Assembly: GCA_030599585.1 (NCBI GenBank)
Contig: JAUVNS010000016.1
Location: 1-64,000 of the forward strand
Direction: 5' to 3'
Length of the DNA stretch: 64,000 nt
Source of the DNA: Promethearchaeota archaeon
GTDB lineage: Archaea > Asgardarchaeota > Lokiarchaeia > Sigyniarchaeales > SOKP01
In this document: positions 1 through 64,000 of the stretch, piece after piece
Layout of the letters: every line of letters starts with the position of its first letter
Numbering within the stretch: the first letter of the stretch is position 1
The notes under the pieces: generated by a model
Told to the model about the DNA's origin: nothing
Seen by the model: only the letters and a program-made list of their open reading frames with translations
The model's database searches: none
Position numbers and translations under genes: made by a program

Positions 1-581
1 ACTTTTTCTTTATCGTCCACGGTTACAAATTTGGAGAGCGCTGAAGCGAGAATATCTGGTAAATTTTGGTTTAATACTACTTCAAGCGAAGAATCTTTTG
101 TCTTAGCTATCGAAAGGATTACTTCTACTTCTTCGCAATACCCAAGGGCATCTACGTTAAAGTGGTTAACGATGGCGAAAAGTAAGGAAGAAGAAAATTT
201 ATCTAAATTTATTACGCGTATCGATACTCTGAACTCGCGGGCGTTGGTTTTTATTTTAATGGAAGTACAATTACTTATCTTCGAAAATCGGTTCAGCGAA
301 CTCTCCAAGTAATTGTTAAGTGCGCCTTTTATAACGTCTTTTATTTTTACGCACACTTCTTTTTTCTGAAACGATTTAATTTTACCTTCCTCAAGGAATT
401 TTTGCACTAAGGGGCTCTCGACCGTGGGCGGTTTTGCGACAATTATAAGGAATAACTCGTGCGGCATTATGGATTGTTTTTCCATTATAGCCGTGATCGT
501 TTTTTTTACGATCGAAAAATCGTAGGCGTTTACGAGCATATCGTTCATTAGATACTGAAGGCCATTTTCGTAAAAATTCAA
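1..581 (-). CDS. Hypothetical protein, 3' end outside the window (absent from the ORF track)
   Basis: Hand translation from TTG at 581 (TTGA overlap with the stop of 578..1396, purine-rich RBS upstream) is open to position 1: LNFYENGLQYLMNDMLVNAYDFSIVKK...VTVDDKEK. Confidence 0.7.
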   Translation of the reverse strand, partial: MNFYENGLQYLMNDMLVNAYDFSIVKKTITAIMEKQSIMPHELFLIIVAKPPTVESPLVQKFLEEGKIKSFQKKEVCVKIKDVIKGALNNYLESSLNRFSKISNCTSIKIKTNAREFRVSIRVINLDKFSSSLLFAIVNHFNVDALGYCEEVEVILSIAKTKDSSLEVVLNQNLPDILASALSKFVTVDDKEK

Positions 582-1396
582 GCAGATTCTCCCTCTTCTT
601 GTTGTTTTTGTAATAAATCAACGGCAATATATTTGTGAATCGATTGTACCAAGGTATTCGAAGAGCTATAATCTTCCGCAAATTCAGGTTGGGGTAGGAC
701 TGTGAGTAAAGCGTCAATGGTCTCGTAGCACAACTGTTTTACGTCCATTTCGAGTTTTTTGGCCCGTGCGTCTAATTTTCGCTCGAGTTTAGACTCAACC
801 TCTAATACTGCGGTTGAAGGGGGATCAAAGTTAGTTATTATTGTAGTTTCGTCTTGAATATCTTGGCTATCTTTCTTTAACGGTAATTGTTTAACTTTTG
901 GAGTTTTTAGTGTTTTTACTTCAGGAGGAATTATTATAATTTCTTGAGATACGGTCAATTTTTTCTTTCTAACTTTGCGTGGTTCGTTAGTTTCGCTAAG
1001 AATTTTTTTGTTTTTCTTGCGCGATGTAACCGTATTCTCGACGACGGGAGGTCGGGTTCGGATTTCGAGAAAAGAATACGACTCGTTTACCGTTAATTCT
1101 TCCTTTACCCCAACGAGATAGATGAACTTAAGGGACACGATCTCTATCTCGCATTCGTCCGGTCTGTGAAGTTGGTTTAACTCGAATTTTACGACAATTT
1201 CTCCCCGTACGACCGTAATGTCTTTTTTTCTAATAAGAATCGTATCCCTAACGTAATTACCGTTCGCTTTTATTTTGTAGACTGCGTACACGCTTTTAAT
1301 TTTCTCAAGTGAACTTTCGTTCTGTTCTTGCCCCTGAGAGCCGTCTAAACCGATATAAATACAACTGTCCTGATATTTAACGCTTGTCAAATTCAT
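578..1396 (-). CDS. Hypothetical protein
   Basis: 272-aa ORF with ATG start; no motif recognised. Confidence 0.75.
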   Translation of the reverse strand: MNLTSVKYQDSCIYIGLDGSQGQEQNESSLEKIKSVYAVYKIKANGNYVRDTILIRKKDITVVRGEIVVKFELNQLHRPDECEIEIVSLKFIYLVGVKEELTVNESYSFLEIRTRPPVVENTVTSRKKNKKILSETNEPRKVRKKKLTVSQEIIIIPPEVKTLKTPKVKQLPLKKDSQDIQDETTIITNFDPPSTAVLEVESKLERKLDARAKKLEMDVKQLCYETIDALLTVLPQPEFAEDYSSSNTLVQSIHKYIAVDLLQKQQEEGESA

Positions 1397-2088
1397 AATT
1401 TGTAACCTAAATTAAACTCTGGTTAACATTTTGTGTGTTCCAATGGTTCATAGAATACCCAAATAATAGGTCGAAACCTACGTTAATTTTTTCAGAACAT
1501 GGGTATTTAAACTGCTACCATTTTTTAGAATCAAAAGGAAGCAATATTGTAAGATACCACCTAATGAGATTTCACGCTTGTAGCTTCGAATGTAAAAAAA
1601 TTGTATGATTTTTGGTCAAAAAAAACTTATTCGTTAAGAAAAATAAATTCCTGTTTACAAACCTTGCTTTCTTATTTAACAAATAAAGTTTTTTATAAGG
1701 GTTTAAAACTACCTTTCTTCGTCTATATTGAAAGAATAGAAGAAAGAAAAAAAAAAGAAAAAACGAGAGAAATAAAGAGAGAATTGATTTATAGAATAAG
1801 ATTGGGTTTTATGAACACATAAGGAGTACAATTCATCTCTTTAAATCTCAATTAAAGTTAAAAAAAGTTACCATATTTCTAAGTGCAACTATATAAACTC
1901 GCGTTTTTTTTTCACTTTGATTTTTCAGGGGCTATCAATGAAAAAATCAAAAAGAAAAGTTGAGGGAAGAGGAGACTTCTCTCCCCGCCCTCGGTACCAA
2001 AAACCAAAATAATCCAATACAGAGAAAAAATGCCTGTCAAATGTATAATGTAATTGAGGCCCATTTAACGGACCACGCTTCGCAAGTT

Positions 2089-2646
2089 TTATAATTTTTC
2101 GCTTTTCAACTTAATTTCGTCTAAAATGTCGTCGAGATAAAACACGTGCTCCCGCCCCGCTTCCCATATTAACGCTCTAGAAAGGGATTTTCGAAAGCTC
2201 CACACGTCTACTTCGATATCGAGTTTTTTTAGCTCTTGTACTACAGAAACGAATATATTGTCTCCACTCACGATTATCGCTTTATCGTACGCGCCCTCGT
2301 CTGCGAAATCGCATATGTTCTGAAACATCGCTTCGTCTACGCCACTTTGAGACGGTCTCCCCGACTCGTCTACTCGAAGTGGTTTTTGAATAATTGACCA
2401 ACCCGTCTTTTCTAACGCTGCGAAAAATTTCTGTTTTTTAGGATATACTACCCTTGGTCTTCCCAAATACATGACCGGTGCGACCAAGTAGTAGCCACGC
2501 GCCAACCTTCTTTTGACCGACTCGTAATCGATCCTTACTTTTAGTTCTTGCAGGTTGTGAAACACGTTCGCGTGATCCCAGAAAATAAACGTCCTTTTTA
2601 AACCTTTTTCTGCTTCCCAATACTGCATTTGGTACTCATCTTCCAC
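2089..2646 (-). CDS. NYN-domain (LabA/PIN-like) protein
   Basis: Motifs FWDHANV, SGVD, IIVSGDNIF and VDVWSF match the NYN pattern (DxxN...VD...SGD). Confidence 0.85.
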   Translation of the reverse strand: MEDEYQMQYWEAEKGLKRTFIFWDHANVFHNLQELKVRIDYESVKRRLARGYYLVAPVMYLGRPRVVYPKKQKFFAALEKTGWSIIQKPLRVDESGRPSQSGVDEAMFQNICDFADEGAYDKAIIVSGDNIFVSVVQELKKLDIEVDVWSFRKSLSRALIWEAGREHVFYLDDILDEIKLKSEKL

Positions 2647-3263
2647 GAGAGTTGCCAGACTCCGGATTTTTGTCTTGACATTTCAAAATACAACTAATAT
2701 ATAACTACCTACCGCAATCTAATAATGCGCTATGTTCTTTTATGGCGATTTGTTGCTAATGATACTAGATAAAAAGCGATTAAAAATATTTAGAGAGTTT
2801 AAGTTTTGTAGTGATGATAGCGCACAAGAGAGCGAACCCTTTTTTTGTCGGCGTAATCCTCGATATCACGTCTTCCTCGCGTTGTCTATTAGACTGTTTT
2901 TACCGAAGTATATAAAGTCTACCAATTGTCGTTTTTTAAGCTTTAACACCAAAGAGGGCCAAAAGTAAGAATAGGTAGCGTGCCGAAAAAATCTTTCGCC
3001 ACAAAAGCCCACTTAGCACCGTTTAAAACGAAGTTGTTAAAGTTTTTTTATCTAACTTTAACCTAATTTAATTTCGCTAAATGGGAATTTAGGCACGTAC
3101 CTACTGTTACTCATTGCTTACAAGTAAATCCGTCCTAAAATTAGAATTGAGATTGCCAAATTTTTAATTTGTCAAGATTTATAAACCTAAATTTATATAA
3201 ATAACATTTTCCTTGTGTTATGTACCGACAAAAATTGTGTGTGATGTTTGTTTAGGTAGTTTA

Positions 3264-3511
3264 CAATTAAATCGAGATTCCTACCAATACATAGGCGATT
3301 ACTCCATTCCTCTCATGTAGTTACGTTACTCAAATATTTTTTCCTTAGGAGCTAACTATGCTTTTAAGTTTCGGAGGGGTTGAGTTGAAGTTAATTGGTA
3401 GGAGTCATCTTTTTTAATTGAGGTGAGGATCGTTCCAACAAATTATAAAGTAATTAGGAATGTACAGAGAACCGATAGGAAGTTACATTACGTGTACTCC
3501 AACCCTAATTT
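3264..3511 (+). ncRNA. Putative structured ncRNA or long 5' leader
   Basis: Nested helices 3264-71/3413-20, 3276-88/3394-3406, 3301-12/3374-85 and 3318-23/3354-59 (several G-U pairs on + strand); second hairpin ~3450-3511; TATA-like element at ~3190-3201. Confidence 0.45.
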
Positions 3512-3598
3512 GAACCTTAAACAATCAATAAAGGCGGTAAACAAAATTTATAAATCTTTTAATAAAAAAGATAAAAAACTTCAGGTAAAAAGTAGAAA

Positions 3599-4309
3599 AT
3601 GGGGAATCATCACAATAAAAGTTTTTTTGGCGCGGATACGGCCATTCTTTTTGATAGCGGTCAGTTAAGTAGCCCTGCTATCTTTTTAACGTTCATCAAG
3701 AAAAAAAAGGACGGTTCGTGGGAAAAGCCTTCGCAAAAAGAAGGTAGAGCAGTAAAATTCTCTTTGGTGGATATAGCATTTATGCTCCAAGTGTTGCGAG
3801 GAGATAAAATTGCGTGGAAAACCGTCCATTCTTACGAGAAACGAGAGATATCAATATTGCTCGAGCAAGATTCTGAGAATAGAGAGAACGTCAAAGTTAA
3901 GGCGGGGAATTACTTAAAAGTATTGAATTACGGCGAAGTAAAAGTTTTTAAAACTTTGCTTGAGCATACGTTCCAAGAAAAAGTAATAGCTTCAACTGAA
4001 GTCGTAAAACGAGAAGAAGCTACTGAACTTAAAAAAGAAACGATCGTAACAGCTACCGAAGTAGCACCGGAACTTGTAATAAAACCAATGTTAGTAGAAA
4101 CCGCAATTTTGACTGGCGTGATCAAAGGAGAAACGGAAAAAGCCCTTCTAATAGATTTTAAAGGGAAAAAAGAAATCTGGGTCCCAAAATCCGCTATTGT
4201 ATCCAACTACGACTCAAAATCAACAAATTTTCAAGAGTTCGAGATCGACACTTGGATACTAAGGAAAAATAATTTAATAGATAAAACTCATTCTGTTTCG
4301 AACGCGTAA
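3599..4309 (+). CDS. Hypothetical protein, possible PC4/Whirly-like ssDNA-binding N-domain plus small beta-barrel C-domain
   Basis: 236-aa ORF; WEKPS..GRAVKFSLVD resembles PC4/Whirly-type strands; C-terminal ETEKALL...WVPKS motif. Fold call is inference. Confidence 0.6.
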   Translation: MGNHHNKSFFGADTAILFDSGQLSSPAIFLTFIKKKKDGSWEKPSQKEGRAVKFSLVDIAFMLQVLRGDKIAWKTVHSYEKREISILLEQDSENRENVKVKAGNYLKVLNYGEVKVFKTLLEHTFQEKVIASTEVVKREEATELKKETIVTATEVAPELVIKPMLVETAILTGVIKGETEKALLIDFKGKKEIWVPKSAIVSNYDSKSTNFQEFEIDTWILRKNNLIDKTHSVSNA

Positions 4310-4509
4310 TCGGATAAGTTCAATTCCGCAGGCGGTTCAAATCGCGAATGGTCTAAGAATTGGCAGTAATCGCAAGTTTGTCCGGAAGGAATTGTGAACA
4401 CGACTACGACCTCCTCTTTTGTAATAATTATAGTAAAAACACCTCTTAATGTATTTCTATTATATGAATATTATATGAAGATGTATAAACAAAAAATATT
4501 TTTCAAATC

Positions 4510-7500
4510 TTATTCTTTGGGAGCAATACTTTCCATTGCCTGTAAACTTGGATACACTGGATTGTTCTCTTCGTCGTATAATTTAGGGTTGAGGTAAATT
4601 TTATTTTTTTTGTCCCACTTTAAGTTTAGAAGAGGGTTGTAACCGTTTAGATCAACCGACTCTCCAAGCACGTAATTTAGAAAAGACTCTGGCTTCAACA
4701 CGTTGTTTAATATAATGTAGTGGCTTATTCCCAGAACCTCGAACGATTGTTCCAATACGCTTAATATGGTGCCGATAGAGTCCGAATTTTCGTTGTTCCC
4801 GGTGTTATATCCTGGGAGATACAATTTCACATAGAGCCCGTTATCAAACTCTATCTCGTTTTCCAGTCCTTGAACGTATAACTTACCCTCGATCTTATAA
4901 GCTTCGCAACAGTTAAAAAAAGTGAATATACGTAACAGTTTCTCGGTAGCACGTTTAGAAATGTTCGGTAAAACGAAGCGAATCTTCTCGTGTAAATCTA
5001 AATTCTTAAACTTTACTTGAGGTCGCACTAAGTTTTTCGAAAATAAACGAGAAAAATCCTTTAGGTTCGAATCGTTCTTAAAAAACAAGCTTTTCTTCAA
5101 ACCGATAGATTTTCGAGAATAAATTCGTTGAAGGCTCAAAAATTCTTCCGAATCAGGTCCGAACACCGTAGAGGTTAAGACGTCAAGGTTGCTTTCCTTT
5201 AAATATTCCGGTGGTTTCTGCCAATTGTCTTGAAATAATACTTCTTGAACGTGTATTTCGAACTCGTTCGGGCTTATTTGCCAGCCCTTAGAGGTAAAAG
5301 GAAATTTCTCGTGGAAGTTTACATAAGCTCGAATTAACCGAAACATACAATATTCCCTAATGATCCGTAGCGTTTTCGTCGCTCTGTTCACGTAGCGCAT
5401 GTTCGGAACCCTATAAGGCGTTATATACTTAATCAAGAACGAAGGAGCGACACCGACGCCTACCGAACACTTTAAGCTTTGAAAAGAATTGTTCAGAAGT
5501 AATCTAAAATCTATTTGATCTGCGTCAGTAGGATAAAAATAGAGGTGATATTGCGATAACCCGAACCGAGATAAGATCGGCAAGATCTTTACGAATTTCA
5601 CGTGGTTCTTAAAAAAAGGTTTGTCCTTAATTTGGTTAAAACCTTCAGAGTCTTTAAAAGTTTGATCGATAGCTTTAGTGAAACCTTTCAGGTCTTTTAA
5701 CATGGATACATCGTACGAAATAGATGCTTTGGCTCTTTTTTGGGTTCTTTCTAAAAGGGTTTGCATGGAAGTGTCTTTCGAAAGCAAGTGTGGCCACAAA
5801 TTAGAGGACTGTTCTACGATAGGAGCTTTAAGGTTTCCAAACTCTTTTCTTGCGTAAAGCAAGTAGTTAGAAAATAAATCTTTCGCGTAAAAATATTTTT
5901 GTTCAGGAAAGTCGTAATATTTCCTTAGCGTTATAAAGGGAAGTAATTTCCACCCTCTTACCAATTTAAGGTAGAGGACATCGCCTTTATATTCGTTGTA
6001 AATTATAGAAATTAAAAAATATCGTTCGGATGGTGTTAAATAACTCGTTCTAAGCGAAAGGAAAATATAGCGATTGTTAGAACTTATACTAATTGATTTT
6101 TCGTAAAATCCTAGTTGAATAAACGGAAAGAGTTCTAACAGCCTTTCCATATTTTCTTCGGTATAGCGAACAAGCCCGTTAATTTCTATTTTATATTTAG
6201 CGCTCATTGTGTTCGTAACAGAGGGATTCATGGCGCCCGCTTTGAGATAATCGTTTAATTTGGTATTTATAAGACTTTTCGTTAATTCGTTTTCCTTTAA
6301 TTTGTCGTAATAGTCGAGTTGTTTCTGTTCTCTGCCGTCGTAAACATCTTGGGCGATTGTATCGTCAACTATTATCTTCAAGACGCGATTTAAGCCGTAC
6401 AATTGCAGATTAGCACAACTCGATAAAAATTCCGACGAATCGTAATACTTCTTGCTTATATTGTCAAATTTTTCTCTTTCTTGGTAATATAAAGGAAACA
6501 ACTCTTCTCTCACGTGATTCTTTATAGCTACGTTGGTTAAAATAAAGTTAGTCTTTAGCTGTGGGAACGCAGTTCTTCTATTTAAAGCTTCCCCAAATTG
6601 AGACTTGTCCTTTATTCCAAAATTTAATCGGTTGCGATTTTTTAACGCCTTTGCGATGGTATCTAAGTTTCGTAATAGTTCTAACACGTAGAAAAACCCG
6701 TGAACCTTATGTTTATTTACGAAAGATACGAAAAAGTCTTTTACTTCTGAATTTTTAATAACCGCGTCGAAATGATCTTTCAAATTTGCGTTTGAACTGA
6801 TAATTTTTTGCTTATATCTTTGGAGCTCTTCTCTATACGCCCGCAATCGATGTTTGCCGTCGTCGAAGGCGCTCCCTTCTACTGAAAACATACGAAGGTA
6901 TTCCGTTAAAAAGAAATCAACCACCGATAATTGGGTCTTTGCAGGAACTTGAATTTCTAAAGTACGTTTCGCTTTTATGACTAATTTATTATCGTAATTC
7001 GCGTTGTGAAGGTCTAATAAAGCGTTTTCGAGGTAAAAATCTTTCCAAACGTTTAGATTGGTTGCAGACGCATCTGATTCTATTTTTAACAAAAAAAAAT
7101 CAACAATGTATCCTAATTTTTTAAGATGGTTAAAAAAACCTAAAAAGTCTTCTTCGTAGACTTTGGGAAAAAATGCCCCAATAACGAACTCGTTGCTAAG
7201 AGAAGCGTAGTTATTTTGTTTCGAAAACACAAATTCAATCTGATCCAATACTTTTAGGATGGAGGGTCTGGTAAGGAGTGGATGGAACCTGATAAAAACT
7301 CTATACACAACCGCACCGAAATAGGACCAAGACGATTTGTACGTTGGAGCTATCACGGTGTTTTTTAAGCCTTTAAAGAGCGTTGCGTAAGCGCTTTTGC
7401 TTAAGTAAGAATCAATTTTTCTTGTAGAAGTAAACTGACCGAACAACTCTTCGTAATCCTTGGCAGAAGTGTAAATTTTTTTCTTTGAAAAGATATCGAT

Positions 7501-8154
7501 CGTAACTCGAAGCATTTCTAGATTATCGTCTTTAGATAAAAAGAGGCGAGTGTAATCGTCGTATATCTGAAACAAGACGGAAGAAAAATCGTGGGTGTCT
7601 GGCTTAATAACGGACTCGTTTCTTTCCACGTAAGAAAAAAAGGTTGTTACTAATTTTTGATGGTGAACTTGGTTTCTAAAATACTTATTTATTTGTTCTT
7701 GGTCGTCGTCCATGGAATCTAGGTGGTTTCTGTTAGAATCGACGAATTCTTTCCAGACTGCGCTATCTTTCTTAACGAAGCTTGCGTCTTCGAGAACTAT
7801 GTAGTGAATTACAAGTTGAACAGAATTATAGGTTTTAACCGATTCAGGTAAGAAACAAGCGTACAACTCGCGAAGGAGAATAAACGGCAGCTTTTCGCCG
7901 CATTCTTTGTAAATTTTAAGCACAAATCCTTCGTTAACAATTTCTCGCTTTACCCAACAGAAAAATACATTCTCGTGGGTTATTCGATCAGGATACGGAC
8001 TATCTATAATCTCAACTGAAACGTTCTTATTTACGGGGGGAACTCCTAAATACTCAGATAATCGTTGTAGACACCAATTAAAAGATTTTTCTATCGACGA
8101 TTTATCCCAATAACCCCCCAAAGACCACAACTGGTCGAAATTAACGCGTTCCAC
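4510..8154 (-). CDS. Large hypothetical protein (Lokiarchaeia-type, repeated Lrp/AsnC-like segments)
   Basis: 1214-aa ORF, GTG start; canonical AAAAAC-TTTAAATA promoter at 8220-8233. Confidence 0.75.
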   Translation of the reverse strand: MERVNFDQLWSLGGYWDKSSIEKSFNWCLQRLSEYLGVPPVNKNVSVEIIDSPYPDRITHENVFFCWVKREIVNEGFVLKIYKECGEKLPFILLRELYACFLPESVKTYNSVQLVIHYIVLEDASFVKKDSAVWKEFVDSNRNHLDSMDDDQEQINKYFRNQVHHQKLVTTFFSYVERNESVIKPDTHDFSSVLFQIYDDYTRLFLSKDDNLEMLRVTIDIFSKKKIYTSAKDYEELFGQFTSTRKIDSYLSKSAYATLFKGLKNTVIAPTYKSSWSYFGAVVYRVFIRFHPLLTRPSILKVLDQIEFVFSKQNNYASLSNEFVIGAFFPKVYEEDFLGFFNHLKKLGYIVDFFLLKIESDASATNLNVWKDFYLENALLDLHNANYDNKLVIKAKRTLEIQVPAKTQLSVVDFFLTEYLRMFSVEGSAFDDGKHRLRAYREELQRYKQKIISSNANLKDHFDAVIKNSEVKDFFVSFVNKHKVHGFFYVLELLRNLDTIAKALKNRNRLNFGIKDKSQFGEALNRRTAFPQLKTNFILTNVAIKNHVREELFPLYYQEREKFDNISKKYYDSSEFLSSCANLQLYGLNRVLKIIVDDTIAQDVYDGREQKQLDYYDKLKENELTKSLINTKLNDYLKAGAMNPSVTNTMSAKYKIEINGLVRYTEENMERLLELFPFIQLGFYEKSISISSNNRYIFLSLRTSYLTPSERYFLISIIYNEYKGDVLYLKLVRGWKLLPFITLRKYYDFPEQKYFYAKDLFSNYLLYARKEFGNLKAPIVEQSSNLWPHLLSKDTSMQTLLERTQKRAKASISYDVSMLKDLKGFTKAIDQTFKDSEGFNQIKDKPFFKNHVKFVKILPILSRFGLSQYHLYFYPTDADQIDFRLLLNNSFQSLKCSVGVGVAPSFLIKYITPYRVPNMRYVNRATKTLRIIREYCMFRLIRAYVNFHEKFPFTSKGWQISPNEFEIHVQEVLFQDNWQKPPEYLKESNLDVLTSTVFGPDSEEFLSLQRIYSRKSIGLKKSLFFKNDSNLKDFSRLFSKNLVRPQVKFKNLDLHEKIRFVLPNISKRATEKLLRIFTFFNCCEAYKIEGKLYVQGLENEIEFDNGLYVKLYLPGYNTGNNENSDSIGTILSVLEQSFEVLGISHYIILNNVLKPESFLNYVLGESVDLNGYNPLLNLKWDKKNKIYLNPKLYDEENNPVYPSLQAMESIAPKE

Positions 8155-8280
8155 TTACCCCTAACAACCTGTTATTTTTTATTACCTACTAGTCTATCAA
8201 TACAAATGTTATCTGGAACTATTTAAAGTTTTTTACGAGAGAGTTCCGATCTATAAAAAAGGTAGGGTTAAAAGGAACAT

Positions 8281-8625
8281 TCATGTCTTTACTTTTAACA
8301 TTTTCTTTCCTCCCGATTCCTCCAATTCTAAGCAGTCGATCAAGGCGATGTTAGCAGTAAAAAAAGATTTCTTACCTTCTGAACCCACTTGAGAGGCGTT
8401 ACGTACCTTCACCATCTTTTTAACGAAGAAGTACCGGCTTAAATAAGAACCGATAGACCAAACAACTAACGTTCTTTGAGTCGTTTGTTGAACTCGAAAA
8501 CACCATTTATCTTTACAAGATTGGGAGCAAAAAAAATGTTCTCGAGCTGACTGAGATATATTTACGTGTCTTACAATTTTCTTTTTAAGTCCGTTAAGAA
8601 TACCTCCGCAATATTCGCAGATCAT
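8281..8625 (-). CDS. Small TRASH/MYM-type zinc-finger protein
   Basis: CEYC...FCSQSC. Confidence 0.7.
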   Translation of the reverse strand: MICEYCGGILNGLKKKIVRHVNISQSAREHFFCSQSCKDKWCFRVQQTTQRTLVVWSIGSYLSRYFFVKKMVKVRNASQVGSEGKKSFFTANIALIDCLELEESGGKKMLKVKT

Positions 8626-8717
8626 AAGAGTTTTGAAAGAAGGGATTATAACTAAAATTATCTCTTACAAGGTAAGCCTACGAATATTTAAAGAAAAAAT
8701 TAGCCTCTACGAAAAAA

Positions 8718-9455
8718 CTAAAACCAAGAGTCAAGAGTTTTATTTTTGATAGGCGGTCTCATCCCACGTTTTGGTTTCTTGGGTAGAAGTTTTTTTATTT
8801 GTTTCTCAGGCATTGAAGGGTGTTGGAGCAACGTATAACTTACCATTCTTTCAGTTTGTTCCATTAATACCAGCGCGTGTCCAAAGTGATACAGCGAATT
8901 ACCTCCAACAGGCTTAATTTTAGAGTAAGTATTACGAGGGGCAGTAATAACAATTAAAGGTTTTGACTTTTCCATTACTTTTTTAATCCCGTTGATCGCT
9001 CGGTTTAGTTCTTCGAAAGAGTGCTGCTCGTAATTGGGCCACATGGAAGTTATTCCCGAGATAAGGAGTACTTCTATGTTCTCAAGGTTAGTAATCTTAT
9101 TTTCTAGTATTTCTATCATCTGGTCGTAAATGAAAGCTCGGGAGATGAGAATGTGTTCGAGGACTCTGGTAGGCGACATTTTCCTGCTTATCGCAAGTTT
9201 ACTGATGTGATACGGGTTAAACCGGTTGTTTCCGTCGATAAAAGCTACGAATTTGTTGAAATTTCGATCAACGAACGTTGAAACTGCAGTCGTTACTAAA
9301 ACCCTAGACGTTAACTTCTTATCCCCGATTAGAAGATAAATCGTATCCTTCTGGAAGCCACCTTCGAGGAGGTCGTCTAATATAGCGTCCCCGCTTGGTA
9401 TAAGGGGTTGTCCCTTTTTGCGTTCGTGTTCGTCAAATCCGGAATTATACATCAC
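8718..9455 (-). CDS. Inactivated RecA/RadA-fold protein (ImuA-like)
   Basis: SGDAILDDLLEGG, FIDGNNRFNPY and ISRAF are RadA-like; Walker A degenerate (GDKKLTS). Confidence 0.8.
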   Translation of the reverse strand: MMYNSGFDEHERKKGQPLIPSGDAILDDLLEGGFQKDTIYLLIGDKKLTSRVLVTTAVSTFVDRNFNKFVAFIDGNNRFNPYHISKLAISRKMSPTRVLEHILISRAFIYDQMIEILENKITNLENIEVLLISGITSMWPNYEQHSFEELNRAINGIKKVMEKSKPLIVITAPRNTYSKIKPVGGNSLYHFGHALVLMEQTERMVSYTLLQHPSMPEKQIKKLLPKKPKRGMRPPIKNKTLDSWF

Positions 9456-9550
9456 AATGATAAAATACTTATCAATTATAAAAAATCAAACGGGCAGGAA
9501 ATTTCTAAGTTACTTTTCATGTTTAGAAAATTAGAAAAACATTAAAAGTC

Positions 9551-9844
9551 TTACTCCCATAATCCAGCCCGTAGCGTAACGTAAATTTTTTTGTTAAACA
9601 GTTCTATTTCCGTATCTTCGTAAGCCTTCTGAAAAGAAAACGTTGAGATAATATTGTTAGCAAACACCTTCCTTGCGGTATTAAGGACTTTCGCGTAATA
9701 AACTTCTTTTTTACTGTCGTTTTGCTCGTAGCTGACGAAAGAGGCGAATGCTAGTGCGTTAACTTTTTTAACGTTGGAATTGAGGTTAAACCATCCGTGT
9801 TTATCTTTTTCTACTGGATATATTTGGTCATTAAATTTTTTCAT
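9551..9844 (-). CDS. Hypothetical protein
   Basis: 97-aa ORF, ATG start. Confidence 0.55.
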   Translation of the reverse strand: MKKFNDQIYPVEKDKHGWFNLNSNVKKVNALAFASFVSYEQNDSKKEVYYAKVLNTARKVFANNIISTFSFQKAYEDTEIELFNKKIYVTLRAGLWE

Positions 9845-9911
9845 TAGGACTAGAATTTTATCTTCGTCAGTTAGGGGGAAAAATCTGTGCCAATTTCTAA
9901 AATATTTCGCT

Positions 9912-10262
9912 TCAATTAACGAGTTGTCCTGCGATAACGCAGATATCGATCATTTTTTCCTTTTCTTTATTCCTTCCCATGTCAACCGTAGTGGCGTACT
10001 TTCCTTTCGATTTCGTATAAATGAAATAGCAAAATTCTTTCACTAGGAATTTTTCCATTTTTCCAGTCAATTGAATGTAGGCAATTCTCTTTCTATTATC
10101 CTTGAGATATTCTAAAAAATCCTTAAAATTTGTCTGTAAATCAAACATATAATATTGATGAGCGTTATTGTATTTAAAAATTACTTCTACCACCTGATAA
10201 TCTAAAAATTGATTTAACCACAACTTTTTCTTTAAATAAAGACGCGAAGTTGTATGTAACAA
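9912..10262 (-). CDS. Hypothetical protein (AT-rich, CpG-poor)
   Basis: 116-aa ORF, start uncertain. Confidence 0.4.
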   Translation of the reverse strand: MLHTTSRLYLKKKLWLNQFLDYQVVEVIFKYNNAHQYYMFDLQTNFKDFLEYLKDNRKRIAYIQLTGKMEKFLVKEFCYFIYTKSKGKYATTVDMGRNKEKEKMIDICVIAGQLVN

Positions 10263-10440
10263 AACTAAAGGTTGTGATAATAATTAGCTACCCTGAAAGT
10301 GTGTCCCAAATAAACGATCCAAGGACTCCTTCTCGAAATAAAGTCAGATTTCTCTCAGACGATACTATACCGTTCGGTTGTCTTGACCCCGAAAATTGGG
10401 ACGATATGGTTTTGGTCTATTCAAAACGGAGGTTTAAAAA

Positions 10441-10665
10441 ATGAAGAAAATGCGCAACGTAGAGTGGGGGAAGTTTCGACACCCGGAGTTCCTCGAGTCG
10501 CTCACCATAAGCGTGAACGAGTTTAAATTTATTCGCTTGTTCCTAAAACGAGGTTCCGTTGCGATGGTGAACGAATTATTGTGGGAGCGAAATATGAAGC
10601 AAAAAAGTCGTCCCAAAGATTATTTTCCTCCTCGATTCAATAAACGAGAGAAAATCGTAGCGTAA
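10441..10665 (+). CDS. Small basic hypothetical protein
   Basis: GGAGGT RBS just upstream of the ATG, T-tract after the stop. Confidence 0.6.
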   Translation: MKKMRNVEWGKFRHPEFLESLTISVNEFKFIRLFLKRGSVAMVNELLWERNMKQKSRPKDYFPPRFNKREKIVA

Positions 10666-10775
10666 CATTTTCTTTTTATTTTCTATTTCTTCTTTTCGAT
10701 TTCAAAAAATGCAATAAATATATAAATAAAAAGTAAGTCAGTTTAACTAGAACTTACTACTATTTTTAACTAAAC

Positions 10776-12356
10776 ATGTCGTTGCATGAAAAAGAGGTCT
10801 TCGTAAATTCTAAAGAAAGATTTGACGCTTTACCAAATGCAATAAGGAAATTTTTTCGCTTTTTTTACTCAAACGAAGTCCAATTGATGCAGTTCGATAC
10901 GATACCGTATTTTCCTAATCAGCTCTCTTTTATTTCCTTTGTCCTTTTTGCTGACGAGATTGATAAAAATAGAGAAAACAAAGAAATCTTTTTGATTAAA
11001 ACTTCTCGCGATTCCTTTTCTGGTGGATATTCTCTTTCTGAGACCGCGTTAAATTTACGCTCTAAATACGAATATATAGATAAAGAGCAACCTCTACTAC
11101 AATATCTTAATGGTAATTACCAAGTCGTCAGGATTCTTGAAATCCTTACTTTTTTACGCGCTTTTGAGAGGAATAATCTTTTTCAAATGTCAAGTAGTAA
11201 TTACAGTAAATATGGCGAATATAGTGGATCCTACTTACTGTTTCGATTATCGAGTAATTTTTCAGTTGGGCTTCGCAGTTGCGATGATTTAGGCGAAAAA
11301 GGGGTTTTTGAAGAGGAAAAAATACAATTAAATAAATATTTTCATAAAATTCTCGAAAGAGATTACGAATATCTCGAATATTGGACTTCCAGACAATTGA
11401 GAAATTATTGTAGGAAAAATTCCATCCCACTCCCGGGTGGAAGAAGGAAAATAGATTTAATTAAAACAATTCAAAATTCAAAACTTAGTAAAAAACCACG
11501 ATTGTTGTTTATTCAGAATTTATTAAGATATCCTACGATCTTTCAAGAAATATGTGTCCGGCACGCAGAATATTTTGAAAGTTATTACGTGTACGCGATA
11601 GAGACGGAGAAGTGGTCCAAACAAAAGATAAACGAGTTTTTTGAAAAAAACGATAGCCAAAGAACGGAATTTATGATAGAGTATTTGTTAGAAAACAAAG
11701 AAAACGACATGTATCTCAAGCTATTGGAAAGAGGTTTGGCACAAAAAGAAAATAAAATCCGGAAAGACGTTAAAAGATTATTTCAAGAATCTTACAAATT
11801 AATCTTTCCTGAACCGATCAAGCCAAGAAAAATTGAAAAGTCAAAATTGTATAGTTCAAAAATATCTAAATTCGCTCAAGTGAAAATTAAAACTGACGAT
11901 TTTCGAGTAACTCGCAACATTGGGCAGAGGGGAGAGTGTTATATCTGCTACAACGTGTTGTTGTCAGATTTAGAAAAAAAATACCCACAAGGGAAAGTAA
12001 TTAACAACGAATGGGAAAACGGTTTCTACATAGAAATAGATGGAGAAGAAATAGCAAGAGTTATATGGAACAACGAAATTGAGGAATCTTTTGAACCCTA
12101 TGACCTTCTTCTTATGGATAATAACGAAGAATTTTTCGTTGAAGTGAAAGCGTCGATAAACAATTACATCGACTTTACCATAAGTAAGAAAGAACTCGAT
12201 TTTGCAAAAGAAAAAGAAGAAAATTACGTTTTATATCAAGTTGTAAACGTAAATAACGACAATATTGGTAGCTATAAGTTTGAAGATTTCTACAAGAAAT
12301 ATCAAGAAGGGAAATTCGAGATAGATTCGTACAAAATAAAATATCGCGAGCTTTAA
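10776..12356 (+). CDS. SAP/HeH-like DNA-binding motif plus C-terminal DUF3883 (NOV-C, PD-(D/E)xK-like) domain protein
   Basis: WTSRQLRNYCRKNSIPLPGGRRKIDLIKTI (SAP-like); IGQRGE...PYDL...FVEVKAS...ISKKE (DUF3883-like). Confidence 0.75.
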   Translation: MSLHEKEVFVNSKERFDALPNAIRKFFRFFYSNEVQLMQFDTIPYFPNQLSFISFVLFADEIDKNRENKEIFLIKTSRDSFSGGYSLSETALNLRSKYEYIDKEQPLLQYLNGNYQVVRILEILTFLRAFERNNLFQMSSSNYSKYGEYSGSYLLFRLSSNFSVGLRSCDDLGEKGVFEEEKIQLNKYFHKILERDYEYLEYWTSRQLRNYCRKNSIPLPGGRRKIDLIKTIQNSKLSKKPRLLFIQNLLRYPTIFQEICVRHAEYFESYYVYAIETEKWSKQKINEFFEKNDSQRTEFMIEYLLENKENDMYLKLLERGLAQKENKIRKDVKRLFQESYKLIFPEPIKPRKIEKSKLYSSKISKFAQVKIKTDDFRVTRNIGQRGECYICYNVLLSDLEKKYPQGKVINNEWENGFYIEIDGEEIARVIWNNEIEESFEPYDLLLMDNNEEFFVEVKASINNYIDFTISKKELDFAKEKEENYVLYQVVNVNNDNIGSYKFEDFYKKYQEGKFEIDSYKIKYREL

Positions 12357-12382
12357 GACAAGTATTAAATTAAATATATAAT

Positions 12383-13327
12383 CTATGGAAAGTCAAAATA
12401 CCACCCATGTCTGTGCTTCACTAACCTAAATATATCCTCTGGAACCCGAAAAGAAAACTTATAGGACTTGAGCTCAGCGAACTCTTTACGACCAACAAAA
12501 CGATCTGAAGCGTTATTTAACTCTTTAACAAAAGCTTTGGCTTTTTCAACCTTTTCTTCGAACCAATATACTTGTGCGAGAAATTGTAAAGCCTCGTCGT
12601 CTTTAGGATATAATTTTAATAGTTCTTTCAGGACGATTTTTGCTTTTACGAGGTTGCCGAGTTTTAAGTACACAAACGCCAAAACTAAGTGAGCTTTGCG
12701 ATGGATGGGGTTAATCCAGAGAAGCCGCTTAAGAACCTTCATATTGTTGGAAAAATCGTTTTTACCGTTAAAGTGTGCGCTAAGGAGCTCCAAAACTTCT
12801 ATATCGTCCGCGTAATCTATTAAATCTCTCAATATAGAACGTCTTAAGCGAGCAAGGTGTTTTCCTAAGACTAAAAATTTCTGAACGGTTGGGGACCTGC
12901 TTTTAAATCGTTTTGCTGCTTCTTGCGAAAAGATTTTCTTTGCTTTAATGTCGCCTACGGATGATAGCCTTTTTAGCAAAGGGAACGCCAAGTTTCTGTG
13001 GAGCAAGCGAGTGTCGTAATCGTTCTCTACCCATACCTGAAGGTTCGAGCAATGTCCCCAAAATTCGTCTTCCGGCGACAAACCGACTTCCTCGCGAGTA
13101 ATCTCTCTTTCCAATTGTCCGTTTAAAGATTCGCTCATTTGGTCTATGGAGTCAAAAGACATGGTTGATTTAATAGACGGTGCGTTCATAAACAAATACT
13201 TACAAGCGATAAACGGTTCTTCCTTGACATAAATAACGGTTTTTTGATGCTTAAATCGAACTGAGATGTATCTGCTTAACTTAAAAACGGTCGATCCATC
13301 GAAGCTCAAACTCATCTTAAAGCTCAT
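12383..13327 (-). CDS. Lokiarchaeia-expanded 'FWGHCSNLQ' domain protein with TPR repeats
   Basis: PEDEFWGHCSNLQVWVENDYDTRLLHRNLAFPLLKRL; TPR-like helices in the C-terminal half. Confidence 0.8.
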   Translation of the reverse strand: MSFKMSLSFDGSTVFKLSRYISVRFKHQKTVIYVKEEPFIACKYLFMNAPSIKSTMSFDSIDQMSESLNGQLEREITREEVGLSPEDEFWGHCSNLQVWVENDYDTRLLHRNLAFPLLKRLSSVGDIKAKKIFSQEAAKRFKSRSPTVQKFLVLGKHLARLRRSILRDLIDYADDIEVLELLSAHFNGKNDFSNNMKVLKRLLWINPIHRKAHLVLAFVYLKLGNLVKAKIVLKELLKLYPKDDEALQFLAQVYWFEEKVEKAKAFVKELNNASDRFVGRKEFAELKSYKFSFRVPEDIFRLVKHRHGWYFDFP

Positions 13328-13582
13328 CTCGAGGGGTAAAAAATGTTATTGTAGAAAAACTCCTTAATCCCCATTATAGAGAATTGATTTTAGTATGTTA
13401 ATAAAGTTTTCTACAGGAGTGAAATATACTGTAAAAAAGGTAGGTTTTTGCACTTGCGTAATAAAACACGTTTAGCGATAAGTATAATTATATTTAAAAA
13501 CAACCTAAAACTACTACTGTTTAAGACAAAGATATACCAAAGTAAGCGGTTAAAACGAAGGTTAATCTAAACGAATTAGACG

Positions 13583-13849
13583 ATGAGTAATACCGGATAT
13601 AAAAAATATAAAGGAGTTTCAATACATAATAACCAAGTAAGAGCTCTTCAAGACATTGAAAATCTTATAGGTAAATTTGATCTAAGCCAAACGATAGAGC
13701 TCAGTGGGTTTCCAAGACGTTTTACTCTCAAAAACAACAAGGTCGGATTAAACTCTGTATGTTCTGAGTGTGGGAGCGGAAACCTTGAAACAGACGATAT
13801 AAATTATTGGTATTGTCCTGACTGTGGACTAAATTACACAAAAGGATAG
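13583..13849 (+). CDS. Small protein with C-terminal zinc ribbon
   Basis: CSECGS...CPDCG. Confidence 0.55.
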   Translation: MSNTGYKKYKGVSIHNNQVRALQDIENLIGKFDLSQTIELSGFPRRFTLKNNKVGLNSVCSECGSGNLETDDINYWYCPDCGLNYTKG

Positions 13850-13890
13850 CGAGATTTTACGAGCAAGAATAAATGAAAAGAGAAAAAAAA

Positions 13891-15588
13891 TTACTTAGTA
13901 TTAATTTTTTCAATAATGTCGAACCGTTGAGCCGACACGCCAATTCTTTGCGCTTTTCGAGCTTTACGATTTTGCCTGCGTTCTTCCATTACGTAATCGA
14001 TGACGTATCTCGCAGCCCCACCAATCGTAAATCCCGCGTTTCGATCTGTTTCTTGAATTCGTCGTATTAACTCTACGACTTTCTGATTGGGTATAGGGCG
14101 CTTAAAAGAGTAGGGAATTTCGGATAATTCGGCTTCGATGTTTTTGATTTGATCGCGATTTCGTCTTGTTATAATCTTGCACCCCCAAGGTTTTGTGGCA
14201 GATTCTATTTTTTCTTTGTAATCGAACGAACTCGGTACAAGATACATAGGTGCAGGACGAAATTGTATGGGAAGCGGAACTTGTTTCCCGTTTTCGGTTA
14301 TACGCTTTTGATTAGAATAGTGTTTTATTGTATTTATAACGCTTTCGCAATTGTTTAACTCGGTGTTAAGGTTGCTAAATCCGACTACTAGCATTGCAAT
14401 CACGTTCACTCCTGCTTGAGTTAAGTTCTCGATAGTTTCCATGTTTTGATGTACGCTCGTTCCTTTGTTCATTTCTTTTAAGTCCTCGTCTGAAAAAGCC
14501 TCAAATCCCACCCAAGCGTCTTCAAATCCCGCTAATTTAGCCTTTATGGCAAGTTTTGGAGTGATATTTGCTCTGAAATGCGTACCAAATTTAATGTTAA
14601 GATTTTTATCTATCAAGGCGTCGCATAACTGCTCGAAATAGTCTAAATCGTCGTTTATGAGCGATTCCCCAAACAGCATAAATCCAGGGTTGTTTTTTTT
14701 TACGATTGTCTCGATATCTTGAACTACTTTCTCAACAGAACGTGTCCTAAAGCGCGGTCCAAATAGTTTCCATTCTGCACAGAACTTACACCTATTCGTA
14801 CACCCGCGCGATCGGTAAGTTGAGGCAATGTTAAAATAAGTATCTAATGGAATGTCGGTGTAGTCAGGGGTAGGCAACGAATCTAAATCGAGTTGCACTC
14901 CTGGTGAATAACAAATTTTTTTGTTAGCCTTGAAATCAAGACTTATCACGCCTTTTATTTTCGAAAAATCTTTCCCTTGAGATATCTCAAGTAGCGGTTG
15001 TTCGCCTTCACCAATTACTAACCCATCACAAACTCTTTTACTGAGAAACATCTTAAATGTTTCAAACGATTGAGTAATAGAAGGTCCACCCCACACAATT
15101 TTACAATCGGGATTATTTAGTTTTAAAAAACAAGATGTTACGACCGTTTCGGGTATGTTAAGATAGTTAATCGAGAAGGCCACCGTTGAAAAAGATTTTA
15201 GAGTTTCAAAAACGGTTGTCTTACAATATTCAATCGTCGCTCGGAACCGCGTGTGAGTCGCTTCTTGGGTGTCGAACATTCTGTTAGCGTAATCGAGCAT
15301 TAAATCGGGATAAAAACCTTCCGAAAGGTTGGGAATTTTTCCTTCCAATATATCGTTAGCGATAGGGAGTAAGAGCGGAAAATCTTGGTGGTTCATAACG
15401 AAATCAGTAAGGTTTAGTTGAATTAAAGGATCAAAAACCGCTTTCGGCAATTTATATTCTGTTGTCCTAAAGTTAAACACTTTTACTGGGATTGAGTTTT
15501 GCTTAAGATACCCCTGCAAACAAGCTAAACCAAGGGGAATGAGCCTATCGTTGATGCACGATACTTTTACTAACGCAATTTTTGTCAT
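13891..15588 (-). CDS. Cobalamin-binding radical SAM protein
   Basis: PLGLACL and WGGPS (B12-binding domain); SRGCTNRCKFC (CxxxCxxC). Confidence 0.9.
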   Translation of the reverse strand: MTKIALVKVSCINDRLIPLGLACLQGYLKQNSIPVKVFNFRTTEYKLPKAVFDPLIQLNLTDFVMNHQDFPLLLPIANDILEGKIPNLSEGFYPDLMLDYANRMFDTQEATHTRFRATIEYCKTTVFETLKSFSTVAFSINYLNIPETVVTSCFLKLNNPDCKIVWGGPSITQSFETFKMFLSKRVCDGLVIGEGEQPLLEISQGKDFSKIKGVISLDFKANKKICYSPGVQLDLDSLPTPDYTDIPLDTYFNIASTYRSRGCTNRCKFCAEWKLFGPRFRTRSVEKVVQDIETIVKKNNPGFMLFGESLINDDLDYFEQLCDALIDKNLNIKFGTHFRANITPKLAIKAKLAGFEDAWVGFEAFSDEDLKEMNKGTSVHQNMETIENLTQAGVNVIAMLVVGFSNLNTELNNCESVINTIKHYSNQKRITENGKQVPLPIQFRPAPMYLVPSSFDYKEKIESATKPWGCKIITRRNRDQIKNIEAELSEIPYSFKRPIPNQKVVELIRRIQETDRNAGFTIGGAARYVIDYVMEERRQNRKARKAQRIGVSAQRFDIIEKINTK

Positions 15589-15657
15589 AATATTCTTTTT
15601 CTCTTTATTATTGATGTTTTACAACGAATATAACCGAGTATATAAAAAGAAAAAAAA

Positions 15658-17112
15658 TTATTTCGCATTGAGAGAATAGATTTTTAAAAGCTCAAGTCGT
15701 ACATTTTCTGCTGCTTCCACGATTTCCGAGCTGGTCATGTGTTCCGTAGAGTGTGAACCGTATTCAAACTTACCCCAGTTGCCTAAATCTTGGTCTCCGA
15801 TGGCAAATTTGCTTTGGATGTTCAAGCCCCACTTTTCGGGATAATTGTAGTAATCAGAACCGGGATATATCTGCAAAACGCGAATGTCAGAACCGTCCAT
15901 ACCCGCTTTCGTGAGGTCACATACAACTTTTTTGGTCTGTTTTACGGTTTCTTTGCTCTCGCCCGGTAGACCTATTATCCACGAGCTAGCACATATTAAA
16001 TCTTGTTTTTTAGCGTTATCTAGAGCTTTGAACATATTTTTGGTGTGTTGCCGACCTCCATCGACATCTTTTCCCCTTAAATTTTTTAATATCTCTTGAG
16101 ATCCAGACTCACCTCCTAAAAAAAGGAACACCGGATTAAGTTTATTCATCAAACGGGCGTCTTCCTCTGAAAATTGGTCTGCCCTCGTTTGTAGAATAGT
16201 GCGTAAGGAAAGCTTTTCTTTTTCGTACATCTCGACAAAGTCTTGAAACCGTTTCTTGTGTAAAGTAAAGGTAGAGTCGGTAAAGAGAATTACTTCACAA
16301 CCGTGTTCTTCAAACGTTTTTAATTCTTTTTCTACGTTCTTCATCGGTTTATAATCTACTTCTAAACCCCAATACTTAGAATGTAAGCAATATGGGCAAT
16401 TAAAAGGGCACCCTCTAGCGGTCTGCACGTTACCAAATCGATTGCTTTTCATGTACTCGTCGATATTTAAGCCTTCTAAATCAGAAGGGGGCAATTTAGA
16501 TAAGTCTGGTTTAACTGCAAAGTGAGGAGATATGTGTACGCTTCCGTTGTTTTTATAGCAAAATCCTTGTATGTTTCTGTAGTTGCTCTCTGTAGGATCC
16601 ATTGCGTACTGTTTTGATGCAATTTCTCCTGGACCTCTGATCAAATAATCAATTTCAGGGTTGAAAAGAAAAAATTCGGGATACATAGATGGAAGTACTC
16701 CTCCCACCATAATATGCGTACTGTTATTAATTTTTTTTATGATTTTTGCAAACCTCAACACTTCAACAACTGCAGGTGGAGACCCAACCGATAACCACAC
16801 GGAATCGTAATCAAAAGACGATATACGCTTCTCGATCTCTTTCTCAGTTAAGTACCTACTAATCTCGTCTAAAAGGAACGGAACGTGGTGGGTTGAAATT
16901 CCTTCTTCTTTCAACACCGAAGATAGTTGCGCTAACCCTAAAGGAACTGAATGAAGAGCCGGTAACGCGATTTTGTGTTTCTTGTAAATTAACTTTACCA
17001 AATGTGCGTATATTGAGTTAGTACTTTTGGAATTGACGGAATCTTGCGACTTCGTTGTAACCTTATTCGGAGTATTATACGGTTCTAGCAACAAAACACT
17101 TTTTAAATGCAT
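15658..17112 (-). CDS. Cobalamin-binding radical SAM protein
   Basis: PLGLAQL, VGG, GPGE; TARGCPFNCPYC; GGESGS; IIGLPGE. Confidence 0.9.
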   Translation of the reverse strand: MHLKSVLLLEPYNTPNKVTTKSQDSVNSKSTNSIYAHLVKLIYKKHKIALPALHSVPLGLAQLSSVLKEEGISTHHVPFLLDEISRYLTEKEIEKRISSFDYDSVWLSVGSPPAVVEVLRFAKIIKKINNSTHIMVGGVLPSMYPEFFLFNPEIDYLIRGPGEIASKQYAMDPTESNYRNIQGFCYKNNGSVHISPHFAVKPDLSKLPPSDLEGLNIDEYMKSNRFGNVQTARGCPFNCPYCLHSKYWGLEVDYKPMKNVEKELKTFEEHGCEVILFTDSTFTLHKKRFQDFVEMYEKEKLSLRTILQTRADQFSEEDARLMNKLNPVFLFLGGESGSQEILKNLRGKDVDGGRQHTKNMFKALDNAKKQDLICASSWIIGLPGESKETVKQTKKVVCDLTKAGMDGSDIRVLQIYPGSDYYNYPEKWGLNIQSKFAIGDQDLGNWGKFEYGSHSTEHMTSSEIVEAAENVRLELLKIYSLNAK

Positions 17113-17204
17113 AGTGTTGCTTAAAAACGACCTTTGTATATAAAGGAAAAATTAAGTCTTAATGAAAACATGTAAAAAAACTCAGCCAGCTAATACGCTT
17201 CTTC

Positions 17205-17450
17205 TCATAAGAGAAACCGACTTGCGTTCATTAAAATCTCGCAGTCGCAATGTCCCCCGTTTTCTTTGCATAATTCCAAAATTTTTTCTTGATCGGTCGG
17301 GGGGATTCCCATTGAGGCAAGTATTTTCCTCGCGTATGGAAACTCCGAACCTCCACACTTCCATTCGTTTCCACCAAATTTGCATTGACCCTCTAAAGCG
17401 TAGAGAAATACGTTTAATTGCAACTGGGTGAGTGGGAATCCTTCCATCAT
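17205..17450 (-). CDS. DUF2695-like small protein
   Basis: C-terminal ENGGHCDCEILMN motif. Confidence 0.75.
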   Translation of the reverse strand: MMEGFPLTQLQLNVFLYALEGQCKFGGNEWKCGGSEFPYARKILASMGIPPTDQEKILELCKENGGHCDCEILMNASRFLL

Positions 17451-17486
17451 GCGAGATCAAATATCTTATTTTATTTAAAGAAAAAG

Positions 17487-17720
17487 TTACCCCTCTTTCC
17501 GAAACCCTAAATAGGATTGAAAGTAACTGTACTTATTTTTTCTGTACGGTCTCTCAGGAGCGTTAAGAAAACACGCTGGACAAAAAATTGACAATAATTC
17601 GTCGTTCCAAACGAGAAGCGCTCGCTCTGTGGAATACTGAGGGTGGTTTAACAAAAATTCGTCGAACGAGATGCTTTTTTCACAATCGACGCAATTCCGA
17701 TCTTGAGAAATAGGGACCAT
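17487..17720 (-). CDS. Small zinc-finger protein (probable start ATG 17720 rather than 17870)
   Basis: CVDC...CPAC; TATA-like element ~22 nt upstream of 17720. Confidence 0.6.
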   Translation of the reverse strand: MVPISQDRNCVDCEKSISFDEFLLNHPQYSTERALLVWNDELLSIFCPACFLNAPERPYRKNKYSYFQSYLGFRKEG

Positions 17721-17952
17721 ATTAGTAACTTTATAACGATCTATATTAAAAACAGATGGGTATGAGCCCAGTAATTTTTTCACATTTATCGATACTAACA
17801 TCGAAAAAAAAAGGTTTAGACGCCCACAACTACAAAATCGTATCCGTACGTAAAGTTTTTTTTGCTTCAAATACGGTAAAGATTTTTTTAATTGTCGAAG
17901 CCTAAACTTTTTTTTGAATATAGAATAACTTTTTACATAAATTTGTATCCTT

Positions 17953-18204
17953 TTACCTGAGGTGTTTATCTAAAAATTGTTTCACCCTTTTAACGAGCAA
18001 ATCTTTACACGCAGGATCGCTCCACTCACCTCCCGATAAAAGTTCTTCTTCTTTCGCTTCTTGTTGGAACCCGTATTTCGCAATCATGTAAAAAACTCGC
18101 GTGTGAAAGCGAGTAAAATCCGATACATTTGATATTTCTTTCATTGCTTCTTGTCTTAAGAACTCTCGAGCTTGTTCCTTTGTGTGATTAGTGTTTATCA
18201 TCAT
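17953..18204 (-). CDS. Hypothetical protein
   Basis: 83-aa ORF, ATG start. Confidence 0.6.
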   Translation of the reverse strand: MMINTNHTKEQAREFLRQEAMKEISNVSDFTRFHTRVFYMIAKYGFQQEAKEEELLSGGEWSDPACKDLLVKRVKQFLDKHLR

Positions 18205-18271
18205 AAAATAAAACTTGAAATCAAGATTTATATCACTAGAGAGTAAAAAATTAGAAGAATAATCCCTACAC

Positions 18272-18916
18272 TTATCTTAAGCCAGAAATTAACTGAATTA
18301 GGCGGGAGCCCCACTTTTTCCATTTTGGAAGTTGCATATCTTCATACCGCCCAATTGTTTTATAATATTCTTTACAAAATTCAAATTGGCAATCTTCAGG
18401 CCAGATACCTATATGTTGTTCAATAAATCTCTTAAATTCCTTGACCTTTTTATTGCTCGCGTTGCTAAAATAGGGGTTAATCACGTCATTTACGTACGAT
18501 TTAATTTGGATAGTTGTTCCAAATTTTGTTATTTTAATTAAGTCGTTAATTTTATCGATCCAATTTTGATTTTCAGAAAGAACTTCTTTTATGGGACCTT
18601 CAACTAGCTTTTCAGTAACAATTTTTATCGAAAGCCATTCAGGTTGATAAATTCCTTCAATTTTAACGATGTTTCCTACTAAATATATAAAATTTATAGA
18701 ATTGAACTCAAGTTCGCCGCTTGTGAATCGTTTAGCGTGTAGACTCCCAGTTTTGTGTTTCAAGGTAAGAGAAAAATACGACGTGCCGTTCTTTGCAATT
18801 TTTTTTCTAACACTAATGATCTGAAATTTTTCTTTAATAATAAAATCGTTAATAGAGCCTTGAGCGGATGTAATAATATCTTCTATTGAGACGGATTCTC
18901 TCTCCATACTAAACAC
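18272..18916 (-). CDS. OB-fold protein (YhaM N-terminus-like) with a C-terminal helical domain shared with 46439..47716
   Basis: AKNGTSYFSLTLKHKTGSLHAK...VKIEG is OB-like; C-terminal ~80 aa align by eye with the TPR protein. Confidence 0.7.
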   Translation of the reverse strand: MFSMERESVSIEDIITSAQGSINDFIIKEKFQIISVRKKIAKNGTSYFSLTLKHKTGSLHAKRFTSGELEFNSINFIYLVGNIVKIEGIYQPEWLSIKIVTEKLVEGPIKEVLSENQNWIDKINDLIKITKFGTTIQIKSYVNDVINPYFSNASNKKVKEFKRFIEQHIGIWPEDCQFEFCKEYYKTIGRYEDMQLPKWKKWGSRLIQLISGLR

Positions 18917-19116
18917 TTAATTTTCAGATTAATTTTAAATTCCATAAATTAATATTAGCCGAATATTTAGACTATCTTGAGATATTATTTTTTTTCTACT
19001 TAATACTTGTTATTATTTAAGGTTTAATAATCACAAGTTCAAAACTTAAATTTTAAGAGCTTCTATCCTTAAATAGGTAAAATATGTGTGAATAAAACGT
19101 TCACTATAAAATAAAA

Positions 19117-19533
19117 ATGATAACTTGTCAAAACTGTAATAAGTCTTTAGATCAGATTGGAAGTGTAGAATTTGTTATTAGATGTAAGTGTGGCTGGTTT
19201 AATAAGTTTCGATTTGGAACTTTAAAAAAAGGAGAAAAAATAATTAAAGATTCGGATGGTAATCCTACATTGCTGATAAAACAATTGGATAACGGAATTT
19301 TACATACTCATAGATTTGATTTTCGTCATCTCGTTTTTCTGAGAAAAATATCTCAGAAATCTGGGGAGGCTCTAGAAAATTTTCTTTTATACTATAAAAA
19401 AAGGTTATCTCTTCAAGAGAAAAATATCTTATACAAACTTAAAGCTCAATCAATCTCTAAAATTCAAGACAAGATAAAATATTTAGAAGCAAAAAAAAAA
19501 TGCATAGAAATACTGAGATTTTTGGAATTTTGA
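19117..19533 (+). CDS. Zinc-ribbon hypothetical protein (CpG-poor)
   Basis: CQNC...CKCG. Confidence 0.6.
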   Translation: MITCQNCNKSLDQIGSVEFVIRCKCGWFNKFRFGTLKKGEKIIKDSDGNPTLLIKQLDNGILHTHRFDFRHLVFLRKISQKSGEALENFLLYYKKRLSLQEKNILYKLKAQSISKIQDKIKYLEAKKKCIEILRFLEF

Positions 19534-19563
19534 AATTATAGATTAAAAAAAATGAAAAAAAAT

Positions 19564-20736
19564 TTATTTTCTTAAGATTCGTTTTTGGACAACGAAGTGA
19601 GTTCTTAACGGCGAGGAATGAGGAAAAATAGCCTTTATGGCACGATCGTTGTTCGCCCATATCGTAGTCCCTTCGAAGTAATTATATCCGTATACGGCAG
19701 AAGACAAAGTTTTACCAATGTTGTGAAGCGCAGAGAAAATACCTTTTCCAGCGTATTCTTTTTTGATAATGACTGTGTCAACGTTCATGTGCGTAAGCGG
19801 CTCTTCAGCCCATAGCTGATAAAGGTTAGGTTGGGCCATCAATAATCCAGCGAGTTTTCCCGAATTTTTATCGAACGCGAAAATACTGGTGGATACAATG
19901 TTGTCGAGATCGGCTGTGTTCCATGTGTCTAAAAAACCGGGCATTTCTGCGTAGGTATGGGGGTCGAATTCGGGGTTTGTAATTTTGACTTTTTTGCCGG
20001 CTTGATAAAATATGTCCATGACCTCTTCGAACCGATCTTTTCCGCCAGATGAGTCCGCTAACACCGAATAAAAAGATTGCTGAGCTAAATCCAATACTTG
20101 ACCTTTCAATGCTTTTATTTCGTCGAGCGGTAAGAAACGAATCGCGATGTCTTCGCCTAAATCTTTTCCTTTCTCCCATTCTTTCACGAAAGCGTCTACG
20201 CACGAGTATTTTGCGTCTATTTTGTATCCCAGTTCTTTTAAATAGACAAGAACATTGGAACCTGGGTCGTTAAACGCCACTCCACTCATCATAGGACAAC
20301 CAAACCCTTCGGTTTGGAATCCTATTCCTCCGACTTTTTTAGGATAGTTTATTGGACCCCTGAGCTTTCGAAATTTGTTCGTTCTCACGAACTTTTCACA
20401 TTCTTTCATGAGCGCTTTACACGCTTCGAAATTTTGGGCGTGTAGCCAACCAAAAGTAGGACAGGGCATGCCATAACTTCGAAAGTCTTGATCAATTTGG
20501 CAAAACACAAAACCTTTCTTAATTCCGTTTTGAAATGCCGCGAACATTGTTATTTTTGCTTCGTTACTTTTCGATTTGTGGTCGTAGAAAGCCACGATTT
20601 CAGATACGATTCTGGGTTTTAACGCTTCGTTCGGAACGTATAATAGTTCTTCTAAAATTTCCCCGACCTGAGAAGAATCGGTTGCTTCTATTACCTCTAC
20701 TCTTTGGTAAAGTTCTTTTTGTGTAGTTAATTCCAT
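19564..20736 (-). CDS. GNAT-fold protein (YghO-like)
   Basis: FGWL...LRGP...GF; IKKEYAGKGI acetyl-CoA-binding motif; TIWANN. Confidence 0.75.
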   Translation of the reverse strand: MELTTQKELYQRVEVIEATDSSQVGEILEELLYVPNEALKPRIVSEIVAFYDHKSKSNEAKITMFAAFQNGIKKGFVFCQIDQDFRSYGMPCPTFGWLHAQNFEACKALMKECEKFVRTNKFRKLRGPINYPKKVGGIGFQTEGFGCPMMSGVAFNDPGSNVLVYLKELGYKIDAKYSCVDAFVKEWEKGKDLGEDIAIRFLPLDEIKALKGQVLDLAQQSFYSVLADSSGGKDRFEEVMDIFYQAGKKVKITNPEFDPHTYAEMPGFLDTWNTADLDNIVSTSIFAFDKNSGKLAGLLMAQPNLYQLWAEEPLTHMNVDTVIIKKEYAGKGIFSALHNIGKTLSSAVYGYNYFEGTTIWANNDRAIKAIFPHSSPLRTHFVVQKRILRK

Positions 20737-20900
20737 TTGTTTTCACTAAATTAATATTTACCTTATAAGATACTAAGTCTATTTAAAGGAAAATTTGTGC
20801 GATTTTTGCCAAAAATCGTTAGTTCTATTCTAAAGTAGGATAGCTCGTATGAAAAAATAGGAAATTTGGGGATAAAAAATTTAGATATACGTCAAACCAC

Positions 20901-22238
20901 TTACTTAATAAGATCGTGGGCAAATATGGTATACGTCTTTATGGCGTTAATGAAATCAGATATTTCTATACACTCGTTTTTTGCGTGAGCATTTAGAAAT
21001 CTTCCAGGACCAAACGATACAGTTTTTTTGCACCATCCTGTGTTTCTTAAGAACTCTGCGTCAGCGCTTGCTGGGGACAGAAAATAACAAGGAGGGCTCC
21101 CATACGATTTTGTTATCGCTTCACGCATTTTTTTCAAGTACTCGGAGTCCTTCCATTCGTAAAAATACGACGGATCGGTAGATTTGTATATTTCCAAACT
21201 CACACTTGTCCCAGTTGAGTCGTCAGACTTCGAATAACCGAGATATTTAATGAGTTTCTCAAGTGCTTTTAGTATATTTTCTACGTTGTGGTTTGGAAGC
21301 GTTCTAAAATCCACGATCGCTTCGCATGAGCTTGGAATTGTATTTTCTTTCACACCTCCAGAAAACATAGTAACGGCTCCTGTAAGAGAACGTACAGAAG
21401 AAATGAGATTTTCAATGTAGGGATCGACCACGTCGGTGGATACTAGCTCTCTTAGCACATCGATTGGGATCGGCGGATCTATTTTAGGCATGAAATCGTG
21501 TATTTCGTCGAGATGTTGTAGTATATCACCTAATATGAGGATAGGATTTATCCCATTGAACGGAACGGATGCGTGACACCCGACTCCGTTAACCGTGATC
21601 TTTACTTGAAAAGATCCTTTTTCCCCAACAACGATTGCTCTTGGAAGAGGGTGAAAATCGGTCGGCTCCCCCACAACAGCAAAATCGCACTTTATATCGC
21701 GTAAAAGGTTATCTACGCACCACTTCGTACCTAGCAACCCGCCGCTTTCTTCTTCCGCAACAGCGTTAAGGATCAAGTTTCCAGAAACTGGTAATTTTAA
21801 TTTTTTTATAATACTCAAAGCAATTACCATTGCTGTAAGACCAGATTTCATATCCACCGCACCTTTCCCGTAGAGAATCCCGTCTACGATATCTCCCGAG
21901 AGCGGATGATGGTTCCAATCGTCTTCGTTAGCTATTGGAACTGTATCCATATGACCATTGTAGAGAACATTTATCCCTTTAAAATTACGGTTTAGTGTTG
22001 CAACAAGATTCGATCTATTATCCCCAAACTGATGTATATCGCATTCGACACCAAAGCCTTTCAAAAAGTTTTCGATCTCTAAAGCGATTCTCATTTCGTT
22101 TCCAGGAGGATTAGTCGAATCTATTCGAACTAAACGTTGGAAGATTCTTACGTAACGATCTTTGTTTTCTTCTATTTCGCGGAAAATTAGTCCCTCTGGA
22201 CTCTCAAGTAGAGTAGTTTCTTCTTCGTTTACTATCAT
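20901..22238 (-). CDS. M20 family metallopeptidase/deacylase (ArgE/DapE-like)
   Basis: NGHMDTVP, GKGAVDMKSG, EEE, GEPT, HAS, AHAKNE. Confidence 0.92.
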   Translation of the reverse strand: MIVNEEETTLLESPEGLIFREIEENKDRYVRIFQRLVRIDSTNPPGNEMRIALEIENFLKGFGVECDIHQFGDNRSNLVATLNRNFKGINVLYNGHMDTVPIANEDDWNHHPLSGDIVDGILYGKGAVDMKSGLTAMVIALSIIKKLKLPVSGNLILNAVAEEESGGLLGTKWCVDNLLRDIKCDFAVVGEPTDFHPLPRAIVVGEKGSFQVKITVNGVGCHASVPFNGINPILILGDILQHLDEIHDFMPKIDPPIPIDVLRELVSTDVVDPYIENLISSVRSLTGAVTMFSGGVKENTIPSSCEAIVDFRTLPNHNVENILKALEKLIKYLGYSKSDDSTGTSVSLEIYKSTDPSYFYEWKDSEYLKKMREAITKSYGSPPCYFLSPASADAEFLRNTGWCKKTVSFGPGRFLNAHAKNECIEISDFINAIKTYTIFAHDLIK

Positions 22239-22269
22239 TATACATCATTCCCATAAAATAAAAAAAGGG

Positions 22270-23514
22270 TTAGTTAATATCTAAAGCGTAGTATAAATCT
22301 TTGGCAGATTGTATCAATTGGATGTCTTCAGATATTTCTTCTTTGTAGGAGTTGAAGATGATGTGATCTTCAGAAGTTTGAGTCGTTTCATCGTATTTCC
22401 AACTCGGAATATACCCTCGTGGTCGCATACCAGCTTCCAAAAATACTTTTTGATGTTCTGGTTTAAACGCAGAGACATAAACTTCTAAATATCTCACGTT
22501 CAACTTTCTTGCAAGCCTTTGCATCCGTGTAATGAACGCAATGAGTTCTTCTACGCTTTGCACCTCGTATTCCACATTTTCAAAGTTCTGGACCATAGGA
22601 GTGTACAAAAACTTGCAGAACGACCCAGAGTCGAGTTTGAATACGACGTCATGATAACCATATTTATCTTTCTCAATACTCACGTCGATCTGATCGAGTA
22701 ATTCGTATATTTCGTCCTCTTCGCAACAGATCTTCGGCGTGCGCACGTTGATAGGACCAAGGCCGTATCGATCAGAACAGTAAGTAAAGCTTGCAACTGC
22801 TTCGGGAATGATCGTAGGATATTCGTTCATTCTTTCGTTTAAAGTACTTCTTTGAATAGCGTAGACGTATAGATCTGATTCTACTTTTCCAAGGAAAAAA
22901 TCTTTATTGATCAGAACTGCTGTAGGTAATAATCCACATAACTCGCAGAAGTATTGCACTTTTGCGTGTGCGGTTCTTGCTTCTCCATAGACCACTTTAA
23001 TCTTGTCTTTATATTTTCGCATGAAATACAAATTCATTCCGATGTAGGCTCTTGTAACATCTATCTTGCCAAGAAACCTTTTCCACAACGCCATCCCTCC
23101 ATTATATCCTCTATGATTATCTGGCTCTATTAAAAATTTAATACATCCATATACTTCGCCATCTTCGCTTTTCATTAACACGAAATTAAGGTTTCCTTTT
23201 TCTAACCGTTTTTGTAATTCGGTTTCGTCTAAAAATTCTTTGTAAGGATAACTTCCGTCGTAAGCTTCTTCAAACAAACCTGTAATGATGTAAGCGTCCT
23301 CAGGTCTTGCAATTTGAAGTATCGGGTTTATCTTGGTTCTGTTACTACTTCTTTTTAATTCTGTTGCTTTGAACTTACATCCATTTACCAAATCCAATTC
23401 CTCGTCGGCGTAATGATCCAAGAAATCTTCGATAAAAATTGGGACAAAATTCTTATGTTCTTGTTCTACTGGTTTGAAAAACTGGGGATGTAAAATTTGA
23501 CTTTCTAGTGTCAT
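22270..23514 (-). CDS. Multi-GNAT-fold protein
   Basis: ARPEDA...YDGSYPY; EARTAH; GMRPRGYIP. Confidence 0.7.
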   Translation of the reverse strand: MTLESQILHPQFFKPVEQEHKNFVPIFIEDFLDHYADEELDLVNGCKFKATELKRSSNRTKINPILQIARPEDAYIITGLFEEAYDGSYPYKEFLDETELQKRLEKGNLNFVLMKSEDGEVYGCIKFLIEPDNHRGYNGGMALWKRFLGKIDVTRAYIGMNLYFMRKYKDKIKVVYGEARTAHAKVQYFCELCGLLPTAVLINKDFFLGKVESDLYVYAIQRSTLNERMNEYPTIIPEAVASFTYCSDRYGLGPINVRTPKICCEEDEIYELLDQIDVSIEKDKYGYHDVVFKLDSGSFCKFLYTPMVQNFENVEYEVQSVEELIAFITRMQRLARKLNVRYLEVYVSAFKPEHQKVFLEAGMRPRGYIPSWKYDETTQTSEDHIIFNSYKEEISEDIQLIQSAKDLYYALDIN

Positions 23515-23850
23515 ATATTTTCACCTATTTATTTTATTTTTTTCACTGATAACTACATATTTTGTGATGCAGAGCACAATTCACCAGACTATTTAAAGAA
23601 CAAAGAGAAAAAAAAGGAATAATAAACTATACAATTATAAGTCAAAAATTAAACGAGAACGATGAAATTTGAGAAGTATATTTATTTATTGCTTGGGGAT
23701 TATCTAAGGAAAGAAATTTACGCCCACTATTTTAGATTTATTTTTTGCATTTTTTCTTACAATCGACTTTTTTTCCTTTATATATCTTCTTGAAGTGAAC
23801 GCTGTAACACAATAGAATCTCAACAGAAATTGAAACAGATGAAAAAATAA

Positions 23851-24675
23851 ATGTTTGTTAACCAAAAGCTAGAACACATAGTAAGGAACATAAGACCTAA
23901 TACCTTCGAGGAACAAGAAACTATGAAAACCTCGCGCGTTGCAGTGCTCGGGTTGGGCGGTCTAGGCGGTCCACTTGCGGAAAATCTCGTCAGAGCAGGA
24001 TGTCAAGATTTAGTTATTTGCGATTTCGATATTTTTTTTAACCGACAAATTTGCACCGTCGACGACTTCGGAAAAAGAAAAATCGACGTGGTAGCGGAAT
24101 ATTTACAGAAAATTGACTCTGAAGTAAGCGTCAGGAAGTTTTTTAAGATTTCCCCAAGAAACATTGATGATGTCCTTGAGGGCGTGAAAGTGATTGCGCT
24201 AACCTTAAACGATCCCGCCACCTCGATCTTTATTGCCCGAGAAGCACAAAAACGAAGAATTCCTATGATCGAATCTTGGGACGTGCCCTTCCTGTTTACT
24301 TTGTGGTTCACTCCACAAAGTGTGGATTACGAAGAATGTTACGGGTTAGATACAAAAAAGTTCAATTATTTCGAGCTTTCCAACCTCAAAAAGGAGATAA
24401 ACCTTGCAACTTATCAAGCTTTGCTACCAAAAGTGTTTAATATGCCAGGAGTCAGAGAGAAATACGATAGAGGGCTGGGAGTCTTCGAAGAAATGATGAA
24501 GGGAAACATCGGAGCGCGCTCGTTTGCTCCTTTTGTAAGATTTAATTCCGATTTACTTTCAATGGACGTAATTTTCTCCGGAATTTTGGACGTGAGACCG
24601 AAAAATTTAGCGCCAAACTTAAAAGGGTTCGACTATATCAACATGGAAGTCCTAAGAATTGTTCTAAACGTCTAA
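23851..24675 (+). CDS. ThiF/MoeB-family adenylyltransferase-like protein, possibly degenerate
   Basis: VAVLGLGGLG; DFD..NRQ with the usual SNL segment missing. Confidence 0.8.
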   Translation: MFVNQKLEHIVRNIRPNTFEEQETMKTSRVAVLGLGGLGGPLAENLVRAGCQDLVICDFDIFFNRQICTVDDFGKRKIDVVAEYLQKIDSEVSVRKFFKISPRNIDDVLEGVKVIALTLNDPATSIFIAREAQKRRIPMIESWDVPFLFTLWFTPQSVDYEECYGLDTKKFNYFELSNLKKEINLATYQALLPKVFNMPGVREKYDRGLGVFEEMMKGNIGARSFAPFVRFNSDLLSMDVIFSGILDVRPKNLAPNLKGFDYINMEVLRIVLNV

Positions 24676-24920
24676 CAACTAAAACTAATAATATTTTTTT
24701 TCTTATTTCTTTAGCTTCACCAATCTTGCCATACTTTTTGTATTCAAAATAATTTATATTTTTAAGTATCCTATTCAATATAGAGACAAAAGATTGAAAT
24801 TACTTTCTAATAGTGAATTCAAGGTTTGAAGGTTAAAAGTAAACGATCTTAGAAGAATGTGAAGTAAATAGCTTTATTTCAGTTAAATTAGAAGAAGGAA
24901 GAGAAGAAGAAGAAATACTC

Positions 24921-25097
24921 TTATTTAGTTTTTAACTTCCACATAACCCAGAATCTAATAGTAAAATAAGATTTACTTCCAAATCCTGAAGCGCTTATAT
25001 TAAGAACTTCGTAATTAGGGTTTTTTATCCTAAACTCTTCTATGTCTTTATTTAGATTTTTTTCGTTTCTACTTTTGCTTATTTTAAATTCGTCCAT
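24921..25097 (-). CDS. Small hypothetical protein (58 aa, below the ORF-track cutoff)
   Basis: MDEFKISKSRNEKNLNKDIEEF...MWKLKTK*; GGTGGTGA RBS upstream. Confidence 0.5.
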   Translation of the reverse strand: MDEFKISKSRNEKNLNKDIEEFRIKNPNYEVLNISASGFGSKSYFTIRFWVMWKLKTK

Positions 25098-25122
25098 TTT
25101 TAATTTTCACCACCTTTTTTAT

Positions 25123-26016
25123 TTAATTTAAAATCGTTTTAAGTTGCCCAGCTATTTCTTTACGAAATAAGGGATTTCCCGTGAGCCGTTTAGAGAAAAA
25201 ATTTGCTAACTCTTCGTATAAACTTTCCCTATCCCGTGAGAGAAATTCGGTTTTTAGGTTGCTCACGATTAAATAAAGAAAAACGTTTACGAACACTTCC
25301 CGCGCTAGTTCCAAGTGAGAGGGTGATAGGTCGACCATAGTGTGCTGGTACTTGTTACGAATAGCGATATATTTAATGATTATCGTCTCAATTTCTTTCG
25401 GAAACTTGAGCTTTACCATCTTATTGACCATGATCTCTTTTCCATCTTGATTGTTTTCGTCATTTTTTTCGCTAAACCGTTCCTTGTAGAGCGTTTCTAA
25501 TTTAGGATATAATTTCACAAAAAACTTGTGATCGTCGTAATAGCTCATTTTAATCCACTGTTCTGCCCCAATCTGGTCTAAACACCGATCAATTTCTTCT
25601 TTAACTCCGTCAATTATGTTTGGCTTTTTTTCTTCCTCCGAATTATCGTTGTTATGCTTGGATACCAAATTATTAACTCGTCTCGCAACCGTCTCCAAAA
25701 GCTCGTTCTTTTCTTCTATTTCTTTTCTTAATTGCGATTCAACGCGAGGAGACGAAGGATTTATTTGGGTTTGTAAGAAGGCCTGAGTCTTTTTTTTTAC
25801 GAAGAGAGAGGTAAAATACGTGACGTCTTCAGTCATACGAGCTCGACATTGAAGGAGCAATTGTTTTAGCTCTTTTGCGCTGGTTTTTCCTTCGGTAAAG
25901 TTTTTTATCGCGATTTTAAGTTCTTCTAACTCCTCATCTTTGAAAATAATTTTTTCTATTATGTTCTCAAAATCCGTTATTTCTTGACTCTTTACTACTT
26001 CTTGACTCTTTGCCAT
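25123..26016 (-). CDS. Helical hypothetical protein, downstream gene of the VirB4/HerA-like operon
   Basis: TAATG overlap with the upstream gene; coiled-coil region; RNKYQH resembles a HEPN Rx4H motif. Confidence 0.75.
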   Translation of the reverse strand: MAKSQEVVKSQEITDFENIIEKIIFKDEELEELKIAIKNFTEGKTSAKELKQLLLQCRARMTEDVTYFTSLFVKKKTQAFLQTQINPSSPRVESQLRKEIEEKNELLETVARRVNNLVSKHNNDNSEEEKKPNIIDGVKEEIDRCLDQIGAEQWIKMSYYDDHKFFVKLYPKLETLYKERFSEKNDENNQDGKEIMVNKMVKLKFPKEIETIIIKYIAIRNKYQHTMVDLSPSHLELAREVFVNVFLYLIVSNLKTEFLSRDRESLYEELANFFSKRLTGNPLFRKEIAGQLKTILN

Positions 26017-29000
26017 TATATCGCCCCCATATCGCCCTCTACGTATTGTCTGAACCCGTCAAAAAGAGTAGAATAGGTTTCAAATATATTTTTACAGGTT
26101 TCGGCTACCTTTACTTGATCGGTTACTTCGACGCTGTTAATTAACGACAAATACTTCCGCAAGTCGTCGCTTGTAAATGGAAAACCTTGAATGTTTCCGA
26201 ATTTACCTAAGAACTCGTCGATATCTTCGGAAGTTACGGCGTAATTCACACTGTAATATTCTTTGTAGACGCTATGTAGAAATTTTGGAAGCAAATCCCG
26301 AGCCGTTTTGAGCACTTTCTCGTATTTTTTGTAGCTTAAATTTTTGTGCATGATGAAGTATTCGTAATACAATATAGGAGCAAAATGTTTAGCTAGGGCG
26401 CTTCTTATCTTGATCGGGTTTAAAAGCTCCGGATCGGGAGCTTCTTCAAGTATGAGCGCAGCATCGGATTCTAATTCCACCGGCTCGTAAGTTATTATCG
26501 AACTATCTCGCGAGTCGTAGTAATCTTTTAACACCCTCTGGTAATGGGGTCCGACCGCAAAAGAAGTCTGCATGGATTCTGAACCGCTCGCTCTTTTTGG
26601 GTGGCTTTCTATTAAATATTGTTTGCTTACCATAATCTCGAACACATTATCTACGATTTCCCTCTCCCGTTTTTTGTCTGTCGTAATTTTTGCGACGTAG
26701 GGCTTCAACACTTCCCGAAGTTCTTCTTTTACTTTTTTTTTGTAAAGATTTCCTACGGTATCGACCGCTTGAATGTTGTTTAAAAATTTCACAATTCCTT
26801 CAATTAAATCGCTATAGCCGGCAAAATCACTTTCGAAAAGAGTAGTCTGAGCTCTTTTCATGATCTTTCTCTCCGTTTTTTCTAAATCATACCCTTGTTT
26901 TTCCATATATTTCACGATCTCTTCCCACGAAAGAGGTTCAGTTTGTTGTAATTCTTCGAAGTCAAGTTGCACGGGGAACGATTGGTAAATGTCTTCTCGC
27001 TTCACTACAGCCTCGTCTTGCTTCATCGCTGCGATGTACCTCGTCTGATAGCCTTCGTTCCTCCGACTGCTGTAGTAGCCTACACCGTGTAAGTTCTCTA
27101 AATTCATCTGTCCGTTGAGCACTGCCACGTCTCTTTTATCCGAAGCCCGAAAGGTTACGATGTTATCGAAGTAATTGAACGCGTTCGGGTGTAAATACCT
27201 TATCTGAGAAGCAGAACAGATGGTTCCAAACCCTTTTTCTACGAAAGGGGAGAGGAATTTGTCTATTTTTCCGTATTGGATTTTTTTATCCAAGAAAAAA
27301 CCATCAAATACTACGTCTATGTGTGGCATAGCGATAAATTTAGGGATATAGGATTCTCCAGTTTTTAAATAATGAATAAATTTCGAAAGGACCACGAAAG
27401 CAAAATAACATTGCTTATCGTAGTCTCTTAGCTCGGAAAAATCTATGATTATAGTTTTATCGTTGGTGATGAACTCGTGCGCTTGGGTGGAGTCTTGAGA
27501 CTCGGGTTGCTGATTCTGAATAAACGAGGCTTCTTGAGGCGTAAATTCTTTGAAGAAAGAAAGCAAAGTTTCGGTAACCGAAGATTTCTCCCAGTCGCGT
27601 TGCGTAGTTAAGTCTAACACTAAGGTAGATACGTCGATATCTGGGTTTCGGAGTATTGTGTTTTTAAAAGTCTCGATAGTCCGCTCGTCTTTCTTAAAGC
27701 ACATCATGTAGGCGTCAAACATGTAGTCCAAATATCCAGGGTTGTGCTTATCGAAAGGTATTCCCGAACGGAGTGGGTTTATCACGATAGTTTTGCCTAG
27801 TTTGTGGTAGATAAACTGATTCTCAAAGATGGAACCTTGAAACATTTTTATAACTTTTGACCAATTACCAGTAAAATCGAACACTATAGAAGAATAGCCC
27901 TTTTTAACCAATTCTACTACGATTTTTTGGGCTAAAAGTTCTCGGCTAGAGTTCGTGCCGTTAGTTAAAAATAGATTGCGCGCTTGCTCGATCAAAAATC
28001 CAGCGGGCACTTCGCTTTCTAAGTATTCGGTGTTAATCGTGGAGCCAACAACGATATCGTTTTTAAGTTGTAAAGGCGTGTTAAACTCTGCGGCTAACCT
28101 GGTTTCAACTCCTTTTTTAAACTGGTTAGCGATCATGGTAAGAAAATTTAAGGTTTTACCTTGATACAACAAATAGTTAAGGTGAGAGCCGTTTCTTCTA
28201 AAGAACCTATTCTTAAGCACTTCTAACTCAAAACCCGATTCTAACAGGTTGCCTCTTAATTGTTTTAATTTAAAGTTCATATAATTGTTCCCGTAAGCCG
28301 CTTTTAACACGCCCATTTGTTCTATTAACGTTCTTTCGATCCTGTCCATAGTTTCGTAATCGAGAGAAGGTGAATTAGAAACCACCGAGGTAGAATAGGT
28401 TGTAATTACGCTCCACATCCCCGCCCGATCTCTCAACCAAGCGTCTCGCCCTTCTGGGTTGTTTCGGAAAGCCATAAGTAAGATTTTTTCTCGTTCGTTT
28501 AGGTAATCAAACCCCTCGTCGTCAAATTTCTTGAAGTTTAACGGTTTTAATTGAAACGAGACGGTAAAAGGCGTTCCTTCTTTGTTTAACGATTCGTAAA
28601 ACTTAGCGGGATTGCAATACGGTGGCGGGTTGCAAAAATACACGTTTGCCATTTTAATTCCGCCGGTAGTTTTTCCTTCCACTTGGTAAAAAATAGTTTC
28701 AGGAGTTTTTCTCGATTTAAAGAATTCTATTTCTGCAAACGGATCGATAAGCCCAATATCTTTAAATTTAAACAAAGAACCCTTCATTACTTGAAATAAC
28801 AATTCCTGCCACCAAAAAAGTAAAATCGTAACGATTATACCAAGGCTTATTAAAAAACGGTATCCCATAGGTAAGGCAAAAAACAATAGAGACACGTCTA
28901 ACGCTATCGTTATGCCAATTACATACGCCACCTTTAAGATGGAAGCCGTTAGTTTTGAATTTGTAGGTTTACACGTAATTTTTTTAGGATCGGACTCTAA

Positions 29001-29843
29001 TGGAACGTCTCGCTTCAATACGGTGCTCCTAAACGACTCAATTAACGCTTGTTCGGTTAGAAGCGACACTTTAAAGTGGTGGAAATTGGACGAAATCCCC
29101 GTTTTTAACGCAGTTACGCTTTTCCGGAGCTGACCTACCAACTCGGTCACCTTAGACTTCGTGATTTTTCCGGTCATTTTATAATAAGTAGAAAACAAAA
29201 TAACCGTCTCGAAGGTAGTATTTTTTCCGTTTCCTTTACTATCGATTATTTGAAGTGGTTTGTGAACGATCTGGAAAGTATAAGGGGTTCGATTGTTGTA
29301 CATTCCTTTGATAAATGTATGTAAGGACGGATTCACGTTTTCGGCCATGACTTCGACTTTTAAAGTACTTACGCCGGTAGTTACCAAATCTACTCTATTT
29401 GTATAGTACAGCACGGATTTATAATACTCAGCCTTGTCGTAATCTTTCTTGTCGTATTCAGTCTGCCAGAAAATCAAGTTTTGAAAAGGGTTAAACGCTC
29501 CAAATTCCAATAGGTGACGCAAACCAAAAAAACTTTTTCTAAACACCAGCACGAAACTTATCCCGACTACAACGGTTGCGCCAATCGAGAGCACAAAATC
29601 CATCGTGGTTAAAACTAACGAGGCAAAAAAAAGAAATTCGATTATTACAAACGAGATCGCTTTTTTGAGCGTGTCGGTTTTATCGATGTCTTTATAAGAA
29701 GGGAAAGCGTTCCAGACGCTATAGTAGGGGTCGTCGTCGCCTTCTCTGTCGTCACCTTTACTGTTTTCGTTACTTTCTTTTCCTTTTCCTTTTCCATTCC
29801 AATTATTATCTTCGTCTAAAAATTCTCCATACGATTTTACCAT
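26016..29843 (-). CDS. Membrane-anchored VirB4/HerA/FtsK-superfamily protein with degenerate Walker motifs
   Basis: Two pairs of N-terminal TM helices; SIVFDFTGNW, INPL, TIIIDFS, GFGTICSASQ and NIVTFR follow HerA/VirB4 order; P-loop position reads TNGTNSSRE, Walker B position FIAMPHID. Confidence 0.75.
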   Translation of the reverse strand: MVKSYGEFLDEDNNWNGKGKGKESNENSKGDDREGDDDPYYSVWNAFPSYKDIDKTDTLKKAISFVIIEFLFFASLVLTTMDFVLSIGATVVVGISFVLVFRKSFFGLRHLLEFGAFNPFQNLIFWQTEYDKKDYDKAEYYKSVLYYTNRVDLVTTGVSTLKVEVMAENVNPSLHTFIKGMYNNRTPYTFQIVHKPLQIIDSKGNGKNTTFETVILFSTYYKMTGKITKSKVTELVGQLRKSVTALKTGISSNFHHFKVSLLTEQALIESFRSTVLKRDVPLESDPKKITCKPTNSKLTASILKVAYVIGITIALDVSLLFFALPMGYRFLISLGIIVTILLFWWQELLFQVMKGSLFKFKDIGLIDPFAEIEFFKSRKTPETIFYQVEGKTTGGIKMANVYFCNPPPYCNPAKFYESLNKEGTPFTVSFQLKPLNFKKFDDEGFDYLNEREKILLMAFRNNPEGRDAWLRDRAGMWSVITTYSTSVVSNSPSLDYETMDRIERTLIEQMGVLKAAYGNNYMNFKLKQLRGNLLESGFELEVLKNRFFRRNGSHLNYLLYQGKTLNFLTMIANQFKKGVETRLAAEFNTPLQLKNDIVVGSTINTEYLESEVPAGFLIEQARNLFLTNGTNSSRELLAQKIVVELVKKGYSSIVFDFTGNWSKVIKMFQGSIFENQFIYHKLGKTIVINPLRSGIPFDKHNPGYLDYMFDAYMMCFKKDERTIETFKNTILRNPDIDVSTLVLDLTTQRDWEKSSVTETLLSFFKEFTPQEASFIQNQQPESQDSTQAHEFITNDKTIIIDFSELRDYDKQCYFAFVVLSKFIHYLKTGESYIPKFIAMPHIDVVFDGFFLDKKIQYGKIDKFLSPFVEKGFGTICSASQIRYLHPNAFNYFDNIVTFRASDKRDVAVLNGQMNLENLHGVGYYSSRRNEGYQTRYIAAMKQDEAVVKREDIYQSFPVQLDFEELQQTEPLSWEEIVKYMEKQGYDLEKTERKIMKRAQTTLFESDFAGYSDLIEGIVKFLNNIQAVDTVGNLYKKKVKEELREVLKPYVAKITTDKKREREIVDNVFEIMVSKQYLIESHPKRASGSESMQTSFAVGPHYQRVLKDYYDSRDSSIITYEPVELESDAALILEEAPDPELLNPIKIRSALAKHFAPILYYEYFIMHKNLSYKKYEKVLKTARDLLPKFLHSVYKEYYSVNYAVTSEDIDEFLGKFGNIQGFPFTSDDLRKYLSLINSVEVTDQVKVAETCKNIFETYSTLFDGFRQYVEGDMGAI

Positions 29844-29849
29844 TTTTTT

Positions 29850-30704
29850 TCACCTTTTTCCGTAATACAGTTTGTTAATAAATACTAAAATTACCATCAC
29901 TCCTACGCAAATAAGAGTCGAATTACTTACGGTCATGGATAACACGCCGTACATGAACGACTCCACCAAAAGAATTGCCCCAATCATGCCAAATAAAATA
30001 ATTAAACCAAAAACCACGAGTTGTCCGGCGTTTTCTTTTGTATTTCGATACGAAATGTTGTCTTTTAACGAGCCTGAAACTACGATCTTTCTCCTCGATT
30101 TCTGCTCTAACTTTGTTTTGATTGTTTTTAGTTGTAAAATCTTTTCAAACGCGTTTTTATCGAATTGTTGTTCGAGCTGAATCTGGAGGGCTTTCTCCTC
30201 GTCTTTAAACCGTTGCATTAATATCGGGCTAAAAGTGTTGTCGCTTCTTCCTTTTTTAGACCGACCACCAGAAAGAAACGAAAACATAGATATATTGCGG
30301 TTTGAATGTAGAGCGTCTGCGTTAATCTTCTCGTGTAAATTGGGAATTTCTAATTTTCGGAGCTCGTAATACGTCTCAAGTACGCTTTTTACTTGCGTCA
30401 GGTTAATATCTCCCTCCCGTCTTAAAAACAAAAGTTCGATCTGAGAAATTGTTTCTATCCATTCTTTCTTGAACACGACAATATCGAAGTTGAGCGAAAA
30501 TATGTTGTTTACGAGTTTCATGTATTCAAAAATGTTCTCCCCCGCTTCTTTGCTCCTCGACCGAAACCCTAATTTAATTCCGATCTCGTCTACGGCGTTG
30601 CTTACGAACACGAAACTGACCACTGATAACCTTTTGTAGTTACCTGACTCCTTACAGAGCTGGGCCAACCGTCTTAACTTTAGATCTAACACTTGTTCGC
30701 TCAT
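29850..30704 (-). CDS. Hypothetical protein with two C-terminal TM helices
   Basis: ATGA overlap with the upstream gene; hydrophobic C-terminus. Confidence 0.8.
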   Translation of the reverse strand: MSEQVLDLKLRRLAQLCKESGNYKRLSVVSFVFVSNAVDEIGIKLGFRSRSKEAGENIFEYMKLVNNIFSLNFDIVVFKKEWIETISQIELLFLRREGDINLTQVKSVLETYYELRKLEIPNLHEKINADALHSNRNISMFSFLSGGRSKKGRSDNTFSPILMQRFKDEEKALQIQLEQQFDKNAFEKILQLKTIKTKLEQKSRRKIVVSGSLKDNISYRNTKENAGQLVVFGLIILFGMIGAILLVESFMYGVLSMTVSNSTLICVGVMVILVFINKLYYGKR

Positions 30705-31450
30705 TTTTTGCCCCTCGCTTCCAAAAAATCTTCATATATAAATTCTGCTTCGTTTTTTACCCCTTTTTTGCGCTTGACTCGGGAAGATTCGAGTTCTAAT
30801 TCTTCTTGGGCTATTAATCGGTCTAAATCGAACGGTTCTTTTGCGTTCGTAATATACGCGTTAACCATTTTTTCGGGAGTTGATTGTTCCTTTTCGAAAG
30901 TATTTACTACCGAATGGTTAAACAAGGCGTACGGAAAAGTACACCCAAAAGAAATTACTTGAAGCCAATATCCAGGACCAAGGGAATAATACAAAGTAAG
31001 TTCTAACTCGTAATCGTAATAGACCATGAAAGGATAATACAAGTCGTTTGGCAATAGAAAAAATAACGGGAACACCGACACAAAAAATCCTATAAGCGTT
31101 ACTAACGAGAGAGTAATAAAACCGAACCTTTTAACTTTCACCAAGTTATCTCCTTTTTCTACGTCGTGAAAAAGCGCGGAGTAGCCAGAAAGGAAAATAA
31201 CGATTACAAAAATAATCGCGATCACAACCGGCATAGTAGCGTTCTGGGGCTGGAAATGATCGTTAAATAAATTCCCACCCGCAAACGGAGTGCTCCACCC
31301 TAACAAAGCGTTATACGTCCACGAAGTGACGGTCGCTCCGCTATCGAGTACTCCTTGAAAGTAATACCAATCCAAAAAAACGGAGGCGAGACTAAAGATA
31401 AGGCCAACTAAAAAAATTATTTTATATCCTGATTTTATATTTATCGACAT
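30701..31450 (-). CDS. Four-TM membrane protein (claudin/tetraspan-like topology), first gene of the operon
   Basis: Four hydrophobic segments, W-rich first loop, LGPGYWL before TM4. Confidence 0.8.
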   Translation of the reverse strand: MSINIKSGYKIIFLVGLIFSLASVFLDWYYFQGVLDSGATVTSWTYNALLGWSTPFAGGNLFNDHFQPQNATMPVVIAIIFVIVIFLSGYSALFHDVEKGDNLVKVKRFGFITLSLVTLIGFFVSVFPLFFLLPNDLYYPFMVYYDYELELTLYYSLGPGYWLQVISFGCTFPYALFNHSVVNTFEKEQSTPEKMVNAYITNAKEPFDLDRLIAQEELELESSRVKRKKGVKNEAEFIYEDFLEARGKK

Positions 31451-31500
31451 ATTGCGTTACGCTCTATTTATTTTCACTTGGAGGGTATAATAGAGGGGAA

Positions 31501-31513
31501 TTTATAAAGAAAA
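31501..31513 (-). promoter_or_regulatory. Pyrimidine-BRE promoter of the VirB4/HerA-like operon
   Basis: Minus strand TTTTCTTTATAAA, ~50 nt upstream of ATG 31450. Confidence 0.55.
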
Positions 31514-31528
31514 AAAGAAGAAAAAAAA

Positions 31529-31617
31529 TTACTTTACACCACAAAGCTTACTTTACACCACCAGGTTGCGCGTAACTCGCTGAACTTACTTTACACCACC
31601 AGGTTGCGCGTAACTCG
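31529..31617. repeat. Direct repeats: 33-bp perfect unit x2 plus a third 14-bp partial copy
   Basis: CTTACTTTACACCACCAGGTTGCGCGTAACTCG at 31547-31579 and 31585-31617; TTACTTTACACCAC also at 31529-31542. Confidence 0.95.
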
Positions 31618-31711
31618 TTTCTCTCCGTAGCACAACGATTTTGGATATGAATCCTTCGGTTTAATCTTTGTGCGACTGCGTTTCACTAAAGTGTCGCAAC
31701 CAGATATTAAC

Positions 31712-31930
31712 TTATTTTGATAAGTCGCATTCAATAGAATAACAATTCTCTCCAAATTTGTCTTCCTTAGTAAAATAAGCTAATTCGTTATTATTGCGCT
31801 CTTTAATTACTCTTAGGTAGAACCTATCGTTTTCAATCCAAATTTTATCAGCGTAAATTCCATCAATATCAGGCTCTTCACCTCCTTCCGGATTGAACAC
31901 GTTTAGCAAAAAAATATTATTATACACCAT
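31712..31930 (-). CDS. Small hypothetical protein (CpG-poor)
   Basis: 72-aa ORF with GAGG RBS. Confidence 0.55.
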   Translation of the reverse strand: MVYNNIFLLNVFNPEGGEEPDIDGIYADKIWIENDRFYLRVIKERNNNELAYFTKEDKFGENCYSIECDLSK

Positions 31931-32068
31931 ATCTCTTTTTTCCTCTTGTTGTTTTATCTGAGGTTTAAAAATTTGTTAATTTTTTTAATAGTAGAACTCT
32001 TTTGATCATTTAAATTTTTAAGAATTAATTAGAAACACATTGCGCTAAAAGAAAAAGAAAAAGTAATT

Positions 32069-33856
32069 TTACGGATCGTCTAAAAACGACGAGTATTTAC
32101 CGTTATATTTTGTTGTTGATACGTTAACAGACTTAGCTTTGACTTGCTCGGGTTCAAACATGTTTTTAAATTCAGGTTCGCTTCGTTTCGTGTCAATGCT
32201 ATTTTTTAAAGATTTGACTTCGACTTGTTCAATTACCCCAAACGAGGCTTCCTTTCCTAAACACTCGTATCCAAACTGAGCCATCAACTCGTCCGTCAGC
32301 TCTTCCTTAAAATCGAGTAAATCGGTTTCGTTAAATTCCAAAGTTTGTTGGTAGTATGGCGTTTTTACTTGAACCACGAACTCCTTTTTAGTTTTATAGG
32401 CTCTGAAGTATAAGAACGCGAGCAAGGAAAGGTAAATCCCTAGGACAGCGAACCCAACGGTGTTAAGTAACCTCAATAAAAAATACATTTCGGCAAAATA
32501 AATTACTAAAAGCGCTACTGCGTACCCGAAGATAGGAATTGAAGCGTATCTTACGCGAGAGTTAAGCTCGACTTGTGATTTTTGATAATCTTTAATAGAA
32601 CTCTTTTTTTTCGTTCTCTTCTCGATCATTTTGTATTTCTTCTCTAAAAATTTAACCAGAGGAGGAACATCGGTGCGAACAACTGCGTGAAGGTTCGAAG
32701 TTCTTTGGTACGGAAAGACCAGCGATTTTTCCATGCTTTTAGGAGGGGCGTTGCACACTAAGATAGGTTCGATAACGACTTTATATTGCGTGGTTCCAGA
32801 GAGAAACACCAAATTTTTATTTCCGAAGCTTTTTTCCGATCGTAATTCTAGTTGTAAATATTTTTGGAAGAACTGAAGAATAGTAGTATCGTTTGCCACG
32901 TCTTCTTGGATATTATTTCGGACTTGGAATAAATTCTGGGTAATTTGTTTTACGTCGTTAAAAGCTCGCGAATCTTTGTTGTTCCGATAATCTTTCAATT
33001 CTATCTTGGTTTCGTCAACTAATACCGTTCCGCTTCCTTCAAACCGTTTCACAGGAAACAGAAACAAAATTTTAAGGTTATTCGAAACCCCCACTAGTTT
33101 ACACCCGAGATAGTCGAGGTTCTTCGTAAACTCACTTAACGATTCTAACGAGTCAGGGATTTCGTAACACCCTAAATCTTTGAACGTTTCTCTAATTTCG
33201 AAAGCTCTACTTCTAGAAAGTCCTGCGTCTACGGTAATTGGTTTTGTGGCAGTAACTTCGATTTCTTCTTCTACTCCTTTTTGTTGTTCTGGCTGATCTT
33301 GTTCCGTTAACATCGCGCGACTAGTATGTTTTATTTCTTGCGAAGCTTCTTCTTCGTATTCAACTACTTCCTCCTCTTCTTCCTCGTATTCAATTACTTG
33401 CTCAACCTCTAGTTGACCACCGTAATCAACGATTTCAGGGAATTGAATTGCTTTTGGTTTGCTTGCGCTAAAGTCTTCTTCCGCCTGAACTTCTTCGTAA
33501 GAATTTTGTGTCTCTTCTACGATTAGTTCTTCCACTTCGTATTTTTCAACTTGGGTTGGTAATAATTCGATTTCTACTGCTTCTTGAATTTGAGGCGTAT
33601 TGTTTGCAATACTTTCTTCTTGAGAACTATCCAAATAATTTTTAGCCGCAGTAATGAATTTTGTGGCGGTGGTTAAACCAATTCCGGGAGTTTCAGAAAG
33701 TCGTTCAGGAGTCATCTCGGCAATTTGTCTTACCGTTACAATTTTTGCGTTATATAATTTCTCGGCGGTAGTCGTACCAATACCCTTGATCTTGGTTAGA
33801 TCGTCTCTAGAAAGCTTAACAACTACGTTTTTTTGGGTTCCGTATACATCTGTCAT
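32069..33856 (-). CDS. Helix-hairpin-helix DNA-binding protein with acidic linker and two C-proximal TM helices
   Basis: DLTKIKGIGTTTAEKL and LSETPGIGLTTATK (HhH x2); Glu-rich linker; TM pair YASIPIFGYAVALLVIYF / TVGFAVLGIYLSLLAFLYF. Confidence 0.85.
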   Translation of the reverse strand: MTDVYGTQKNVVVKLSRDDLTKIKGIGTTTAEKLYNAKIVTVRQIAEMTPERLSETPGIGLTTATKFITAAKNYLDSSQEESIANNTPQIQEAVEIELLPTQVEKYEVEELIVEETQNSYEEVQAEEDFSASKPKAIQFPEIVDYGGQLEVEQVIEYEEEEEEVVEYEEEASQEIKHTSRAMLTEQDQPEQQKGVEEEIEVTATKPITVDAGLSRSRAFEIRETFKDLGCYEIPDSLESLSEFTKNLDYLGCKLVGVSNNLKILFLFPVKRFEGSGTVLVDETKIELKDYRNNKDSRAFNDVKQITQNLFQVRNNIQEDVANDTTILQFFQKYLQLELRSEKSFGNKNLVFLSGTTQYKVVIEPILVCNAPPKSMEKSLVFPYQRTSNLHAVVRTDVPPLVKFLEKKYKMIEKRTKKKSSIKDYQKSQVELNSRVRYASIPIFGYAVALLVIYFAEMYFLLRLLNTVGFAVLGIYLSLLAFLYFRAYKTKKEFVVQVKTPYYQQTLEFNETDLLDFKEELTDELMAQFGYECLGKEASFGVIEQVEVKSLKNSIDTKRSEPEFKNMFEPEQVKAKSVNVSTTKYNGKYSSFLDDP

Positions 33857-33884
33857 AGGGATCGATACGGGTAGAATATAGCTT

Positions 33885-33898
33885 TATTTAAAGGAAAA
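33885..33898 (-). promoter_or_regulatory. Pyrimidine-BRE promoter of the HhH membrane protein gene
   Basis: Minus strand TTTTCCTTTAAATA, 29 nt from the ATG. Confidence 0.7.
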
Positions 33899-34218
33899 GT
33901 TATTTTAAATTTTTTAATATCTCTTTTTTATTTATATAGATACGAAAAATAGTTTTAATATGGTTTTTACCAACTCGCCACCAAGAAATTCTATTCAATT
34001 TTTCATCTTCATTGGACCCCGGAAAATTTTTTTAAATTTTTTTTTTTGCCATAATTAATCACTTTCTTTTTCTTTGCATTGTTTGGTAGGTAAGCCGGTA
34101 AAAACCTCTTTCTTTTTCTTTATTACCTCTTCCAAACATTGGAGAAAGTAAATTACTTTTTAATTTTGATATTTATTACAAAGGAAATTTTAAAAAAAGA
34201 ATAAGATTTAGAATTTAA

Positions 34219-34767
34219 TTATTCCGTCATTACTTCCGTCATTATAGTAATATTCACTATATACGGGTTTGATAGTACACGATATTCAAGATACCAAATG
34301 TCGTGATAAGGGATATTCCAAACCCTTCTAAGATACATATTATTGAAAGACAAAACATCATAAGTAAAATCAGAATCTTTAGCTTCTAACCAAAAATCAT
34401 ACATCGAATCTTGAATTAAATATAGCTCAATATCAACATTATCCGTTTTGTTAACTGTAAATATGACGATGTTATTACTGTATAATTCTAACGTATTATT
34501 AGCAAAAAAACCACTTGCTGTCGTTATATTATAATAATTCTCGATTTCCAATGGATATATTATTGTTTCAGTTTCATTATCTCCGCCAATAATAGTTGTA
34601 GAATTATCTATATTGACTATCGTGGTGTTATTCGTGGTATAATAGTTATTAGTGTAATAGTTGTTTATTGTAGCGTCTTTATTGAACCCCATAATTCCAA
34701 TTGGAAGCGAAACACTTGCGATTGCGATTGCTAATATCAAGCCTACGCTTTTTATATTTTCTCTCAT
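34219..34767 (-). CDS. Secreted or membrane-anchored Asn/Thr-rich protein (CpG-poor islet)
   Basis: N-terminal hydrophobic helix; multiple N-x-T sequons. Confidence 0.7.
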   Translation of the reverse strand: MRENIKSVGLILAIAIASVSLPIGIMGFNKDATINNYYTNNYYTTNNTTIVNIDNSTTIIGGDNETETIIYPLEIENYYNITTASGFFANNTLELYSNNIVIFTVNKTDNVDIELYLIQDSMYDFWLEAKDSDFTYDVLSFNNMYLRRVWNIPYHDIWYLEYRVLSNPYIVNITIMTEVMTE

Positions 34768-34845
34768 TTGTTATCATCTTTTCTTTTAGATGTTTGTCTG
34801 CTCGACCATATCGGGAAATCCGATTATTAATAAATAAAAATTGAT

Positions 34846-35451
34846 TTAATTCTTAATCTTTTCTGCATACACTATAATCACGCCAATACATATAAACCCT
34901 AAGAGAAAAGGTATGATGTTTATTCCTATTTTTATTACATCATCTGGCTGGTTTTCTACAATATCTCTTTCAATCCAAAATTTCCAAGTAAGATGATAAA
35001 GATAACCCTTAGGGTTAAGAAAACCACGTCTTTTTACAAGAACAAATGTGTTGTTGCGATTATCAGGGGAAAAATTACCTACATCATGATATTTTCTCTG
35101 GTCGCATACATCATTATCATCTGGATGTATATAAAAAGCATCTCCTCCCGATCCACCTTCGGGTATCGGTCTAAAATAAAATATGATAGTTAAGCTATCA
35201 CAATTTCCCGAATATATACTATGCCAATATAGTCTATCCCTACCACTTTTAAGTAGAATTGGAATTGAAATGTTGAATAGTATTTCCCACTCTTCTATAG
35301 TACCATTGAAATCTCGCCAATTATCTTTGTCATATGTTATATTACCTTCAAGTGAGTACACTTCTTCAGTTTCCGCATTTACATTCTTAGGTATTCCACA
35401 GAACACCATCAATAGTAATATCCCTATTAATAAAATGTGTTTTTTTCTCAT
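34846..35451 (-). CDS. Surface protein with signal peptide and C-terminal TM (CpG-poor islet)
   Basis: MRKKHILLIGILLL...VNA; hydrophobic C-terminus. Confidence 0.7.
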   Translation of the reverse strand: MRKKHILLIGILLLMVFCGIPKNVNAETEEVYSLEGNITYDKDNWRDFNGTIEEWEILFNISIPILLKSGRDRLYWHSIYSGNCDSLTIIFYFRPIPEGGSGGDAFYIHPDDNDVCDQRKYHDVGNFSPDNRNNTFVLVKRRGFLNPKGYLYHLTWKFWIERDIVENQPDDVIKIGINIIPFLLGFICIGVIIVYAEKIKN

Positions 35452-35503
35452 TTGTTAATTGAATAATTGAGTTTTATGTTTATAAATACATGTTTGCTAC
35501 GGT

Positions 35504-35517
35504 TTTTCCTTTATATT
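35504..35517 (+). promoter_or_regulatory. Pyrimidine-BRE promoter of hel308
   Basis: TTTTCCTTTATATT in a divergent intergenic region. Confidence 0.65.
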
Positions 35518-35581
35518 TGCTCAAACCTAATTGATGTAATGCAAAATAACAATTTAACAAGTAATAGATAAATCGCGAATC

Positions 35582-38122
35582 ATGTCTCTTACAAACTATA
35601 CCGACTCAAAGAGTTCGTCAGACGAGGATGGAACGGAGGAAGAAATATTTGAATACGTTCAAGACGAGCGTATCCTTCGAGTATTATTCGAACAAAAGAT
35701 ATTTAAGCTCCGGCAGATTCAAAAAGAAGCCATCCAAAAAGGTCTTTTCTTTCGAAAGTCTTTCCTCGTAAGCGCACCTTCGGGAAGCGGTAAAACGCTG
35801 ATAGGAGAAATTAGCGCCGTAAACAACGTGTTCCAAAAGTTCGGTAAATCGATTTATTTAGTTCCCTATAAAGCTCTCGCAACCGAAAAATACGTCCATT
35901 TTAAGAAAGCGTACGAACGATTCGGCGTTAAAACCGAGCTATCGATAGGCGATTACGATGTGGACGATTCTCGGTTGGCTAAAGCAGATATTATAGTAAC
36001 TACCTACGAAAAAATGGATTCGATTTTGCGAAACTTCAGCGAAAAAGAATGGATTATCGACATCTCGACTATTATAATCGACGAAATTCACATTTTGGGA
36101 GAATCGAGCGGTTCTCGTGGTCCACGGTTAGAGTCGTTAATCGTGAGACTGAACGAGTTCTTACACCAACCGCAGCTTATAGGACTTTCGGCAACCATAA
36201 AAAATCCCCAATTTTTTAACGAGTGGCTCTCTTCACTTGGTAATAGTTCTACACTTATAATGTCCGACGCCCGTCCCGTTCCTTTACATTATAGCGTAGA
36301 TATAACCCAGAACAAAGACTCCACGATAAAAAAAATAATCAAAACAACTTTAGCAGATAGGGGACAAATCCTAGTTTTTTTAAACAGGAGAAAATCTACT
36401 CAACAAACCGCTCGAAACCTAAAAAATTTGGTGAAGACCCAATTATCCGAAACCGAGTTAAAAGCGTGTAAGAAGATAGAAGAAAAGCTCAATAGAATTA
36501 AAGGAAGACACGCAGAACTTAAAAAGGCGGTTAAGTGTGGGATAGCGTTCCATCACGCCGGATTGCTTCCAAAGGAACGAAAACTAGTAGAAGACGGGTA
36601 TCGAAAACACGTGATTAAAGTGATATGTTGTACAACTACTTTAAGTGCCGGTATTAACGTGCCTGCTCGAGTAGTGGTAGTCAAAGATTTCAAGCGATAC
36701 GTGACCTCAGGGCACAACATTAAAAACTTTTCTGGATACTACGAACAGGGGGACGGCTTCTCCTACTTCATGCCCTTCTCGGCTAATTCCGTGTTTCAAA
36801 TGCTCGGTAGAGCGGGAAGACCGGGGCTTGACTTAGAAGGGTTTGGTTATTTACTCGCAAAGAACGTAGACGAAAGGGATTGGATCGAGGATCATTACTT
36901 CCAAAACGCCCATACTACGGATACCTACGTTCCTAAATACAACGATTTAATTTCGGGGCTCAATAAACTTAACACCTTGAAAGAACAAGTACTATTACGA
37001 ATTTACGAGGAGAAAAATATGACCTTGGACAAGTTAAAAGATTTTTTCCAGAAGACGTTTTTTTGGTTCAGCATAAAAGATAAGATGTCAAAAGAACAAA
37101 TACCGATAGATCAACTCTTAATGATTAAAGAAATAACTCCTGCAAACATACTCAAACTCCACTCACATCCAGAAAAAGTTAAGAAATTAGGTATTAGGCG
37201 TTACCAAATTAAAATTACCAAGCTCACGAAATCTAACGTGTCGGGATACATAAAAACCGATTTTGGAGTCTTTTTTACCGAGTTCGACGTTGATGTGGGA
37301 ATACGATGTTCGTGCGGGTTCGAAAACGGACTGTCAAACAATTACTCTAACGAGCAGTTTTCGTTCGAGTTCTGCGACCACATCACTGCATTTTTGCTCC
37401 ACTTGATCGAAATCCCAGATAAAAACTTTCAAAAATATGTAGAAGATATCGTTCCTAAGTCGGTTAAGAACCAATACGTGCTCAACTATCTTTTTGAAAA
37501 AGGGTTAATCGTAAAGAGGGATAACGGCACCATAAAATGCTCGCAATTCGGAAAACTCATTATAAGGCTTTACCTTTATCCCGTTTCAGGAGTTTTAATA
37601 CGATACAAGCTCGAAAACGCCGCGATTGAAACATACCAAGACGTAATTAAGGAAGCGTACGAAGTGCTTAAATCGGAAATGAGGGTTCGAGACTACAAGT
37701 TGCTCCAACCCATCTTGGAGTGGTGCGACGAAGAACCAATCGACGACATTTTAGAGAGACATAAGATAATGGCGGGCGACCTTTACACTATTAAGGACAA
37801 CTTAGAGCGCATCATAACGTTTATTGGAATTATTGCGGTTCACCTAAGCGAGTCAGATCGAGACATCGCTGAGGCTATGGTTAAAGTAGCGGAGATGTCC
37901 GAGACGCTCAAAATTAGGGTGCATTACGGGATTAGCGAAGAGTTATTCGATTTGGTTTTACGACTGGACAACGTGGCAAGAGTAAGAGCGAGAATATTAT
38001 ATAACGCCGGTTATCACACCGCCACGAAGGTTAAAAGAGAAAATCCTTACGTATTGAATCGAAAAACGGGATTAGGGATTAATTTATGTAAGAAGATTGT
38101 AGGAAAAAAAACACTTTCTTGA
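35582..38122 (+). CDS. hel308: Ski2-like DNA helicase Hel308/Hjm with an inserted SWIM zinc finger
   Basis: APSGSGKT, DEIH, GLSAT, AFHHAGL, TTTLSAGINVPA, QMLGRAGRPG, RVRARILYNAG; insert CSC...CDH. Confidence 0.92.
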   Translation: MSLTNYTDSKSSSDEDGTEEEIFEYVQDERILRVLFEQKIFKLRQIQKEAIQKGLFFRKSFLVSAPSGSGKTLIGEISAVNNVFQKFGKSIYLVPYKALATEKYVHFKKAYERFGVKTELSIGDYDVDDSRLAKADIIVTTYEKMDSILRNFSEKEWIIDISTIIIDEIHILGESSGSRGPRLESLIVRLNEFLHQPQLIGLSATIKNPQFFNEWLSSLGNSSTLIMSDARPVPLHYSVDITQNKDSTIKKIIKTTLADRGQILVFLNRRKSTQQTARNLKNLVKTQLSETELKACKKIEEKLNRIKGRHAELKKAVKCGIAFHHAGLLPKERKLVEDGYRKHVIKVICCTTTLSAGINVPARVVVVKDFKRYVTSGHNIKNFSGYYEQGDGFSYFMPFSANSVFQMLGRAGRPGLDLEGFGYLLAKNVDERDWIEDHYFQNAHTTDTYVPKYNDLISGLNKLNTLKEQVLLRIYEEKNMTLDKLKDFFQKTFFWFSIKDKMSKEQIPIDQLLMIKEITPANILKLHSHPEKVKKLGIRRYQIKITKLTKSNVSGYIKTDFGVFFTEFDVDVGIRCSCGFENGLSNNYSNEQFSFEFCDHITAFLLHLIEIPDKNFQKYVEDIVPKSVKNQYVLNYLFEKGLIVKRDNGTIKCSQFGKLIIRLYLYPVSGVLIRYKLENAAIETYQDVIKEAYEVLKSEMRVRDYKLLQPILEWCDEEPIDDILERHKIMAGDLYTIKDNLERIITFIGIIAVHLSESDRDIAEAMVKVAEMSETLKIRVHYGISEELFDLVLRLDNVARVRARILYNAGYHTATKVKRENPYVLNRKTGLGINLCKKIVGKKTLS

Positions 38123-38185
38123 TTTTTTGTTTAAATGTTTTCACACAATTCTTCTGGTAAAATCGTTTGAAAACTTATCGATACT

Positions 38186-38527
38186 ATGAAAATTAACAAC
38201 CTAGAAATTACCAGAAAAATAGTTCAGATAGTTACCGTTTTAACCGTGGTGAGCTGCGTTCCATTAGCAATATTTACTCCTTGGAGTAAGGAGCGCGTCG
38301 TAGAAGACTACGGTCTTTACGGTTCTATTACTTGGGTTATTCATTTTAACATTTATATCGCTATAGCTTTTTTTCTTCCCGTAGTCGGGTCGCTATTTAC
38401 CAACGGGAGCGTAAAGCGATATTTTAAACAACGCAGAGCCGAGATTAACCCTCAATTTTGCATCGTTTGTGGTAAACCTAACAATTCTACAGGAAAATTC
38501 TGCAATTATTGCGGAACCAACTTGTAA
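38186..38527 (+). CDS. Two-TM protein with C-terminal zinc ribbon
   Basis: Two hydrophobic helices; FCIVCG...FCNYCG. Confidence 0.75.
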   Translation: MKINNLEITRKIVQIVTVLTVVSCVPLAIFTPWSKERVVEDYGLYGSITWVIHFNIYIAIAFFLPVVGSLFTNGSVKRYFKQRRAEINPQFCIVCGKPNNSTGKFCNYCGTNL

Positions 38528-38722
38528 CTCTTTTTTTCCTTTTGTTTTATTTTTGTCTTTTTTTTCTTTGACTTTCCAAGTTTTAGTATGAGGGCCAACT
38601 CGTAAAGATCAAAAAAATCAACTGTTCCTGGCATGATCACTACAAGACAATTTTAGTATTTAAACTATTGTTCTGGAGTAAACCTTTTGCTACGAAATGT
38701 ATGAAAATTAGATTTCACTGGT

Positions 38723-39142
38723 TTACACTTCGTGGAATCGTTCCGCAAGCAAGTCCAAAACCCTTTCTTTCTTAGTTTTTTCGACTTCTTGGCTAAAATC
38801 GCGAAATCTTCTTAAATCAGAGTCCCACTCCTCGGGCAAATTTCGATACATTTCTACAAATTTGTCCCCGAGATATTCTAAGTTTCCTTGAGCTGCTTTT
38901 GAGTTAACGTTTTTTTTGGAAAACCCAACGAATAAAAATTGATCCTTTTTGTAAAAAAAGATCGTGTGCGTTTTAAATTCGACAGATTTCAGTTCTTTTA
39001 CGAATAACGTTTCGTGGAAAGAGATACACGCAAAGAGAAACCCACCAATTAATTGCTCGTCGATAGTAAACGAATTACCCTCGTTAAACACTACTTTTCC
39101 GCTTTCAGAAAGTATTAAAAAATCTGTAAGAAATTGAGGCAT
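38723..39142 (-). CDS. Longin-like domain protein (Asgard eukaryotic-signature family)
   Basis: LILSESGKVVF...LIGGFLFA...LFVGFS...F..F pattern; purine-rich BRE promoter at ~39200-39213. Confidence 0.75.
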   Translation of the reverse strand: MPQFLTDFLILSESGKVVFNEGNSFTIDEQLIGGFLFACISFHETLFVKELKSVEFKTHTIFFYKKDQFLFVGFSKKNVNSKAAQGNLEYLGDKFVEMYRNLPEEWDSDLRRFRDFSQEVEKTKKERVLDLLAERFHEV

Positions 39143-39288
39143 ATTCGTGTCTCCCTAAGTTACCCTATTTTGGTATTATATCGATAATAAAAGGCTTGTT
39201 ATTTAAACTTCCCTAGCGGATATATCTGTTCGATCTATCGTTCCCAAAATTTTTCCTTTTTAACCGTTTACACGTTATTACCTTTATA

Positions 39289-39573
39289 ATGGGATCTAAT
39301 ACCGAAAACGATCCGTTTGCCATTCACGACAAAAAGAAGGTAAGAATCACGGAGTTTTTGGTTTATTTAGAATCAGAAGACGGACAAGACAATTACATCA
39401 TAAAACAGTTTGATAAAACCAAAGAGCAGAACTTAGAGGCGCTTACATTCATCCAAAACCTTATTAAAAGCTATCCCGATATCAATTCAGATCGTATGAA
39501 AGGATATTTGAAACGACAACGTTTTTTTATGAAACTTTACCTAAAAGAAGTAAACAAAGATTCTTCTGAGTGA
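39289..39573 (+). CDS. Hypothetical protein
   Basis: 94-aa ORF; TTTTCCTTTTTAA at 39251-39263, 26 nt upstream. Confidence 0.7.
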   Translation: MGSNTENDPFAIHDKKKVRITEFLVYLESEDGQDNYIIKQFDKTKEQNLEALTFIQNLIKSYPDINSDRMKGYLKRQRFFMKLYLKEVNKDSSE

Positions 39574-39641
39574 AGGCGGTTATTTTCTTTTATATACTTC
39601 TACCAATTATTTGCTGCAAAAATCAATAAGAAGCGATAATA

Positions 39642-39893
39642 TTGGGTGTAGAAGTTAGTAAAAAGAAAGACCACGAACCAATTGTTATTGAAATAGTGAA
39701 TTACGACAACCTCGAAGCGTTGCTGTCGAAGATAGTAATTCCCTTTTCAGAAGTTTTAGGAAATACCAACGTCCCAGATTTATACGCAGGACACGAAAAA
39801 ATACCGTTCGAAAAACGCTACCCGCTTTATCAGACTATTATGAGGCGCGAGTTTGCAGACGCAATCAAAAAATTAGAACCTAAAGAAAAATAG
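39642..39893 (+). CDS. Hypothetical protein
   Basis: 83-aa ORF, TTG start; TTTTCTTTTATATA at 39583-39596. Confidence 0.6.
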   Translation: MGVEVSKKKDHEPIVIEIVNYDNLEALLSKIVIPFSEVLGNTNVPDLYAGHEKIPFEKRYPLYQTIMRREFADAIKKLEPKEK

Positions 39894-39900
39894 CGTTTTT

Positions 39901-40425
39901 CTATTTCTTTTTACGCCTGTAATATGTATCGTCATTCTCAATCTTGATCAGCTCCCCGCTTTTCTTAGCGCTTCGAATTAAAGTTTTTAACTCTATTGCG
40001 GGAATTCCGTAGTCTTCGGCCTTGATTTCGAGCAAGTATTTTGGAAATTGGTTGTATAGGCTCGAGAGCTCTATTACCATTTCGTTAAATTTATCTGTAT
40101 AGTCAATTTCTTTATCTTCGTCCCCCAACTTGATTTTTTTGCTTTTAGGTCTAGCAGTATTACTAGCAGTAATAACAAAATCACCTCCAGAGCGGAACTC
40201 CGGAATCGCTATCTCGTTCTGCTTTCTTTTTACGGCATTCACGGCTTCCGTCATGCCAATTACTTCTTCGCCATCACTCAAAATATCTCGTACTTGGTGA
40301 GTTCTCCCGCACCTTAGACATTTTTTAGTTTTCTGGATAGTTTTTACGTAGGAAAACTCCTGACATTTTTTACAAGCAAACACTAAATACGGTGTTTCGT
40401 CTTTTTTAAAACCAACATCTTCCAT
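39901..40425 (-). CDS. DUF1922-like zinc-ribbon protein with winged-helix-like C-terminus
   Basis: YLVFACKKC...KTKKCLRCG; co-oriented 3 nt after hef. Confidence 0.75.
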   Translation of the reverse strand: MEDVGFKKDETPYLVFACKKCQEFSYVKTIQKTKKCLRCGRTHQVRDILSDGEEVIGMTEAVNAVKRKQNEIAIPEFRSGGDFVITASNTARPKSKKIKLGDEDKEIDYTDKFNEMVIELSSLYNQFPKYLLEIKAEDYGIPAIELKTLIRSAKKSGELIKIENDDTYYRRKKK

Positions 40426-40428
40426 AAT

Positions 40429-42606
40429 TTACAATCCTCCTTCGTTTTTTACGTGTAAATAGATGTTTTTAACTACAAAATACAACTCTTCTGAAAGATC
40501 GATCGTTATGGCTTGAAAATCGTTGTTTTTGCCCCAATCGTTAATTTTTCTCTTCAGAAGCTTTTCTTCTGATTCGAACTGTTCTTCGAAGTCTACGAAG
40601 TCGAACAGCGACGCTATGAGTTTATACTTTGTACTGAGCAGAGCGTATTTTTTTAGGGTTGCGATTCTGTCAAACGTTCGGGGGTCTATTATTTGGACTA
40701 ACGCTTTATCAAATAAGGTTAAATCGAGTATAGACTTTACTGTTGTAAAAGGTATTCCGTCTTTCTGAAACTTTTTTCGCAGACCAAATTTTACGGGAAA
40801 GGAAACGTTAATTTTTACTTCTGGTTGGCTGCTAACCGGTTTACTTGGCAATTCTTGGGAAAAGGAATGTAAACTCGATTGCACTTCCTTTTTGTTTGCG
40901 TTCTTACTAAACTTGGGAGGTTGTGCTGGTTTATTGGTATCCGATGTGCTTACAGGCTGCGGCTCTTCAATAGTATCAATCGAAATATCGGAATAGGCGG
41001 TCTGAAGTTGTTTTTCTCCTTTTAAGTTCACGTTCATTTTTTTAAGCTTCGTTAAAGCTATGTGCATGTAAACTTCGTCGTGTGTGCCCTTACAATAAAG
41101 GATAATTACTTTACCCTCTCGATGACGAGCGGTCCTTCCTTTTCTTTGGATAAACCGTATTTCCGAAGCTACTACGTCGTAAAACACTACAAGGTCGCAC
41201 TCTGCAATGTCTAACCCTTCCTCACCAACGTTAGTGCTAACCAAAATGTTATACTCGCCTTTCTTAAACATTTCTAATACTTCTAACTGCCTTTTCTGCG
41301 ACATTCCTTTGTCGTTTTTAGATTTAGTCGCTTGCCCTACGAATCGAGTTGGTTTAAAAACTAGACTACCGCTCGTTTCTAGCTTGATCGTTATATTTTT
41401 TACCGAATCTCGCAACTTCACGAACACTAGCACCCTCGAACTCGGGTTATTTTCAAATTCTTGGGCTAGTAAAGATTCGAGCGCGTAATATTTGGGATGG
41501 ACCAGATTCTCAGAAGAATATTCTTCGTTTTTTTTCAACTCGATAAATATCTGATTGAGCCTGTGATCGCTCACCAAAATTTTTAAGGCTTTGGAGCTGT
41601 TTTTCTTTCTAGCCTTGGCTTTCATCTTAGTTAAATAAATTAAAAGCACATCTAAGCCTTGTTGTTCTATTAATTCTAACATGTGATACAAAATCAAACC
41701 TTGTGCGTTTACCGATAGGGCGCTATAAGCCCCGGTTTTGTCTCCATCTCCTTTGATTATCCTCGTCAACTCGCTATTTAGCGTTAACAAATCTTTTCTA
41801 ATAATTTTAGCGTATAGCTTATCTGACTTCGTATTTATGAAACTAAGCTGAGAAAGGTATTGCAACCGCTCCTCCAAAAGAGATTGAACGGCGTAGTAAG
41901 TTTGGCCCATCAATTCGGTTAAATTAACCCCGATTTTGTAAATATCCATTGGTTTTAAATACGATTTCACGTCCAAGTCTTTTCGGGTGCGGGTGTGAAT
42001 GTTTTCTTTAGGAACGTAGAGGTTTTCGCAAAGTATCCGTATTTTTTCTTTCGAAGCGCCGGGACTTGCGGTTAACCCTAAGATCGCACCATCGGGATTT
42101 TGGTATTGGAATTCGTCGGCAATAAATGTGTAAGCGTAATCTCCTGTGGCGTGGTGAGCTTCGTCAAAAATAATTAAGCACGTATCCTTCAAAGAATATC
42201 TAAGATTTACTAAGTCGTTTCTTAGCGTTTGGGGGGTGTAAAAAATAATCTGGTTTTTTTCAAATAATACTGCTCTTTTCTCGGAGTTTATTTTTCCGGT
42301 TAAAACCACGAATAACTCCTCAGAAATCGTCATTAAATTTCTAAACGAGTCGTAATGTTGGTTAATTAAAGGTCTTGTTGGTGCTAAAACGAGTATTTTG
42401 CTCTTAGGAGGAAAGTTTTCTAGGGTGAGCGCTGCCACAAAAACCCCAATAATCGTTTTTCCAAGACCTGTAGGGAGGACTACTAGCGAGTTTTTGGACG
42501 CGCACTTTTTTGCTATATCGAGTTGATATTTTCTGCTTTCGATGTTATCTTGGCGTAAGTAAGAAGTAGTAATACCTTCTAGCTTGCTTTTCTCGGGTTC
42601 AATCAC
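40429..42606 (-). CDS. hef: Hef/FANCM/Mph1-like DEAH helicase with degenerate ERCC4 nuclease region
   Basis: RKYQ, LPTGLGKT, DEAHH, GLTASPG, HPK, RFVGQA, EEGLDI, QRKGRTAR; no ERKxxxD and no C-terminal HhH. Confidence 0.9.
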   Translation of the reverse strand: MIEPEKSKLEGITTSYLRQDNIESRKYQLDIAKKCASKNSLVVLPTGLGKTIIGVFVAALTLENFPPKSKILVLAPTRPLINQHYDSFRNLMTISEELFVVLTGKINSEKRAVLFEKNQIIFYTPQTLRNDLVNLRYSLKDTCLIIFDEAHHATGDYAYTFIADEFQYQNPDGAILGLTASPGASKEKIRILCENLYVPKENIHTRTRKDLDVKSYLKPMDIYKIGVNLTELMGQTYYAVQSLLEERLQYLSQLSFINTKSDKLYAKIIRKDLLTLNSELTRIIKGDGDKTGAYSALSVNAQGLILYHMLELIEQQGLDVLLIYLTKMKAKARKKNSSKALKILVSDHRLNQIFIELKKNEEYSSENLVHPKYYALESLLAQEFENNPSSRVLVFVKLRDSVKNITIKLETSGSLVFKPTRFVGQATKSKNDKGMSQKRQLEVLEMFKKGEYNILVSTNVGEEGLDIAECDLVVFYDVVASEIRFIQRKGRTARHREGKVIILYCKGTHDEVYMHIALTKLKKMNVNLKGEKQLQTAYSDISIDTIEEPQPVSTSDTNKPAQPPKFSKNANKKEVQSSLHSFSQELPSKPVSSQPEVKINVSFPVKFGLRKKFQKDGIPFTTVKSILDLTLFDKALVQIIDPRTFDRIATLKKYALLSTKYKLIASLFDFVDFEEQFESEEKLLKRKINDWGKNNDFQAITIDLSEELYFVVKNIYLHVKNEGGL

Positions 42607-42621
42607 GCTTATCTCCTCCTA

Positions 42622-43197
42622 TCAAACGATTTGTATTGAGTAATCCCCTATTTCTAATTTCGATAAAGTTTTTTTGCTTCGTTTGTATGACTGGATGAGT
42701 TTACCCGCCTCGACCGCTAATTTCGAAGGGTAAATCAGTCCGTTCCCTCTATGTTCAAATAAACAAGGGAGCGCTCGGTTAAGGAGTTTAACTTTCTTTG
42801 AAAGTTCCGTTCCATTTCTTTTTACGTCAAATCCCTTACCAATCTTTATGTGGTGAAAATAATACACTATATCGTTTAATAGATCGGCTTGTTCTTTATT
42901 AATTTCGATTTCTTTTAGCTCCAAAGCGTCAAAATTTCTAATTTCTGTTTTTGGCTTTAAAGTGAGATACGAGCTTCCGTTTTTCCACTTCTTTACGAGA
43001 ACATATCCTTCAAACATCGAGCTAAATAGTTTTTGAAACCGAAACACCAACTCTAACACCTCTTCCAAGTCTCGTTCGGATACGTTGAGGTAGGTAGCTA
43101 GCTTTTCGAGGCTAAAAAGACTATTCTTTCTAGTTTGAAATTGTTCTAACGCCAAAATAATTTTGTGTAATTGATTAATTTTATCGCTTTGAGCCAT
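42622..43197 (-). CDS. Putative HTH/winged-helix protein leading the hef operon (probable start 43197)
   Basis: FSLEKLATYLNVSERDLEEVL; minus-strand TTTTCCTTTTTATT at 43220-43233 places a leaderless start at ATG 43197. Confidence 0.7.
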   Translation of the reverse strand: MAQSDKINQLHKIILALEQFQTRKNSLFSLEKLATYLNVSERDLEEVLELVFRFQKLFSSMFEGYVLVKKWKNGSSYLTLKPKTEIRNFDALELKEIEINKEQADLLNDIVYYFHHIKIGKGFDVKRNGTELSKKVKLLNRALPCLFEHRGNGLIYPSKLAVEAGKLIQSYKRSKKTLSKLEIGDYSIQIV

Positions 43198-43277
43198 TAC
43201 AAGGTACATTTGTCGTAAGAATAAAAAGGAAAAATTGTGAAATGGATAAAAAAATAAAAAAAAAAAGAAAATATGAT

Positions 43278-46250
43278 TTAATTTTTAGAATTTCGCTTAT
43301 TTTTAAATATCTTAGTCCGAATTGTTTTAGAAGAACCAAGCATTGAGGTAGTAGCGACGCCCAACAGTCCAAACGCTAAGGGAGGCGTAAAGACCGCGTC
43401 TCCTTGGTATAATTCAGTTGAATCGGGGTCTGGATCTGGATCGGGGTCTGGATCTGGATTTGGGTTGGAATTAGGATCGACGTAATCGAAAGTTGCGTTG
43501 CAGACGAATTGGGAGTCCCCCAAGTAAGGATCGTTGAGAATAAATTCAAAATAATAGTTTCCGTAATAGGTGGGCGAGTAATCGAAAGTAAACGTCGAAC
43601 TTTCTAAGGAATGAGAGGAAAGCAAGTCAATTACGTCGACATAATCTCCATCGCGGTATACTTTTGCGTACATCAAGCCATCAAAGATCGGTTCGTCTCC
43701 TGAGATAAAAGCGTGGCGTCCATAGATATTTGCTTGGATGCGAGATTCGGTCTTTACTATCGAATACGAAAAGAAAGAATCAAATTCAGTAATAAAAGAG
43801 AACGGGAGACTCGCTTTTTTTATCGCTCCGTCGTACACGCATAAATCTCCTTCAACAACAGGATAATTACCGGTATCAATAGACACGTATACCATTTTCT
43901 GGTAAGTATAGTTGCCTAATTGGTCCAGTAGTATAGTTCCTAACTGTGTCGACTCGATTTTAACCGTAGTATATTGTCCAAAATCCGAAAGTACGAGGTT
44001 TACCAATTCGACGGAAAACAAGTTGTTGCTTCCTAAGCCAACCGCGTCGTAATAGGAAGCGCTCAATCGAACGGTGTCAGTTTTTGCTATTTCGCATAAC
44101 CACATAAACACATCGTGGTCCAAATCCTTTCTTTCAACGGTAACGTAAAATTCGTTGTAAGTATCAGAAAAGATGTTTTGAACGAGTAGGTGCGTTTGTT
44201 CTACGTCGAATTGAATATCTAGGGATAACAATTCCGAAATTTTGTAGCTGTAATAGAGATTTTTTGCGTTCGAATAGTTAAGGTGGTTTACAACGAAATT
44301 ACTAATTTTATTAGAGTCCAGATTATATTGTTCAGTCGAATCTAAAATAAATATAGTGTAGTACAAATTCTCTAAGATTAATTCTACGTTGTCAGAATAT
44401 TTAGCATCAAAAAATATCTCGGTTGGAGTTTCCACCAGATTTCTCGTAATATATGTCCCGAGCGCGGTTTTATCGAACCCTAAATCGGCGAAATATTGAC
44501 CTGTTATATTCCCTAGTCCAAAAAATTGACTGATAATTTCCATTGTTTGTATGGCGTAATAAGAATTCATTAGGTACACTAGGTCGTTTTTCCATTCGGA
44601 AGAAGAGTTAATATAAATGTTGATTAAAAACCCTCCAAAGTTATCTGCGTAGTTCGGATCGAGGAATTGAGAGTCGATAACGTCTTGTAAAACAGGATGT
44701 AAATCGTAAAGTGAGGCAAAGTCGTTTAATTTAAAAATTTTTTTCAACGAGTCAAGCATTTTGAAAATATTTTGGTGGGCGCTTATAGAATTGATTTCTT
44801 CTACGAATTCGTGGTGTCCAGCGGTGTCGTAATCGAAGGGATTCGAACGAAAACTTACCTTGTTTAGATTCATGCTGGTGCATGCGAAAAAATCGTAATT
44901 ACCACCACGATCTACCACAGTGCCTACGAGTAAGTCGTATATCGATTGAATGTTAAGTTCTCCAATTTTCCCGAAGTATTCGTAAGACTTCACTAGGTTA
45001 TAGAGCAAATCTACAGAAGCGTAATCCTCTGAAAGTAAAGAATATCCGCGTTCTTGAGCAAATAAGGTTATAAACAAAGAAATCTCGTCCTTATCACCTA
45101 ATGACAATTCAAATAGATCTCCCGTATTAGAAAGCGACCTTACAATTTGGAACGTATCGATAAGCTCGTGATATTTCACCGAAGTCGAAGCTTCCCAACC
45201 ACCGCGATAGTTTCGATTGTTAAGGATAAACGACACTACATCGCTTCTCGCAAAAGAAGTAAACCCCGTAATATCCGATAGTTCTAAATTAATCGCAGTA
45301 GCAACTATATTGGAATAATTGACCACCCACACAAAGTCGGAAAGATCAAAGTAAGCTCCTTCGGAATGATATAACGCTGTAAGGTGCGCGTGAAACTTGG
45401 TTTTATCTATGATATCTATATAACTACTTCCGAAAATTTCTAGGGTTTTTAAGCAATAGTAGGAAGCAAATTGGTTCGGTTCTGGCTCCAATAACGAGTC
45501 AAACATGACCTCGTTATCGTTATAAAAGCCTGAAGAAGAACTCAACGATTGCAAACTATCAATGTAGGAGGCTATATCGCTCCTTTCTTGGGAGTGTGCG
45601 TTCCAGTCAACGCCTAAAACGTCTAACGTAAGAACAGCGTAATAGGTGTTATCTGCAGTAGGGACTTTAAATCCTTCTTCTAACGAGGGATCGTAAGGTT
45701 GACCTATAAATCCATATAAATTTGGGTGATAACTATCCCAAATAAAATCAATCATATCGGCTATATCTATCGAATTAACAGTATTTAAAAGTTCCAACGA
45801 AAGAACTGCGTAGCAATTGACTTGTAAAAGCGTGGACAGAGGGTAATACCTACCCGGTATTTTTGAAGCGAAGTATCTATCAGAATTTTTATCCGAAAAA
45901 ATATGAGTGCCGGAGTCGTAAAACGATAAAATATAATCGGTTACAGCTTGTTGGTCAATATCCCCTAACTTTCCGATAGCGTCTAGGACATAAAGAGCGT
46001 AATAAGTCGCTTGAAGAGAATCCGAGTAAATCTGGAGGTAATAGCCGTAAGTTGCGTAATCGGCGTTTTTTGCGTCAAAAACTGATTGCAATATTTCGAG
46101 GTTCGAGACGTCAGATGTTGCCAACAAGTCAAAATTTTCGTTTTGTTTTTCACCAGGATTCGCGACAGATTTTATGCTTATTGTAGAAACATAAGCTAAA
46201 ACCACAATTAACACAACGCTAACTAAAACTAGATGTTTTTTCCATTTCAT
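43278..46250 (-). CDS. Cell-surface protein with prenyltransferase/squalene-cyclase-like repeats, Pro-Asp linker and C-terminal TM
   Basis: Signal peptide; repeats TYYALYVLDAIG, TYYAVLTLDVLG, SYYCLKTLEIFG, GGF, SYYAIQTME; (PD)n; TM plus basic tail. Confidence 0.85.
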   Translation of the reverse strand: MKWKKHLVLVSVVLIVVLAYVSTISIKSVANPGEKQNENFDLLATSDVSNLEILQSVFDAKNADYATYGYYLQIYSDSLQATYYALYVLDAIGKLGDIDQQAVTDYILSFYDSGTHIFSDKNSDRYFASKIPGRYYPLSTLLQVNCYAVLSLELLNTVNSIDIADMIDFIWDSYHPNLYGFIGQPYDPSLEEGFKVPTADNTYYAVLTLDVLGVDWNAHSQERSDIASYIDSLQSLSSSSGFYNDNEVMFDSLLEPEPNQFASYYCLKTLEIFGSSYIDIIDKTKFHAHLTALYHSEGAYFDLSDFVWVVNYSNIVATAINLELSDITGFTSFARSDVVSFILNNRNYRGGWEASTSVKYHELIDTFQIVRSLSNTGDLFELSLGDKDEISLFITLFAQERGYSLLSEDYASVDLLYNLVKSYEYFGKIGELNIQSIYDLLVGTVVDRGGNYDFFACTSMNLNKVSFRSNPFDYDTAGHHEFVEEINSISAHQNIFKMLDSLKKIFKLNDFASLYDLHPVLQDVIDSQFLDPNYADNFGGFLINIYINSSSEWKNDLVYLMNSYYAIQTMEIISQFFGLGNITGQYFADLGFDKTALGTYITRNLVETPTEIFFDAKYSDNVELILENLYYTIFILDSTEQYNLDSNKISNFVVNHLNYSNAKNLYYSYKISELLSLDIQFDVEQTHLLVQNIFSDTYNEFYVTVERKDLDHDVFMWLCEIAKTDTVRLSASYYDAVGLGSNNLFSVELVNLVLSDFGQYTTVKIESTQLGTILLDQLGNYTYQKMVYVSIDTGNYPVVEGDLCVYDGAIKKASLPFSFITEFDSFFSYSIVKTESRIQANIYGRHAFISGDEPIFDGLMYAKVYRDGDYVDVIDLLSSHSLESSTFTFDYSPTYYGNYYFEFILNDPYLGDSQFVCNATFDYVDPNSNPNPDPDPDPDPDPDSTELYQGDAVFTPPLAFGLLGVATTSMLGSSKTIRTKIFKNKRNSKN

Positions 46251-46438
46251 TATACTTCACGTAAAGTTTGTTACAAAAGCTTTGAAATACCCTTATACCG
46301 AGCGTTTATAAATAAAAAAGTGTAAAAAAATTTCGAAATCATAAAAGTAAAAATAGAAGGAGCACCATCAATTATATTATATTGAAACACCCTCACAATA
46401 AATTCTTTAGTAGCAAAAACCTGAAAATTGTATAAATT

Positions 46439-47716
46439 ATGACGGCACCAGTATTGACTACGGAAGCTGTAATGGAAGCTTTATCGAACAATTGGCAGCC
46501 AATAACAGCGTTAATATTTAAAATGCAAATAAAAGAAATGATGGACGCTCGTTTTTTACAAATTAAATTAAAGGATTTAGAGCGCAAAGAGTTAATTTTA
46601 GTTGAAACAAAATTGGGTAAAAAGCATTTCAGATTAAACGAATCAGTCGATATGGTTGTTGACGTTGAAGAAGATTTCGATATTGACACTATAAATTCGG
46701 ACGAACCAGACGTTTCCTACTCTCAAGGCGATTATCCCCGCTCTCAAGATAACATTGATTTTATTAATTCAGAAGTGAAAAATTTGCTTGAAAAAATTGG
46801 TAACATGGAAACCTTAGACGAAGATACATTGATAGATGTAGCTTTTAACATAATGGGTCTTAGCGATTTAGGAGACAAGTATCACAAACACGGTGATAAC
46901 CAGTTAGCGATGGGTTTTTACGAGAGTGCTCTTAAATTAGACGCCGCTTCTGGAGAAGATAAGAATTTCAGAAAATTTCTTTTTAAAGATATTGGTAATT
47001 TATTTTTCGAGGAAGGCAATCACCAAGAAGCTATAAAATATTACGAAAACGCTATTGGGTTGTCAATATTGGAAGAAGTTTCTCCTTTTAATCGAGAAAT
47101 TTTGTTCAATCTTGGAACATCGTATAGTAATATTAACCAGCCAGAGAAAGCTATTCTTTACTTTGAAAAATTAGCTGAACACGATCCTGAACTTGATATA
47201 CTTTGGAGCGCGTTAGGTCTAGCATATAGCGCTAATAAAGAATACGATAAAGCTGCCGATTGTTTTAAAATTGCACTTAAATTTAATCCTTCAGATGAGG
47301 ATATTATAGATAAACTAAATTTCGTTGTAGAACAAAAGAAAAAAAGCGAACAATTTGCTTTAGAAGATTTAGAAAATTCTCCTCAAGAACTTCAAGACGA
47401 AACTATACTCTCGTTATTGAAAAAACTAAACGATAAGTTTGGCGAATTAATTAAAATTAATGAATTTTCGACTACAATTCACATTAAATCGTACATAAAC
47501 GACCTAATTAAACCCTTTTTTGAAAAACCAAGCGACAGAAAGATTAAAAAACTTAAAAAATCTATTGAACAACACATAGAAGGTTGGCCCGAAGATAAGC
47601 GAGAAGAATTTTTCAACGAATATTTCAGGACCATAAAGCGATACGAAGAACTCCAACCGTCAAAATGGAAAAAGTATGGGTCAGCGCTCCTTAAATTAAT
47701 TCCCATTCTAAGTTAG
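46439..47716 (+). CDS. TPR protein with winged-helix-like N-terminus and a C-terminal domain shared with 18272..18916
   Basis: About four TPRs (IGNLFFEEGNHQEAIKYYENA, LGLAYSANKEYDKAADCFKIALKFNP). Confidence 0.85.
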   Translation: MTAPVLTTEAVMEALSNNWQPITALIFKMQIKEMMDARFLQIKLKDLERKELILVETKLGKKHFRLNESVDMVVDVEEDFDIDTINSDEPDVSYSQGDYPRSQDNIDFINSEVKNLLEKIGNMETLDEDTLIDVAFNIMGLSDLGDKYHKHGDNQLAMGFYESALKLDAASGEDKNFRKFLFKDIGNLFFEEGNHQEAIKYYENAIGLSILEEVSPFNREILFNLGTSYSNINQPEKAILYFEKLAEHDPELDILWSALGLAYSANKEYDKAADCFKIALKFNPSDEDIIDKLNFVVEQKKKSEQFALEDLENSPQELQDETILSLLKKLNDKFGELIKINEFSTTIHIKSYINDLIKPFFEKPSDRKIKKLKKSIEQHIEGWPEDKREEFFNEYFRTIKRYEELQPSKWKKYGSALLKLIPILS

Positions 47717-47809
47717 TTAATGAAAAACATAAGTCTTAGAAAGCGAAAAAAAAAGAAAAGAAAAGAAAAAAAAAAAAGGAATTTAACTCGTTATATTTTC
47801 AGCCCACCG

Positions 47810-49084
47810 TCAACAAACCGATGGTGGACCGGTTGGGTTGTGATATCTCCATAGTTCGACTTTCACGCCCTCCTCATCCATATTACCTTTTTTGTTAGAT
47901 AAAGAAACGTCTTGAAAGTTCGTTGAATTATCGTTATTTTGATTTTTGGCAACTGAGGCTACTAAATATCCACTTACGTCTTTTACAACGAGGTAATATT
48001 CTTCGCTCTCGTTTAAGTTGTTAAACACTTGACTTGCGTCCCCTAAGATTATTTGAACTATGTCGTCGCACTGTTCCTCGCCTTCCGAAATCTCGCCAAG
48101 GTCTGTAAACGCAGGATCGAGCACGCCTAATTTGTTCATAACTCTTTTTAATAAATCAGCCGATTTTACGAGACTTACAAAACCCGGAACGTTAAGCCTT
48201 TGGATAACCCTTTTCTCGACTTGCCTGTGAATCGTTGACATTTTAACGCCTAAACGCTCGCAGATTGCGCTAACGCTCACTTCTTTTTTCTGAGAGCAGA
48301 GAAGCGTAATTGAAGTCACTAAACCCACTACCACGTCGTCCTTAGTATTTTTTATAACATCGTAAAACCTGTCAAGTATTCGTTTCGATTGGTAGTAGAA
48401 CGACATCCCCAAATTGAAGTGCTCGCTGACCTCTAAAATTCTTTCTTTTATGTATTGCTTGCGATCCCGCTCTTGATATTCGGGCCAAATGCGTATAATC
48501 GAAAATTTAAACGAGTTAAAATCGTTCTTGGAAACCTTGGACACCCCCAAAAGTTCTTTCTCGCTGATCGGTTTACCGTTCTCTTTGTAGTACGCGTAAA
48601 TAACGCAAGGCACAAGCATTTCAGCGCTTCTATATTTCGTTCCTTTTTCTAAACTCGCTCGAAATTGCTTGACCTTGCGAACAATTACCTCTACATCGCC
48701 TGAGGAGAAACCTAACGCGGTTAAAATTCGTTTTGCTTCTACTTTTACCGCAATATTAAAAGTTTCTTCGGTAGGTCGGGAAGCGTCTATCTTGCTTAAC
48801 CCTTCTAATTTAGCGGAACGTTGCATTCTTCTTCTTTCAGACCTAAATCCGATTTGGGTTTTTCCTAATACGGCGTACTGAACGATGTCTGCGTCGTACG
48901 GTCGGTGATATTCTAATTTTTGTATTTCTAATACTATTCCACACGCTCGACAAGTGTAACCTTCCCGGGTTTCTATCACGTCGGTAGAATTACACACGTC
49001 GCATTGATATTGCGACTCGAGACCTGAGACAATTTTTAACGATTTTATTTTATCAGCACTATGAGGCGTTGCCATTTTTTTCAA
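47810..49084 (-). CDS. Divergent transcription initiation factor IIB (TFB) paralog
   Basis: Zinc ribbon CDVC...TCRACGIVL; cyclin repeats (KGTKYRSAEMLVPCVIYAY); C-terminal HTH VSAICERLGVKMSTIHRQV; start could be ATG 49075. Confidence 0.85.
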   Translation of the reverse strand: MKKMATPHSADKIKSLKIVSGLESQYQCDVCNSTDVIETREGYTCRACGIVLEIQKLEYHRPYDADIVQYAVLGKTQIGFRSERRRMQRSAKLEGLSKIDASRPTEETFNIAVKVEAKRILTALGFSSGDVEVIVRKVKQFRASLEKGTKYRSAEMLVPCVIYAYYKENGKPISEKELLGVSKVSKNDFNSFKFSIIRIWPEYQERDRKQYIKERILEVSEHFNLGMSFYYQSKRILDRFYDVIKNTKDDVVVGLVTSITLLCSQKKEVSVSAICERLGVKMSTIHRQVEKRVIQRLNVPGFVSLVKSADLLKRVMNKLGVLDPAFTDLGEISEGEEQCDDIVQIILGDASQVFNNLNESEEYYLVVKDVSGYLVASVAKNQNNDNSTNFQDVSLSNKKGNMDEEGVKVELWRYHNPTGPPSVC

Positions 49085-49165
49085 CTCAGTTTTTTTATTG
49101 TAATCTATTTTTCTTTGATCGATATTTTCTTCCTTTTACTAAGAAAACTAAAATGGGGTGAGGCC

Positions 49166-49181
49166 TTTTTAAACCTTTCGG
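49166..49181 (-). promoter_or_regulatory. Canonical BRE-TATA promoter of the TFB paralog
   Basis: Minus strand CCGAAAGG-TTTAAAAA. Confidence 0.75.
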
Positions 49182-49615
49182 TTGCTAAAAAAATTTCACA
49201 AAAGGTGGAGTTTATAAACATAAAATGAAATTTTTACAAAACTATAAGATACTAAACATTGTTCACTACAGATTTGTAAAAAAAAATTGTGACGTGATCG
49301 CCTCCACGATCTGAATCCGAGAGAAGCTCGGTTGGACTGAGTCAGTCAAAATAAGGGTAAGTTTCTCAACCGAATTTTTCTTAAAATCAATATTTTTCTT
49401 GTTTGGTTATGCGATAAAAAGATACACTTTTTGATCAAAGTTCGTTTGTGAAACTTTTTTACTTTTTATTGCACTTTGATCTCTTTTTTTGAAATGATCT
49501 TTTTAAATCCCACGGATTTTTCCAAAAAATTTTTTACAATTTTTTTTCCTCCTGAAATTTTTTTTTAGATTAATTTTTTCTTTATATGCTTCCTTTGCGT
49601 GACCTAATTATAATC

Positions 49616-50380
49616 ATGATAATGTTATATATTTGGTTTTTCGCCTTGTTAGCTGCCTCCAGCGCAATTCGAGCCCTCTACGGGTTAGCACATACGCCCG
49701 GATACAAGTTGTTTTTTAACTTGATAGCCTTTGTTGGAGTGTTCGTTCACGAAGTAGCGCACTATATTGTGTCGCTCATTGTAGGTGGGAATCCCGGTAA
49801 AATTCGGGTGAAATATCGAAGTGAGGATAAAACGAGAATATCCCCTCACGGATCGGTCGGCAATCCGGAATTCAAAAGGCAATCGGTCCTACAAGCGTTC
49901 AGTATAAGTTTTGCCCCTCTTTTGGTGTCCACTTTACTGTTTATGTTTTGCTTAGACGTCGTCTTTCACATCCAAACCGATCTATGGGTAAAAGTAGTTG
50001 CTGTAGTTTTTGGCGTATCGTTAGTGTTTGGCTTAAAACCTTCGGGACAAGACGCGAAAATAGTCGGCTACGCGTATCAAAACGACCCTCGTTATTCGAT
50101 GTATCAGATATTTCTCCTAGTATTATCGGGAGTGATTATTTGGTTATTTGTAGATTTATATTTTATCATGCTACCGTTTGAGGTAATGTATTACGCCGAA
50201 TATATATTAATTCTAGTCGTATTTTACTTCGGACTAAAAGGTTTGTTTTGGTTAGCAGGTAGAATTATAGGTAGCGTAGCTAAAAAATTGGGAAAAGCTC
50301 AAGTATCGAGCCCTAAATTCCTTACCCGAAGAAGAAGGTTTAAATACGTAAAAGACCCTAACGAAAGAGAGGTGCAATAA
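49616..50380 (+). CDS. M50-like membrane zinc metalloprotease (probable start 49616)
   Basis: GVFVHEVAH, SFAPL, PSGQD; multiple TMs; TTTTCTTTATAT at 49576-49587 overlaps the ORF-track start. Confidence 0.8.
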   Translation: MIMLYIWFFALLAASSAIRALYGLAHTPGYKLFFNLIAFVGVFVHEVAHYIVSLIVGGNPGKIRVKYRSEDKTRISPHGSVGNPEFKRQSVLQAFSISFAPLLVSTLLFMFCLDVVFHIQTDLWVKVVAVVFGVSLVFGLKPSGQDAKIVGYAYQNDPRYSMYQIFLLVLSGVIIWLFVDLYFIMLPFEVMYYAEYILILVVFYFGLKGLFWLAGRIIGSVAKKLGKAQVSSPKFLTRRRRFKYVKDPNEREVQ

Positions 50381-50386
50381 TAAAAT

Positions 50387-50731
50387 ATGAAAGGATTTTG
50401 TTTAATCGCGATAATAGTCACAATGCTGATGTTTTACCAGAGAGAACCTATCTACACGGTAATTATAATCGGTATCGGTTTAGTATTGTATATCGTTTAC
50501 AAAGCAAGGAAAGGGGGTAACGGAATGATCGGAGCTTTTTTCAGTGGGAATCAATCGCGTCAAGACAACAGGTTGGACGATTTAATTGCTCTGATGATGC
50601 TCCAACAACTCTCTTCGACCAACTCTCAGAGCATGGGGGCGTCTGAGCAAATTTCCGAACAAGCTCGAAAACGACGGGAAGCAATCGAAAAGACGCAAAA
50701 AGAAACCTTAGATTTACTGGGCGGTGACTGA
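50387..50731 (+). CDS. Small two-TM protein with charged C-terminal helix
   Basis: Operonic spacing of 6 nt; GAGGTG RBS. Confidence 0.75.
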   Translation: MKGFCLIAIIVTMLMFYQREPIYTVIIIGIGLVLYIVYKARKGGNGMIGAFFSGNQSRQDNRLDDLIALMMLQQLSSTNSQSMGASEQISEQARKRREAIEKTQKETLDLLGGD

Positions 50732-50733
50732 AA

Positions 50734-51438
50734 TTGGATACCTTTGACATAGCTTCCTTACTAAATTTGCTAAAAGAATGTAGAATCGTTTCGATCTCGG
50801 GAGAATCAGGCACCGGAAAAACTACCTTAGCTTTACAGTTGGTCGCTTCTGCGTTAACTCAAAAGGGCGGGAGCGAGAACCAAGCTTTATGGGTCCAAGC
50901 CAGCGAACAATTTCCTAAAAAACGTCTTCAAGTACTTTTTAAAAATTCTCACGATAGCTATAAAGCCCTCCTAAAAAGAATTTTTGTACATCCAGGAACG
51001 AATCCTTTTTTGGATTATCAAACCCAATCTATCTTTTTTGCGAACTTAATATCTGTAATTTTACCGTTTAACACTAAATACATCGTAATTGATAACATAT
51101 CCCACTACCTAAGGTTTGCTGCTTCGTGTTGCTCCGATGTAAAGCAAAAGATGGCGCTCTTAGACGCTTTTTTTAGCTCACAACTATTTCCTCTTATAAT
51201 GCGGTGTCTAAGGGAAGAGATCGTTCTTGTGTTAATACACGAAGTCTCTTTCGACCCTGCGCTAGGAAAAAACCAACCATTTTTTAACAAGTTATACTCG
51301 AGGATCAACAGCGTAAACGTGAGCTTGTCAAAACCGTTCGGCTCTAAAGTCAAATTGATGGAACTTGCCTCGCGGGACGAGTTAATTTCGAAAGGCGTAA
51401 GATACATGATCAAAAACAAAGGAATTTCTATAATTTAA
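50734..51438 (+). CDS. RadB/RAD51-paralog-like ATPase
   Basis: GESGTGKT, EQFPKKRL, IVIDNIS; no N-terminal HhH domain. Confidence 0.85.
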   Translation: MDTFDIASLLNLLKECRIVSISGESGTGKTTLALQLVASALTQKGGSENQALWVQASEQFPKKRLQVLFKNSHDSYKALLKRIFVHPGTNPFLDYQTQSIFFANLISVILPFNTKYIVIDNISHYLRFAASCCSDVKQKMALLDAFFSSQLFPLIMRCLREEIVLVLIHEVSFDPALGKNQPFFNKLYSRINSVNVSLSKPFGSKVKLMELASRDELISKGVRYMIKNKGISII

Positions 51439-51484
51439 GAGTAAATCGCTATATAAAGCAAAAATTTCGCCTTCTTATTTTTTC

Positions 51485-51498
51485 TTTTCCTTTAAATA
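51485..51498 (+). promoter_or_regulatory. Pyrimidine-BRE promoter
   Basis: TTTTCCTTTAAATA, 22 nt before ATG 51520 (leaderless spacing). Confidence 0.7.
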
Positions 51499-51519
51499 GT
51501 TCTACGTAGTATCTAGTGC

Positions 51520-51894
51520 ATGATCAACTCGACTAATTCTAAAATTTCTCGGGGGATTAAATGTTCCATCTGTCGATCCGGGATTAAAGACCTCAGAACA
51601 ATGTATCAATCAAGGCTAAAATTAGGAGTAATCTGTAAAACTTGTCGGAAACATTTCTCTGAAGACGATATCGAGATGATCGTGAACTTATTTTTTGCGT
51701 TTGGAGGATATTTCGGACAGTTCGATAAATCCGACTTTTCTATGGACGAAGCAATCTTCGAATTTGCAGAAAAGCTATCCGCGGGAGATTCTACTTTTCA
51801 CGCCCAGAACGTGAAGATGTGGCACAAAATACTAACTTACGGCATCACACCTAAAGAGTTTTTGGAAGAGTTGTCTGTTTTTGCTAACCAGTAA
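51520..51894 (+). CDS. Zinc-finger hypothetical protein
   Basis: CSIC...CKTC; FFAFGGYFG. Confidence 0.75.
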   Translation: MINSTNSKISRGIKCSICRSGIKDLRTMYQSRLKLGVICKTCRKHFSEDDIEMIVNLFFAFGGYFGQFDKSDFSMDEAIFEFAEKLSAGDSTFHAQNVKMWHKILTYGITPKEFLEELSVFANQ

Positions 51895-52019
51895 TTTTGA
51901 ATTAATCGTTCCTGCTTATTATGCAAAAGTTTTTCACAATATTTGATCTGATTTAAATATTTAGGTACATAATAAGTCTTAAAATTCAAAAGACGAATAA
52001 ATTACACAAAAATTAGTAT

Positions 52020-52295
52020 ATGGAAGTAAGCATTATGGATTGGGAGAAATATATTAAAGATTTTGTAACTTATACGGAACATACTAAAAGTGTATCGGTC
52101 CTTGAAATTGATGAAGGAGGAGAAATAAATAAAGTAGATGTTTTGGATGAAAAGGTTGAAGATATAGGAAAAAAATATTTTACTTGTTTATTATGCAATA
52201 AAAGGATTAAAGATTCCACAGAAAGTAGTTTATTCCAAATATTTACTGCAAAGAAGATTAAACTTCATTTTGAAAAAAATCATCTTCAAACTTAA
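52020..52295 (+). CDS. C2H2-like zinc-finger small protein (CpG-poor)
   Basis: CLLC...HFEKNH. Confidence 0.55.
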   Translation: MEVSIMDWEKYIKDFVTYTEHTKSVSVLEIDEGGEINKVDVLDEKVEDIGKKYFTCLLCNKRIKDSTESSLFQIFTAKKIKLHFEKNHLQT

Positions 52296-52315
52296 CAATT
52301 AAAAACTCTCTTTTT

Positions 52316-52328
52316 TTTTCTTTAAATA
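52316..52328 (+). promoter_or_regulatory. Pyrimidine-BRE promoter of radA
   Basis: TTTTCTTTAAATA, 35 nt before the ATG (T-run may double as the upstream terminator). Confidence 0.55.
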
Positions 52329-52363
52329 AAATCGTTTGTATACAAGTTTAATTCAAATTACAC

Positions 52364-53657
52364 ATGAGAGATGATAACAAAAAAATTATGTCAGACTTAG
52401 ACCAAGTAAAATCGATCAACGCCCGACAGATCAAACTCCTTCAAGAAAGCGGGATTAGCACGGCTGAAGCGCTTGCAATGTCCCCACACAACATCATATC
52501 AGAGATCGACGGATTAGGCGGTAAAACGGCGAAAAAATTAATTTGGAACGCGAGAAACGCCCTTGGAATGACAGAATTCACGACTGCTTACGATATCGAC
52601 GAGAATACGGAGTATATTACCACCGGTTCTTCTGAACTAAACAGGATTTTAGGCGGTGGGTTCCAAACGGGTAAACTTACCGAAGTATACGGTCCTTTCA
52701 AAAGCGGGAAGACGAATTTGGCCCATACCATTGCGGTAACCATCCAACTTCCAAAGAAAAAAGGAGGTTTGAACTCGGCTGTTGCTTACATTGACACGGA
52801 AAACACGTTTGCTAAGGAAAAAATCAAAAGAATCGCCAAGAGATTTGGACTCGATCCAAAAAAAGTACTGTCCCAAATATTTCACGCCAGAATATATTCT
52901 TCAGACCACCAGATGCAAATGATTCAGAAGGCAGAAACCCTATGCAAGACGAGGAACGTGCGACTTATCGTGGTAGATAGCTTAATGGCTTTAATGAGAG
53001 TTGAATACATAGGAATTGGAATGCTCGCTCGTCGTCAAGGAGTTCTCAACAACATGATACACGGGCTTTCTCGAATTGCAGAGACTTACAATTGCGCTAT
53101 TTTACTTACCAATCAAGTATCGACCAAAATGATGGGTATGTTTTCAGGAAACGACGCCATAGGGGGAAATAGTGACGAGATATTTCGTCAGTCACTTCTA
53201 AATAGTAGCCCATGGTTGCCACTTCCGTGTCATGTTTAAAACAAAAGGATTTTCAGCAAATAACTCTTTGAAGCGAAGAGCAGTGATAGTAGACGCGCCC
53301 GACTTACCACCAGACGAAGCTGAGTTCTATATTACAGCCGTAGGTATTGCTGACACAGAAAAAGGAGAAGTTCCGGAAGCGAAAGGGTTGGACTTCGAAG
53401 TAGAAGCGTTGTACGAGGAAGAGCAAGTTGTAGAAGAAGTGTCTATTGAAGAAAGTACCGATTCAGGAGAGTATTCATTAATAGACGTAAAAGGGATAGG
53501 AGCCGGAATGGCAAAAAACCTCATTAAAAACGGAGTTACTTCGGTTGACGCCTTGATTGAATCCGATCCCGAACAACTTGCCTCCAAAATTAGCGGTATC
53601 TCCTCTAAAATGATAAATGATTGGCAAACAAACGCGATTGCTCTTATAAACGCCTAA
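52364..53657 (+). CDS. radA: RadA recombinase with extra C-terminal HhH domain; join(52364..53170,53202..53657), 420 aa
   Basis: N-terminal HhH, ITTGS, GPFKSGKT, YIDTENTF, LIVVDSL, LARRQ, TNQV; removing 53171-53201 gives DAIGGN|IVAHGCHFRVMFK...DAPDLP and fuses the two ORF-track ORFs. Confidence 0.92.
53171..53201 (+). other. 31-nt putative bulge-helix-bulge/loop (EndA-type) mRNA intron in radA
   Basis: AGTGACGAGATATTTCGTCAGTCACTTCTAA; central helix GGAA/UUCU, bulge AU^A, inner stem GUGAC/GUCAC, 3' cut AA^A; the predicted cuts equal the frame-restoring deletion. Confidence 0.75.
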
Positions 53658-53794
53658 ATTTCTTTTTTTTTATTTTATTTTTTGCTTTTTTTTTACCTTG
53701 TGATTCAAGCTAAAAAAATAATTTTGAATTTGATGGGCTTAGAATAATTTTTGATTTTATTGAGTGGTTTAAAGAAAGAGTGTTAGAATTTGGT

Positions 53795-54019
53795 CTACCC
53801 TAATTTATCCTCTGTCATGTTGTGCGTTTTCCAGAGCTTCACGTAGTTTTTAAAAAGATCGTGCGAGAGACCAATGGAGTTAATAACACTCGTATCTTTT
53901 TTCAAAGGTAATATTTTTTTGGCCTTCTTTTTTTTAAAGGTCTGTTCCCAGTCAAAATACGATCCTGGTTTTTCCATACAAAACGAATATAAATTTGAAC
54001 TATTAAGCGGAAAGACCAT
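53795..54019 (-). CDS. Small hypothetical protein
   Basis: 74-aa ORF, ATG start. Confidence 0.45.
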   Translation of the reverse strand: MVFPLNSSNLYSFCMEKPGSYFDWEQTFKKKKAKKILPLKKDTSVINSIGLSHDLFKNYVKLWKTHNMTEDKLG

Positions 54020-54043
54020 TTTAGTTTAGAAATTTTTCCCGAT

Positions 54044-54925
54044 TTACCTTAATTGCATCAGAGGAAATATTGTCGAGGTTACGTCGGACAGGTCGGGAAT
54101 ATATCTCTTAACGAAATTCTTGACACGAAAAACGATCTTTATGGTTAAAAAGAACCACAGACAAAAATACACGGCGTAATAAAACAACACGCAAAAATTT
54201 GTTAACCAGAGGCCGTCGACTTGCGGAAGATACCGTAAAAAAATCCACGGATCGCCAAATTCTTGAAAAACGCCGTTATGCCAGTAAATTGCCTCACCAA
54301 GTATGTATCGACCGATTTGGGCGTAAATAGGAACGAACACCTCGAGTTTCATCTTTTTTTTTCTATAGATTACAATCGCTAAGATCAACCCGAAGATCGT
54401 AGATCCCAATGCTCCAGCTAGGGAAACAAAAGACCTTCTATAATCGGGGGGTAAAGAATAATATTCTACTAGTCCGCCTCCAAAGGGGTAGATAGTAATA
54501 CTGTGAACTTGACCGCCGTACGCAGCAGCGGTTATTGCGTGGCTTATCTCGTGAACAAAGGTAAAAATATATGGTAAGGAAAAATATAGAACGATTCCTA
54601 ACCAAAACCCAAGCAAACCTTTCGCGTAAAAGACGTTTTCGTAAGACCAAATTTTCTTAGATTTTATAACTTGCTTATTTTCTCCAACAAAAGTTATTGT
54701 TAATTGCTGGTTCGTCGCGTAAAAAGTTCTAATTTTGGCGTGAAGACTAATTTTGGTAGAAAGTAGTTTGAAAAAACAATAGAAGCCGAGATTTAGCCCC
54801 ACGACGCTTAAAAAGAGCGTAATCTGCGCGATTCCTAATTGGTCGTAGAATCGCGTAAGAACGCTGAGAATTAAGTTAGCAAAGGCGAAATACAAAATAA
54901 TTTTCTTTTTCTTTTTCGATACCAT
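54044..54925 (-). CDS. M50B-like membrane metalloprotease
   Basis: TFVHEISH, GGGL, VSLAG, GD; several TMs. Confidence 0.85.
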   Translation of the reverse strand: MVSKKKKKIILYFAFANLILSVLTRFYDQLGIAQITLFLSVVGLNLGFYCFFKLLSTKISLHAKIRTFYATNQQLTITFVGENKQVIKSKKIWSYENVFYAKGLLGFWLGIVLYFSLPYIFTFVHEISHAITAAAYGGQVHSITIYPFGGGLVEYYSLPPDYRRSFVSLAGALGSTIFGLILAIVIYRKKKMKLEVFVPIYAQIGRYILGEAIYWHNGVFQEFGDPWIFLRYLPQVDGLWLTNFCVLFYYAVYFCLWFFLTIKIVFRVKNFVKRYIPDLSDVTSTIFPLMQLR

Positions 54926-55002
54926 TACAAATAACGTAACTCGGATAAATTATTTAAACAAAAAAATGTAGAGCTTAAAAAAAAAAGAAGTTAAAGGTAG
55001 AA

Positions 55003-55290
55003 TTACTGAACGATTACTTGGTTCCCAGTTTGTTTCTGAGCGTTCGCTTCGTATTTTCGAATAAACCACGCTGGTTGGAAGCGGTATATGTAAAGGTTAA
55101 TAGAGCCCACTATGCTCCCCGCGATCACCAAGAATAACGAAAGCAACCCAAGGTTCAAAAAATTAAACGTGAACGCGAAAAAAGCTCCAATGGCAGCGAC
55201 AAAGCTAACTATTCCCCAAACTAAGTTAAGTTTTACCACGCTTTCTTTTGAAATAACTATTTTTTCTACTTGGTCTAAAATTATCACCAA
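55003..55290 (-). CDS. Small two-TM protein
   Basis: Hydrophobic hairpin; minus-strand TTTTCTTTTTAAA at 55310-55322. Confidence 0.65.
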   Translation of the reverse strand: MVIILDQVEKIVISKESVVKLNLVWGIVSFVAAIGAFFAFTFNFLNLGLLSLFLVIAGSIVGSINLYIYRFQPAWFIRKYEANAQKQTGNQVIVQ

Positions 55291-55494
55291 ACATTAGACT
55301 TCAGCCATGTTTAAAAAGAAAAAAGATTAAAAAAAAACTTGGAGAAGAGGTATAACTAATGCTAAGAAGTTTTTAACCGCATTTTTCTTTATTTTTCCTC
55401 CTATTTTTATTTTATAATCAGGTGAGAATTTATCTGTAGTATTCACCTTACACGATTATAACTTTATAAAGAACAAATAAAAAAAAATAAAAAT

Positions 55495-56529
55495 TTAAGG
55501 GGGTGGCAAACTGACCGAGTCTTTTCTACGCCTGAGCACTCCAAAGACTATTAAAACACATATTAACGCCCCAGAAGCGATTCCAAATCCTAGTGTCCAC
55601 TCCATCGGCATGTAGAAATATCCGCTTACCGTTTCGTTTTTTGGTGGCTCGGGCTCTGGCTCAGTTCCGTTGTTTACGGTACTAATCTGATAATCTTCTG
55701 CTATGGCGTATGCAACGTTTACCACCTCAACTTGACAACGAATTCGAATTTTTACCGTGTATATTCCTTCTATAGCGGTTCCGAAATCGAAACGCAACAC
55801 CGTTCCCACGCTTCCCATGGTTTCGTTTTGGTAGATCGTAAATTCAATCTCGCCGGGATCAGTCACGTCGTAATCTACCCTCACTTCGTTGTCAACGGTT
55901 AGCCCACCAATAGCAGAAACTCGTCCGATGTAGAACTTGTAGGACGTATCGGTTTTAAACGCTGTGTTATGCTCGACCACCATCTCGTTGGTGAACTTGT
56001 TTACTTGGTAGAGTTTCAATCGTTCCAAAAATTTGGGGGCTATTATGTCGTATAAACACTTATCTTCTGTATCGAACGATATTTTTACGTGTAAGTTCAA
56101 GTTAAGCTCACATTCAACTGAAATAATAAAGCTGTAATTGCCCTCAATCGCAGTTCCGAACGGAATTTCGAACCAATCGTCGCCTTGAGAAATGTTCACT
56201 TCCGTCTTAAACACTTCGTATACATCTAAAACCGGATCGATAATAGTGACGTTGATTTCGCTATTGTGAGGGGTTACGATCTCAAGTAAGATGTAATAAT
56301 TAATTTTTTCAAACAAGTAAAAGTCGTCGAATCGCAAAGTATCGAAAGGCGCCAAAAAGGTAAACACTTTATCTACTAGATTTTCTTCGGAACTCGTCTT
56401 TAAGTTGTTAGTTTGTTGATCTATATTTCCTAAGCCGGTGCGAGGATAAGTAGACAACGTTCCAAAAACGATTAAGCAGATAACGAGCGCAATAATTATT
56501 AATGGTTTTCTACGAGAGTTAATAACCAT
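55495..56529 (-). CDS. Surface protein with two repeated beta-rich domains and a C-terminal TM
   Basis: Signal sequence; internal repeat FGTAIEGNY / FGTAIEGIY; EPEPEPP linker; TM followed by RRRK. Confidence 0.8.
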   Translation of the reverse strand: MVINSRRKPLIIIALVICLIVFGTLSTYPRTGLGNIDQQTNNLKTSSEENLVDKVFTFLAPFDTLRFDDFYLFEKINYYILLEIVTPHNSEINVTIIDPVLDVYEVFKTEVNISQGDDWFEIPFGTAIEGNYSFIISVECELNLNLHVKISFDTEDKCLYDIIAPKFLERLKLYQVNKFTNEMVVEHNTAFKTDTSYKFYIGRVSAIGGLTVDNEVRVDYDVTDPGEIEFTIYQNETMGSVGTVLRFDFGTAIEGIYTVKIRIRCQVEVVNVAYAIAEDYQISTVNNGTEPEPEPPKNETVSGYFYMPMEWTLGFGIASGALICVLIVFGVLRRRKDSVSLPPP

Positions 56530-56836
56530 ACACCTGCAATTCTTTGAATTCAGAAACGAGAATCTTAACGTTTGAACACCTATCGAAATCGATACAAGTA
56601 AAGCACGGTTGGTCCGACCAAAAATACGCCGGCTGATTTGTCCTCTCCACGATTAAAAGCGGAAACTTACCTTTTGGGCATTCTAACGCAGAATTGCTAA
56701 TCGTCCCCCTCTTTGGAAGCGGATAGGAAGTCCCACACGCATCGCACTTTACGAACCGTTTGTAATTTTTTGTTTTGTACATCATCAAAGAGCATTGACA
56801 GGACGGACAAGTACCTATTTCTTGAATCTGTCTCAT
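56519..56836 (-). CDS. Topoisomerase-I-type C4 zinc-ribbon protein
   Basis: IGTCPSC...RFVKC..C..SYPLP...CPKG. Confidence 0.8.
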   Translation of the reverse strand: MRQIQEIGTCPSCQCSLMMYKTKNYKRFVKCDACGTSYPLPKRGTISNSALECPKGKFPLLIVERTNQPAYFWSDQPCFTCIDFDRCSNVKILVSEFKELQVYGY

Positions 56837-57276
56837 AAAATTTCATACACCTAAAATATACTTTTACCTAGTTGCACGCGTATTTACTTATAAAGAAAAA
56901 AATAAACGGTCGACAAAAATCAGAAATTAGGGAATTTTTTTTGAAGGGTTGGGATTTACTTCCTGACCTTTCTTTTTTTTTTTTTATTTATATTGAGAAT
57001 TGAAATGAAAAAAATTCTGACTATTTCTAAACCTCTTTTAACTTAAAAATTACTAAAACCTTTAAATTACTGTCGGAGGTACCACTAATATTAAAAACCT
57101 TATAATTGGGGTTTTCTTCCTTAAATTCCTTTATTTTTCTGTTTACTTTTTTTATAGTAACTTTTATTATTTTATATTCTTCTTTATCCATACTATTTTC
57201 TTCTTATTTTTTTTATTTAAAAGTAACGAAAATGGTAGGATTGTATTATGAGCTTAGAGAATGACGAGATGTAAAG

Positions 57277-57657
57277 ATGGCAGGAAACGATCATAAAGTT
57301 GATACAAAAGAATATATCGCCAATTATATCGAACAGAAGGTAAGAGATTTGCTTGAATACGACATGAACGAATACCAAACCCCCGCGTGGGTACAAGCTG
57401 CCGAATTATTTAACGAAATTGTGGTTCCTTGTGAAAGTTATTATTCAGAAGGGTTTTATACTTTAGGAATCGATATCGTGAAGAAAGCAGAAAACCACGG
57501 GTTTCAAGTAGCGTATCAAAGAATCCCTGGAACCTACAACGCGAAATTAATCTCAAAAGAAGATGATTCAGACGCTAAAATTGATAACTTCGACTACTCA
57601 AAAACTATTAATTCGATTAAAGCGTGGCTAACAAAAAATAAGGAACGGTTTTCGTAG
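57277..57657 (+). CDS. Hypothetical protein
   Basis: 126-aa ORF, ATG start. Confidence 0.7.
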   Translation: MAGNDHKVDTKEYIANYIEQKVRDLLEYDMNEYQTPAWVQAAELFNEIVVPCESYYSEGFYTLGIDIVKKAENHGFQVAYQRIPGTYNAKLISKEDDSDAKIDNFDYSKTINSIKAWLTKNKERFS

Positions 57658-57658
57658 T

Positions 57659-57672
57659 TTTTCCTTTAAATA
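57659..57672 (+). promoter_or_regulatory. Pyrimidine-BRE promoter
   Basis: TTTTCCTTTAAATA. Confidence 0.65.
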
Positions 57673-57718
57673 TATAAACTTCCCTATCTTCAATTAGTAT
57701 TGTAGGTGAACTAAAAAA

Positions 57719-57817
57719 ATGCGACGAAAGATTATAGAGAGGATTAGACGCCTTTTTAAGCGAAAAGAACCTATGAGAAGAGGTGGGCACCCTCATCCCC
57801 ACATTTACTTACCGTAA
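57719..57817 (+). CDS. 32-aa Arg-rich peptide (absent from the ORF track)
   Basis: MRRKIIERIRRLFKRKEPMRRGGHPHPHIYLP*; AGGTGA RBS 9 nt upstream; own promoter motif. Confidence 0.55.
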   Translation: MRRKIIERIRRLFKRKEPMRRGGHPHPHIYLP

Positions 57818-57973
57818 CTATTGCTTTTAGCACGTATTAGGTCGATTAAGGTCACCGTGAGTAATATATATTTTTTCCTTGGAATATAAAATCTAAAATT
57901 TTATTTTTACATCTAATTGTATTTACTTTTCATATTTTTCTTTTAAATACTCGCAACTTCTATGGCGTATATA

Positions 57974-58198
57974 ATGGTAATGTTCGATTATTTTGAAGAA
58001 TTACTAGGTGGCGTCGAGTTTTTAATAGCCTTCGGCTCGCTTATAGGCATATTAGGAATCTTAATTGGTTTAATTTTTGCCATCTGGGGCGGAAGCAGGC
58101 TTCGCTACAAAATGGTTGGAGTCATAGTTTTCTCTTTTATTTTAGTAGCAGTATGCGGGTTCGACACTGGCTTCAAATACTTCAGGATTTTTAGGTAG
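57974..58198 (+). CDS. Small two-helix hydrophobic protein, VirB2/CedA1 pilin-like topology
   Basis: Gly-rich TM1, short basic turn (SRLRYK), TM2; TTTTCTTTTAAATA at 57936-57949 favours start 57974 over 57962. Confidence 0.7.
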   Translation: MVMFDYFEELLGGVEFLIAFGSLIGILGILIGLIFAIWGGSRLRYKMVGVIVFSFILVAVCGFDTGFKYFRIFR

Positions 58199-58353
58199 GT
58201 CCAAGAGTCAGTCTATTCTCGTATTTTTTTACAAGGCGACAATTTATAAAATTGTGTTTCGTATCTTTTAGTAGGATATAACTTTTTTGTGTTAAACCTT
58301 ATTGATTGTACTTATCATGTTCAGGAGAAAAAAAGAAAAAAAAAAGAAAAAAA

Positions 58354-58725
58354 TTAATAAAAGTGGTATCCTTGAGGCGGGGGGTTGCCTCCTATCATAA
58401 ATCCTAATATGTCGAAGGAAACTCCGGTAAGAAACGCGCCGATCCACAGCAACAAAACGCCATACAATATAGTTTTTACGCTAAACCTTTTAAAAAAGAT
58501 TTTAAGAAACCCGATTACTAACACCGCCCCTCCGATAGTAAGGCATATCTCTCCTACGCTCACGAAAACAGTTTTAAAAAGCGATCCTACCATATAACGT
58601 AAGTTTGACCCGAAGAAAGGGACGACTATAGCTATGAACCCCAATATTCCTGCAAAAACTAGAAAGATACGGTTTGGCTTGCGCTGTTTGCGAAGGATGA
58701 AAATGTCGTTTTTATTTCTAGCCAT
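58354..58725 (-). CDS. Small multi-TM membrane protein
   Basis: Three hydrophobic segments; minus-strand TTTTTCTTTAAAAA at 58772-58785. Confidence 0.75.
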   Translation of the reverse strand: MARNKNDIFILRKQRKPNRIFLVFAGILGFIAIVVPFFGSNLRYMVGSLFKTVFVSVGEICLTIGGAVLVIGFLKIFFKRFSVKTILYGVLLLWIGAFLTGVSFDILGFMIGGNPPPQGYHFY

Positions 58726-58908
58726 CGATTGTTTGCTCGGTATGATTTTTACCTTACTTACAGGTCGAATCTTTTTAAAGAAAAAGTTTACAGTATTAGG
58801 AATAGCTAGTTTTGTGGCGATAGTGCTGACCGTAAGCGGAATAGTTTTTAGACCGTTTTTCTAATTATAAACTTCTTTTTTTTCAATTTTTTTCGAAGTT
58901 CAATTACC

Positions 58909-60114
58909 TTAAATTAGATTAGAAGGTAAAACTGGATTTTCGAGTAAGGAGCGAAAATTTTTGGCAGAAGGATGTTCTCCTAACGCTTCGATTATTAACC
59001 TTTTCCCGAGCGTAGCAGCAAAGCCCACCATTTTATAAGTTGGATCATCTGTTCGAACCATCATATCGTTAATTGACTTATCGGTATATACTTCAAAATC
59101 TTTGATGTATTGTATTACTTCTTTATCTTCCCAACCTTCGACAAGCTTATAATAGACAGCGTTAAACTCTATAAAATACAAGTCCTTCCTTACCATATTT
59201 TGCTGTAGCAACTCCTCGATGGACGGTTTATCTCGCTCAACACAGAATTCTTTTAACGCGATCTCTTCTTGCTCTCGATAAGAAAAAAGCGTATTTATTC
59301 CAATACCGGCGATCCCTTCACACATTATCATATTAGGTGTGTTGTAAAGTAGAATAGCGTGTTCGAACCGATTCTCTTTTCGGTATAGTTTATCTTCTGC
59401 GACCACAAACTCGGTATGGTGCCCTGGATATCCCTCGTGAGAACTCGCCCGCAAAAAACTAGTCCAATACAACTTTTTCGGATTAATTTTCACTAACGAA
59501 TAATAATTCCCGTCATACCATTCGTAGGCAGCCCAAGGTATGCTTGAATCTACAACCACTTTGATGTTTGATTCTTCGGGAAGCATTTCAGGGTACAGTT
59601 CTCGAGTTTTTTGTTCTGTTAATTTTAACCCTTTCTCGAACGCTTCTTTAACCTCTTCTTCGGGAATAGCTCGATTCTTTCTCATTTTTTCCATACGCTC
59701 TGTTAGAGTTCCTGATCCCCCGTATGCTTCGTCTGTCCGCGCCTTTAAATCGTCCAGTTTCGATTCTTTAAAAGGACGGAGTTCCATATCGGCTTGTATG
59801 CTAAAATCTTCCTCTATTGATCTTCCTTTTCTTTTTCCTAAGACATCTCTTTCGATGGTAACTTCTATCGCGTTAAGCATTTTTTCGAGGTATTCCTCGC
59901 GCTTTCCGTCGAACCCTTGATCGGTAACGCTTTTTTGCAAGGAAGCACAATCCTTAAGGAGCTGTATGGGAGAGATTTCAGATTCTTTGTTAACTTTCCC
60001 TTTAATTTCCTTCGGACCGTAGTAATAATCCTTGTATCCCTTTTGATGTTTATCAATTCGCAACCCTAATTGCAAATAATCGCGTCCAAACGGTCCGATT
60101 GTGCCTGCTGCCAT
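58909..60114 (-). CDS. DUF885-like zincin metallopeptidase
   Basis: DYYYGP; HEGYPGHHTE; EGIA. Confidence 0.85.
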   Translation of the reverse strand: MAAGTIGPFGRDYLQLGLRIDKHQKGYKDYYYGPKEIKGKVNKESEISPIQLLKDCASLQKSVTDQGFDGKREEYLEKMLNAIEVTIERDVLGKRKGRSIEEDFSIQADMELRPFKESKLDDLKARTDEAYGGSGTLTERMEKMRKNRAIPEEEVKEAFEKGLKLTEQKTRELYPEMLPEESNIKVVVDSSIPWAAYEWYDGNYYSLVKINPKKLYWTSFLRASSHEGYPGHHTEFVVAEDKLYRKENRFEHAILLYNTPNMIMCEGIAGIGINTLFSYREQEEIALKEFCVERDKPSIEELLQQNMVRKDLYFIEFNAVYYKLVEGWEDKEVIQYIKDFEVYTDKSINDMMVRTDDPTYKMVGFAATLGKRLIIEALGEHPSAKNFRSLLENPVLPSNLI

Positions 60115-60222
60115 TCTTTAAAACGCCAAAAAAAGTTTACTAAGTCTTTATCTAGTAATATGAGTTTTAATTATTAACTTTTAGGTCAAAAACGTTTCCT
60201 TTATTAAATATAAGTAACTACT

Positions 60223-60236
60223 TTTTCCTTTTTATA
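60223..60236 (+). promoter_or_regulatory. Pyrimidine-BRE promoter of the fen-like gene
   Basis: TTTTCCTTTTTATA, 22 nt before the ATG, in a divergent intergenic region. Confidence 0.7.
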
Positions 60237-60257
60237 GAACCGAATTACCTAAACTAC

Positions 60258-61355
60258 ATGGGAGTTAAACTTCAAGACTTAGTAACCCGAAACGCGATCG
60301 AATTTTCCAAGCTCGCAGGCAAGATTATAGCGATAGACGCCCCGAACATTATTATGAGCTTGTTTAATTTCGCTCGTAAAAACTCAGACGGTTCAAGAGC
60401 GGGACTCATTCTCGACCGCACCCAAAGACCTATATCTCACTTATATGGTTTACTCTACAGGACGAATTTTTTCCTTTCTAAAAAGATTTTTCCAATTTTC
60501 TGTTTCGACGGGCTCGATTCCGACCTCAAAAAACTTAAGACGAAGGACAGACTCAACGATTTCTTGTTTACGGAAAAATTATTCCGATCTTTACTACAAT
60601 CGGGAAACAAGCAAAACGCGAGACAAATTGCAATGTCGAAAGAATACATGTGGCCTAACATCGTTAAAGAATCAAAGCAACTTTTAGGAGCGTTGGGCGT
60701 CCCGTGTATTAATTCACCAGCATCAGCGGAATCGCAATGCGCTCAACTCGTCAAAGATAAAGTAGCTCATTATTCTAACTCGCAAGATTTCGATTCGCTG
60801 TTGTTCGGCTGTCCAAGAACGATACAAAACTTCTCAAAGTCGCGTAAGAGAAAAGTTCACGGTCGATGGACCTATCAAAAAATCGCTCCGGTTCAAATAA
60901 ATCTCAAGGAGAGCCTAAAAAAATTAAATGTAAACCAATTTCAGTTGGTAGACATGGCAATTCTCATCGGGAACGACTATTTTAAGGGTATAAAAAATAT
61001 TGGACCGAAACACGCGCACAAATTCCTTCTCAAACATAAAAGTTTAGAAATGGTTATTCAGCAGGAAAAAAACGCGTACGATTTTTCCTTACTCACCTCA
61101 AGTATTATCTCAAAAGTGAGAAAAATTTTTTTGTTGCCTGAAGTAATAAATCGCTACCAAGACATTAGGTGGAACTATCCGAACGAACAAAAAACACTTT
61201 TTTTACTGTGCGAAGATCACCACCTCAACTTGGAAAGAGTGCAAAAAAATCTGGACAAGTTTTCTACAAATTTTGAAAAGTGTCAAAAATATTTCGACGC
61301 TCACAAAAACAACCGTAGAACGGTTCAAAACACTTTACAAAAAGTAATTTCCTAA
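60258..61355 (+). CDS. fen: Flap endonuclease 1 (FEN1/XPG family), divergent
   Basis: MGV.L, AIDA.N, SHLYGLLYR, FDG, SQDFDSLLFG, LIGNDY..GI..IGPK; SPASAESQ in place of APSEGEAQ. Confidence 0.9.
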   Translation: MGVKLQDLVTRNAIEFSKLAGKIIAIDAPNIIMSLFNFARKNSDGSRAGLILDRTQRPISHLYGLLYRTNFFLSKKIFPIFCFDGLDSDLKKLKTKDRLNDFLFTEKLFRSLLQSGNKQNARQIAMSKEYMWPNIVKESKQLLGALGVPCINSPASAESQCAQLVKDKVAHYSNSQDFDSLLFGCPRTIQNFSKSRKRKVHGRWTYQKIAPVQINLKESLKKLNVNQFQLVDMAILIGNDYFKGIKNIGPKHAHKFLLKHKSLEMVIQQEKNAYDFSLLTSSIISKVRKIFLLPEVINRYQDIRWNYPNEQKTLFLLCEDHHLNLERVQKNLDKFSTNFEKCQKYFDAHKNNRRTVQNTLQKVIS

Positions 61356-61402
61356 CCTTATATCAAGACGCAAAAAAATACTCAAAAAAGAAAAAACAAT
61401 TA

Positions 61403-61999
61403 TTATTTTAGATTAAATTTTACTTGTTCTCTATATTTTTCCTTACCAATGTATATTGCATAATGAGGAACTTTGAGTATTTTGAATTTATGGTTCAAGT
61501 TTCTTTTTAGAATATTATATGAATCGTTACCAAACGCGATTAGAGTTGGATTATTAGCACCTATATCAGCCAATTCTTGTAAAAAGTTTTCAACGTTTTC
61601 TTCCTCAAATTGTGTGTTGTTCTTTAAATATGAAATAACCTTACCAGATATTTTTTGTTCGAAGTCTTTTATAATATCTGTCATATAACCGCCCCAATAA
61701 GGCGTCCCTCTAAATGCAAATCTAATTTTGAAATCATTTGACCCTGGTCGTTTATCGTGAAAGTTTGCTAAGGGAACTTTAATACTCCTTGAAATGTTTA
61801 AACCAACTAGAACAACGTTAGGTTTAAGTTGTGAAAGTAAATTTTTATTAATATCGGGGTCTAAAATAGTTAGGTCGCCAGTATTGCTTTTCGGTTTATT
61901 ACCTTCTTCCGCCCATATTGCCCAACTTCCAACATTACCATATTTTTCCTTTATGAAATCATATTTTTTTCTGGTAAATGTTCCATCTAATTCTTCCAC
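61403..61999 (-). CDS. Uracil-DNA-glycosylase-superfamily-like protein (CpG-poor)
   Basis: SWAIW, VLVGLN, YMTDIIK, LIAFG, VPHYA. Confidence 0.65.
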   Translation of the reverse strand: MEELDGTFTRKKYDFIKEKYGNVGSWAIWAEEGNKPKSNTGDLTILDPDINKNLLSQLKPNVVLVGLNISRSIKVPLANFHDKRPGSNDFKIRFAFRGTPYWGGYMTDIIKDFEQKISGKVISYLKNNTQFEEENVENFLQELADIGANNPTLIAFGNDSYNILKRNLNHKFKILKVPHYAIYIGKEKYREQVKFNLK

Positions 62000-62221
62000 T
62001 TTCTCTCGTCTCCTTTATAAAAATCAAACTGGTTAATTAATTATAGTACGCAAAAGATAAATTAGAAATTAAATTTACCCTAATTTTTTTTGATCCTCTG
62101 CTAACCTTGCTTCCTACCAATTTCTCTTTTTTATTTATAAATAACGGTAGTCTAAACTATGCATTTAGTAAATATTTTAATTTAAACATAAATTTTTTAA
62201 AAAAAAACTGTTGAGCAAGGC

Positions 62222-62839
62222 ATGCCAGGATCAGCGGACGATTCGATCGTCCTCCAAAACCACTTAGGAGCGTATAGAAGCGCTTCTGGAAGCAACGTAA
62301 ACAAAGCACAAGTGCTTAATTTTTTTTTTAGGTTCGAAAGCTTTGCAAACGACAACAACGAATACAGAGATTTAAGCCCTTTGTTCGTTGGAACCATAGT
62401 AAAGGATACGGATTTACCCGATTCAGTCGTATTGCGCACTGCTTTAGGGTTCATTTCAGAAGCGTCTAAATTTAGCCAATTGTTAAGCTTAGGACTCGTA
62501 TCGTGGGGTTCGGGCGAAAAAAGTAAATTGAGACAAGCAAGGTTCTACTTGCGGAGGGCGTATAATATAGCCCCGGTGTTCAATTATGCTCGAGCGATCG
62601 TTAACTTAGGAATACTGCACAAAATCTTGAAAAAACATTTTTATTGGCCTCGCATCACCACTCAGCTTGCTTTAACAATTTTTGTCACTGACAGGAACGA
62701 CCCAACTATAGAGAAAAATGAGTATATTTTGCAAAAAAACTTAAGAGCTTTTTGCGCGTGCTCCGCTTACGCGTTTCACATGGCTCGAAAAAAGTTAAAC
62801 ATCAACAAAATGGGACGCGTGACTCCTAACCCGTTTTAA
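62222..62839 (+). CDS. Hypothetical protein with a possible TFB-like cyclin-fold/HTH C-terminus
   Basis: TQLALTIFVT...ILQKNLRAFCACSAYAFHMARKKL resembles the spacing of the TFB second repeat (inference). Confidence 0.6.
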   Translation: MPGSADDSIVLQNHLGAYRSASGSNVNKAQVLNFFFRFESFANDNNEYRDLSPLFVGTIVKDTDLPDSVVLRTALGFISEASKFSQLLSLGLVSWGSGEKSKLRQARFYLRRAYNIAPVFNYARAIVNLGILHKILKKHFYWPRITTQLALTIFVTDRNDPTIEKNEYILQKNLRAFCACSAYAFHMARKKLNINKMGRVTPNPF

Positions 62840-62857
62840 TATTTTTTTCAATAGGAT

Positions 62858-62871
62858 TTTTCCTTTAAATA
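62858..62871 (+). promoter_or_regulatory. Pyrimidine-BRE promoter of rpa
   Basis: TTTTCCTTTAAATA, 50 nt before the GTG. Confidence 0.7.
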
Positions 62872-62920
62872 TTCGCCCCTTATTTTTTACTTATTAGTAA
62901 ATTATTATTAGGTTTTAATC

Positions 62921-63844
62921 GTGAGCGATTCAGTAGACGAGTTATATCGACAGTTATTAAATCTTGGTATGTCAGAAGCAGAACTAGAAAAAAAAGTTAA
63001 AAACAAAGTAGAAGAATACGGCGGTTTTATGACAGAACAGGGAGTGTTGTTTATAATTGCCAGAGAAAACGGGCTTGATTTACGGTCTCCCGATATTGAC
63101 GATTATCTTTACGACGAGTTAGAAGAAGAAATTGATTACGACGAGTTTACCATAGATAATTCGGACCTCAAGGAAGGTATGACCAACATAGTGCTATTAG
63201 GTAAGATTTTAACCGTCCAAAAAGTTCGCGAGTTCGTCAGGAAGGATCAGTCCGTGGGAAAGGTGTGCTCTTTTTTGTTCGGCGACTCAACCGGAACCGT
63301 AAAAATCGTTTTGTGGGACGATCGGGCAGATATCGTTAATCAAGAATATTTCAAACAGAAAGAGCTCGTAAGAATTGTTGGTGGATACGCAAAATTAGGA
63401 CAGAACGAGGCAATAGAAGTTCACTTAGGAAAAAAAGGTACGCTACTTCTCTCTCCCGAAGTGTCCGGTAAGAAGCGGGAACAATTAGAAGCGATAACGG
63501 TTGCAAGTTCAGACGATTATTCTCGTAAGAGCGCTTTAAAACCGTTAAGTCAAGCCCTCGAGCAAAATAAATACGTCAGCGTAGTAAAAGGAACCGTCCT
63601 AATTGAAGAATTTAAGGAGTTAGAATTGAAATCGGGCGATAAATCGTTTTTGCTCACCATCCTCTTAGAGTCGGAAGGTACTACGATTCGAGTGAAAGCG
63701 TGGGGTATGAAAGCGATAGAATGTTTAAAAATAATAAACGACGGAGATTGCGTTTCAATAACTAATCTAGCGGTAAAAGAGAACAAATACTCGTTAGAAA
63801 AAGAGCTTTCTTTTACGAAGAATTCGAACGTGTTATTAATTTAA
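62921..63844 (+). CDS. rpa: Replication protein A-like ssDNA-binding protein (DUF2240-like N-terminus, two OB folds)
   Basis: GGFMTEQGVLFIIARENG; REFVRKDQSVGKV...GDSTGTVKIVLWD; IRVKAWG. Confidence 0.9.
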   Translation: MSDSVDELYRQLLNLGMSEAELEKKVKNKVEEYGGFMTEQGVLFIIARENGLDLRSPDIDDYLYDELEEEIDYDEFTIDNSDLKEGMTNIVLLGKILTVQKVREFVRKDQSVGKVCSFLFGDSTGTVKIVLWDDRADIVNQEYFKQKELVRIVGGYAKLGQNEAIEVHLGKKGTLLLSPEVSGKKREQLEAITVASSDDYSRKSALKPLSQALEQNKYVSVVKGTVLIEEFKELELKSGDKSFLLTILLESEGTTIRVKAWGMKAIECLKIINDGDCVSITNLAVKENKYSLEKELSFTKNSNVLLI

Positions 63845-63939
63845 AATTTAGATTTATTTAGATTTCAGGTCTTAGAAAAGTATAATTGATCGCAAAAATA
63901 ATTATTTCTAGTTGAATAATAATACAAGGAGGGATACTA

Positions 63940-64000
63940 TTGTCAAATATTGAAGATAAACAAAAAGCTATCCTAAAAGAGCTAGCAAAATACAACAAGT
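63940..64000 (+). CDS. 5' end of a CDS running out of the window
   Basis: AGGAGG RBS, TTG start, open to the window edge. Confidence 0.5.
   Translation, partial: MSNIEDKQKAILKELAKYNK

Follow-up and report, generated by a model that had tools for sequence, protein, structure and literature searches.

Archaeal regulation through multiple TFBs has often been likened to the use of sigma factors in bacteria. In Sulfolobus, TFB2 belongs to the cell-division wave of expression and TFB3 to the response to DNA damage. To our knowledge, clear pairs of a TFB paralogue and a visibly different promoter element are scarce. TFB2- and TFB1-responsive promoters of Sulfolobus have near-identical TATA boxes and similar BREs and differ in spacing alone (bioRxiv 10.64898/2026.09.06.749720); thus TFB paralogues need not differ in BRE sequence. 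TFB3 has no DNA-binding domain (PMC5817253). In the DNA-damage promoters of Sulfolobales, the hexanucleotide A(N)TTTC is essential for UV inducibility (PMC5817253; PMC6061795) and is found at positions -44 to -39, ahead of a weak BRE that is distinct from it (PMC5817253). Together with Orc1-2 this motif controls repair and DNA-transfer genes, and it is needed besides the TATA box.

The DNA analysed here, referred to as the window, is a stretch of 64,000 nucleotides from a Promethearchaeota archaeon (contig C12 of the assembly). The original prediction held that some 20 of its genes are preceded by a pyrimidine element in the BRE position and form a regulon of an alternative TFB.

An element enriched in one genomic island

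All 22 sites listed in the original prediction were found at their places and on the expected strands, each with the sequence TTTAWATA. Their division into TTTTCC and TTTTCT variants did not survive, however, since the supposed TTTTCT copies read as TTTTTC followed by the T's of the TATA box itself. The sites represent a single motif, T4-6-(C/T)-C, abutting the consensus TATA box TTTAWATA. T makes up 72-80% of positions -6 to -3; either T or C is found at position -2, and C predominates at position -1. The 14-mer TTTTC[CT]TTTWWAWW occurs 12 times in the 64-kb window, against 1.0-1.6 occurrences expected from Markov models (orders 1-5) fitted to the window sequence. The refined motif, TTTTYCTTTWWAWW, has 19 matches in the window where about 2 are predicted from its density in the non-island part of the assembly.

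Rather than being the general promoter of the organism, the motif marks a syntenic island of about 45-55 kb conserved across the genus. A scan of the whole 4.85-Mb assembly gave an intergenic density of 12.1 matches per 10 kb in the island copies (63 in 52 kb) versus 0.87 per 10 kb in the rest (59 in 680 kb), a 14-fold difference. Good matches outside the island precede unrelated genes, such as those for an MFS transporter, an aspartokinase and a shikimate kinase; many of the outside matches may be due to chance. When the analysis was anchored on TATA boxes located 20-24 nt before a start codon, TTTYC was found to abut the box in 31 of 75 island cases versus 6 of 318 elsewhere. Conversely, hexamers with at least five purines at -6 to -1 were present in 4 of 75 island cases versus 46 of 318. 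The island element thus lacks the purine-rich character of the BRE in archaeal core promoters. Other genes in the window had been credited with an ordinary purine-rich BRE; this was borne out for 8154 (AAAAAAC+TTTAAATA), 13327 (GAAAAC+TTTATTAA) and 39142 (GGGAAG+TTTAAATA), while 49084 and 60114 are not clear-cut.

The assembly contains three versions of the island: C12, C49 with others (about 90% protein identity) and C20 (about 70%). This multiplicity, an estimated contamination of 8.9% and the GC content of the window (36.6% versus 32.6% for the assembly, a compositional extreme among the contigs) might indicate that the window derives from a co-binned organism, a mobile element or a virus whose general promoters are of this type. 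We find this hardly credible. On the 411-kb contig C20, a 60-kb syntenic stretch holds 10 of 13 strict and 17 of 32 relaxed matches, few being found in the flanks (about 350 kb) of the same contig, which largely refutes the artefact. Furthermore, genes of the window that do not belong to the island have different promoters, large chromosomal contigs of many congeneric genomes carry the island in synteny, and no relative of its divergent TFB (TFBp, see below) was found on the viral contigs searched.

Genes and predicted transcripts behind the element

Recombination and repair functions are prominent among the putative targets. On the forward strand, the element precedes the genes for a Hel308-type helicase (site 35504..35517, gene 35582-38122), the island RadA paralogue (52316..52329, gene 52364-53239), a second FEN1 copy (60223..60236, 21 nt from the ATG of 60258-61355) and an RPA-like OB-fold protein (62858..62871, gene 62921-63844). 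It also precedes a three-gene operon (49576..49589, operon 49586-51438) that ends with the gene for a RadB/KaiC-like ATPase and whose promoter is kept in 6 of 7 orthologues. On the reverse strand, the site at 43220..43233, kept in 5 of 5 orthologues, lies 22 nt ahead of the first ATG of an operon comprising 42622-43209, a Hef-like helicase gene (40429-42606) and a Zn-ribbon protein gene (39901-40425). The repair and recombination set is completed by a second XPD.

The set extends well beyond repair, to radical-SAM enzymes, a ThiF-like protein, small GTPases, membrane operons and many unassigned genes; a VirB4/HerA-like membrane operon and small hydrophobic proteins are also among its members. 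Reverse-strand sites are found before two radical-SAM/B12 genes, at 15639..15652 (gene 13891-15588) and at 17137..17150 (TTTTCCTTTATATA, 24 nt from the ATG of 15658-17112, a leaderless spacing), as well as before a four-gene membrane operon (31501..31514, operon 25123-31450; kept in C49, C20, G002 and G014) and the gene for an HhH membrane protein (33885..33898, TTTTCCTTTAAATA, gene 32069-33856). The ThiF-family gene (23851-24675) is preceded by a forward site at 23771..23784, and a small hydrophobic protein gene (57962-58198) by one at 57936..57949. The site at 56888..56901 (reverse), kept in 7 of 7 orthologues, serves an operon formed by a Zn-ribbon gene (56519-56836) and gene 55495-56529; several small, highly conserved Zn-ribbon proteins are encoded in the island.

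The remaining reverse sites precede a 114-aa gene (8685..8698, TTTTTC+TTTAAATA, 59 nt from 8281-8625), small ORFs at 17205-17450 (17472..17485, 21 nt from the ATG) and 55003-55290 (55310..55323), a 390-aa gene (20780..20793, gene 19564-20736) and a 123-aa gene (58772..58785, gene 58354-58725). The first of these sites lies just downstream from a RadB-like gene (8718-9455). The remaining forward sites precede a 94-aa gene (39251..39263, TTTTTCC+TTTTTAA, 24 nt from the ATG of 39289-39573; kept in C49, C20, G002 and G014), a small gene at 39642-39893 (39583..39596, a variant), a 124-aa gene (51485..51498, TTTTCCTTTAAATA, 21 nt from the ATG of 51520-51894; kept in 7 of 7 orthologues) and, as the putative target of 57659..57672 (TTTTCCTTTAAATA), a short ORF downstream. 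To these can be added sites absent from the earlier list: a TTGTTC variant before 22270-23514 (TTTGTTC+TTTAAATA, reverse strand, approximately 23590..23604), whose C49 orthologue has TTTTCC; G variants before 54925 and 38186; and five more sites just beyond the window (C12:65181-76693).

Spacing and orientation were counted over nine island versions pooled. As predicted, the sites point toward start codons: 123 of 132 matches (93%) are intergenic, and 114 of these have a correctly oriented ORF start within 150 nt. The distances between the end of the 8-bp AT-rich TATA box and the start codon fall into two classes, one sharply peaked at 20-23 nt and the other spread broadly over 40-67 nt. Judging from these positions, about one third of the predicted transcripts, those of the 20-23 nt subset, would be leaderless. 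Forty-seven of the 123 intergenic sites lie between divergent genes, so that terminators of upstream genes do not explain the motif, as the original prediction had argued from fewer copies. An oligo-T intrinsic terminator was discarded on account of these divergent sites and because neither a conserved C nor a fixed boundary with a TATA box is typical of terminators.

The motif is kept at 65 of 97 orthologous promoters, over a range of protein identity of 30-95%. In control comparisons it was found at 16 of 91 orthologous promoters where C12 is without it and in 16 of 320 cases on the antisense strand. Conservation at orthologous positions extends to at least seven other island versions, and the C before the TATA box persists among orthologues whose flanking sequences have completely diverged. 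The idea that the motif might be equally common before housekeeping genes found no support: it was absent from the promoters of the thermosome, TBP, canonical TFB and RadA-1 genes, and repair-enzyme paralogues differ in the same manner. In congeneric genomes the second FEN1 gene has a T-run, a C and a TATA box 21 nt before the ATG, a leaderless distance, whereas the universal FEN1 gene has GGAAAA+TATATA and a leader. Likewise, the motif is kept before the second XPD gene in genomes G000 and G004 while the common XPD gene is without it. Taken together, these results identify a genuine gene-set-specific promoter class, a conclusion in which our confidence is high. That promoter type separates the second copies of FEN1, RadA and XPD from the housekeeping copies suggests that the cell uses the duplicates in a programme of their own, for example upon DNA damage, during DNA uptake or in a phase of the cell cycle. 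The second FEN1 may be the counterpart of the eukaryote-related Fen1-2 described in a recent study.

Does such a class require a dedicated factor? The element could be a strong-consensus variant that the ordinary TBP and TFBs recognise, uniform because the promoters share an ancestor, were duplicated or are under selection for insulation; the T-run would in addition halt read-through from upstream. The TATA box is indeed identical in both promoter classes, and the general promoters of this genome are so degenerate that the requirements of its housekeeping TFBs cannot be read from them. Some promoters were clearly duplicated along with the N-terminus of the gene (C12:67714, 68932 and 74164). 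In addition, 76 of the 123 sites lie downstream from a co-directional gene, and archaeal polymerases terminate at oligo-T. Yet 47 of these sites lie between divergent genes and a terminator would not need the conserved C; the island enrichment, the absence from housekeeping genes and housekeeping paralogues and the scarcity of purine-rich BREs inside the island also speak against ordinary factors. We regard this explanation as improbable.

A divergent TFB as candidate reader

The best-supported reading of the sequence data is an alternative-TFB regulon, in which the T-run ending in (C/T)C would take the BRE position in place of the purine-rich sequence, creating a dedicated core promoter class. 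The assembly encodes ten canonical TFBs and three TBPs. A further member of the TFB/TFIIB family lies within the island (47810..49084, reverse strand). This divergent paralogue of 424 aa, named TFBp, has a Zn ribbon, two cyclin repeats and a C-terminal extension of about 100 aa. The ribbon cysteines (C28, C31, C45 and C48, a CxxC...CxxC arrangement) are invariant in 22 homologues and align to the TFB ribbon; Pfam returned a weak Zn_Ribbon_TF match (E 0.00097) and no match to its TFIIB cyclin-repeat model. Comparison of the TFBp family with the ten canonical TFBs by hhalign gave a probability of 96% (E 2.7e-9) for an alignment of 260 columns that starts in the Zn ribbon and reaches the recognition helix. 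The cyclin repeats were recovered by hhalign, AlphaFold (residues 105-320 helical, pLDDT about 80) and Foldseek, whose top matches were TFIIB, Brf and Pyrococcus TFB (1d3u_B, target-normalised TM-score 0.64). The B-reader/linker region is conserved in sequence and modelled with low confidence; the C-terminal 100 residues are poorly modelled.

In the TFIIB recognition helix, a Val and an Arg contact the BRE. All ten canonical TFBs share this helix, TEVT(L/V)R (TEVTLRSRY), while TFBp has KMSTIHRQV, in which Ser replaces the Val and His the Arg; throughout its family the helix is conserved as MSTIH/Q. Because the canonical TFBs have a single recognition helix among them, the "TFB paralogue" of the original prediction narrows to 47810-49084. 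At a threshold of E<=1e-20, TFBp is present in 22 of 24 genomes of the genus and in 0 of 16 outside it, in synteny with the island. Its own promoter is without the motif, as are those of its 7 orthologues (0/7).

We put the probability that TFBp reads the element at about 45%. We infer that TFBp binds TBP and the element and that the island genes are co-regulated. In the proposed mechanism, TFBp would bind beside TBP through its rewired helix and recruit RNA polymerase, so that class-2 promoters would drive co-expression of the island genes plus a few unlinked ones; expressed from an ordinary promoter, TFBp would act as a switch for the set. The original prediction of an alternative-TFB regulon is partly supported, by the promoter class and by the presence in the island of a divergent TFB with a changed helix; the putative regulon is not purely one of DNA repair.

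A serious rival, to which we give a lower probability, is a dedicated regulator acting with a canonical TFB. A separate sequence-specific activator or repressor would bind the T-run and C beside the TATA box, an ordinary TFB would initiate, and TFBp would have some other role. The recognition helices are intact in all ten canonical TFBs, and the island's small Zn-ribbon and unassigned proteins include some that could bind DNA, though no candidate was identified. The element is non-palindromic, T-rich and ends in TTTC, like A(N)TTTC of the UV-inducible Sulfolobus promoters (PMC5817253; PMC6061795), and in its recombination proteins, VirB4/HerA-like membrane operon and small hydrophobic proteins the gene set overlaps in theme with the Sulfolobales DNA-damage set. 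A Sulfolobales-type A(N)TTTC/Orc1-2 promoter was rejected on position: at -44 to -39, that motif precedes a BRE distinct from it (PMC5817253), whereas the TTTYC element abuts the TATA box. Occupying the BRE position, a bound regulator would compete sterically with TFB. A co-located and co-restricted TFBp with a changed helix provides a simpler fit.

Comparison of lineages hints that helix and motif co-vary, the cases representing two or three related lineages, not independent events. Genomes with an MSTIQ helix have retained the C ahead of the TATA box less often (5 of 12 in G015), and no genome-wide excess of the C-containing motif was seen in them. In another genus, a diverged cluster encodes a TFBp-like protein whose helix is ASTVYSH, and a T-run followed by GC and TTTTATAAA precedes two genes. 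T-rich leaderless promoters before the second FEN1 gene were also present in genera with no close TFBp found; therefore the T-run may predate TFBp.

Relation to described promoter systems

The island promoters resemble the canonical BRE/TATA promoter recognised by TBP and TFB in having an 8-bp AT-rich TATA box with a specific 6-bp element directly upstream and a spacing that fits initiation about 22-25 nt past the TATA box and leaderless mRNAs. They differ in the pyrimidine run, TTTTYC, the purine-rich form being found here before the universal FEN1, 8154, 13327 and 39142. With the Sulfolobales DNA-damage promoters they share a non-palindromic T-rich element ending in TTTC ahead of recombination, repair and DNA-transfer genes. 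As in the regulons of the Halobacterium TFB/TBP families and of Sulfolobus TFB2 and TFB3, the proposal is that a TFB paralogue governs a particular set of genes, which, as for TFB3, includes DNA-repair functions. Here the promoter element is clearly different in sequence, and TFBp has a full core with a changed helix and is encoded inside its presumed regulon. The present case brings together an information-rich cis-element, a well-delimited and conserved set of targets and one candidate factor whose DNA-reading helix is altered.

The setting is the archaeal lineage closest to eukaryotes, where diversification of the TFIIB family into promoter-class specialists is a hallmark. Brf1, Brf2 and Rrn7/TAF1B are each dedicated to one promoter class; like them, TFBp has a TFIIB fold, a Zn ribbon, two cyclin repeats and a C-terminal extension. 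The Brf1 and Brf2 complexes are among its Foldseek matches, and some family members bear the JGI label "TFIIIB Brf1 subunit/TFIIB". The C-terminal extension of TFBp, to be compared with the TBP-binding block of Brf1, is poorly modelled, and there is no sign of a different polymerase. We tentatively propose that an Asgard lineage (Promethearchaeia/Lokiarchaeia) divided its TFIIB family between general members and a promoter-class specialist that reads, and co-evolves with, a pyrimidine BRE and switches on second-copy recombination and repair genes. His in the helix would go with TTTTYC, Gln with a relaxed T-run and, in the other genus, Tyr with TTTTGC. If so, this division would be analogous to the eukaryotic split between TFIIB, Brf and Rrn7.

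Form and genomic distribution of the class-2 motif

Every promoter site listed in the original prediction is present in the window. Two variants had been distinguished, TTTTCC and TTTTCT, but aligning the sites on the TATA box merged them into a single motif, the TTTTCT sites corresponding to TTTTTC plus the first T of the box. The motif of these class-2 promoters is a run of four to six T's, a pyrimidine and a C, with TTTAWATA following immediately. The pattern TTTTC[CT]TTTWWAWW matches 12 times in the window versus 1.0-1.6 expected from Markov models (order 1-5) fitted to the window's own sequence, and the refined pattern TTTTYCTTTWWAWW gave 19 window matches versus about two predicted from the density outside the island, a syntenic gene cluster rich in recombination and repair genes. 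Intergenic motif density is 12.1 per 10 kb in the island copies versus 0.87 per 10 kb in the rest of the assembly. The class-2 motif is real, strongly non-random and conserved, and very probably defines a gene-set-specific class of core promoter.

Promoter geometry was analyzed in a pool of nine island versions, of which this assembly contributed three and other congeneric genomes six. Intergenic positions accounted for 123 of 132 motif matches, and in 114 of these 123 an ORF starts no more than 150 nt downstream on the same strand. Start codons follow the end of the TATA box at two preferred distances, one forming a sharp peak at 20-23 nt, the spacing expected for leaderless mRNAs, and the other a broad peak at 40-67 nt. 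Since 47 of the 123 sites lie between divergent genes, upstream U-tract terminators can be ruled out as the source of the T-run, as the original prediction had argued. In a separate check anchored on the TATA box, the box had only to precede a candidate start codon by 20-24 nt, and the upstream element was left free. The island sequences showed 72-80% T at positions -6 to -3 and C in 47% at -1, with no such bias in the rest of the genome. TTTYC abutted the TATA box in 31/75 island cases versus 6/318 elsewhere, and purine-rich hexamers preceded it in 4/75 versus 46/318. The geometry yields putative transcription starts and suggests that the island genes are co-expressed. As for the general promoter of the genome, signals of the A-rich plus TATA type were weak throughout, whether sought by k-mer asymmetry, by EM motif search or upstream of 17 tRNA genes, so that the "standard" class is documented by examples and not by a model.

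The assembly (4.85 Mb, 52 contigs, 32.6% GC) contains syntenic copies of nearly all window genes. One island version, at about 90% protein identity, is spread over contigs C49, C51, C6, C52, C23 and C38; another, at about 70%, occupies 234-295 kb of C20. Three versions of the same roughly 60-90-kb region are thus found in the assembly. Co-binned related populations are the likely cause, since the contamination estimate is 8.9%; the bin probably mixes such populations. The GC content of the window is 36.6%, and together with the contigs of its 90% twin it falls at about 35-38% versus the 32.6% of the assembly. Given this high GC, the window might derive from a co-binned organism or a mobile element that uses the motif as its general promoter. 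This was ruled out by the presence of other promoters at the non-island genes of the window and by the confinement of the motif on C20, a 411-kb contig where 10 of 13 strict and 17 of 32 relaxed matches fall inside the 60-kb syntenic stretch.

The island core (about 23.8-67.7 kb of C12, the contig whose positions 1-64000 are the window) is syntenic in six relatives (G002, G014, G020, G018, G019 and G015), with protein identities of 30-95%, and the motif is kept at the same genes though the upstream regions have otherwise diverged. Across seven other island versions, 65 of the 97 promoters of genes orthologous to motif-bearing C12 genes match a strict pattern. Orthologues of motif-less C12 genes, mostly internal to operons, match in 16 of 91 cases, most of them at three genes with a degenerate C12 copy; the antisense-strand control gave 16/320.

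Class-2 genes and their housekeeping counterparts

Pfam assignments identified, among the motif-bearing genes, a RadA paralogue (52364), a Hel308-type helicase (35582), a Hef-like helicase operon (43209-39901), FEN1 (60258), an RPA-like OB-fold protein (62921), a RadB/KaiC-like ATPase operon (49586-51438) and a HhH membrane protein (32069), all of them named as targets in the original prediction. Two radical-SAM/B12 enzymes and a ThiF-like protein also carry the motif, as do many proteins with no assigned function. The island extends beyond the window, with five more class-2 sites in a stretch that includes a pair of small Arf/Ras-like GTPases. The gene set is rich in recombination and repair genes but not exclusively so, because the radical-SAM, ThiF-like, GTPase-pair and unassigned genes belong to it. 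The promoter and first codons (ATGATAACACCTGA..., giving MI(T/A)PE...) are common to C12:67714, 68932 and 74164 and to window position 51485, suggesting duplication of a module made up of promoter and N-terminus; the proteins of 124 and 126 aa form a small paralogue family. In C12 and C49 the RadA paralogue (52364-53657) appears as two ORFs of 291 and 141 aa, in C20 as a single 382-aa ORF.

The island FEN1 (60258-61355) is a divergent second copy, predicted to be leaderless, the other copy of this assembly being located at C32:121258-122295. Universal FEN1, of roughly 350 aa and 35% identical to the island protein, is present in all genomes of the order and is preceded by a purine BRE (GGAAAA), then TATATA and a leader containing a Shine-Dalgarno-like sequence. 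The island type is also present in 14 of 24 congeneric genomes; in relatives it has the T-run, C and TATA box 21 nt before the ATG. Two FEN1 lineages have been described in Asgard archaea, with the divergent Fen1-2 being related to eukaryotic FEN1 (2025 study, PMC12680538), and the island FEN1 may belong to this eukaryote-related lineage. Likewise, a second XPD gene at C9:338226 and its 88% orthologue in another genome (G004) both keep TTTTTCTTTAAAAA, which the common XPD of 20 genomes lacks. Stronger Rad51-family matches elsewhere in the assembly, on C27 and C24, have upstream regions without the motif, which is likewise missing before the genes for the thermosome, TBP and each of the ten canonical TFBs. 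The motif is not equally common before housekeeping genes, the outcome that would have counted against the original prediction.

Twenty motif matches outside the island were annotated; they precede genes of mixed functions and probably include many chance matches. The plausible cases are limited to those at the second XPD, two mTERF-like genes, a radical-SAM gene and some wHTH genes. A second small cluster with class-2-like promoters lies at C9:326000-340300 (locus L077) and comprises the second XPD helicase, an mTERF-domain protein, a radical-SAM enzyme and an HTH protein, with a PNKP-like gene adjoining. At C15:39898-47475 (locus L078), two class-2-like sites flank a canonical TFB gene (40763-41704), one before a divergent 235-aa gene of no assigned function and the other before a TrmB-like wHTH gene. 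A further RadA paralogue is found 5 kb from this TFB locus.

TFBp, a candidate reader encoded in the island

With ten genes for canonical TFBs and three for TBPs, two of these three in tandem on C9, this assembly has a large repertoire of general transcription factors. The recognition helix TEVT(L/V)R is common to all ten canonical TFBs, which makes it unlikely that one of them has a different DNA specificity. Among the TFB-family proteins here, just one departs from this helix: TFBp, a 424-aa divergent paralogue encoded inside the island at 47810-49084 on the reverse strand. Sequence searches against Pfam, NCBIfam and PDB returned nothing beyond a weak Zn-ribbon match in Pfam. Its homologues, about 296 proteins of around 425 aa, all come from Lokiarchaeota/Promethearchaeota-type MAGs. 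A profile built from 22 of them could be aligned with the ten canonical TFBs (96% probability); the 260 aligned columns extend from the Zn ribbon to the recognition helix. The AlphaFold model of TFBp has a confident helical core (residues 105-320), and the best Foldseek matches are TFIIB, Brf1/2 and Pyrococcus TFB. In TFIIB-DNA structures, Val and Arg of the recognition helix contact the BRE; the corresponding helix of TFBp is KMSTIHRQV, with Ser and His in their place. In the L077 cluster, the N-terminal 200 residues of a 619-aa protein without a Zn ribbon match the cyclin core of TFBp (hhalign 97%).

At a threshold of E<=1e-20, TFBp was recovered from 22 of the 24 congeneric genomes but from none of the 16 belonging to other genera. 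It lies on the same contigs as the second FEN1, at a distance of about 12-15 kb. A scan of viral contigs found no relatives. The class-2 motif is absent upstream of TFBp in 7/7 orthologues. The upstream region (49085-49180) has a conserved block of its own, aaactggtgatcttaattc..., also found in C49, C20, G002 and G014, which may be the regulatory site of TFBp.

Possible helix co-variation, proposed mechanism and known systems

In three genomes (G001, G015 and G006) MSTIQ replaces MSTIH in the TFBp helix, and in G015 the C before the TATA box is kept in 5 of 12 orthologous promoters. In whole-genome counts across 40 relatives, members of the genus with the His-type helix contained the C-containing motif about 1.5 times as often as the reversed-pattern control, an excess that is suggestive, though modest and drawn from genomes that are not independent; no excess was found in Gln-type (MSTIQ), TFBp-less or other-genus genomes. 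A diverged version of the cluster occurs in a complete genome of another genus (G038, C1:1.69-1.76 Mb, loci L117-L119), with Hel308-like, RadA-paralogue, second FEN1, GTPase-pair and VirB4-like genes. The TFBp-like protein of this cluster (hhalign 97.8% to the TFBp family) has the helix ASTVYSH, and two genes are preceded by a T-run, GC and TTTTATAAA. Of seven places in this genome that match the search pattern TTTTTGCTTTWWWAW, four lie within about 62 kb around the cluster. Such comparisons give a weak hint that helix and promoter element co-vary, the lineages being few and related and the events not independent.

The best-supported reading is that class-2 promoters are read by an alternative TFB, the divergent TFBp encoded in the island being the putative reader, and that the genes would constitute the regulon of an alternative general transcription factor. 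We put the probability of this mechanism at slightly under one half. A TFB-family reader is favoured because the class-2 element occupies the BRE position itself. A serious rival is a dedicated regulator bound at the T-run/C element: DNA-damage promoters of Sulfolobales have a similar non-palindromic element, A(N)TTTC, which depends on Orc1-2 (PMC6061795). That element, however, occupies positions -44 to -39 and is followed by a separate BRE (PMC5817253), whereas the class-2 element lies at the BRE position, and this difference speaks against the two being the same element. Literature searches found no description of the class-2 promoter or of TFBp in Asgard archaea. With regard to promoter reading by alternative TFBs, a study of Sulfolobus TFB2 reported that promoters responsive to two TFBs, TFB2 and TFB1, have near-identical TATA boxes and similar BREs (bioRxiv 10.64898/2026.09.06.749720). 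Against that background, a BRE class distinct in sequence, as proposed for the class-2 promoters, would be unusual.

Follow-up and report, generated by a model that had tools for sequence, protein, structure and literature searches.

The window, a 64,000-nt stretch of DNA from a Promethearchaeota archaeon, carries a membrane operon with a VirB4/HerA-like protein together with genes for homologous recombination, which raises the question of whether these genes form one system and what that system would do. A first-pass annotation described them as a dispersed island coupling a putative DNA-transfer apparatus with a recombination toolkit. Nearly all of the genes it listed are present, with the corrections given below, and its statement that no integrase, relaxase, primase or capsid gene is recognisable agrees with Pfam/NCBIfam, PADLOC and PHROG searches, which returned no match to these families. 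The word island does not hold in the mobile sense, as the genes lie in a vertically inherited chromosomal block.

Extent and inheritance of the block

The block is approximately 45 kb long and extends from about 23.8 kb in the window to past the window end, at about 67.7 kb of contig C12. Its gene order is collinear with the window in G015, G019, G014, G011 and G009, on contig C20 and also in G224, which belongs to another genus of the family. The order is shuffled in G240, from a third genus, where the genes still lie within approximately 25 kb. The clustering of repair genes with the membrane operon noticed in the window holds across the whole family, and across the genus the block has an identical chromosomal position and a divergence that tracks the genomes. 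A dispensable, vertically inherited, chromosomal block of one Loki-type (Lokiarchaeial) Asgard family is well supported. The source bin is composite and contains three versions of the block, one of which is probably the window contig. The GC content of the block on C20 is 0.351, with flanks of 0.329, and Mrr and UvrD genes are located on the same contig as the block. Lineage-specific insertions are frequent within it. Genes unrelated to membrane or repair functions also occur, comprising ThiF, a toroid protein that is kept in the block and moved in G224, a small GTPase and roadblock-like pair, and TPR proteins. Features at the left edge and between the main operons are:

23851–24675 (+): ThiF-family protein, conserved left edge of the block
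39289–39893 (+): two small proteins of 94 and 83 aa, conserved in position, no family match
43278–46250 (−): 990-aa protein, prenyltransferase-type alpha-alpha toroid (PF00432, E 3.5e-11)
62222–62839 (+): conserved 205-aa protein from the block comparison, no family assigned

The membrane operon and other membrane genes

25123–26016 (−): helical 297-aa protein with an RNKYQH (Rx4H) motif in its sequence, last gene of the membrane operon
26016–29843 (−): 1275-aa membrane pseudo-ATPase with HerA/VirB4 fold, two TM hairpins and a helical C-terminus (AF2 model, Foldseek)
29850–30704 (−): 284-aa protein with a cytoplasmic helical part and a C-terminal TM hairpin (block comparison)
30701–31450 (−): 249-aa protein with four TM segments (4-TM), first gene of the membrane operon, kept in the block in all genomes compared
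32069–33856 (−): 595-aa HhH protein; acidic linker, globular domain, TM hairpin (HHH_5, E 7e-12)
49586–51438 (+): operon for an HExxH polytopic membrane protein (264 aa), a 2-TM protein (114 aa) and a RadB/KaiC-like P-loop ATPase (234 aa) (orthologs, RadB model)
55495–56836 (−): operon for a 105-aa double Zn-ribbon protein and a 344-aa beta-rich type-I membrane/surface protein (block comparison)
58354–58725 (−): small polytopic membrane protein, 123 aa, 4-TM, kept in the block

The 1275-aa protein does not exhibit a sequence match in Pfam or PDB. An AlphaFold model of residues 380–1010, built from a 70-sequence alignment (pLDDT 88.6), identified HerA (4d2i, E 9e-15) by Foldseek, and structure comparison gave a Z-score of 24.6 for VirB4 (4ag5, 332 aligned residues) and 24.3 for HerA. 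Scores for HerA, VirB4, DndH and TrwB range from 21 to 24.6, with FtsK at 14.3 and STIV2 B204 at 15; as HerA, DndH and TrwB score as well as VirB4, the model suggests an assignment at the level of the HerA/VirB4 fold only. The P-loop position reads NGTNSSRE, a Walker A motif (G-x4-GK[ST]) is found in 0 of 29 diverse family members, and a canonical hhhhDE Walker B was not found in the alignment. Judged from these sequences, the protein cannot hydrolyse ATP by canonical motifs. The VirB4/HerA-like operon of the first-pass annotation therefore stands with respect to fold, but its ATPase cannot be a motor, since all sampled members are without Walker A and a canonical Walker B.

The 249-aa gene and the one that follows it share 4 nt, the 3' end of the first covering the start of the second. 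The 249-aa product has no known relatives in the Atlas, and a search with it did not recognise a VirB6/CedA homolog. The 284-aa protein gave no Pfam, PADLOC or PHROG match, and the 297-aa protein is partly conserved, with the C20 copy matching residues 9–133 only. The HhH membrane protein was correctly identified, and its gene adjoins the membrane operon in the compared genomes. The positive-inside rule predicts a cytoplasmic location for the HhH domain and for every large operon domain, which leaves no evident receptor for external DNA.

Two M50-like proteases had been proposed. The one at 54044–54925 is supported by Pfam and represents an insertion specific to the window's lineage, while the other (49586–50380) shows only an HExxH motif in a membrane protein, kept in 8 of the 8 orthologs found. 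The Topo-type zinc ribbon is present at 56519–56836 as a weak Top1-type match (E 4e-4), in a 105-aa protein that is 61–91% identical across the family. For the pilin-sized proteins it is the size that agrees, in the 123-aa 4-TM protein.

Repair and recombination paralogs

35582–38122 (+): Hel308-type helicase, 846 aa (NCBIfam Hel308 models, 326–415 bits, under cut-offs)
39901–43209 (−): operon for a 195-aa protein, a Hef-family helicase without nuclease (725 aa) and a DUF5817/DUF1922 Zn-ribbon protein (174 aa) (Pfam/NCBIfam)
51520–51894 (+): Cys-rich protein, 124 aa, with an upstream promoter motif
52364–53657 (+): RadA paralog with an extra C-terminal HhH domain (Rad51, E 1e-60)
60258–61355 (+): FEN1 paralog (TIGR03674, 274 bits, under the cut-off of 352)
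62921–63844 (+): RPA-like paralog, 307 aa, OB folds

Whether these are second copies of housekeeping genes had been left to a paralog count. Comparison of NCBIfam scores with those of the window genes places canonical copies on C27, C24, C32, C4 and C3, and copies were tallied in 30 congeners. The repair genes are accessory paralogs of canonical RadA, FEN1, Hef and RPA genes, with the exception of Hel308, for which an NCBIfam search found no second gene elsewhere in the genome. The Hel308 gene is divergent from the membrane genes and adjoins their operon in more than 12 genomes. The nuclease-less Hef (40429–42606, −) scores 569 bits with NF010337, under the cut-off of 610, over profile positions 5–548 of 781, and a full Hef with nuclease on C4 scores 781 bits. 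Canonical FEN1 is encoded on C32 (429 bits), and most genomes of the genus carry both FEN1 types; a larger RPA homologue of 571 aa is found on C3.

Two canonical RadA genes elsewhere in the genome make the block RadA the third. In the window a 31-nt hairpin insertion at 53171–53201, recognised by alignment, splits it between two frames; in most relatives it is a continuous frame of 412–419 aa. The protein is 62–96% identical across the family and was found with the window query in 35 of 54 family genomes. Outside the family there is one match, in a sister family, that ends at query residue 312 of 382. The proposed RadB-like gene is present at 50734–51438, although its match to the RadB model is weak (33.8 bits), and its Walker A is kept in all five full-length orthologs found. 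Paralogs of the Cys-rich protein occur at C12:68966 and on C15, beside another RadA paralog.

Shared promoter motif and TFB paralog

The alternative promoter suggested for most of these genes is real. A BRE-like/TATA motif, TTTTYCTTTWAATA, reaches a density of 19.1 per 100 kb in the block on C12 and 8.2 in that on C20, against 0.47 in the background, a 17–40-fold enrichment over the remainder of the genome; a plain TATA control is not enriched. With up to two mismatches it lies upstream of 13/34 and 11/43 block ORFs, compared with 55/3006 in the background (p 7e-14 and 7e-10). Exact copies precede the HhH gene (TTTTCCTTTAAATA at 33885–33898), the Cys-rich protein gene (51485–51498) and the RPA paralog (62858–62871); a one-mismatch copy at 23771 precedes ThiF, and a three-mismatch copy the 249-aa gene. 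The motif is also enriched in the block of G015, G224 and G240, and in G240 the RadA paralog, relocated 160 kb away, still has it approximately 150 nt upstream.

47810–49084 (−): divergent TFB paralog, 424 aa, weak TFIIB Zn ribbon

A profile of eight orthologs of this protein has only TFIIB/TFB cores as top matches (E 6e-4 to 1e-2). The block motif was not found upstream of its gene, and the gene persists in the block-less G017 and G024. We infer that the TFB paralog may be the user of the block motif.

Presence and joint loss among relatives

Two genera include high-quality genomes, several of them 95–99% complete, that lack the entire set. None of six block genes was found in G022 and G024, nor in G045, where all six were searched. 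G017 (98% complete) retains the 1275-aa gene as a stump of 189 aa and Hel308 with an internal deletion, and none of the Hef, RadA, FEN1 and RPA paralogs was found; separate deletions affect the pseudo-ATPase, Hel308, Hef-like and RadA-to-RPA genes, and the intervening genes survive. G010 has only short remnants of Hel308 and the RPA paralog, and G013 and G021 (98–99% complete) contain only the left half of the block. In another genus, the pseudo-ATPase, RadA paralog, Hel308 and FEN1 paralog were not found in G174 and G179 (98–99% complete), and all four are present in their congener G240. Twelve of the 54 family genomes encode the pseudo-ATPase but no RadA paralog and three show the reverse, so that the membrane operon and RadA paralog are separable in 15. 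Joint loss is to be read with the caveats that physical linkage alone can produce it and that related genomes are not independent.

Alternative explanations

We hold it slightly better than an even chance that the block is a single conditional regulon, composed of a membrane part, a private DNA-processing set and the TFB paralog encoded within it. An ordinary conserved neighbourhood, in which unrelated genes are co-inherited and the motif reflects local sequence history and not common control, would account for vertical inheritance at one locus, the unrelated genes (ThiF, toroid, small GTPase/roadblock-like pair, TPR), the frequent insertions and the separability in 15/54 genomes. It is nevertheless unlikely, since the clustering outlasts the extensive shuffling in G240, the relocated RadA paralog retains the motif there, the 17–40-fold enrichment is specific relative to plain TATA, and the G017 deletions strike the pseudo-ATPase, Hel308, Hef-like and RadA-to-RPA genes separately while sparing those between. 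The absence of the whole set from several 95–99% complete genomes, unexpected for a core function, and the failure to find segregation or division genes in the block make a cell-cycle or chromosome-handling regulon improbable. In such a regulon the TFB paralog would periodically drive an FtsK/HerA-like membrane scaffold, a DNA tether and those replication/repair paralogs with which chromosomes are resolved or segregated when the cell divides, with no DNA exchange; it would fit a fold in the HerA-FtsK clade (FtsK Z 14.3), the predicted cytoplasmic DNA-binding and ATPase-like domains, and the cyclic transcription driven by TFB paralogs in Sulfolobus, as given in the available part of a preprint (bioRxiv 10.64898/2026.09.06.749720).

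Viral recombination-replication modules have a similar gene set, packaging NTPases of viruses are among the HerA/FtsK-fold ATPases (STIV2 B204, Z 15), the GC content of the C20 block is slightly above its flanks and a further pair of Zn-protein and RadA paralog lies on the low-GC contig C15, all of which would suit a large integrated element or virus, long since domesticated and reduced to a remnant, that kept its own recombination-dependent replication module (recombinase, SSB, flap nuclease, helicases and transcription factor) and a packaging/transfer ATPase. This origin is very improbable given that no integrase, capsid, primase, polymerase or terminase was found, that PHROGs matches are marginal and uninformative, and that the site is the same genus-wide with a divergence that tracks the genomes and a recombinase 62–96% conserved in the family. 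The least probable explanation is an anti-mobile-element defence island built from a HerA-like scaffold, a HEPN-like partner and helicases. HerA-fold proteins are hubs of SIR2-HerA and DUF4297-HerA systems, the last operon gene has the Rx4H motif, Mrr and UvrD genes share the contig and the distribution is patchy like that of defence genes; however, the operon proteins have no PADLOC match, defence HerA proteins are active ATPases whereas the 1275-aa protein is without Walker A, RadA, FEN1 and RPA, which are highly conserved, do not belong to defence systems, and the locus is stable and not hypervariable.

Comparison with known systems

VirB4/TrwK of type IV secretion, including VirB3-VirB4 fusions, shares the C-terminal domain fold of the 1275-aa protein (4ag5, Z 24.6) and likewise has TM hairpins at the N-terminus ahead of an alpha/beta domain. 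The alignment of full-length TrwK covers model residues 1–605, but with an rmsd of approximately 14 A. Unlike VirB4/TrwK, the block protein is without Walker A or a canonical Walker B, and it has an internally duplicated TM-hairpin module and a helical C-terminus of approximately 290 aa.

Bacterial competence regulons (ComK or sigma-X late genes) include ComEA, ComFA, SsbB, RecA and DprA. Their logic is that of the block, with a dedicated transcription factor and a special promoter box controlling membrane DNA-handling proteins, a helicase, a second SSB and recombination proteins. The membrane parts of the block are not homologous, however, and uptake by the block would be an analogy. The HhH of ComEA faces outward, whereas that of the block is predicted to face inward.

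The DNA-import systems Ced (of Sulfolobales) and Ted (of Thermoproteales), with their TFB3-controlled DNA-damage regulon, likewise combine a membrane-associated VirB4/HerA-fold protein and small membrane partners with homologous-recombination genes nearby or co-regulated, and a TFB paralog is the likely switch (PMC9905601). A TFB paralog jointly controls Ced, Ups and HerA, Ted loci adjoin HerA and Rad50, and CedB and TedB are regarded as ATPases powering DNA translocation (PMC9905601). Unlike CedB/TedB, the block protein is without Walker A throughout the sampled family and has a non-canonical Walker B; the 4-TM protein gave no recognisable CedA/VirB6 homolog, the block has no pilus gene, and its recombination partners are dedicated paralogs and not housekeeping genes. 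The block, compared with these systems, is known from sequence and predicted structure. Multiple RadA paralogs have been reported in Asgard archaea, less robustly for Lokiarchaea (Matsuo et al. 2025, PMC12722695), and the available part of that paper does not describe the genomic context of its clades; the block RadA differs in its C-terminal HhH extension and its place in a co-regulated block.

Proposed function

In the proposed conditional regulon, damage, starvation or cell contact would be the trigger. The BRE-like/TATA element TTTTYCTTTWAATA lies before many block transcription units. The membrane part comprises the 4-TM and 2-TM proteins, an ATP-dead HerA/VirB4-fold ring, the membrane-tethered HhH DNA-binding protein, the HExxH protease-like protein and small membrane/surface proteins. 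The DNA part consists of the lineage's sole Hel308, the nuclease-less Hef, the third RadA with its HhH tail, the RadB-like ATPase, the second FEN1 and the second RPA. The HhH tether and the inactive ring might keep DNA against the membrane's inner face and the live helicases might move it, while the RPA paralog would coat it and the RadA and FEN1 paralogs would recombine and trim it. Overall this would be a membrane-coupled recombination programme, with analogues in the competence regulons of bacteria and in the Ced/Ups/HerA response that TFB3 controls in Sulfolobales.

That the DNA originates outside the cell is the least secure step of this proposal and is doubtful. DNA import or mating is drawn by analogy and is not a result, and it is weakened by the dead ATPase, the lack of a VirB6 relative for the 4-TM protein and the predicted cytoplasmic HhH. 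A co-regulated, dispensable module is well supported. The composition of the block, the paralogy of its repair genes, their conserved clustering, the common motif and the joint loss are direct observations, and the putative function to which the analysis points is an undescribed, switchable DNA-handling programme in this Asgard family.

Gene content of the block

Scans of the ORFs at 25-64 kb against Pfam and NCBIfam recovered nearly every item on the gene list of the first-pass annotation; approximately 60 ORFs were searched against Pfam, and subsets were searched with PADLOC and PHROGs. The features listed here lie within a block of approximately 45 kb that extends from about 23.8 kb in the window to about 67.7 kb on its contig, C12.

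32069-33856: HhH protein with a transmembrane (TM) hairpin (Pfam/NCBIfam)
35582-38122: Hel308-type helicase (Pfam/NCBIfam)
40429-42606: Hef-family helicase without nuclease domain (NCBIfam)
50734-51438: RadB/KaiC-like ATPase, weak match (Pfam/NCBIfam)
52364-53239 and 53232-53657: RadA-family recombinase, in two frames (Pfam/NCBIfam)
54044-54925: M50B protease (Pfam/NCBIfam)
56519-56836: Top1-type zinc ribbon, weak match (Pfam/NCBIfam)
58354-58725, and a 74-aa ORF near 57936: small membrane proteins
60258-61355: FEN1-like nuclease (XPG_N and XPG_I domains present)
62921-63844: RPA-like OB-fold protein (Pfam/NCBIfam)

Two M50-like proteases had been proposed; the gene at 54044-54925 is an M50B protease, and the second (49586-50380) has no Pfam match but its HExxH motif is conserved in all eight of the orthologs found. 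The reported absence of integrase, relaxase, primase and capsid genes was borne out, with no such family matched in Pfam and nothing of note returned by PADLOC and PHROGs. A longin-domain protein (38723-39142 (-), Fuz_longin_1, E 6e-8) is encoded within the block here and at its left edge in C20, a second contig of the same bin.

A membrane operon encoding a predicted pseudo-ATPase

The 1275-aa membrane protein (26016-29843 (-)) is encoded in an operon of four tightly coupled genes, the junctions of which are a 4-nt overlap, a 6-nt gap and a 1-nt overlap. The protein has no match in Pfam, PADLOC or the PDB, the last searched with the single sequence and a 10-sequence profile, and has one marginal match in PHROGs to a family of unknown function. 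Pfam analysis of ten distant relatives gave no match to HerA, DUF87 or any other P-loop translocase. A search for homologous proteins returned close Lokiarchaeial relatives only, and the family comprises approximately 240 clusters at 50% identity in a full HMMER search.

A structural model from a 10-sequence alignment was poor (pLDDT 53, HerA match E 4.5e-3) and was superseded by an AF2 model from a 70-sequence alignment, in which residues 380-1010 are modelled confidently (pLDDT 88.6). Foldseek matched this model to HerA 4d2i (E 9e-15) and TrwK/VirB4 (E 1e-12), and VIA-align matched it to VirB4 4ag5 (Z 24.6), DndH (Z 24.3), HerA (Z 24.3) and TrwB (Z 21.7). These matches confirm the modelled RecA-like ATPase fold of HerA/VirB4 type that the first-pass annotation had proposed, with the HerA and VirB4 types indistinguishable. 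The Walker A motif GxxGxGK[ST] is absent: the P-loop position reads NGTNSSRE or similar, and G-x4-GK[ST] occurs nowhere in any of 29 diverse family members. The Walker B motif hhhhDE is also absent, the aligned position (FIAMPHID) being non-acidic and variable among relatives. Judged by the motifs of these 29 members, the whole family is one of putative pseudo-ATPases. Shorter or split forms are present in other Asgard families (f22, f15, f12 and others), the split form consisting of an ORF of approximately 290 aa followed by one of approximately 535 aa, and forms of approximately 785 aa are found in family f10.

The 4-TM protein of the operon (249 aa) showed no link to CedA/TedA (VirB6-like) in Pfam, PADLOC, PHROGs or Atlas, and no annotated relatives in Atlas. 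From the charge distribution around the TM hairpins, a cytoplasmic location is predicted for the HhH and ATPase-like domains.

Second copies of the repair genes

Whether the repair genes are second copies of housekeeping genes had been left undecided from the window. A paralog count identified other copies of RadA, FEN1, Hef and RPA in the genome but not of Hel308, for which the window gene is the best and only one. This gene scores 326-415 bits against the Hel308 models (NF040935 and related) with cut-offs of 887-1216, and 27.0 against Helicase_dom4_arc, at its 27-bit cut-off. The window FEN1 gene scores 274 bits against TIGR03674, below the cut-off of 352, whereas the canonical copy on contig C32 scores 429. 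Against the Hef model NF010337, the window gene scores 569 bits (cut-off 610) and covers only profile positions 5-548 of 781, the helicase part without the XPF-type nuclease; a full Hef with nuclease on C4 scores 781 bits, covers 50-780 and also matches the Xpf nuclease model. The other RPA is a 571-aa protein on C3.

Two RadA genes in the genome pass the curated NCBIfam models, on C27 (448 bits) and C24 (427-428 bits). At least one of these types was found in all 30 congeners searched, both in most, and the third, window-type RadA in 18 of the 30. The first frame of the window RadA alone scores 273.6 against NF003301 (cut-off 259) and 247.9 against TIGR02236 (cut-off 361). Its full-length ortholog on C20 matches Pyrococcus furiosus RadA with 209 bits, and by this match the window paralog is predicted to be a genuine recombinase. 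It carries an additional C-terminal HhH domain and is 62-96% identical within the family. On the low-GC contig C15 (39898-47475), the 124-aa Cys-rich protein recurs in duplicated form behind the block motif, and close to it lies a further RadA paralog of 345 aa, which shares 36% identity with the window RadA and was seen in no other genome.

The frame of the window RadA paralog is broken by a 31-nt insertion (53171-53201, AGTGACGAGATATTTCGTCAGTCACTTCTAA) that forms a hairpin. The insertion is missing from the RadA paralogs of C20 and genome G015, which have continuous frames of 413-419 aa, and is shared by those of contig C49 and genome G014 with compensatory changes in the stem. Similarly split frames are found in G016, G020, G044, G076 and G227. 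These features would fit a mini-intron removed by splicing rather than a pseudogene.

Block-specific promoter motif and putative TFB paralog

The C12 block carries the block motif TTTT[CT]CTTT[AT]AATA (the TTTTYCTTTWAATA element) at a density of 19.1 per 100 kb and the C20 block at 8.2, versus 0.47 elsewhere in the genome; a plain TATA octamer, counted as a control, is not enriched in the block. Within 120 nt upstream of ORFs of at least 150 aa, and allowing two or fewer mismatches, the motif precedes 13 of the 34 ORFs of the C12 block (p 7e-14) and 11/43 in the C20 block (p 7e-10), against a background of 55/3006. The shared alternative promoter of the first-pass annotation is borne out by these counts. 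The motif is found upstream of the HhH protein, Hel308, a 124-aa Zn protein and the RadA, FEN1 and RPA paralogs, with looser forms upstream of the membrane and Hef operons. Enrichment within the block is also seen in G015, G224 and G240, and the RadA paralog of G240, which has moved 160 kb away, keeps the motif just upstream.

The block also encodes a putative divergent TFB paralog (47810-49084 (-)), the gene of which has no motif upstream. Its N-terminus has a weak Zn_Ribbon_TF match (E 1e-3). As a single sequence it has no match in the PDB; only the ortholog profile gave matches, with TFIIB/TFB cores alone at the top, weak (E 6e-4 to 1e-2) and restricted to the first repeat.

Several genes lie at or beyond the edges of the block. 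At 8718-9455 (-) is a gene for a 245-aa, weakly Rad51/KaiC-like protein, and at 8281-8625 (-) one for a 114-aa DUF7576-like protein. The latter gene is preceded by the block motif, and in G011, G014 and C20 it lies close to the block. The conserved right end of the block, past the window at C12 65248-66471 (L051:1248-2471), encodes a 177-aa protein that looks roadblock-like by eye and, after it, an Arf/Ras-type small GTPase, with the block motif upstream of the pair. Approximately 13 kb past the window, within C12 77.4-92.2 kb (L051:13423-19610, L052:3434-8193), is a NurA-HerA(DUF87)-Mre11-like-Rad50-like operon, followed by genes for an RNase_H_2 protein, a MYG1-like exonuclease, a UvrD helicase and an Mrr endonuclease. 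The top-scoring DUF87 HerA of the genome is located on C32, near the canonical FEN1.

Conservation of the block and composition of the bin

The gene order of the block recurs in G015, G019, G014, G011 and G009 and in another genus, represented by G224; in G240, from a third genus, the order is shuffled yet the genes remain within approximately 25 kb. The proposed clustering is upheld. The term island, in its mobile sense, is not: a mobile island, plasmid or virus was rejected given the stable locus and the absence of integrase, relaxase, capsid, terminase and replication initiator genes among approximately 60 ORFs searched against Pfam, and the region is a conserved chromosomal block. The window genes at 34219-35451, 38186-38527, 46439-47716, 52020-52295, 54044-55290, 57277-57657, 58909-60114 and 61403-61999 are lineage-specific insertions and do not belong to this conserved block.

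C12 belongs to a 4.85-Mb bin with an estimated contamination of 8.9%. Over positions 23.7-67.5 kb it aligns collinearly with the 411-kb contig C20 (72-80% identity) and with the C49, C6, C52 and C23 series (83-93% identity). Intragenomic duplication was considered as the origin of these versions, and two copies are present on large contigs in some other genomes (G203, G054), where true duplication is possible. In this bin duplication was judged less likely, and the versions are read as co-binned relatives rather than a triplication, because the collinearity of C12 with the C51-C49-C6-C52 series extends past the block at 83-93% identity and C12 is GC-richer throughout, its genes lying approximately 2.7% above their C20 orthologs in GC. 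Comparison of C12, C49, C51, C6, C52, C23 and C38 with C20, C24 and C32 indicates a composite bin in which approximately 0.5 Mb, mostly on GC-richer contigs, is redundant at 70-93% identity and the block is present three to four times.

Dispensability and joint loss

In G017 (98% complete) the neighbourhood is kept, with the 1275-aa gene reduced to a 189-aa stump and Hel308 internally deleted; the Hef, RadA, FEN1 and RPA paralogs were not found, and the genes in between survive. None of these six key genes was found in G022, G024 or G045, all six having been searched, and none of the five searched was found in G046. Of the six, G010 retains Hel308 and the RPA paralog alone, both as short remnants. 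In another genus, the pseudo-ATPase, Hel308 and the RadA and FEN1 paralogs were not found in G174 and G179 (98-99% complete), and G240 has all four. Across 54 family genomes, which are related and in many cases fragmented, the pseudo-ATPase and RadA paralog are both present in 32 and both absent in 7, with the pseudo-ATPase alone in 12 and RadA alone in 3. The coupling is not absolute, one gene standing alone in 15 of the 54.

A putative membrane-linked DNA-processing module

These observations support reading the block as a putative co-regulated, accessory, membrane-linked DNA-processing module. In logic the block does parallel the Ced/Ted systems (PMC9905601), through its VirB4-fold protein, its neighbouring recombination genes and the likely control by a putative TFB paralog. 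Against a simple Ced-like importer stand an ATPase that appears dead, with no Walker A motif in 29 members, a 4-TM protein that searches of Pfam, PADLOC, PHROGs and Atlas linked to no VirB6 relative, and the predicted cytoplasmic position of the HhH and ATPase-like domains. For these reasons it is considered rather unlikely that the block serves DNA import or exchange. In the full regulated-exchange reading, a switchable competence-like programme would be driven by the TFB paralog, and a membrane complex based on a catalytically inactive VirB4/HerA ring together with an HhH tether would pass imported or cell-to-cell DNA to a recombination machinery of its own, made up of Hel308, Hef-helicase, RadA, RadB-like, FEN1 and RPA paralogs. 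This would constitute regulated genetic exchange in Asgard archaea with dedicated recombinase paralogs, arisen independently of Rad51/Dmc1, and is regarded as improbable.

Asgard RadA paralogs have been reported previously (PMC12722695), and the parts of that report consulted do not describe a genomic context of this kind for them. The paralogy, regulon statistics, family-wide clustering and loss pattern come from the present analysis. If the block forms one regulon, a second recombination toolkit, dedicated and expressed conditionally, would have evolved in close relatives of the eukaryotic ancestor, tied physically and transcriptionally to a membrane DNA-handling complex. Of all prokaryotic cases, this would come nearest in its logic to a specialised recombination programme of meiosis-like or competence-like kind. 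Concrete targets for testing are a single promoter motif, a putative TFB paralog, a RadA paralog with an extra HhH domain and a pseudo-ATPase family whose approximately 240 clusters at 50% identity are without annotation in public databases, and genomes that have kept or naturally lost the block provide a ready comparison.

Follow-up and report, generated by a model that had tools for sequence, protein, structure and literature searches.

A divergent TFB paralogue with a replaced recognition helix in a recombination island of Lokiarchaeia, and its association with an unusual promoter motif

Introduction

Archaea are usually pictured as having one TFB, or a few that are nearly equivalent, on which repressors and activators act to tune transcription; TFB paralogues with a clearly distinct promoter sequence code are, to our knowledge, scarce. 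Among prokaryotes, the Asgard archaea have the transcription apparatus most closely related to that of eukaryotes. The stretch of DNA analysed here (64,000 nt, referred to in full as the window) carries a divergent TFB-like gene, called TFBL in this work, inside an island of recombination genes, and the question that it raises is whether such a protein might read a promoter sequence of its own.

The TFBL gene and its distribution

The TFBL coding sequence (47810–49075, minus strand) specifies 421 aa plus a stop codon and was assigned to the TFB/TFIIB fold on the basis of hhalign, a structural model and fold matches. The start was placed at ATG 49075, as the initial ‘MAT’ was invariant in 30 orthologues; TTG 49084, which is not the conserved start, was rejected as an artefact of ORF listing. 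The ORF is genuine, and conservation, profile and model all confirmed the observation of a TFB paralogue made in the first-pass annotation.

The family has no name and, among the genomes searched, was seen solely in one GTDB family of Lokiarchaeia, with at most four full-length copies per genome; some genomes carried multiple copies of which some were pseudogenised. TFBL is island-borne and multi-copy within this one family and is not a general Asgard feature. No relative was found on the viral contigs of IMG/VR, and a viral origin is therefore without support.

Fold and homology

When the family was compared by hhalign with the genome's own ten canonical TFBs, the alignment spanned the whole of TFB (Prob 99.7, E 1.3e-25, 280 columns). 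An AF2 model built from 30 close orthologues was poor (pLDDT 53), and the model used was built from 67 diverse sequences and reached pLDDT 95–98 in its core; it superposed on the DNA/TBP-bound Pyrococcus woesei TFB (1d3u_B) with Z 17.7 and an rmsd of 2.7 Å over 197 of 201 residues. TFBL is thus full-length, as had been proposed, and unlike the truncated TFB3. Its identity to solved structures was 12–19 %, and TFIIB was reached among PDB sequences by the family profile only (human TFIIB, 4.8e-8; P. woesei TFB, 5e-6), phmmer with the single protein giving no match. Similarly, the Pfam TFIIB repeat (PF00382), which all ten canonical TFBs of the genome pass, gave no match in TFBL at E ≤ 1 and weak matches in six of the 67 family members.

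The model also resembled Brf1 (Z 15.9) and Brf2 (Z 13.6), less closely than TFB/TFIIB, and the family profile matched the ribbon and first repeat of Brf1 (3.6e-5, PDB sequences). Brf1, Brf2 and Rrn7/TAF1B share with TFBL a TFIIB-like core followed by a C-terminal extension; however, TFBL stands nearer to TFB/TFIIB, no likeness to the Brf extensions was detected in its low-confidence tail and its narrow taxonomic range speaks against an ancestral link. TFB/TFIIB were the closest matches, far above cyclins and ORC6, in both the PDB profile search and the structure comparison. The zinc-ribbon cysteines, the reader/linker stretch, the KGTKYRS loop of the first repeat and the helix–turn–helix (HTH) were invariant or nearly so across 30–67 sequences. 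TFBL is a complete but fast-evolving and highly divergent TFB paralogue.

Domain architecture

The zinc ribbon and two cyclin repeats reported in the first-pass annotation were borne out by the invariant cysteines, the hhalign result and the superposition on 1d3u_B. The TFIIB-type C4 ribbon (residues 26–56 of P0001; 48917–49009, minus strand) contains C28, C31, C45 and C48, all invariant; the Pfam model Zn_Ribbon_TF (PF08271) scored 19.1 bits on TFBL, below its cut-off of 29, and was matched at E ≤ 0.01 by 41 of the 67 family members (best 2.7e-8). It is followed by a shortened equivalent of the B-reader/B-linker (residues 57–103; 48776–48916, minus strand) that reads LEYH-RPY ... LG-KTQIG ... 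ER. A canonical B-reader had been described as unrecognizable, and the literal EWR.F is indeed absent; nevertheless, the conserved LEYH-RPY is homologous to and aligns with PEWRAF, and KTQIG aligns with GLSTMIG, of the canonical stretch PEWRAF ... HDKGLSTMIG. Compared with canonical TFB, the reader loop lacks about 12 aa and was modelled with low pLDDT, and because of this shortening the full competence of TFBL for initiation is uncertain.

The first cyclin repeat (residues 104–203; 48476–48775, minus strand) was supported by profile matches to PDB sequences, hhalign and superposition, and its invariant KGTKYRS loop aligns with the GRS loop of TFB/TFIIB. The second (residues 208–298; 48191–48463, minus strand), which ends in the HTH, was supported by pLDDT 95–98, superposition on 1d3u_B and hhalign. 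Beyond it lies a C-terminal extension (residues 299–424; 47813–48190, minus strand), delimited by conservation and the model, with a conserved extra helix (GFxSLVKSxxLL), an acidic linker, three predicted strands and a conserved end (...NPxGPPxxC). Canonical TFB stops near residue 304, so that some 120 residues are additional, in agreement with the extra tail of ~100 aa noted at first pass. The extension was modelled at low confidence, and an Atlas search with the tail returned no look-alike.

TFBL shares with canonical TFB/TFIIB (P. woesei TFB, 1D3U/1AIS) the ribbon, a stretch that aligns with the reader/linker, both cyclin repeats with the Arg-Ser loop of the first, and the terminal HTH, but differs in lacking a Pfam TFIIB match, in its shorter reader loop, in carrying Ser and His/Gln at two helix positions, in its extra conserved helix and ~100-aa tail, and in being island-borne and multi-copy in a single family.

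The recognition helix

The recognition-helix segment GVKMSTIHRQV (residues 279–289; 48218–48250, minus strand) replaces the canonical GVTE(V/A)T(I/V/L)R.RY. It aligned column for column with GVTEATIRNRY in hhalign, so that Val is replaced by Ser and Arg by His, exactly as the first reading of the sequence had it. From 1D3U and work on human TFIIB–BRE, the Val and Arg aligned with the Ser and His/Gln of TFBL are said to contact the BRE. The His is confined to the subgroup of TFBL, the family consensus being [KR]MSTIQxQVK. The canonical helix VTE[VA]T[LIV]R.R.K was retained in 10/10 canonical paralogues, and among the 11 TFB-type genes of the genome only TFBL has abandoned it. The BRE-contact pattern VTEVT.R.RY is thus absent from TFBL, whilst the HTH itself, with the sequence [KR]MSTI[HQ]xQV, is structurally intact, invariant and basic.

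The island and its promoters

TFBL sits in a conserved recombination/DNA-transfer island (roughly 55–70 kb on this contig), of which several copies occur within the one GTDB family and three in this genome. Its genes include a RadA paralogue, a RadB-like ATPase, FEN1, an RPA-like protein, a Hel308-like helicase and a VirB4-like membrane protein; a homologue of the last was not found in five f2/f24 genomes searched with the island query. No tRNA or Rfam features that might mark an integration site were found within the window. A 452–467-aa TFB-like ORF of genome G213 did not lie within a homologous island.

Divergent from TFBL is an operon (49616–51438, plus strand; synteny, Pfam) encoding membrane proteins of 254 and 114 aa and a 234-aa RecA/KaiC-like P-loop ATPase, whose first gene probably starts at 49616 rather than 49586. 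Its synteny was conserved in the three copies of this genome, and also in MAGs whose proteins are as little as 43 % identical. The pyrimidine-type promoter that had been ascribed to this neighbour was found as TTTTTC-TTTATATG (49575–49588, plus strand), and stands at the equivalent position in contigs C49 and C20 and in orthologous loci. The conserved downstream neighbour of TFBL encodes a secreted protein of 990 aa that is anchored in the membrane and has alpha/alpha toroid repeats resembling those of prenyltransferases (43278–46250, minus strand); about 68 nt before this gene lies a T-run variant, TTTTTT-A-TTTATAAA (46305–46319, minus strand), where other island copies have TTTTTC-TTTATATA. 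The position of TFBL is fixed between these two divergent motif-bearing units. An exact TTTTCC-TTTAAATA promoter (51485–51498, plus strand) precedes a 124-aa zinc-finger gene by 35 nt, a leaderless geometry. Another TTTTCC-TTTAAATA promoter lies at 33898.

The motif TTTT(T/C)C-TTTA(A/T)A was present before 37 of 92 island-homologue genes, compared with 16 of 2814 others (OR 118, p 1e-46, a Fisher test that overstates independence because the three island copies are paralogous). Of those island genes whose upstream region is free this is ~40 %, as against 0.6 % elsewhere; the reversed motif, used as a control, occurred 0 and 2 times, respectively. Five of the 16 non-island genes lie next to distant TFBL-like genes, at loci with PNKP, an XPD-like helicase and LigA. 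The exact string TTTTCCTTTAAATA occurred 12 times in the genome, five of them on this contig, against ~0.4 expected (a hand estimate from base composition). The hexamer TTTT(T/C)C lies at −35 to −30, the position of the BRE, with the TATA box from −29 and an Inr-like A at +1 in 83 %. The hexamer, TTTTYC, could be regarded as a purine-rich BRE inverted where it stands.

The motif was retained before the same neighbour genes of TFBL in MAGs down to 43 % protein identity, and among the genomes compared its excess was confined to the GTDB family of TFBL. In other genomes its density near TFBL was 7–26 times the genome mean at four of six loci; two (G210:C6 and G171:C23) showed no enrichment nearby. 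The expected co-occurrence of the motif with the TFBL clade stood in the comparison of island with other genes and failed at these two loci and in G267, a 99 % complete genome in which no TFBL was found and whose variant island holds five exact motifs in 19.5 kb. There, on G267:C31, the membrane-protein and surface-protein genes are adjacent with no TFBL between them, the sole true TFBL-less junction among the candidates checked. Retention of the motif in genomes lacking the paralogue had been taken beforehand as evidence against a change of promoter specificity; it was found in part, in the G267 variant, and three further candidates (G234, G252 and G150) were rejected as uninformative, as the contig ends at the expected TFBL site.

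The upstream region of TFBL itself

The putative promoter of this TFBL copy, CCGAAAGG-TTTAAAAA, lies 98 nt before the ATG (49166–49181, minus strand). The string that the first-pass annotation called a textbook promoter is thus present, but it is peculiar to this copy: it was not conserved upstream of paralogous or orthologous TFBL genes, and its CGAAAGGTTTAAA form occurred only once in the genome. A similar upstream element at C47:74700 was discarded as a TFBL promoter, there being no TFBL gene after it. The island hexamer motif was absent upstream of TFBL, both here and in the other MAGs examined.

Proposed mechanism and alternatives

As its promoter lacks the island motif, TFBL would be transcribed by the host machinery. 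Like other TFBs it would then join host TBP on TATA boxes and recruit RNA polymerase through its zinc ribbon, and its rewritten HTH, [KR]MSTI[HQ]xQV, would prefer TTTT(T/C)C, which takes the place of the BRE immediately before TTTA(A/T)ATA. The hexamer promoters, ~20 per island copy, would be its targets, and the outcome would be a private promoter code for the island and a two-step switch, as with an alternative sigma factor. We tentatively prefer this explanation as a whole, with confidence a little short of even.

A different reader of the hexamer, either a host DNA-damage regulator of the Orc1/Cdc6 type or another DNA-binding protein, with TFBL as a secondary activator or bridge resembling TFB3 in function though full-length, seems rather unlikely but has several points in its favour. 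In the Sulfolobales, promoters of UV/NQO-inducible DNA-exchange and repair genes carry an A(N)TTTC element just upstream of the BRE, at −39 to −44, which is bound by Orc1-2; TFB3, which is truncated and without a DNA-binding domain, acts downstream of Orc1-2 and beside TFB1 (PMC5817253, PMC6061795). That regulon (ups pili, Ced import) likewise ties a TFB paralogue to DNA-exchange and repair genes, and its element, short, T-rich and ending in C, resembles the hexamer. The genome has four Orc1/Cdc6 genes, and the motif persists in the TFBL-less variant of G267. In addition, H-type and Q-type helices accompany the same motif, orphan TFBL copies have the identical helix and distant TFBL-like proteins with other helices adjoin the same motif, so no covariation of helix and motif was seen. 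However, the hexamer abuts the TATA box and occupies the BRE position itself, whereas the Sulfolobus element lies upstream of it; all four Orc1/Cdc6 genes are located outside the island; and TFBL, unlike TFB3, possesses both repeats and the intact, basic HTH.

It is improbable that TFBL is no activator of the island at all, acting instead as a decoy or repressor that sequesters TBP or RNA polymerase (for instance an element-encoded factor directed at the host or a rival element), or as a cyclin-fold protein in the DNA transactions of the island. A cyclin-fold protein has been recruited to a non-transcriptional role in eukaryotes, namely ORC6, and a few family members, as well as the search of PDB sequences, gave weak ORC6-type matches. 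The shortened reader loop, the 120-aa extension with its invariant C-terminal motif and no recognized fold, the multiple and in some genomes pseudogenised copies, and the orphan copies far from any motif would also fit such a role. Yet ribbon, a linker-like stretch, both repeats and HTH have been retained and strongly conserved, the best matches are to TFB/TFIIB, well over cyclins and ORC6, and a fixed place between divergent motif-bearing units fits a local role in transcription.

Slightly less probable again is that TFBL is an ordinary paralogue with no code of its own, associated by genetic linkage only with a strong-promoter variant that island copies inherited by descent and canonical TFBs read: the genome has ten of these, a general BRE did not emerge from it, the promoters of paralogous island copies are not independent and contig C15 carries a TFB of canonical helix flanked by promoters with the motif, but the motif also occurs on C9 and C10 (PNKP, XPD, LigA), which share with the island only a TFBL-like gene, it is conserved at 43 % protein identity, and its hexamer favours C over T (17 TTTTTC and 17 TTTTCC, two TTTTTT) at a C content of 18 %.

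Returning to TFBL as the reader of a private code, its description as a ‘master switch’ of the island, through a predicted binding, is plausible; it is tempered by the copy-specific promoter, by G267, which keeps the motif, by the TFBL copies that stand without it and by the fact that helix and motif were not seen to covary.

Significance

Paralogous TFBs are known to steer RNA polymerase to subsets of promoters, as in the cell-division regulon of Sulfolobus TFB2 and in Halobacterium, the BRE of TFB2 being similar to that of TFB1 and differing only in spacing (bioRxiv 10.64898/2026.09.06.749720). In TFBL, by comparison, both the helix and the sequence at the BRE position are sharply non-canonical. 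With somewhat greater reserve than for the mechanism itself, we suggest that TFBL could be the first case in archaea of a TFB with its BRE-reading helix remodelled, here to read TTTTYC, which would give a mobile or accessory island a private code and a sigma-like two-tier switch.

The likeness to bacterial alternative sigma factors (ECF-type, or encoded by phages and elements) is one of analogy: there too a dedicated initiation factor is encoded next to the genes that use its private promoter, its own promoter being different, but TFBL has no homology to them and its specificity is putative. Given its location in a multi-copy recombination island whose genes have an unusual promoter in common, TFBL may act in a similar way. 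As a candidate factor, an altered helix, a candidate cis element and a defined set of target genes are here found together, the question of whether a TFB can serve as a sigma factor becomes directly testable. TFBL goes together with a further set of recombination genes, which it may control, and, if the proposal is true, a sigma-factor-like two-tier switch would operate inside a eukaryote-like transcription apparatus.

Identity and distribution of the divergent TFB

The gene for the divergent TFB/TFIIB-fold protein (TFBL) spans 49075–47810 on the reverse strand of the window and encodes 421 residues. It starts at the ATG at 49075, and the N-terminal 'MAT' was unchanged in 30 orthologues; a TTG three codons upstream is a product of the ORF lister and has no biological basis. 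GC content was ~0.33–0.40 across the whole window, and the gene showed no compositional break.

With the single sequence as query, Pfam returned a TFIIB zinc ribbon below threshold (19.1 bits, cut-off 29), a faint cyclin match and no TFIIB repeat; NCBIfam gave nothing useful and phmmer found no match among PDB sequences. The same genome encodes ten canonical TFBs, every one above the Pfam cut-off. Relatives of TFBL (~425 aa) numbered 296 in a word index and formed 405 clusters at 50 % identity in an exhaustive search; nearly all were unnamed, their public records reading 'hypothetical'. Among 67 diverse members, the TFIIB ribbon was matched at E ≤ 0.01 in 41 and the TFIIB repeat in six. The family profile matched human TFIIB (4.8e-8), Pyrococcus woesei TFB (5e-6), Brf2 (2e-5) and yeast Brf1 (3.6e-5), and profile–profile comparison with the ten canonical TFBs (Prob 99.7, E 1.3e-25) gave an alignment covering the entire TFB, residues 1–309. 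The AF2 model obtained with the alignment of diverse members (pLDDT 95–98 across residues 100–320) superposed on 1d3u_B, the P. woesei TFB from the TBP/BRE/TATA complex, with a TM of 0.77 by Foldseek and a Z of 17.7 by VIA-align (rmsd 2.7 Å, 197/201 residues). The next matches were Brf1 (Z 15.9) and Brf2 (13.6); cyclins reached ~11–12, with a single repeat covered. Taken together, the profile, profile–profile and model matches indicate that the zinc ribbon and both cyclin repeats reported in the first-pass annotation are real and lie in the TFB arrangement.

The GTDB family of the window was the only one to yield full-length TFBL; there, a recognizable copy or fragment occurred in 54 of the 69 sampled genomes (this genome counted), with up to four full-length copies per genome besides fragments and copies with internal stops. 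The sister family yielded one weak relative and IMG/VR none. Named MAGs with TFBL were labelled Promethearchaeota/Promethearchaeia and 'Hermodarchaeota'.

Recognition helix, reader region and C-terminal extension

In the profile alignment the TFBL helix ...ICERLGVKMSTIHRQVEKRV lay opposite the canonical ...ISLAAGVTEATIRNRYKEIV, with Ser and His at the positions of the canonical Val and Arg, which contact the BRE in the P. woesei and human TFIIB–BRE structures. The helices were thus aligned as originally proposed, and the reported replacement of Val by Ser and Arg by His was borne out. All ten canonical paralogues of the genome retained VTE[VA]T[LIV]R.R.K. The TFBL-family consensus was [KR]MSTIQxQVK, so His is limited to the subgroup of TFBL and Gln is typical.

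The B-reader had been described as unrecognizable. The literal canonical motif was indeed missing, but a strongly conserved stretch, LEYH-RPY ... LG-KTQIG ... ER, aligned with PEWRAF ... HDKGLSTMIG, and the reader loop was ~12 residues shorter than that of canonical TFB; 'degenerate and shortened' therefore describes it better than 'absent'. In repeat 1, the loop KGTKYRS, invariant in the family, aligned with the GRS/KGR loop of TFB/TFIIB.

Canonical TFB ends at about TFBL residue 304. The extension beyond opens with an additional conserved helix (GFxSLVKSxxLL); a variable acidic linker and three predicted strands follow, and the terminus, ...NPxGPPxxC, is again conserved. A search for relatives of this tail found none. 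C275 (window 48260–48262, reverse strand), just before the HTH, was invariant in 67/67 diverse members, and a conserved GPPxxC (47813–47830, reverse strand) closes the protein. C275 and the terminal Cys might be a metal or redox site. The extension of Brf2 contains a redox-sensing Cys.

The island around TFBL

TFBL is flanked by two divergent units whose conservation extends to MAGs with as little as 43 % protein identity. One comprises two membrane proteins (254 and 114 aa), a RecA/KaiC-like ATPase and a zinc-finger protein; the other, downstream of TFBL, comprises a surface protein of 990 aa and a protein of 195 aa, followed by an SF2 helicase and a zinc-ribbon protein. The neighbourhood spans ~12–67 kb of contig C12, of which the window is the start, and occurs at least three times in the assembly: on C12, on C49 together with small contigs, and at 234–294 kb of the 411-kb contig C20, with 62 to 98 % protein identity between copies. 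Further products are a FEN1/XPG nuclease, an RPA-like OB-fold protein, a Hel308-like helicase, a membrane HhH protein, ThiF-like and radical-SAM proteins, a 1275-aa protein and a RadA paralogue; the housekeeping RadA genes, which score better, are different ones on contigs C27 and C24.

This RadA paralogue (window 52364–53657, forward strand) was split into ORFs of 291 and 141 aa, also on C49; its C20 homologue is a single 382-aa ORF. The 634-aa SF2 helicase (40429–42333, reverse strand) matched the DEAD/ResIII profiles at residues 10–92, but without the first part of the profiles up to their middle; its start may be miscalled, or the N-terminal part of the motor domain may be missing.

The assembly measures 4.85 Mb, compared with 2.6–4.1 Mb in its genus. 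C12 and C49 are near-duplicates (72–98 % protein identity) and, since CheckM-type contamination of the MAG is 8.9 %, they may come from different strains binned together instead of being paralogous islands within a single cell. Several TFBL copies were also present in better assemblies, with two on one contig in the genome G210.

A pyrimidine promoter element in the island

A search for a general BRE among 440 gene-upstream TTTAWATA boxes produced none. TTTTTC, TTTTCC or TTTTCT stood directly upstream of 43 of the 440, compared with two for TTTTTT. Exact TTTTCCTTTAAATA occurred 12 times in 4.85 Mb, five of them on C12, against ~0.4 expected by a hand estimate from base composition. The 12-mer TTTT[TC]CTTTA[AT]A (the T-run motif) reached ~22 per 100 kb on C12 and C49, compared with 2–4 elsewhere. 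Island sites were intergenic, oriented toward a gene and 35–90 nt before the ATG, whereas those outside were mostly within ORFs. Among 53 motif-aligned sites, 83 % had A at +35 from the first T, with a pyrimidine before it, which places the TATA box at −29 to −22 and the hexamer at −35 to −30, the BRE position.

When only genes with a free upstream region were considered, the motif preceded 37 of 92 island homologues and 16 of 2814 other genes (odds ratio 118; p ~1e-46, overstated because paralogous island copies are not independent); the reversed pattern, used as control, gave 0 and 2. C12 alone carried ~20 distinct sites. One of them, TTTTTC-TTTATATG at 49575–49588 on the forward strand, is the pyrimidine-type promoter that had been assigned to the divergent neighbour of TFBL, and with the enrichment of the motif on the island it is the strongest part of the case. 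The annotated ATG of this gene (49586; 264-aa membrane protein) falls inside the TATA box, and 254–255-aa orthologues start at the position of 49616, so the true start is probably 49616, which would give a near-leaderless mRNA.

The upstream region of TFBL itself

TFBL had been credited with a textbook promoter. The putative element CCGAAAGG-TTTAAAAA (49181–49166, reverse strand) lies 98 nt before the ATG and resembles a purine-type BRE followed by TATA reasonably well, but only the window's copy has it. The C49 and C20 paralogues (93 and 69 % identical to this copy, respectively) and at least 11 orthologous loci shared another, conserved element, ~CAAATC-TTCAAATAGCAAACTGGTGATCTT, ~87 nt before the ATG. 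All versions alike lacked the T-run motif.

The TTCAAATAGCAAACTGGTGATCTT element (C49, C20 and loci L009–L022) includes a Shine–Dalgarno-like GGTGATC; in this genome it was found solely upstream of TFBL genes and was missing from the window's copy. A 425-aa TPR protein gene (46439–47716, forward strand), between TFBL and the surface-protein gene, was present in this island copy only, C49 and C20 having a 180-aa ORF in its place; the copy with the TPR gene is also the one with the replaced upstream region.

Motif and TFBL in other genomes

At orthologous loci TFBL had no motif upstream, while the membrane operon and the genes for the surface protein and the zinc-finger protein were again preceded by it. 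Density of the 14-mer around TFBL was 7–26 times the genome mean in G210 (two loci), G083 and G207, and was not raised at G210:C6 or G171:C23. Across 301 Asgard genomes, motif counts exceeded the reversed control only in the TFBL-holding family, by 2.0-fold in TFBL-positive genomes and 1.4-fold in apparent negatives (Mann–Whitney p 0.014, relatedness ignored).

In three apparent negatives, G234, G252 and G150, the contig stops exactly at the expected TFBL site, with flanking island genes and motifs there; this suggests that the assembly broke off at a repeated gene, and not that TFBL is absent. G267 is 99 % complete, and the TFBs found in it were canonical only. In this genome, one whole contig bears a remote variant of the island (~35 % identity) in which the membrane-protein and surface-protein genes are adjacent, 205 nt apart, with no TFBL between. 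Five exact motifs occurred in its 19.5 kb; the two central promoters retained the T-run and had lost the C. The expectation that genomes lacking the paralogue would lose the motif from orthologous genes was partly contradicted at this one MAG locus, which weakens a strict dependence of the motif on TFBL.

Possible role of TFBL

We tentatively favour a role for TFBL as an initiation factor dedicated to the island, at somewhat less than an even chance. The main rival, that another protein reads the hexamer with TFBL as co-factor, is modelled on the Sulfolobales system, in which A(N)TTTC at −39 to −44 of DNA-damage promoters is bound by Orc1-2 and a truncated TFB3 acts downstream (PMC5817253, PMC6061795). 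Covariation of helix and motif was sought across TFBL loci and none was found: the same motif lay beside both H-type and Q-type helices and adjoined distant TFBL-like proteins whose helices differ (QSSLH, QSTIY), and orphan TFBL copies had an unchanged helix. Against a separate reader, the hexamer sits at the BRE position itself, the island has no Orc1/Cdc6 gene, and TFBL, unlike TFB3, has an intact, invariant HTH; we consider it rather unlikely. A decoy or non-transcriptional role for TFBL is improbable, and mere linkage between gene and motif slightly more so.

Five of the 16 motif-bearing 'other' genes adjoin distant TFBL-like genes on contigs C9 and C10, at loci that share no other gene with the island and encode PNKP, an XPD-like helicase, an mTERF-repeat protein, an NAD-dependent DNA ligase and a radical-SAM protein. 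Another two of the 16 are next to a canonical TFB and a RadA paralogue on contig C15. The distant proteins (484, 619 and 569 aa; C9:326327–335963 and C10:6367–8076, loci L057 and L058) have the two-repeat core, that on C10 with three TFIIB-type zinc ribbons, and several neighbouring genes carry a T-run promoter. At C15:39898–48028 (L059), T-run promoters lie on both sides of a 318-aa TFB that has the canonical helix, and a winged-helix protein and one more RadA paralogue are close by; the locus could represent another type of island, with a different TFB.

A literature search found no paper describing the TFBL family. TFB paralogues with their own regulons are already known (TFB3, Sulfolobus TFB2, haloarchaeal TFBs); the BRE of Sulfolobus TFB2 is similar to that of TFB1, and spacing alone differs. 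TFBL differs from these paralogues in its replaced recognition helix, the pyrimidine element at the BRE position, and the conserved C-terminal extension that it has on a multi-copy island. As a dedicated initiation factor, TFBL would work with host TBP and RNA polymerase, its rewritten helix would prefer the TTTTYC hexamer, and its own gene would be read by the host machinery.
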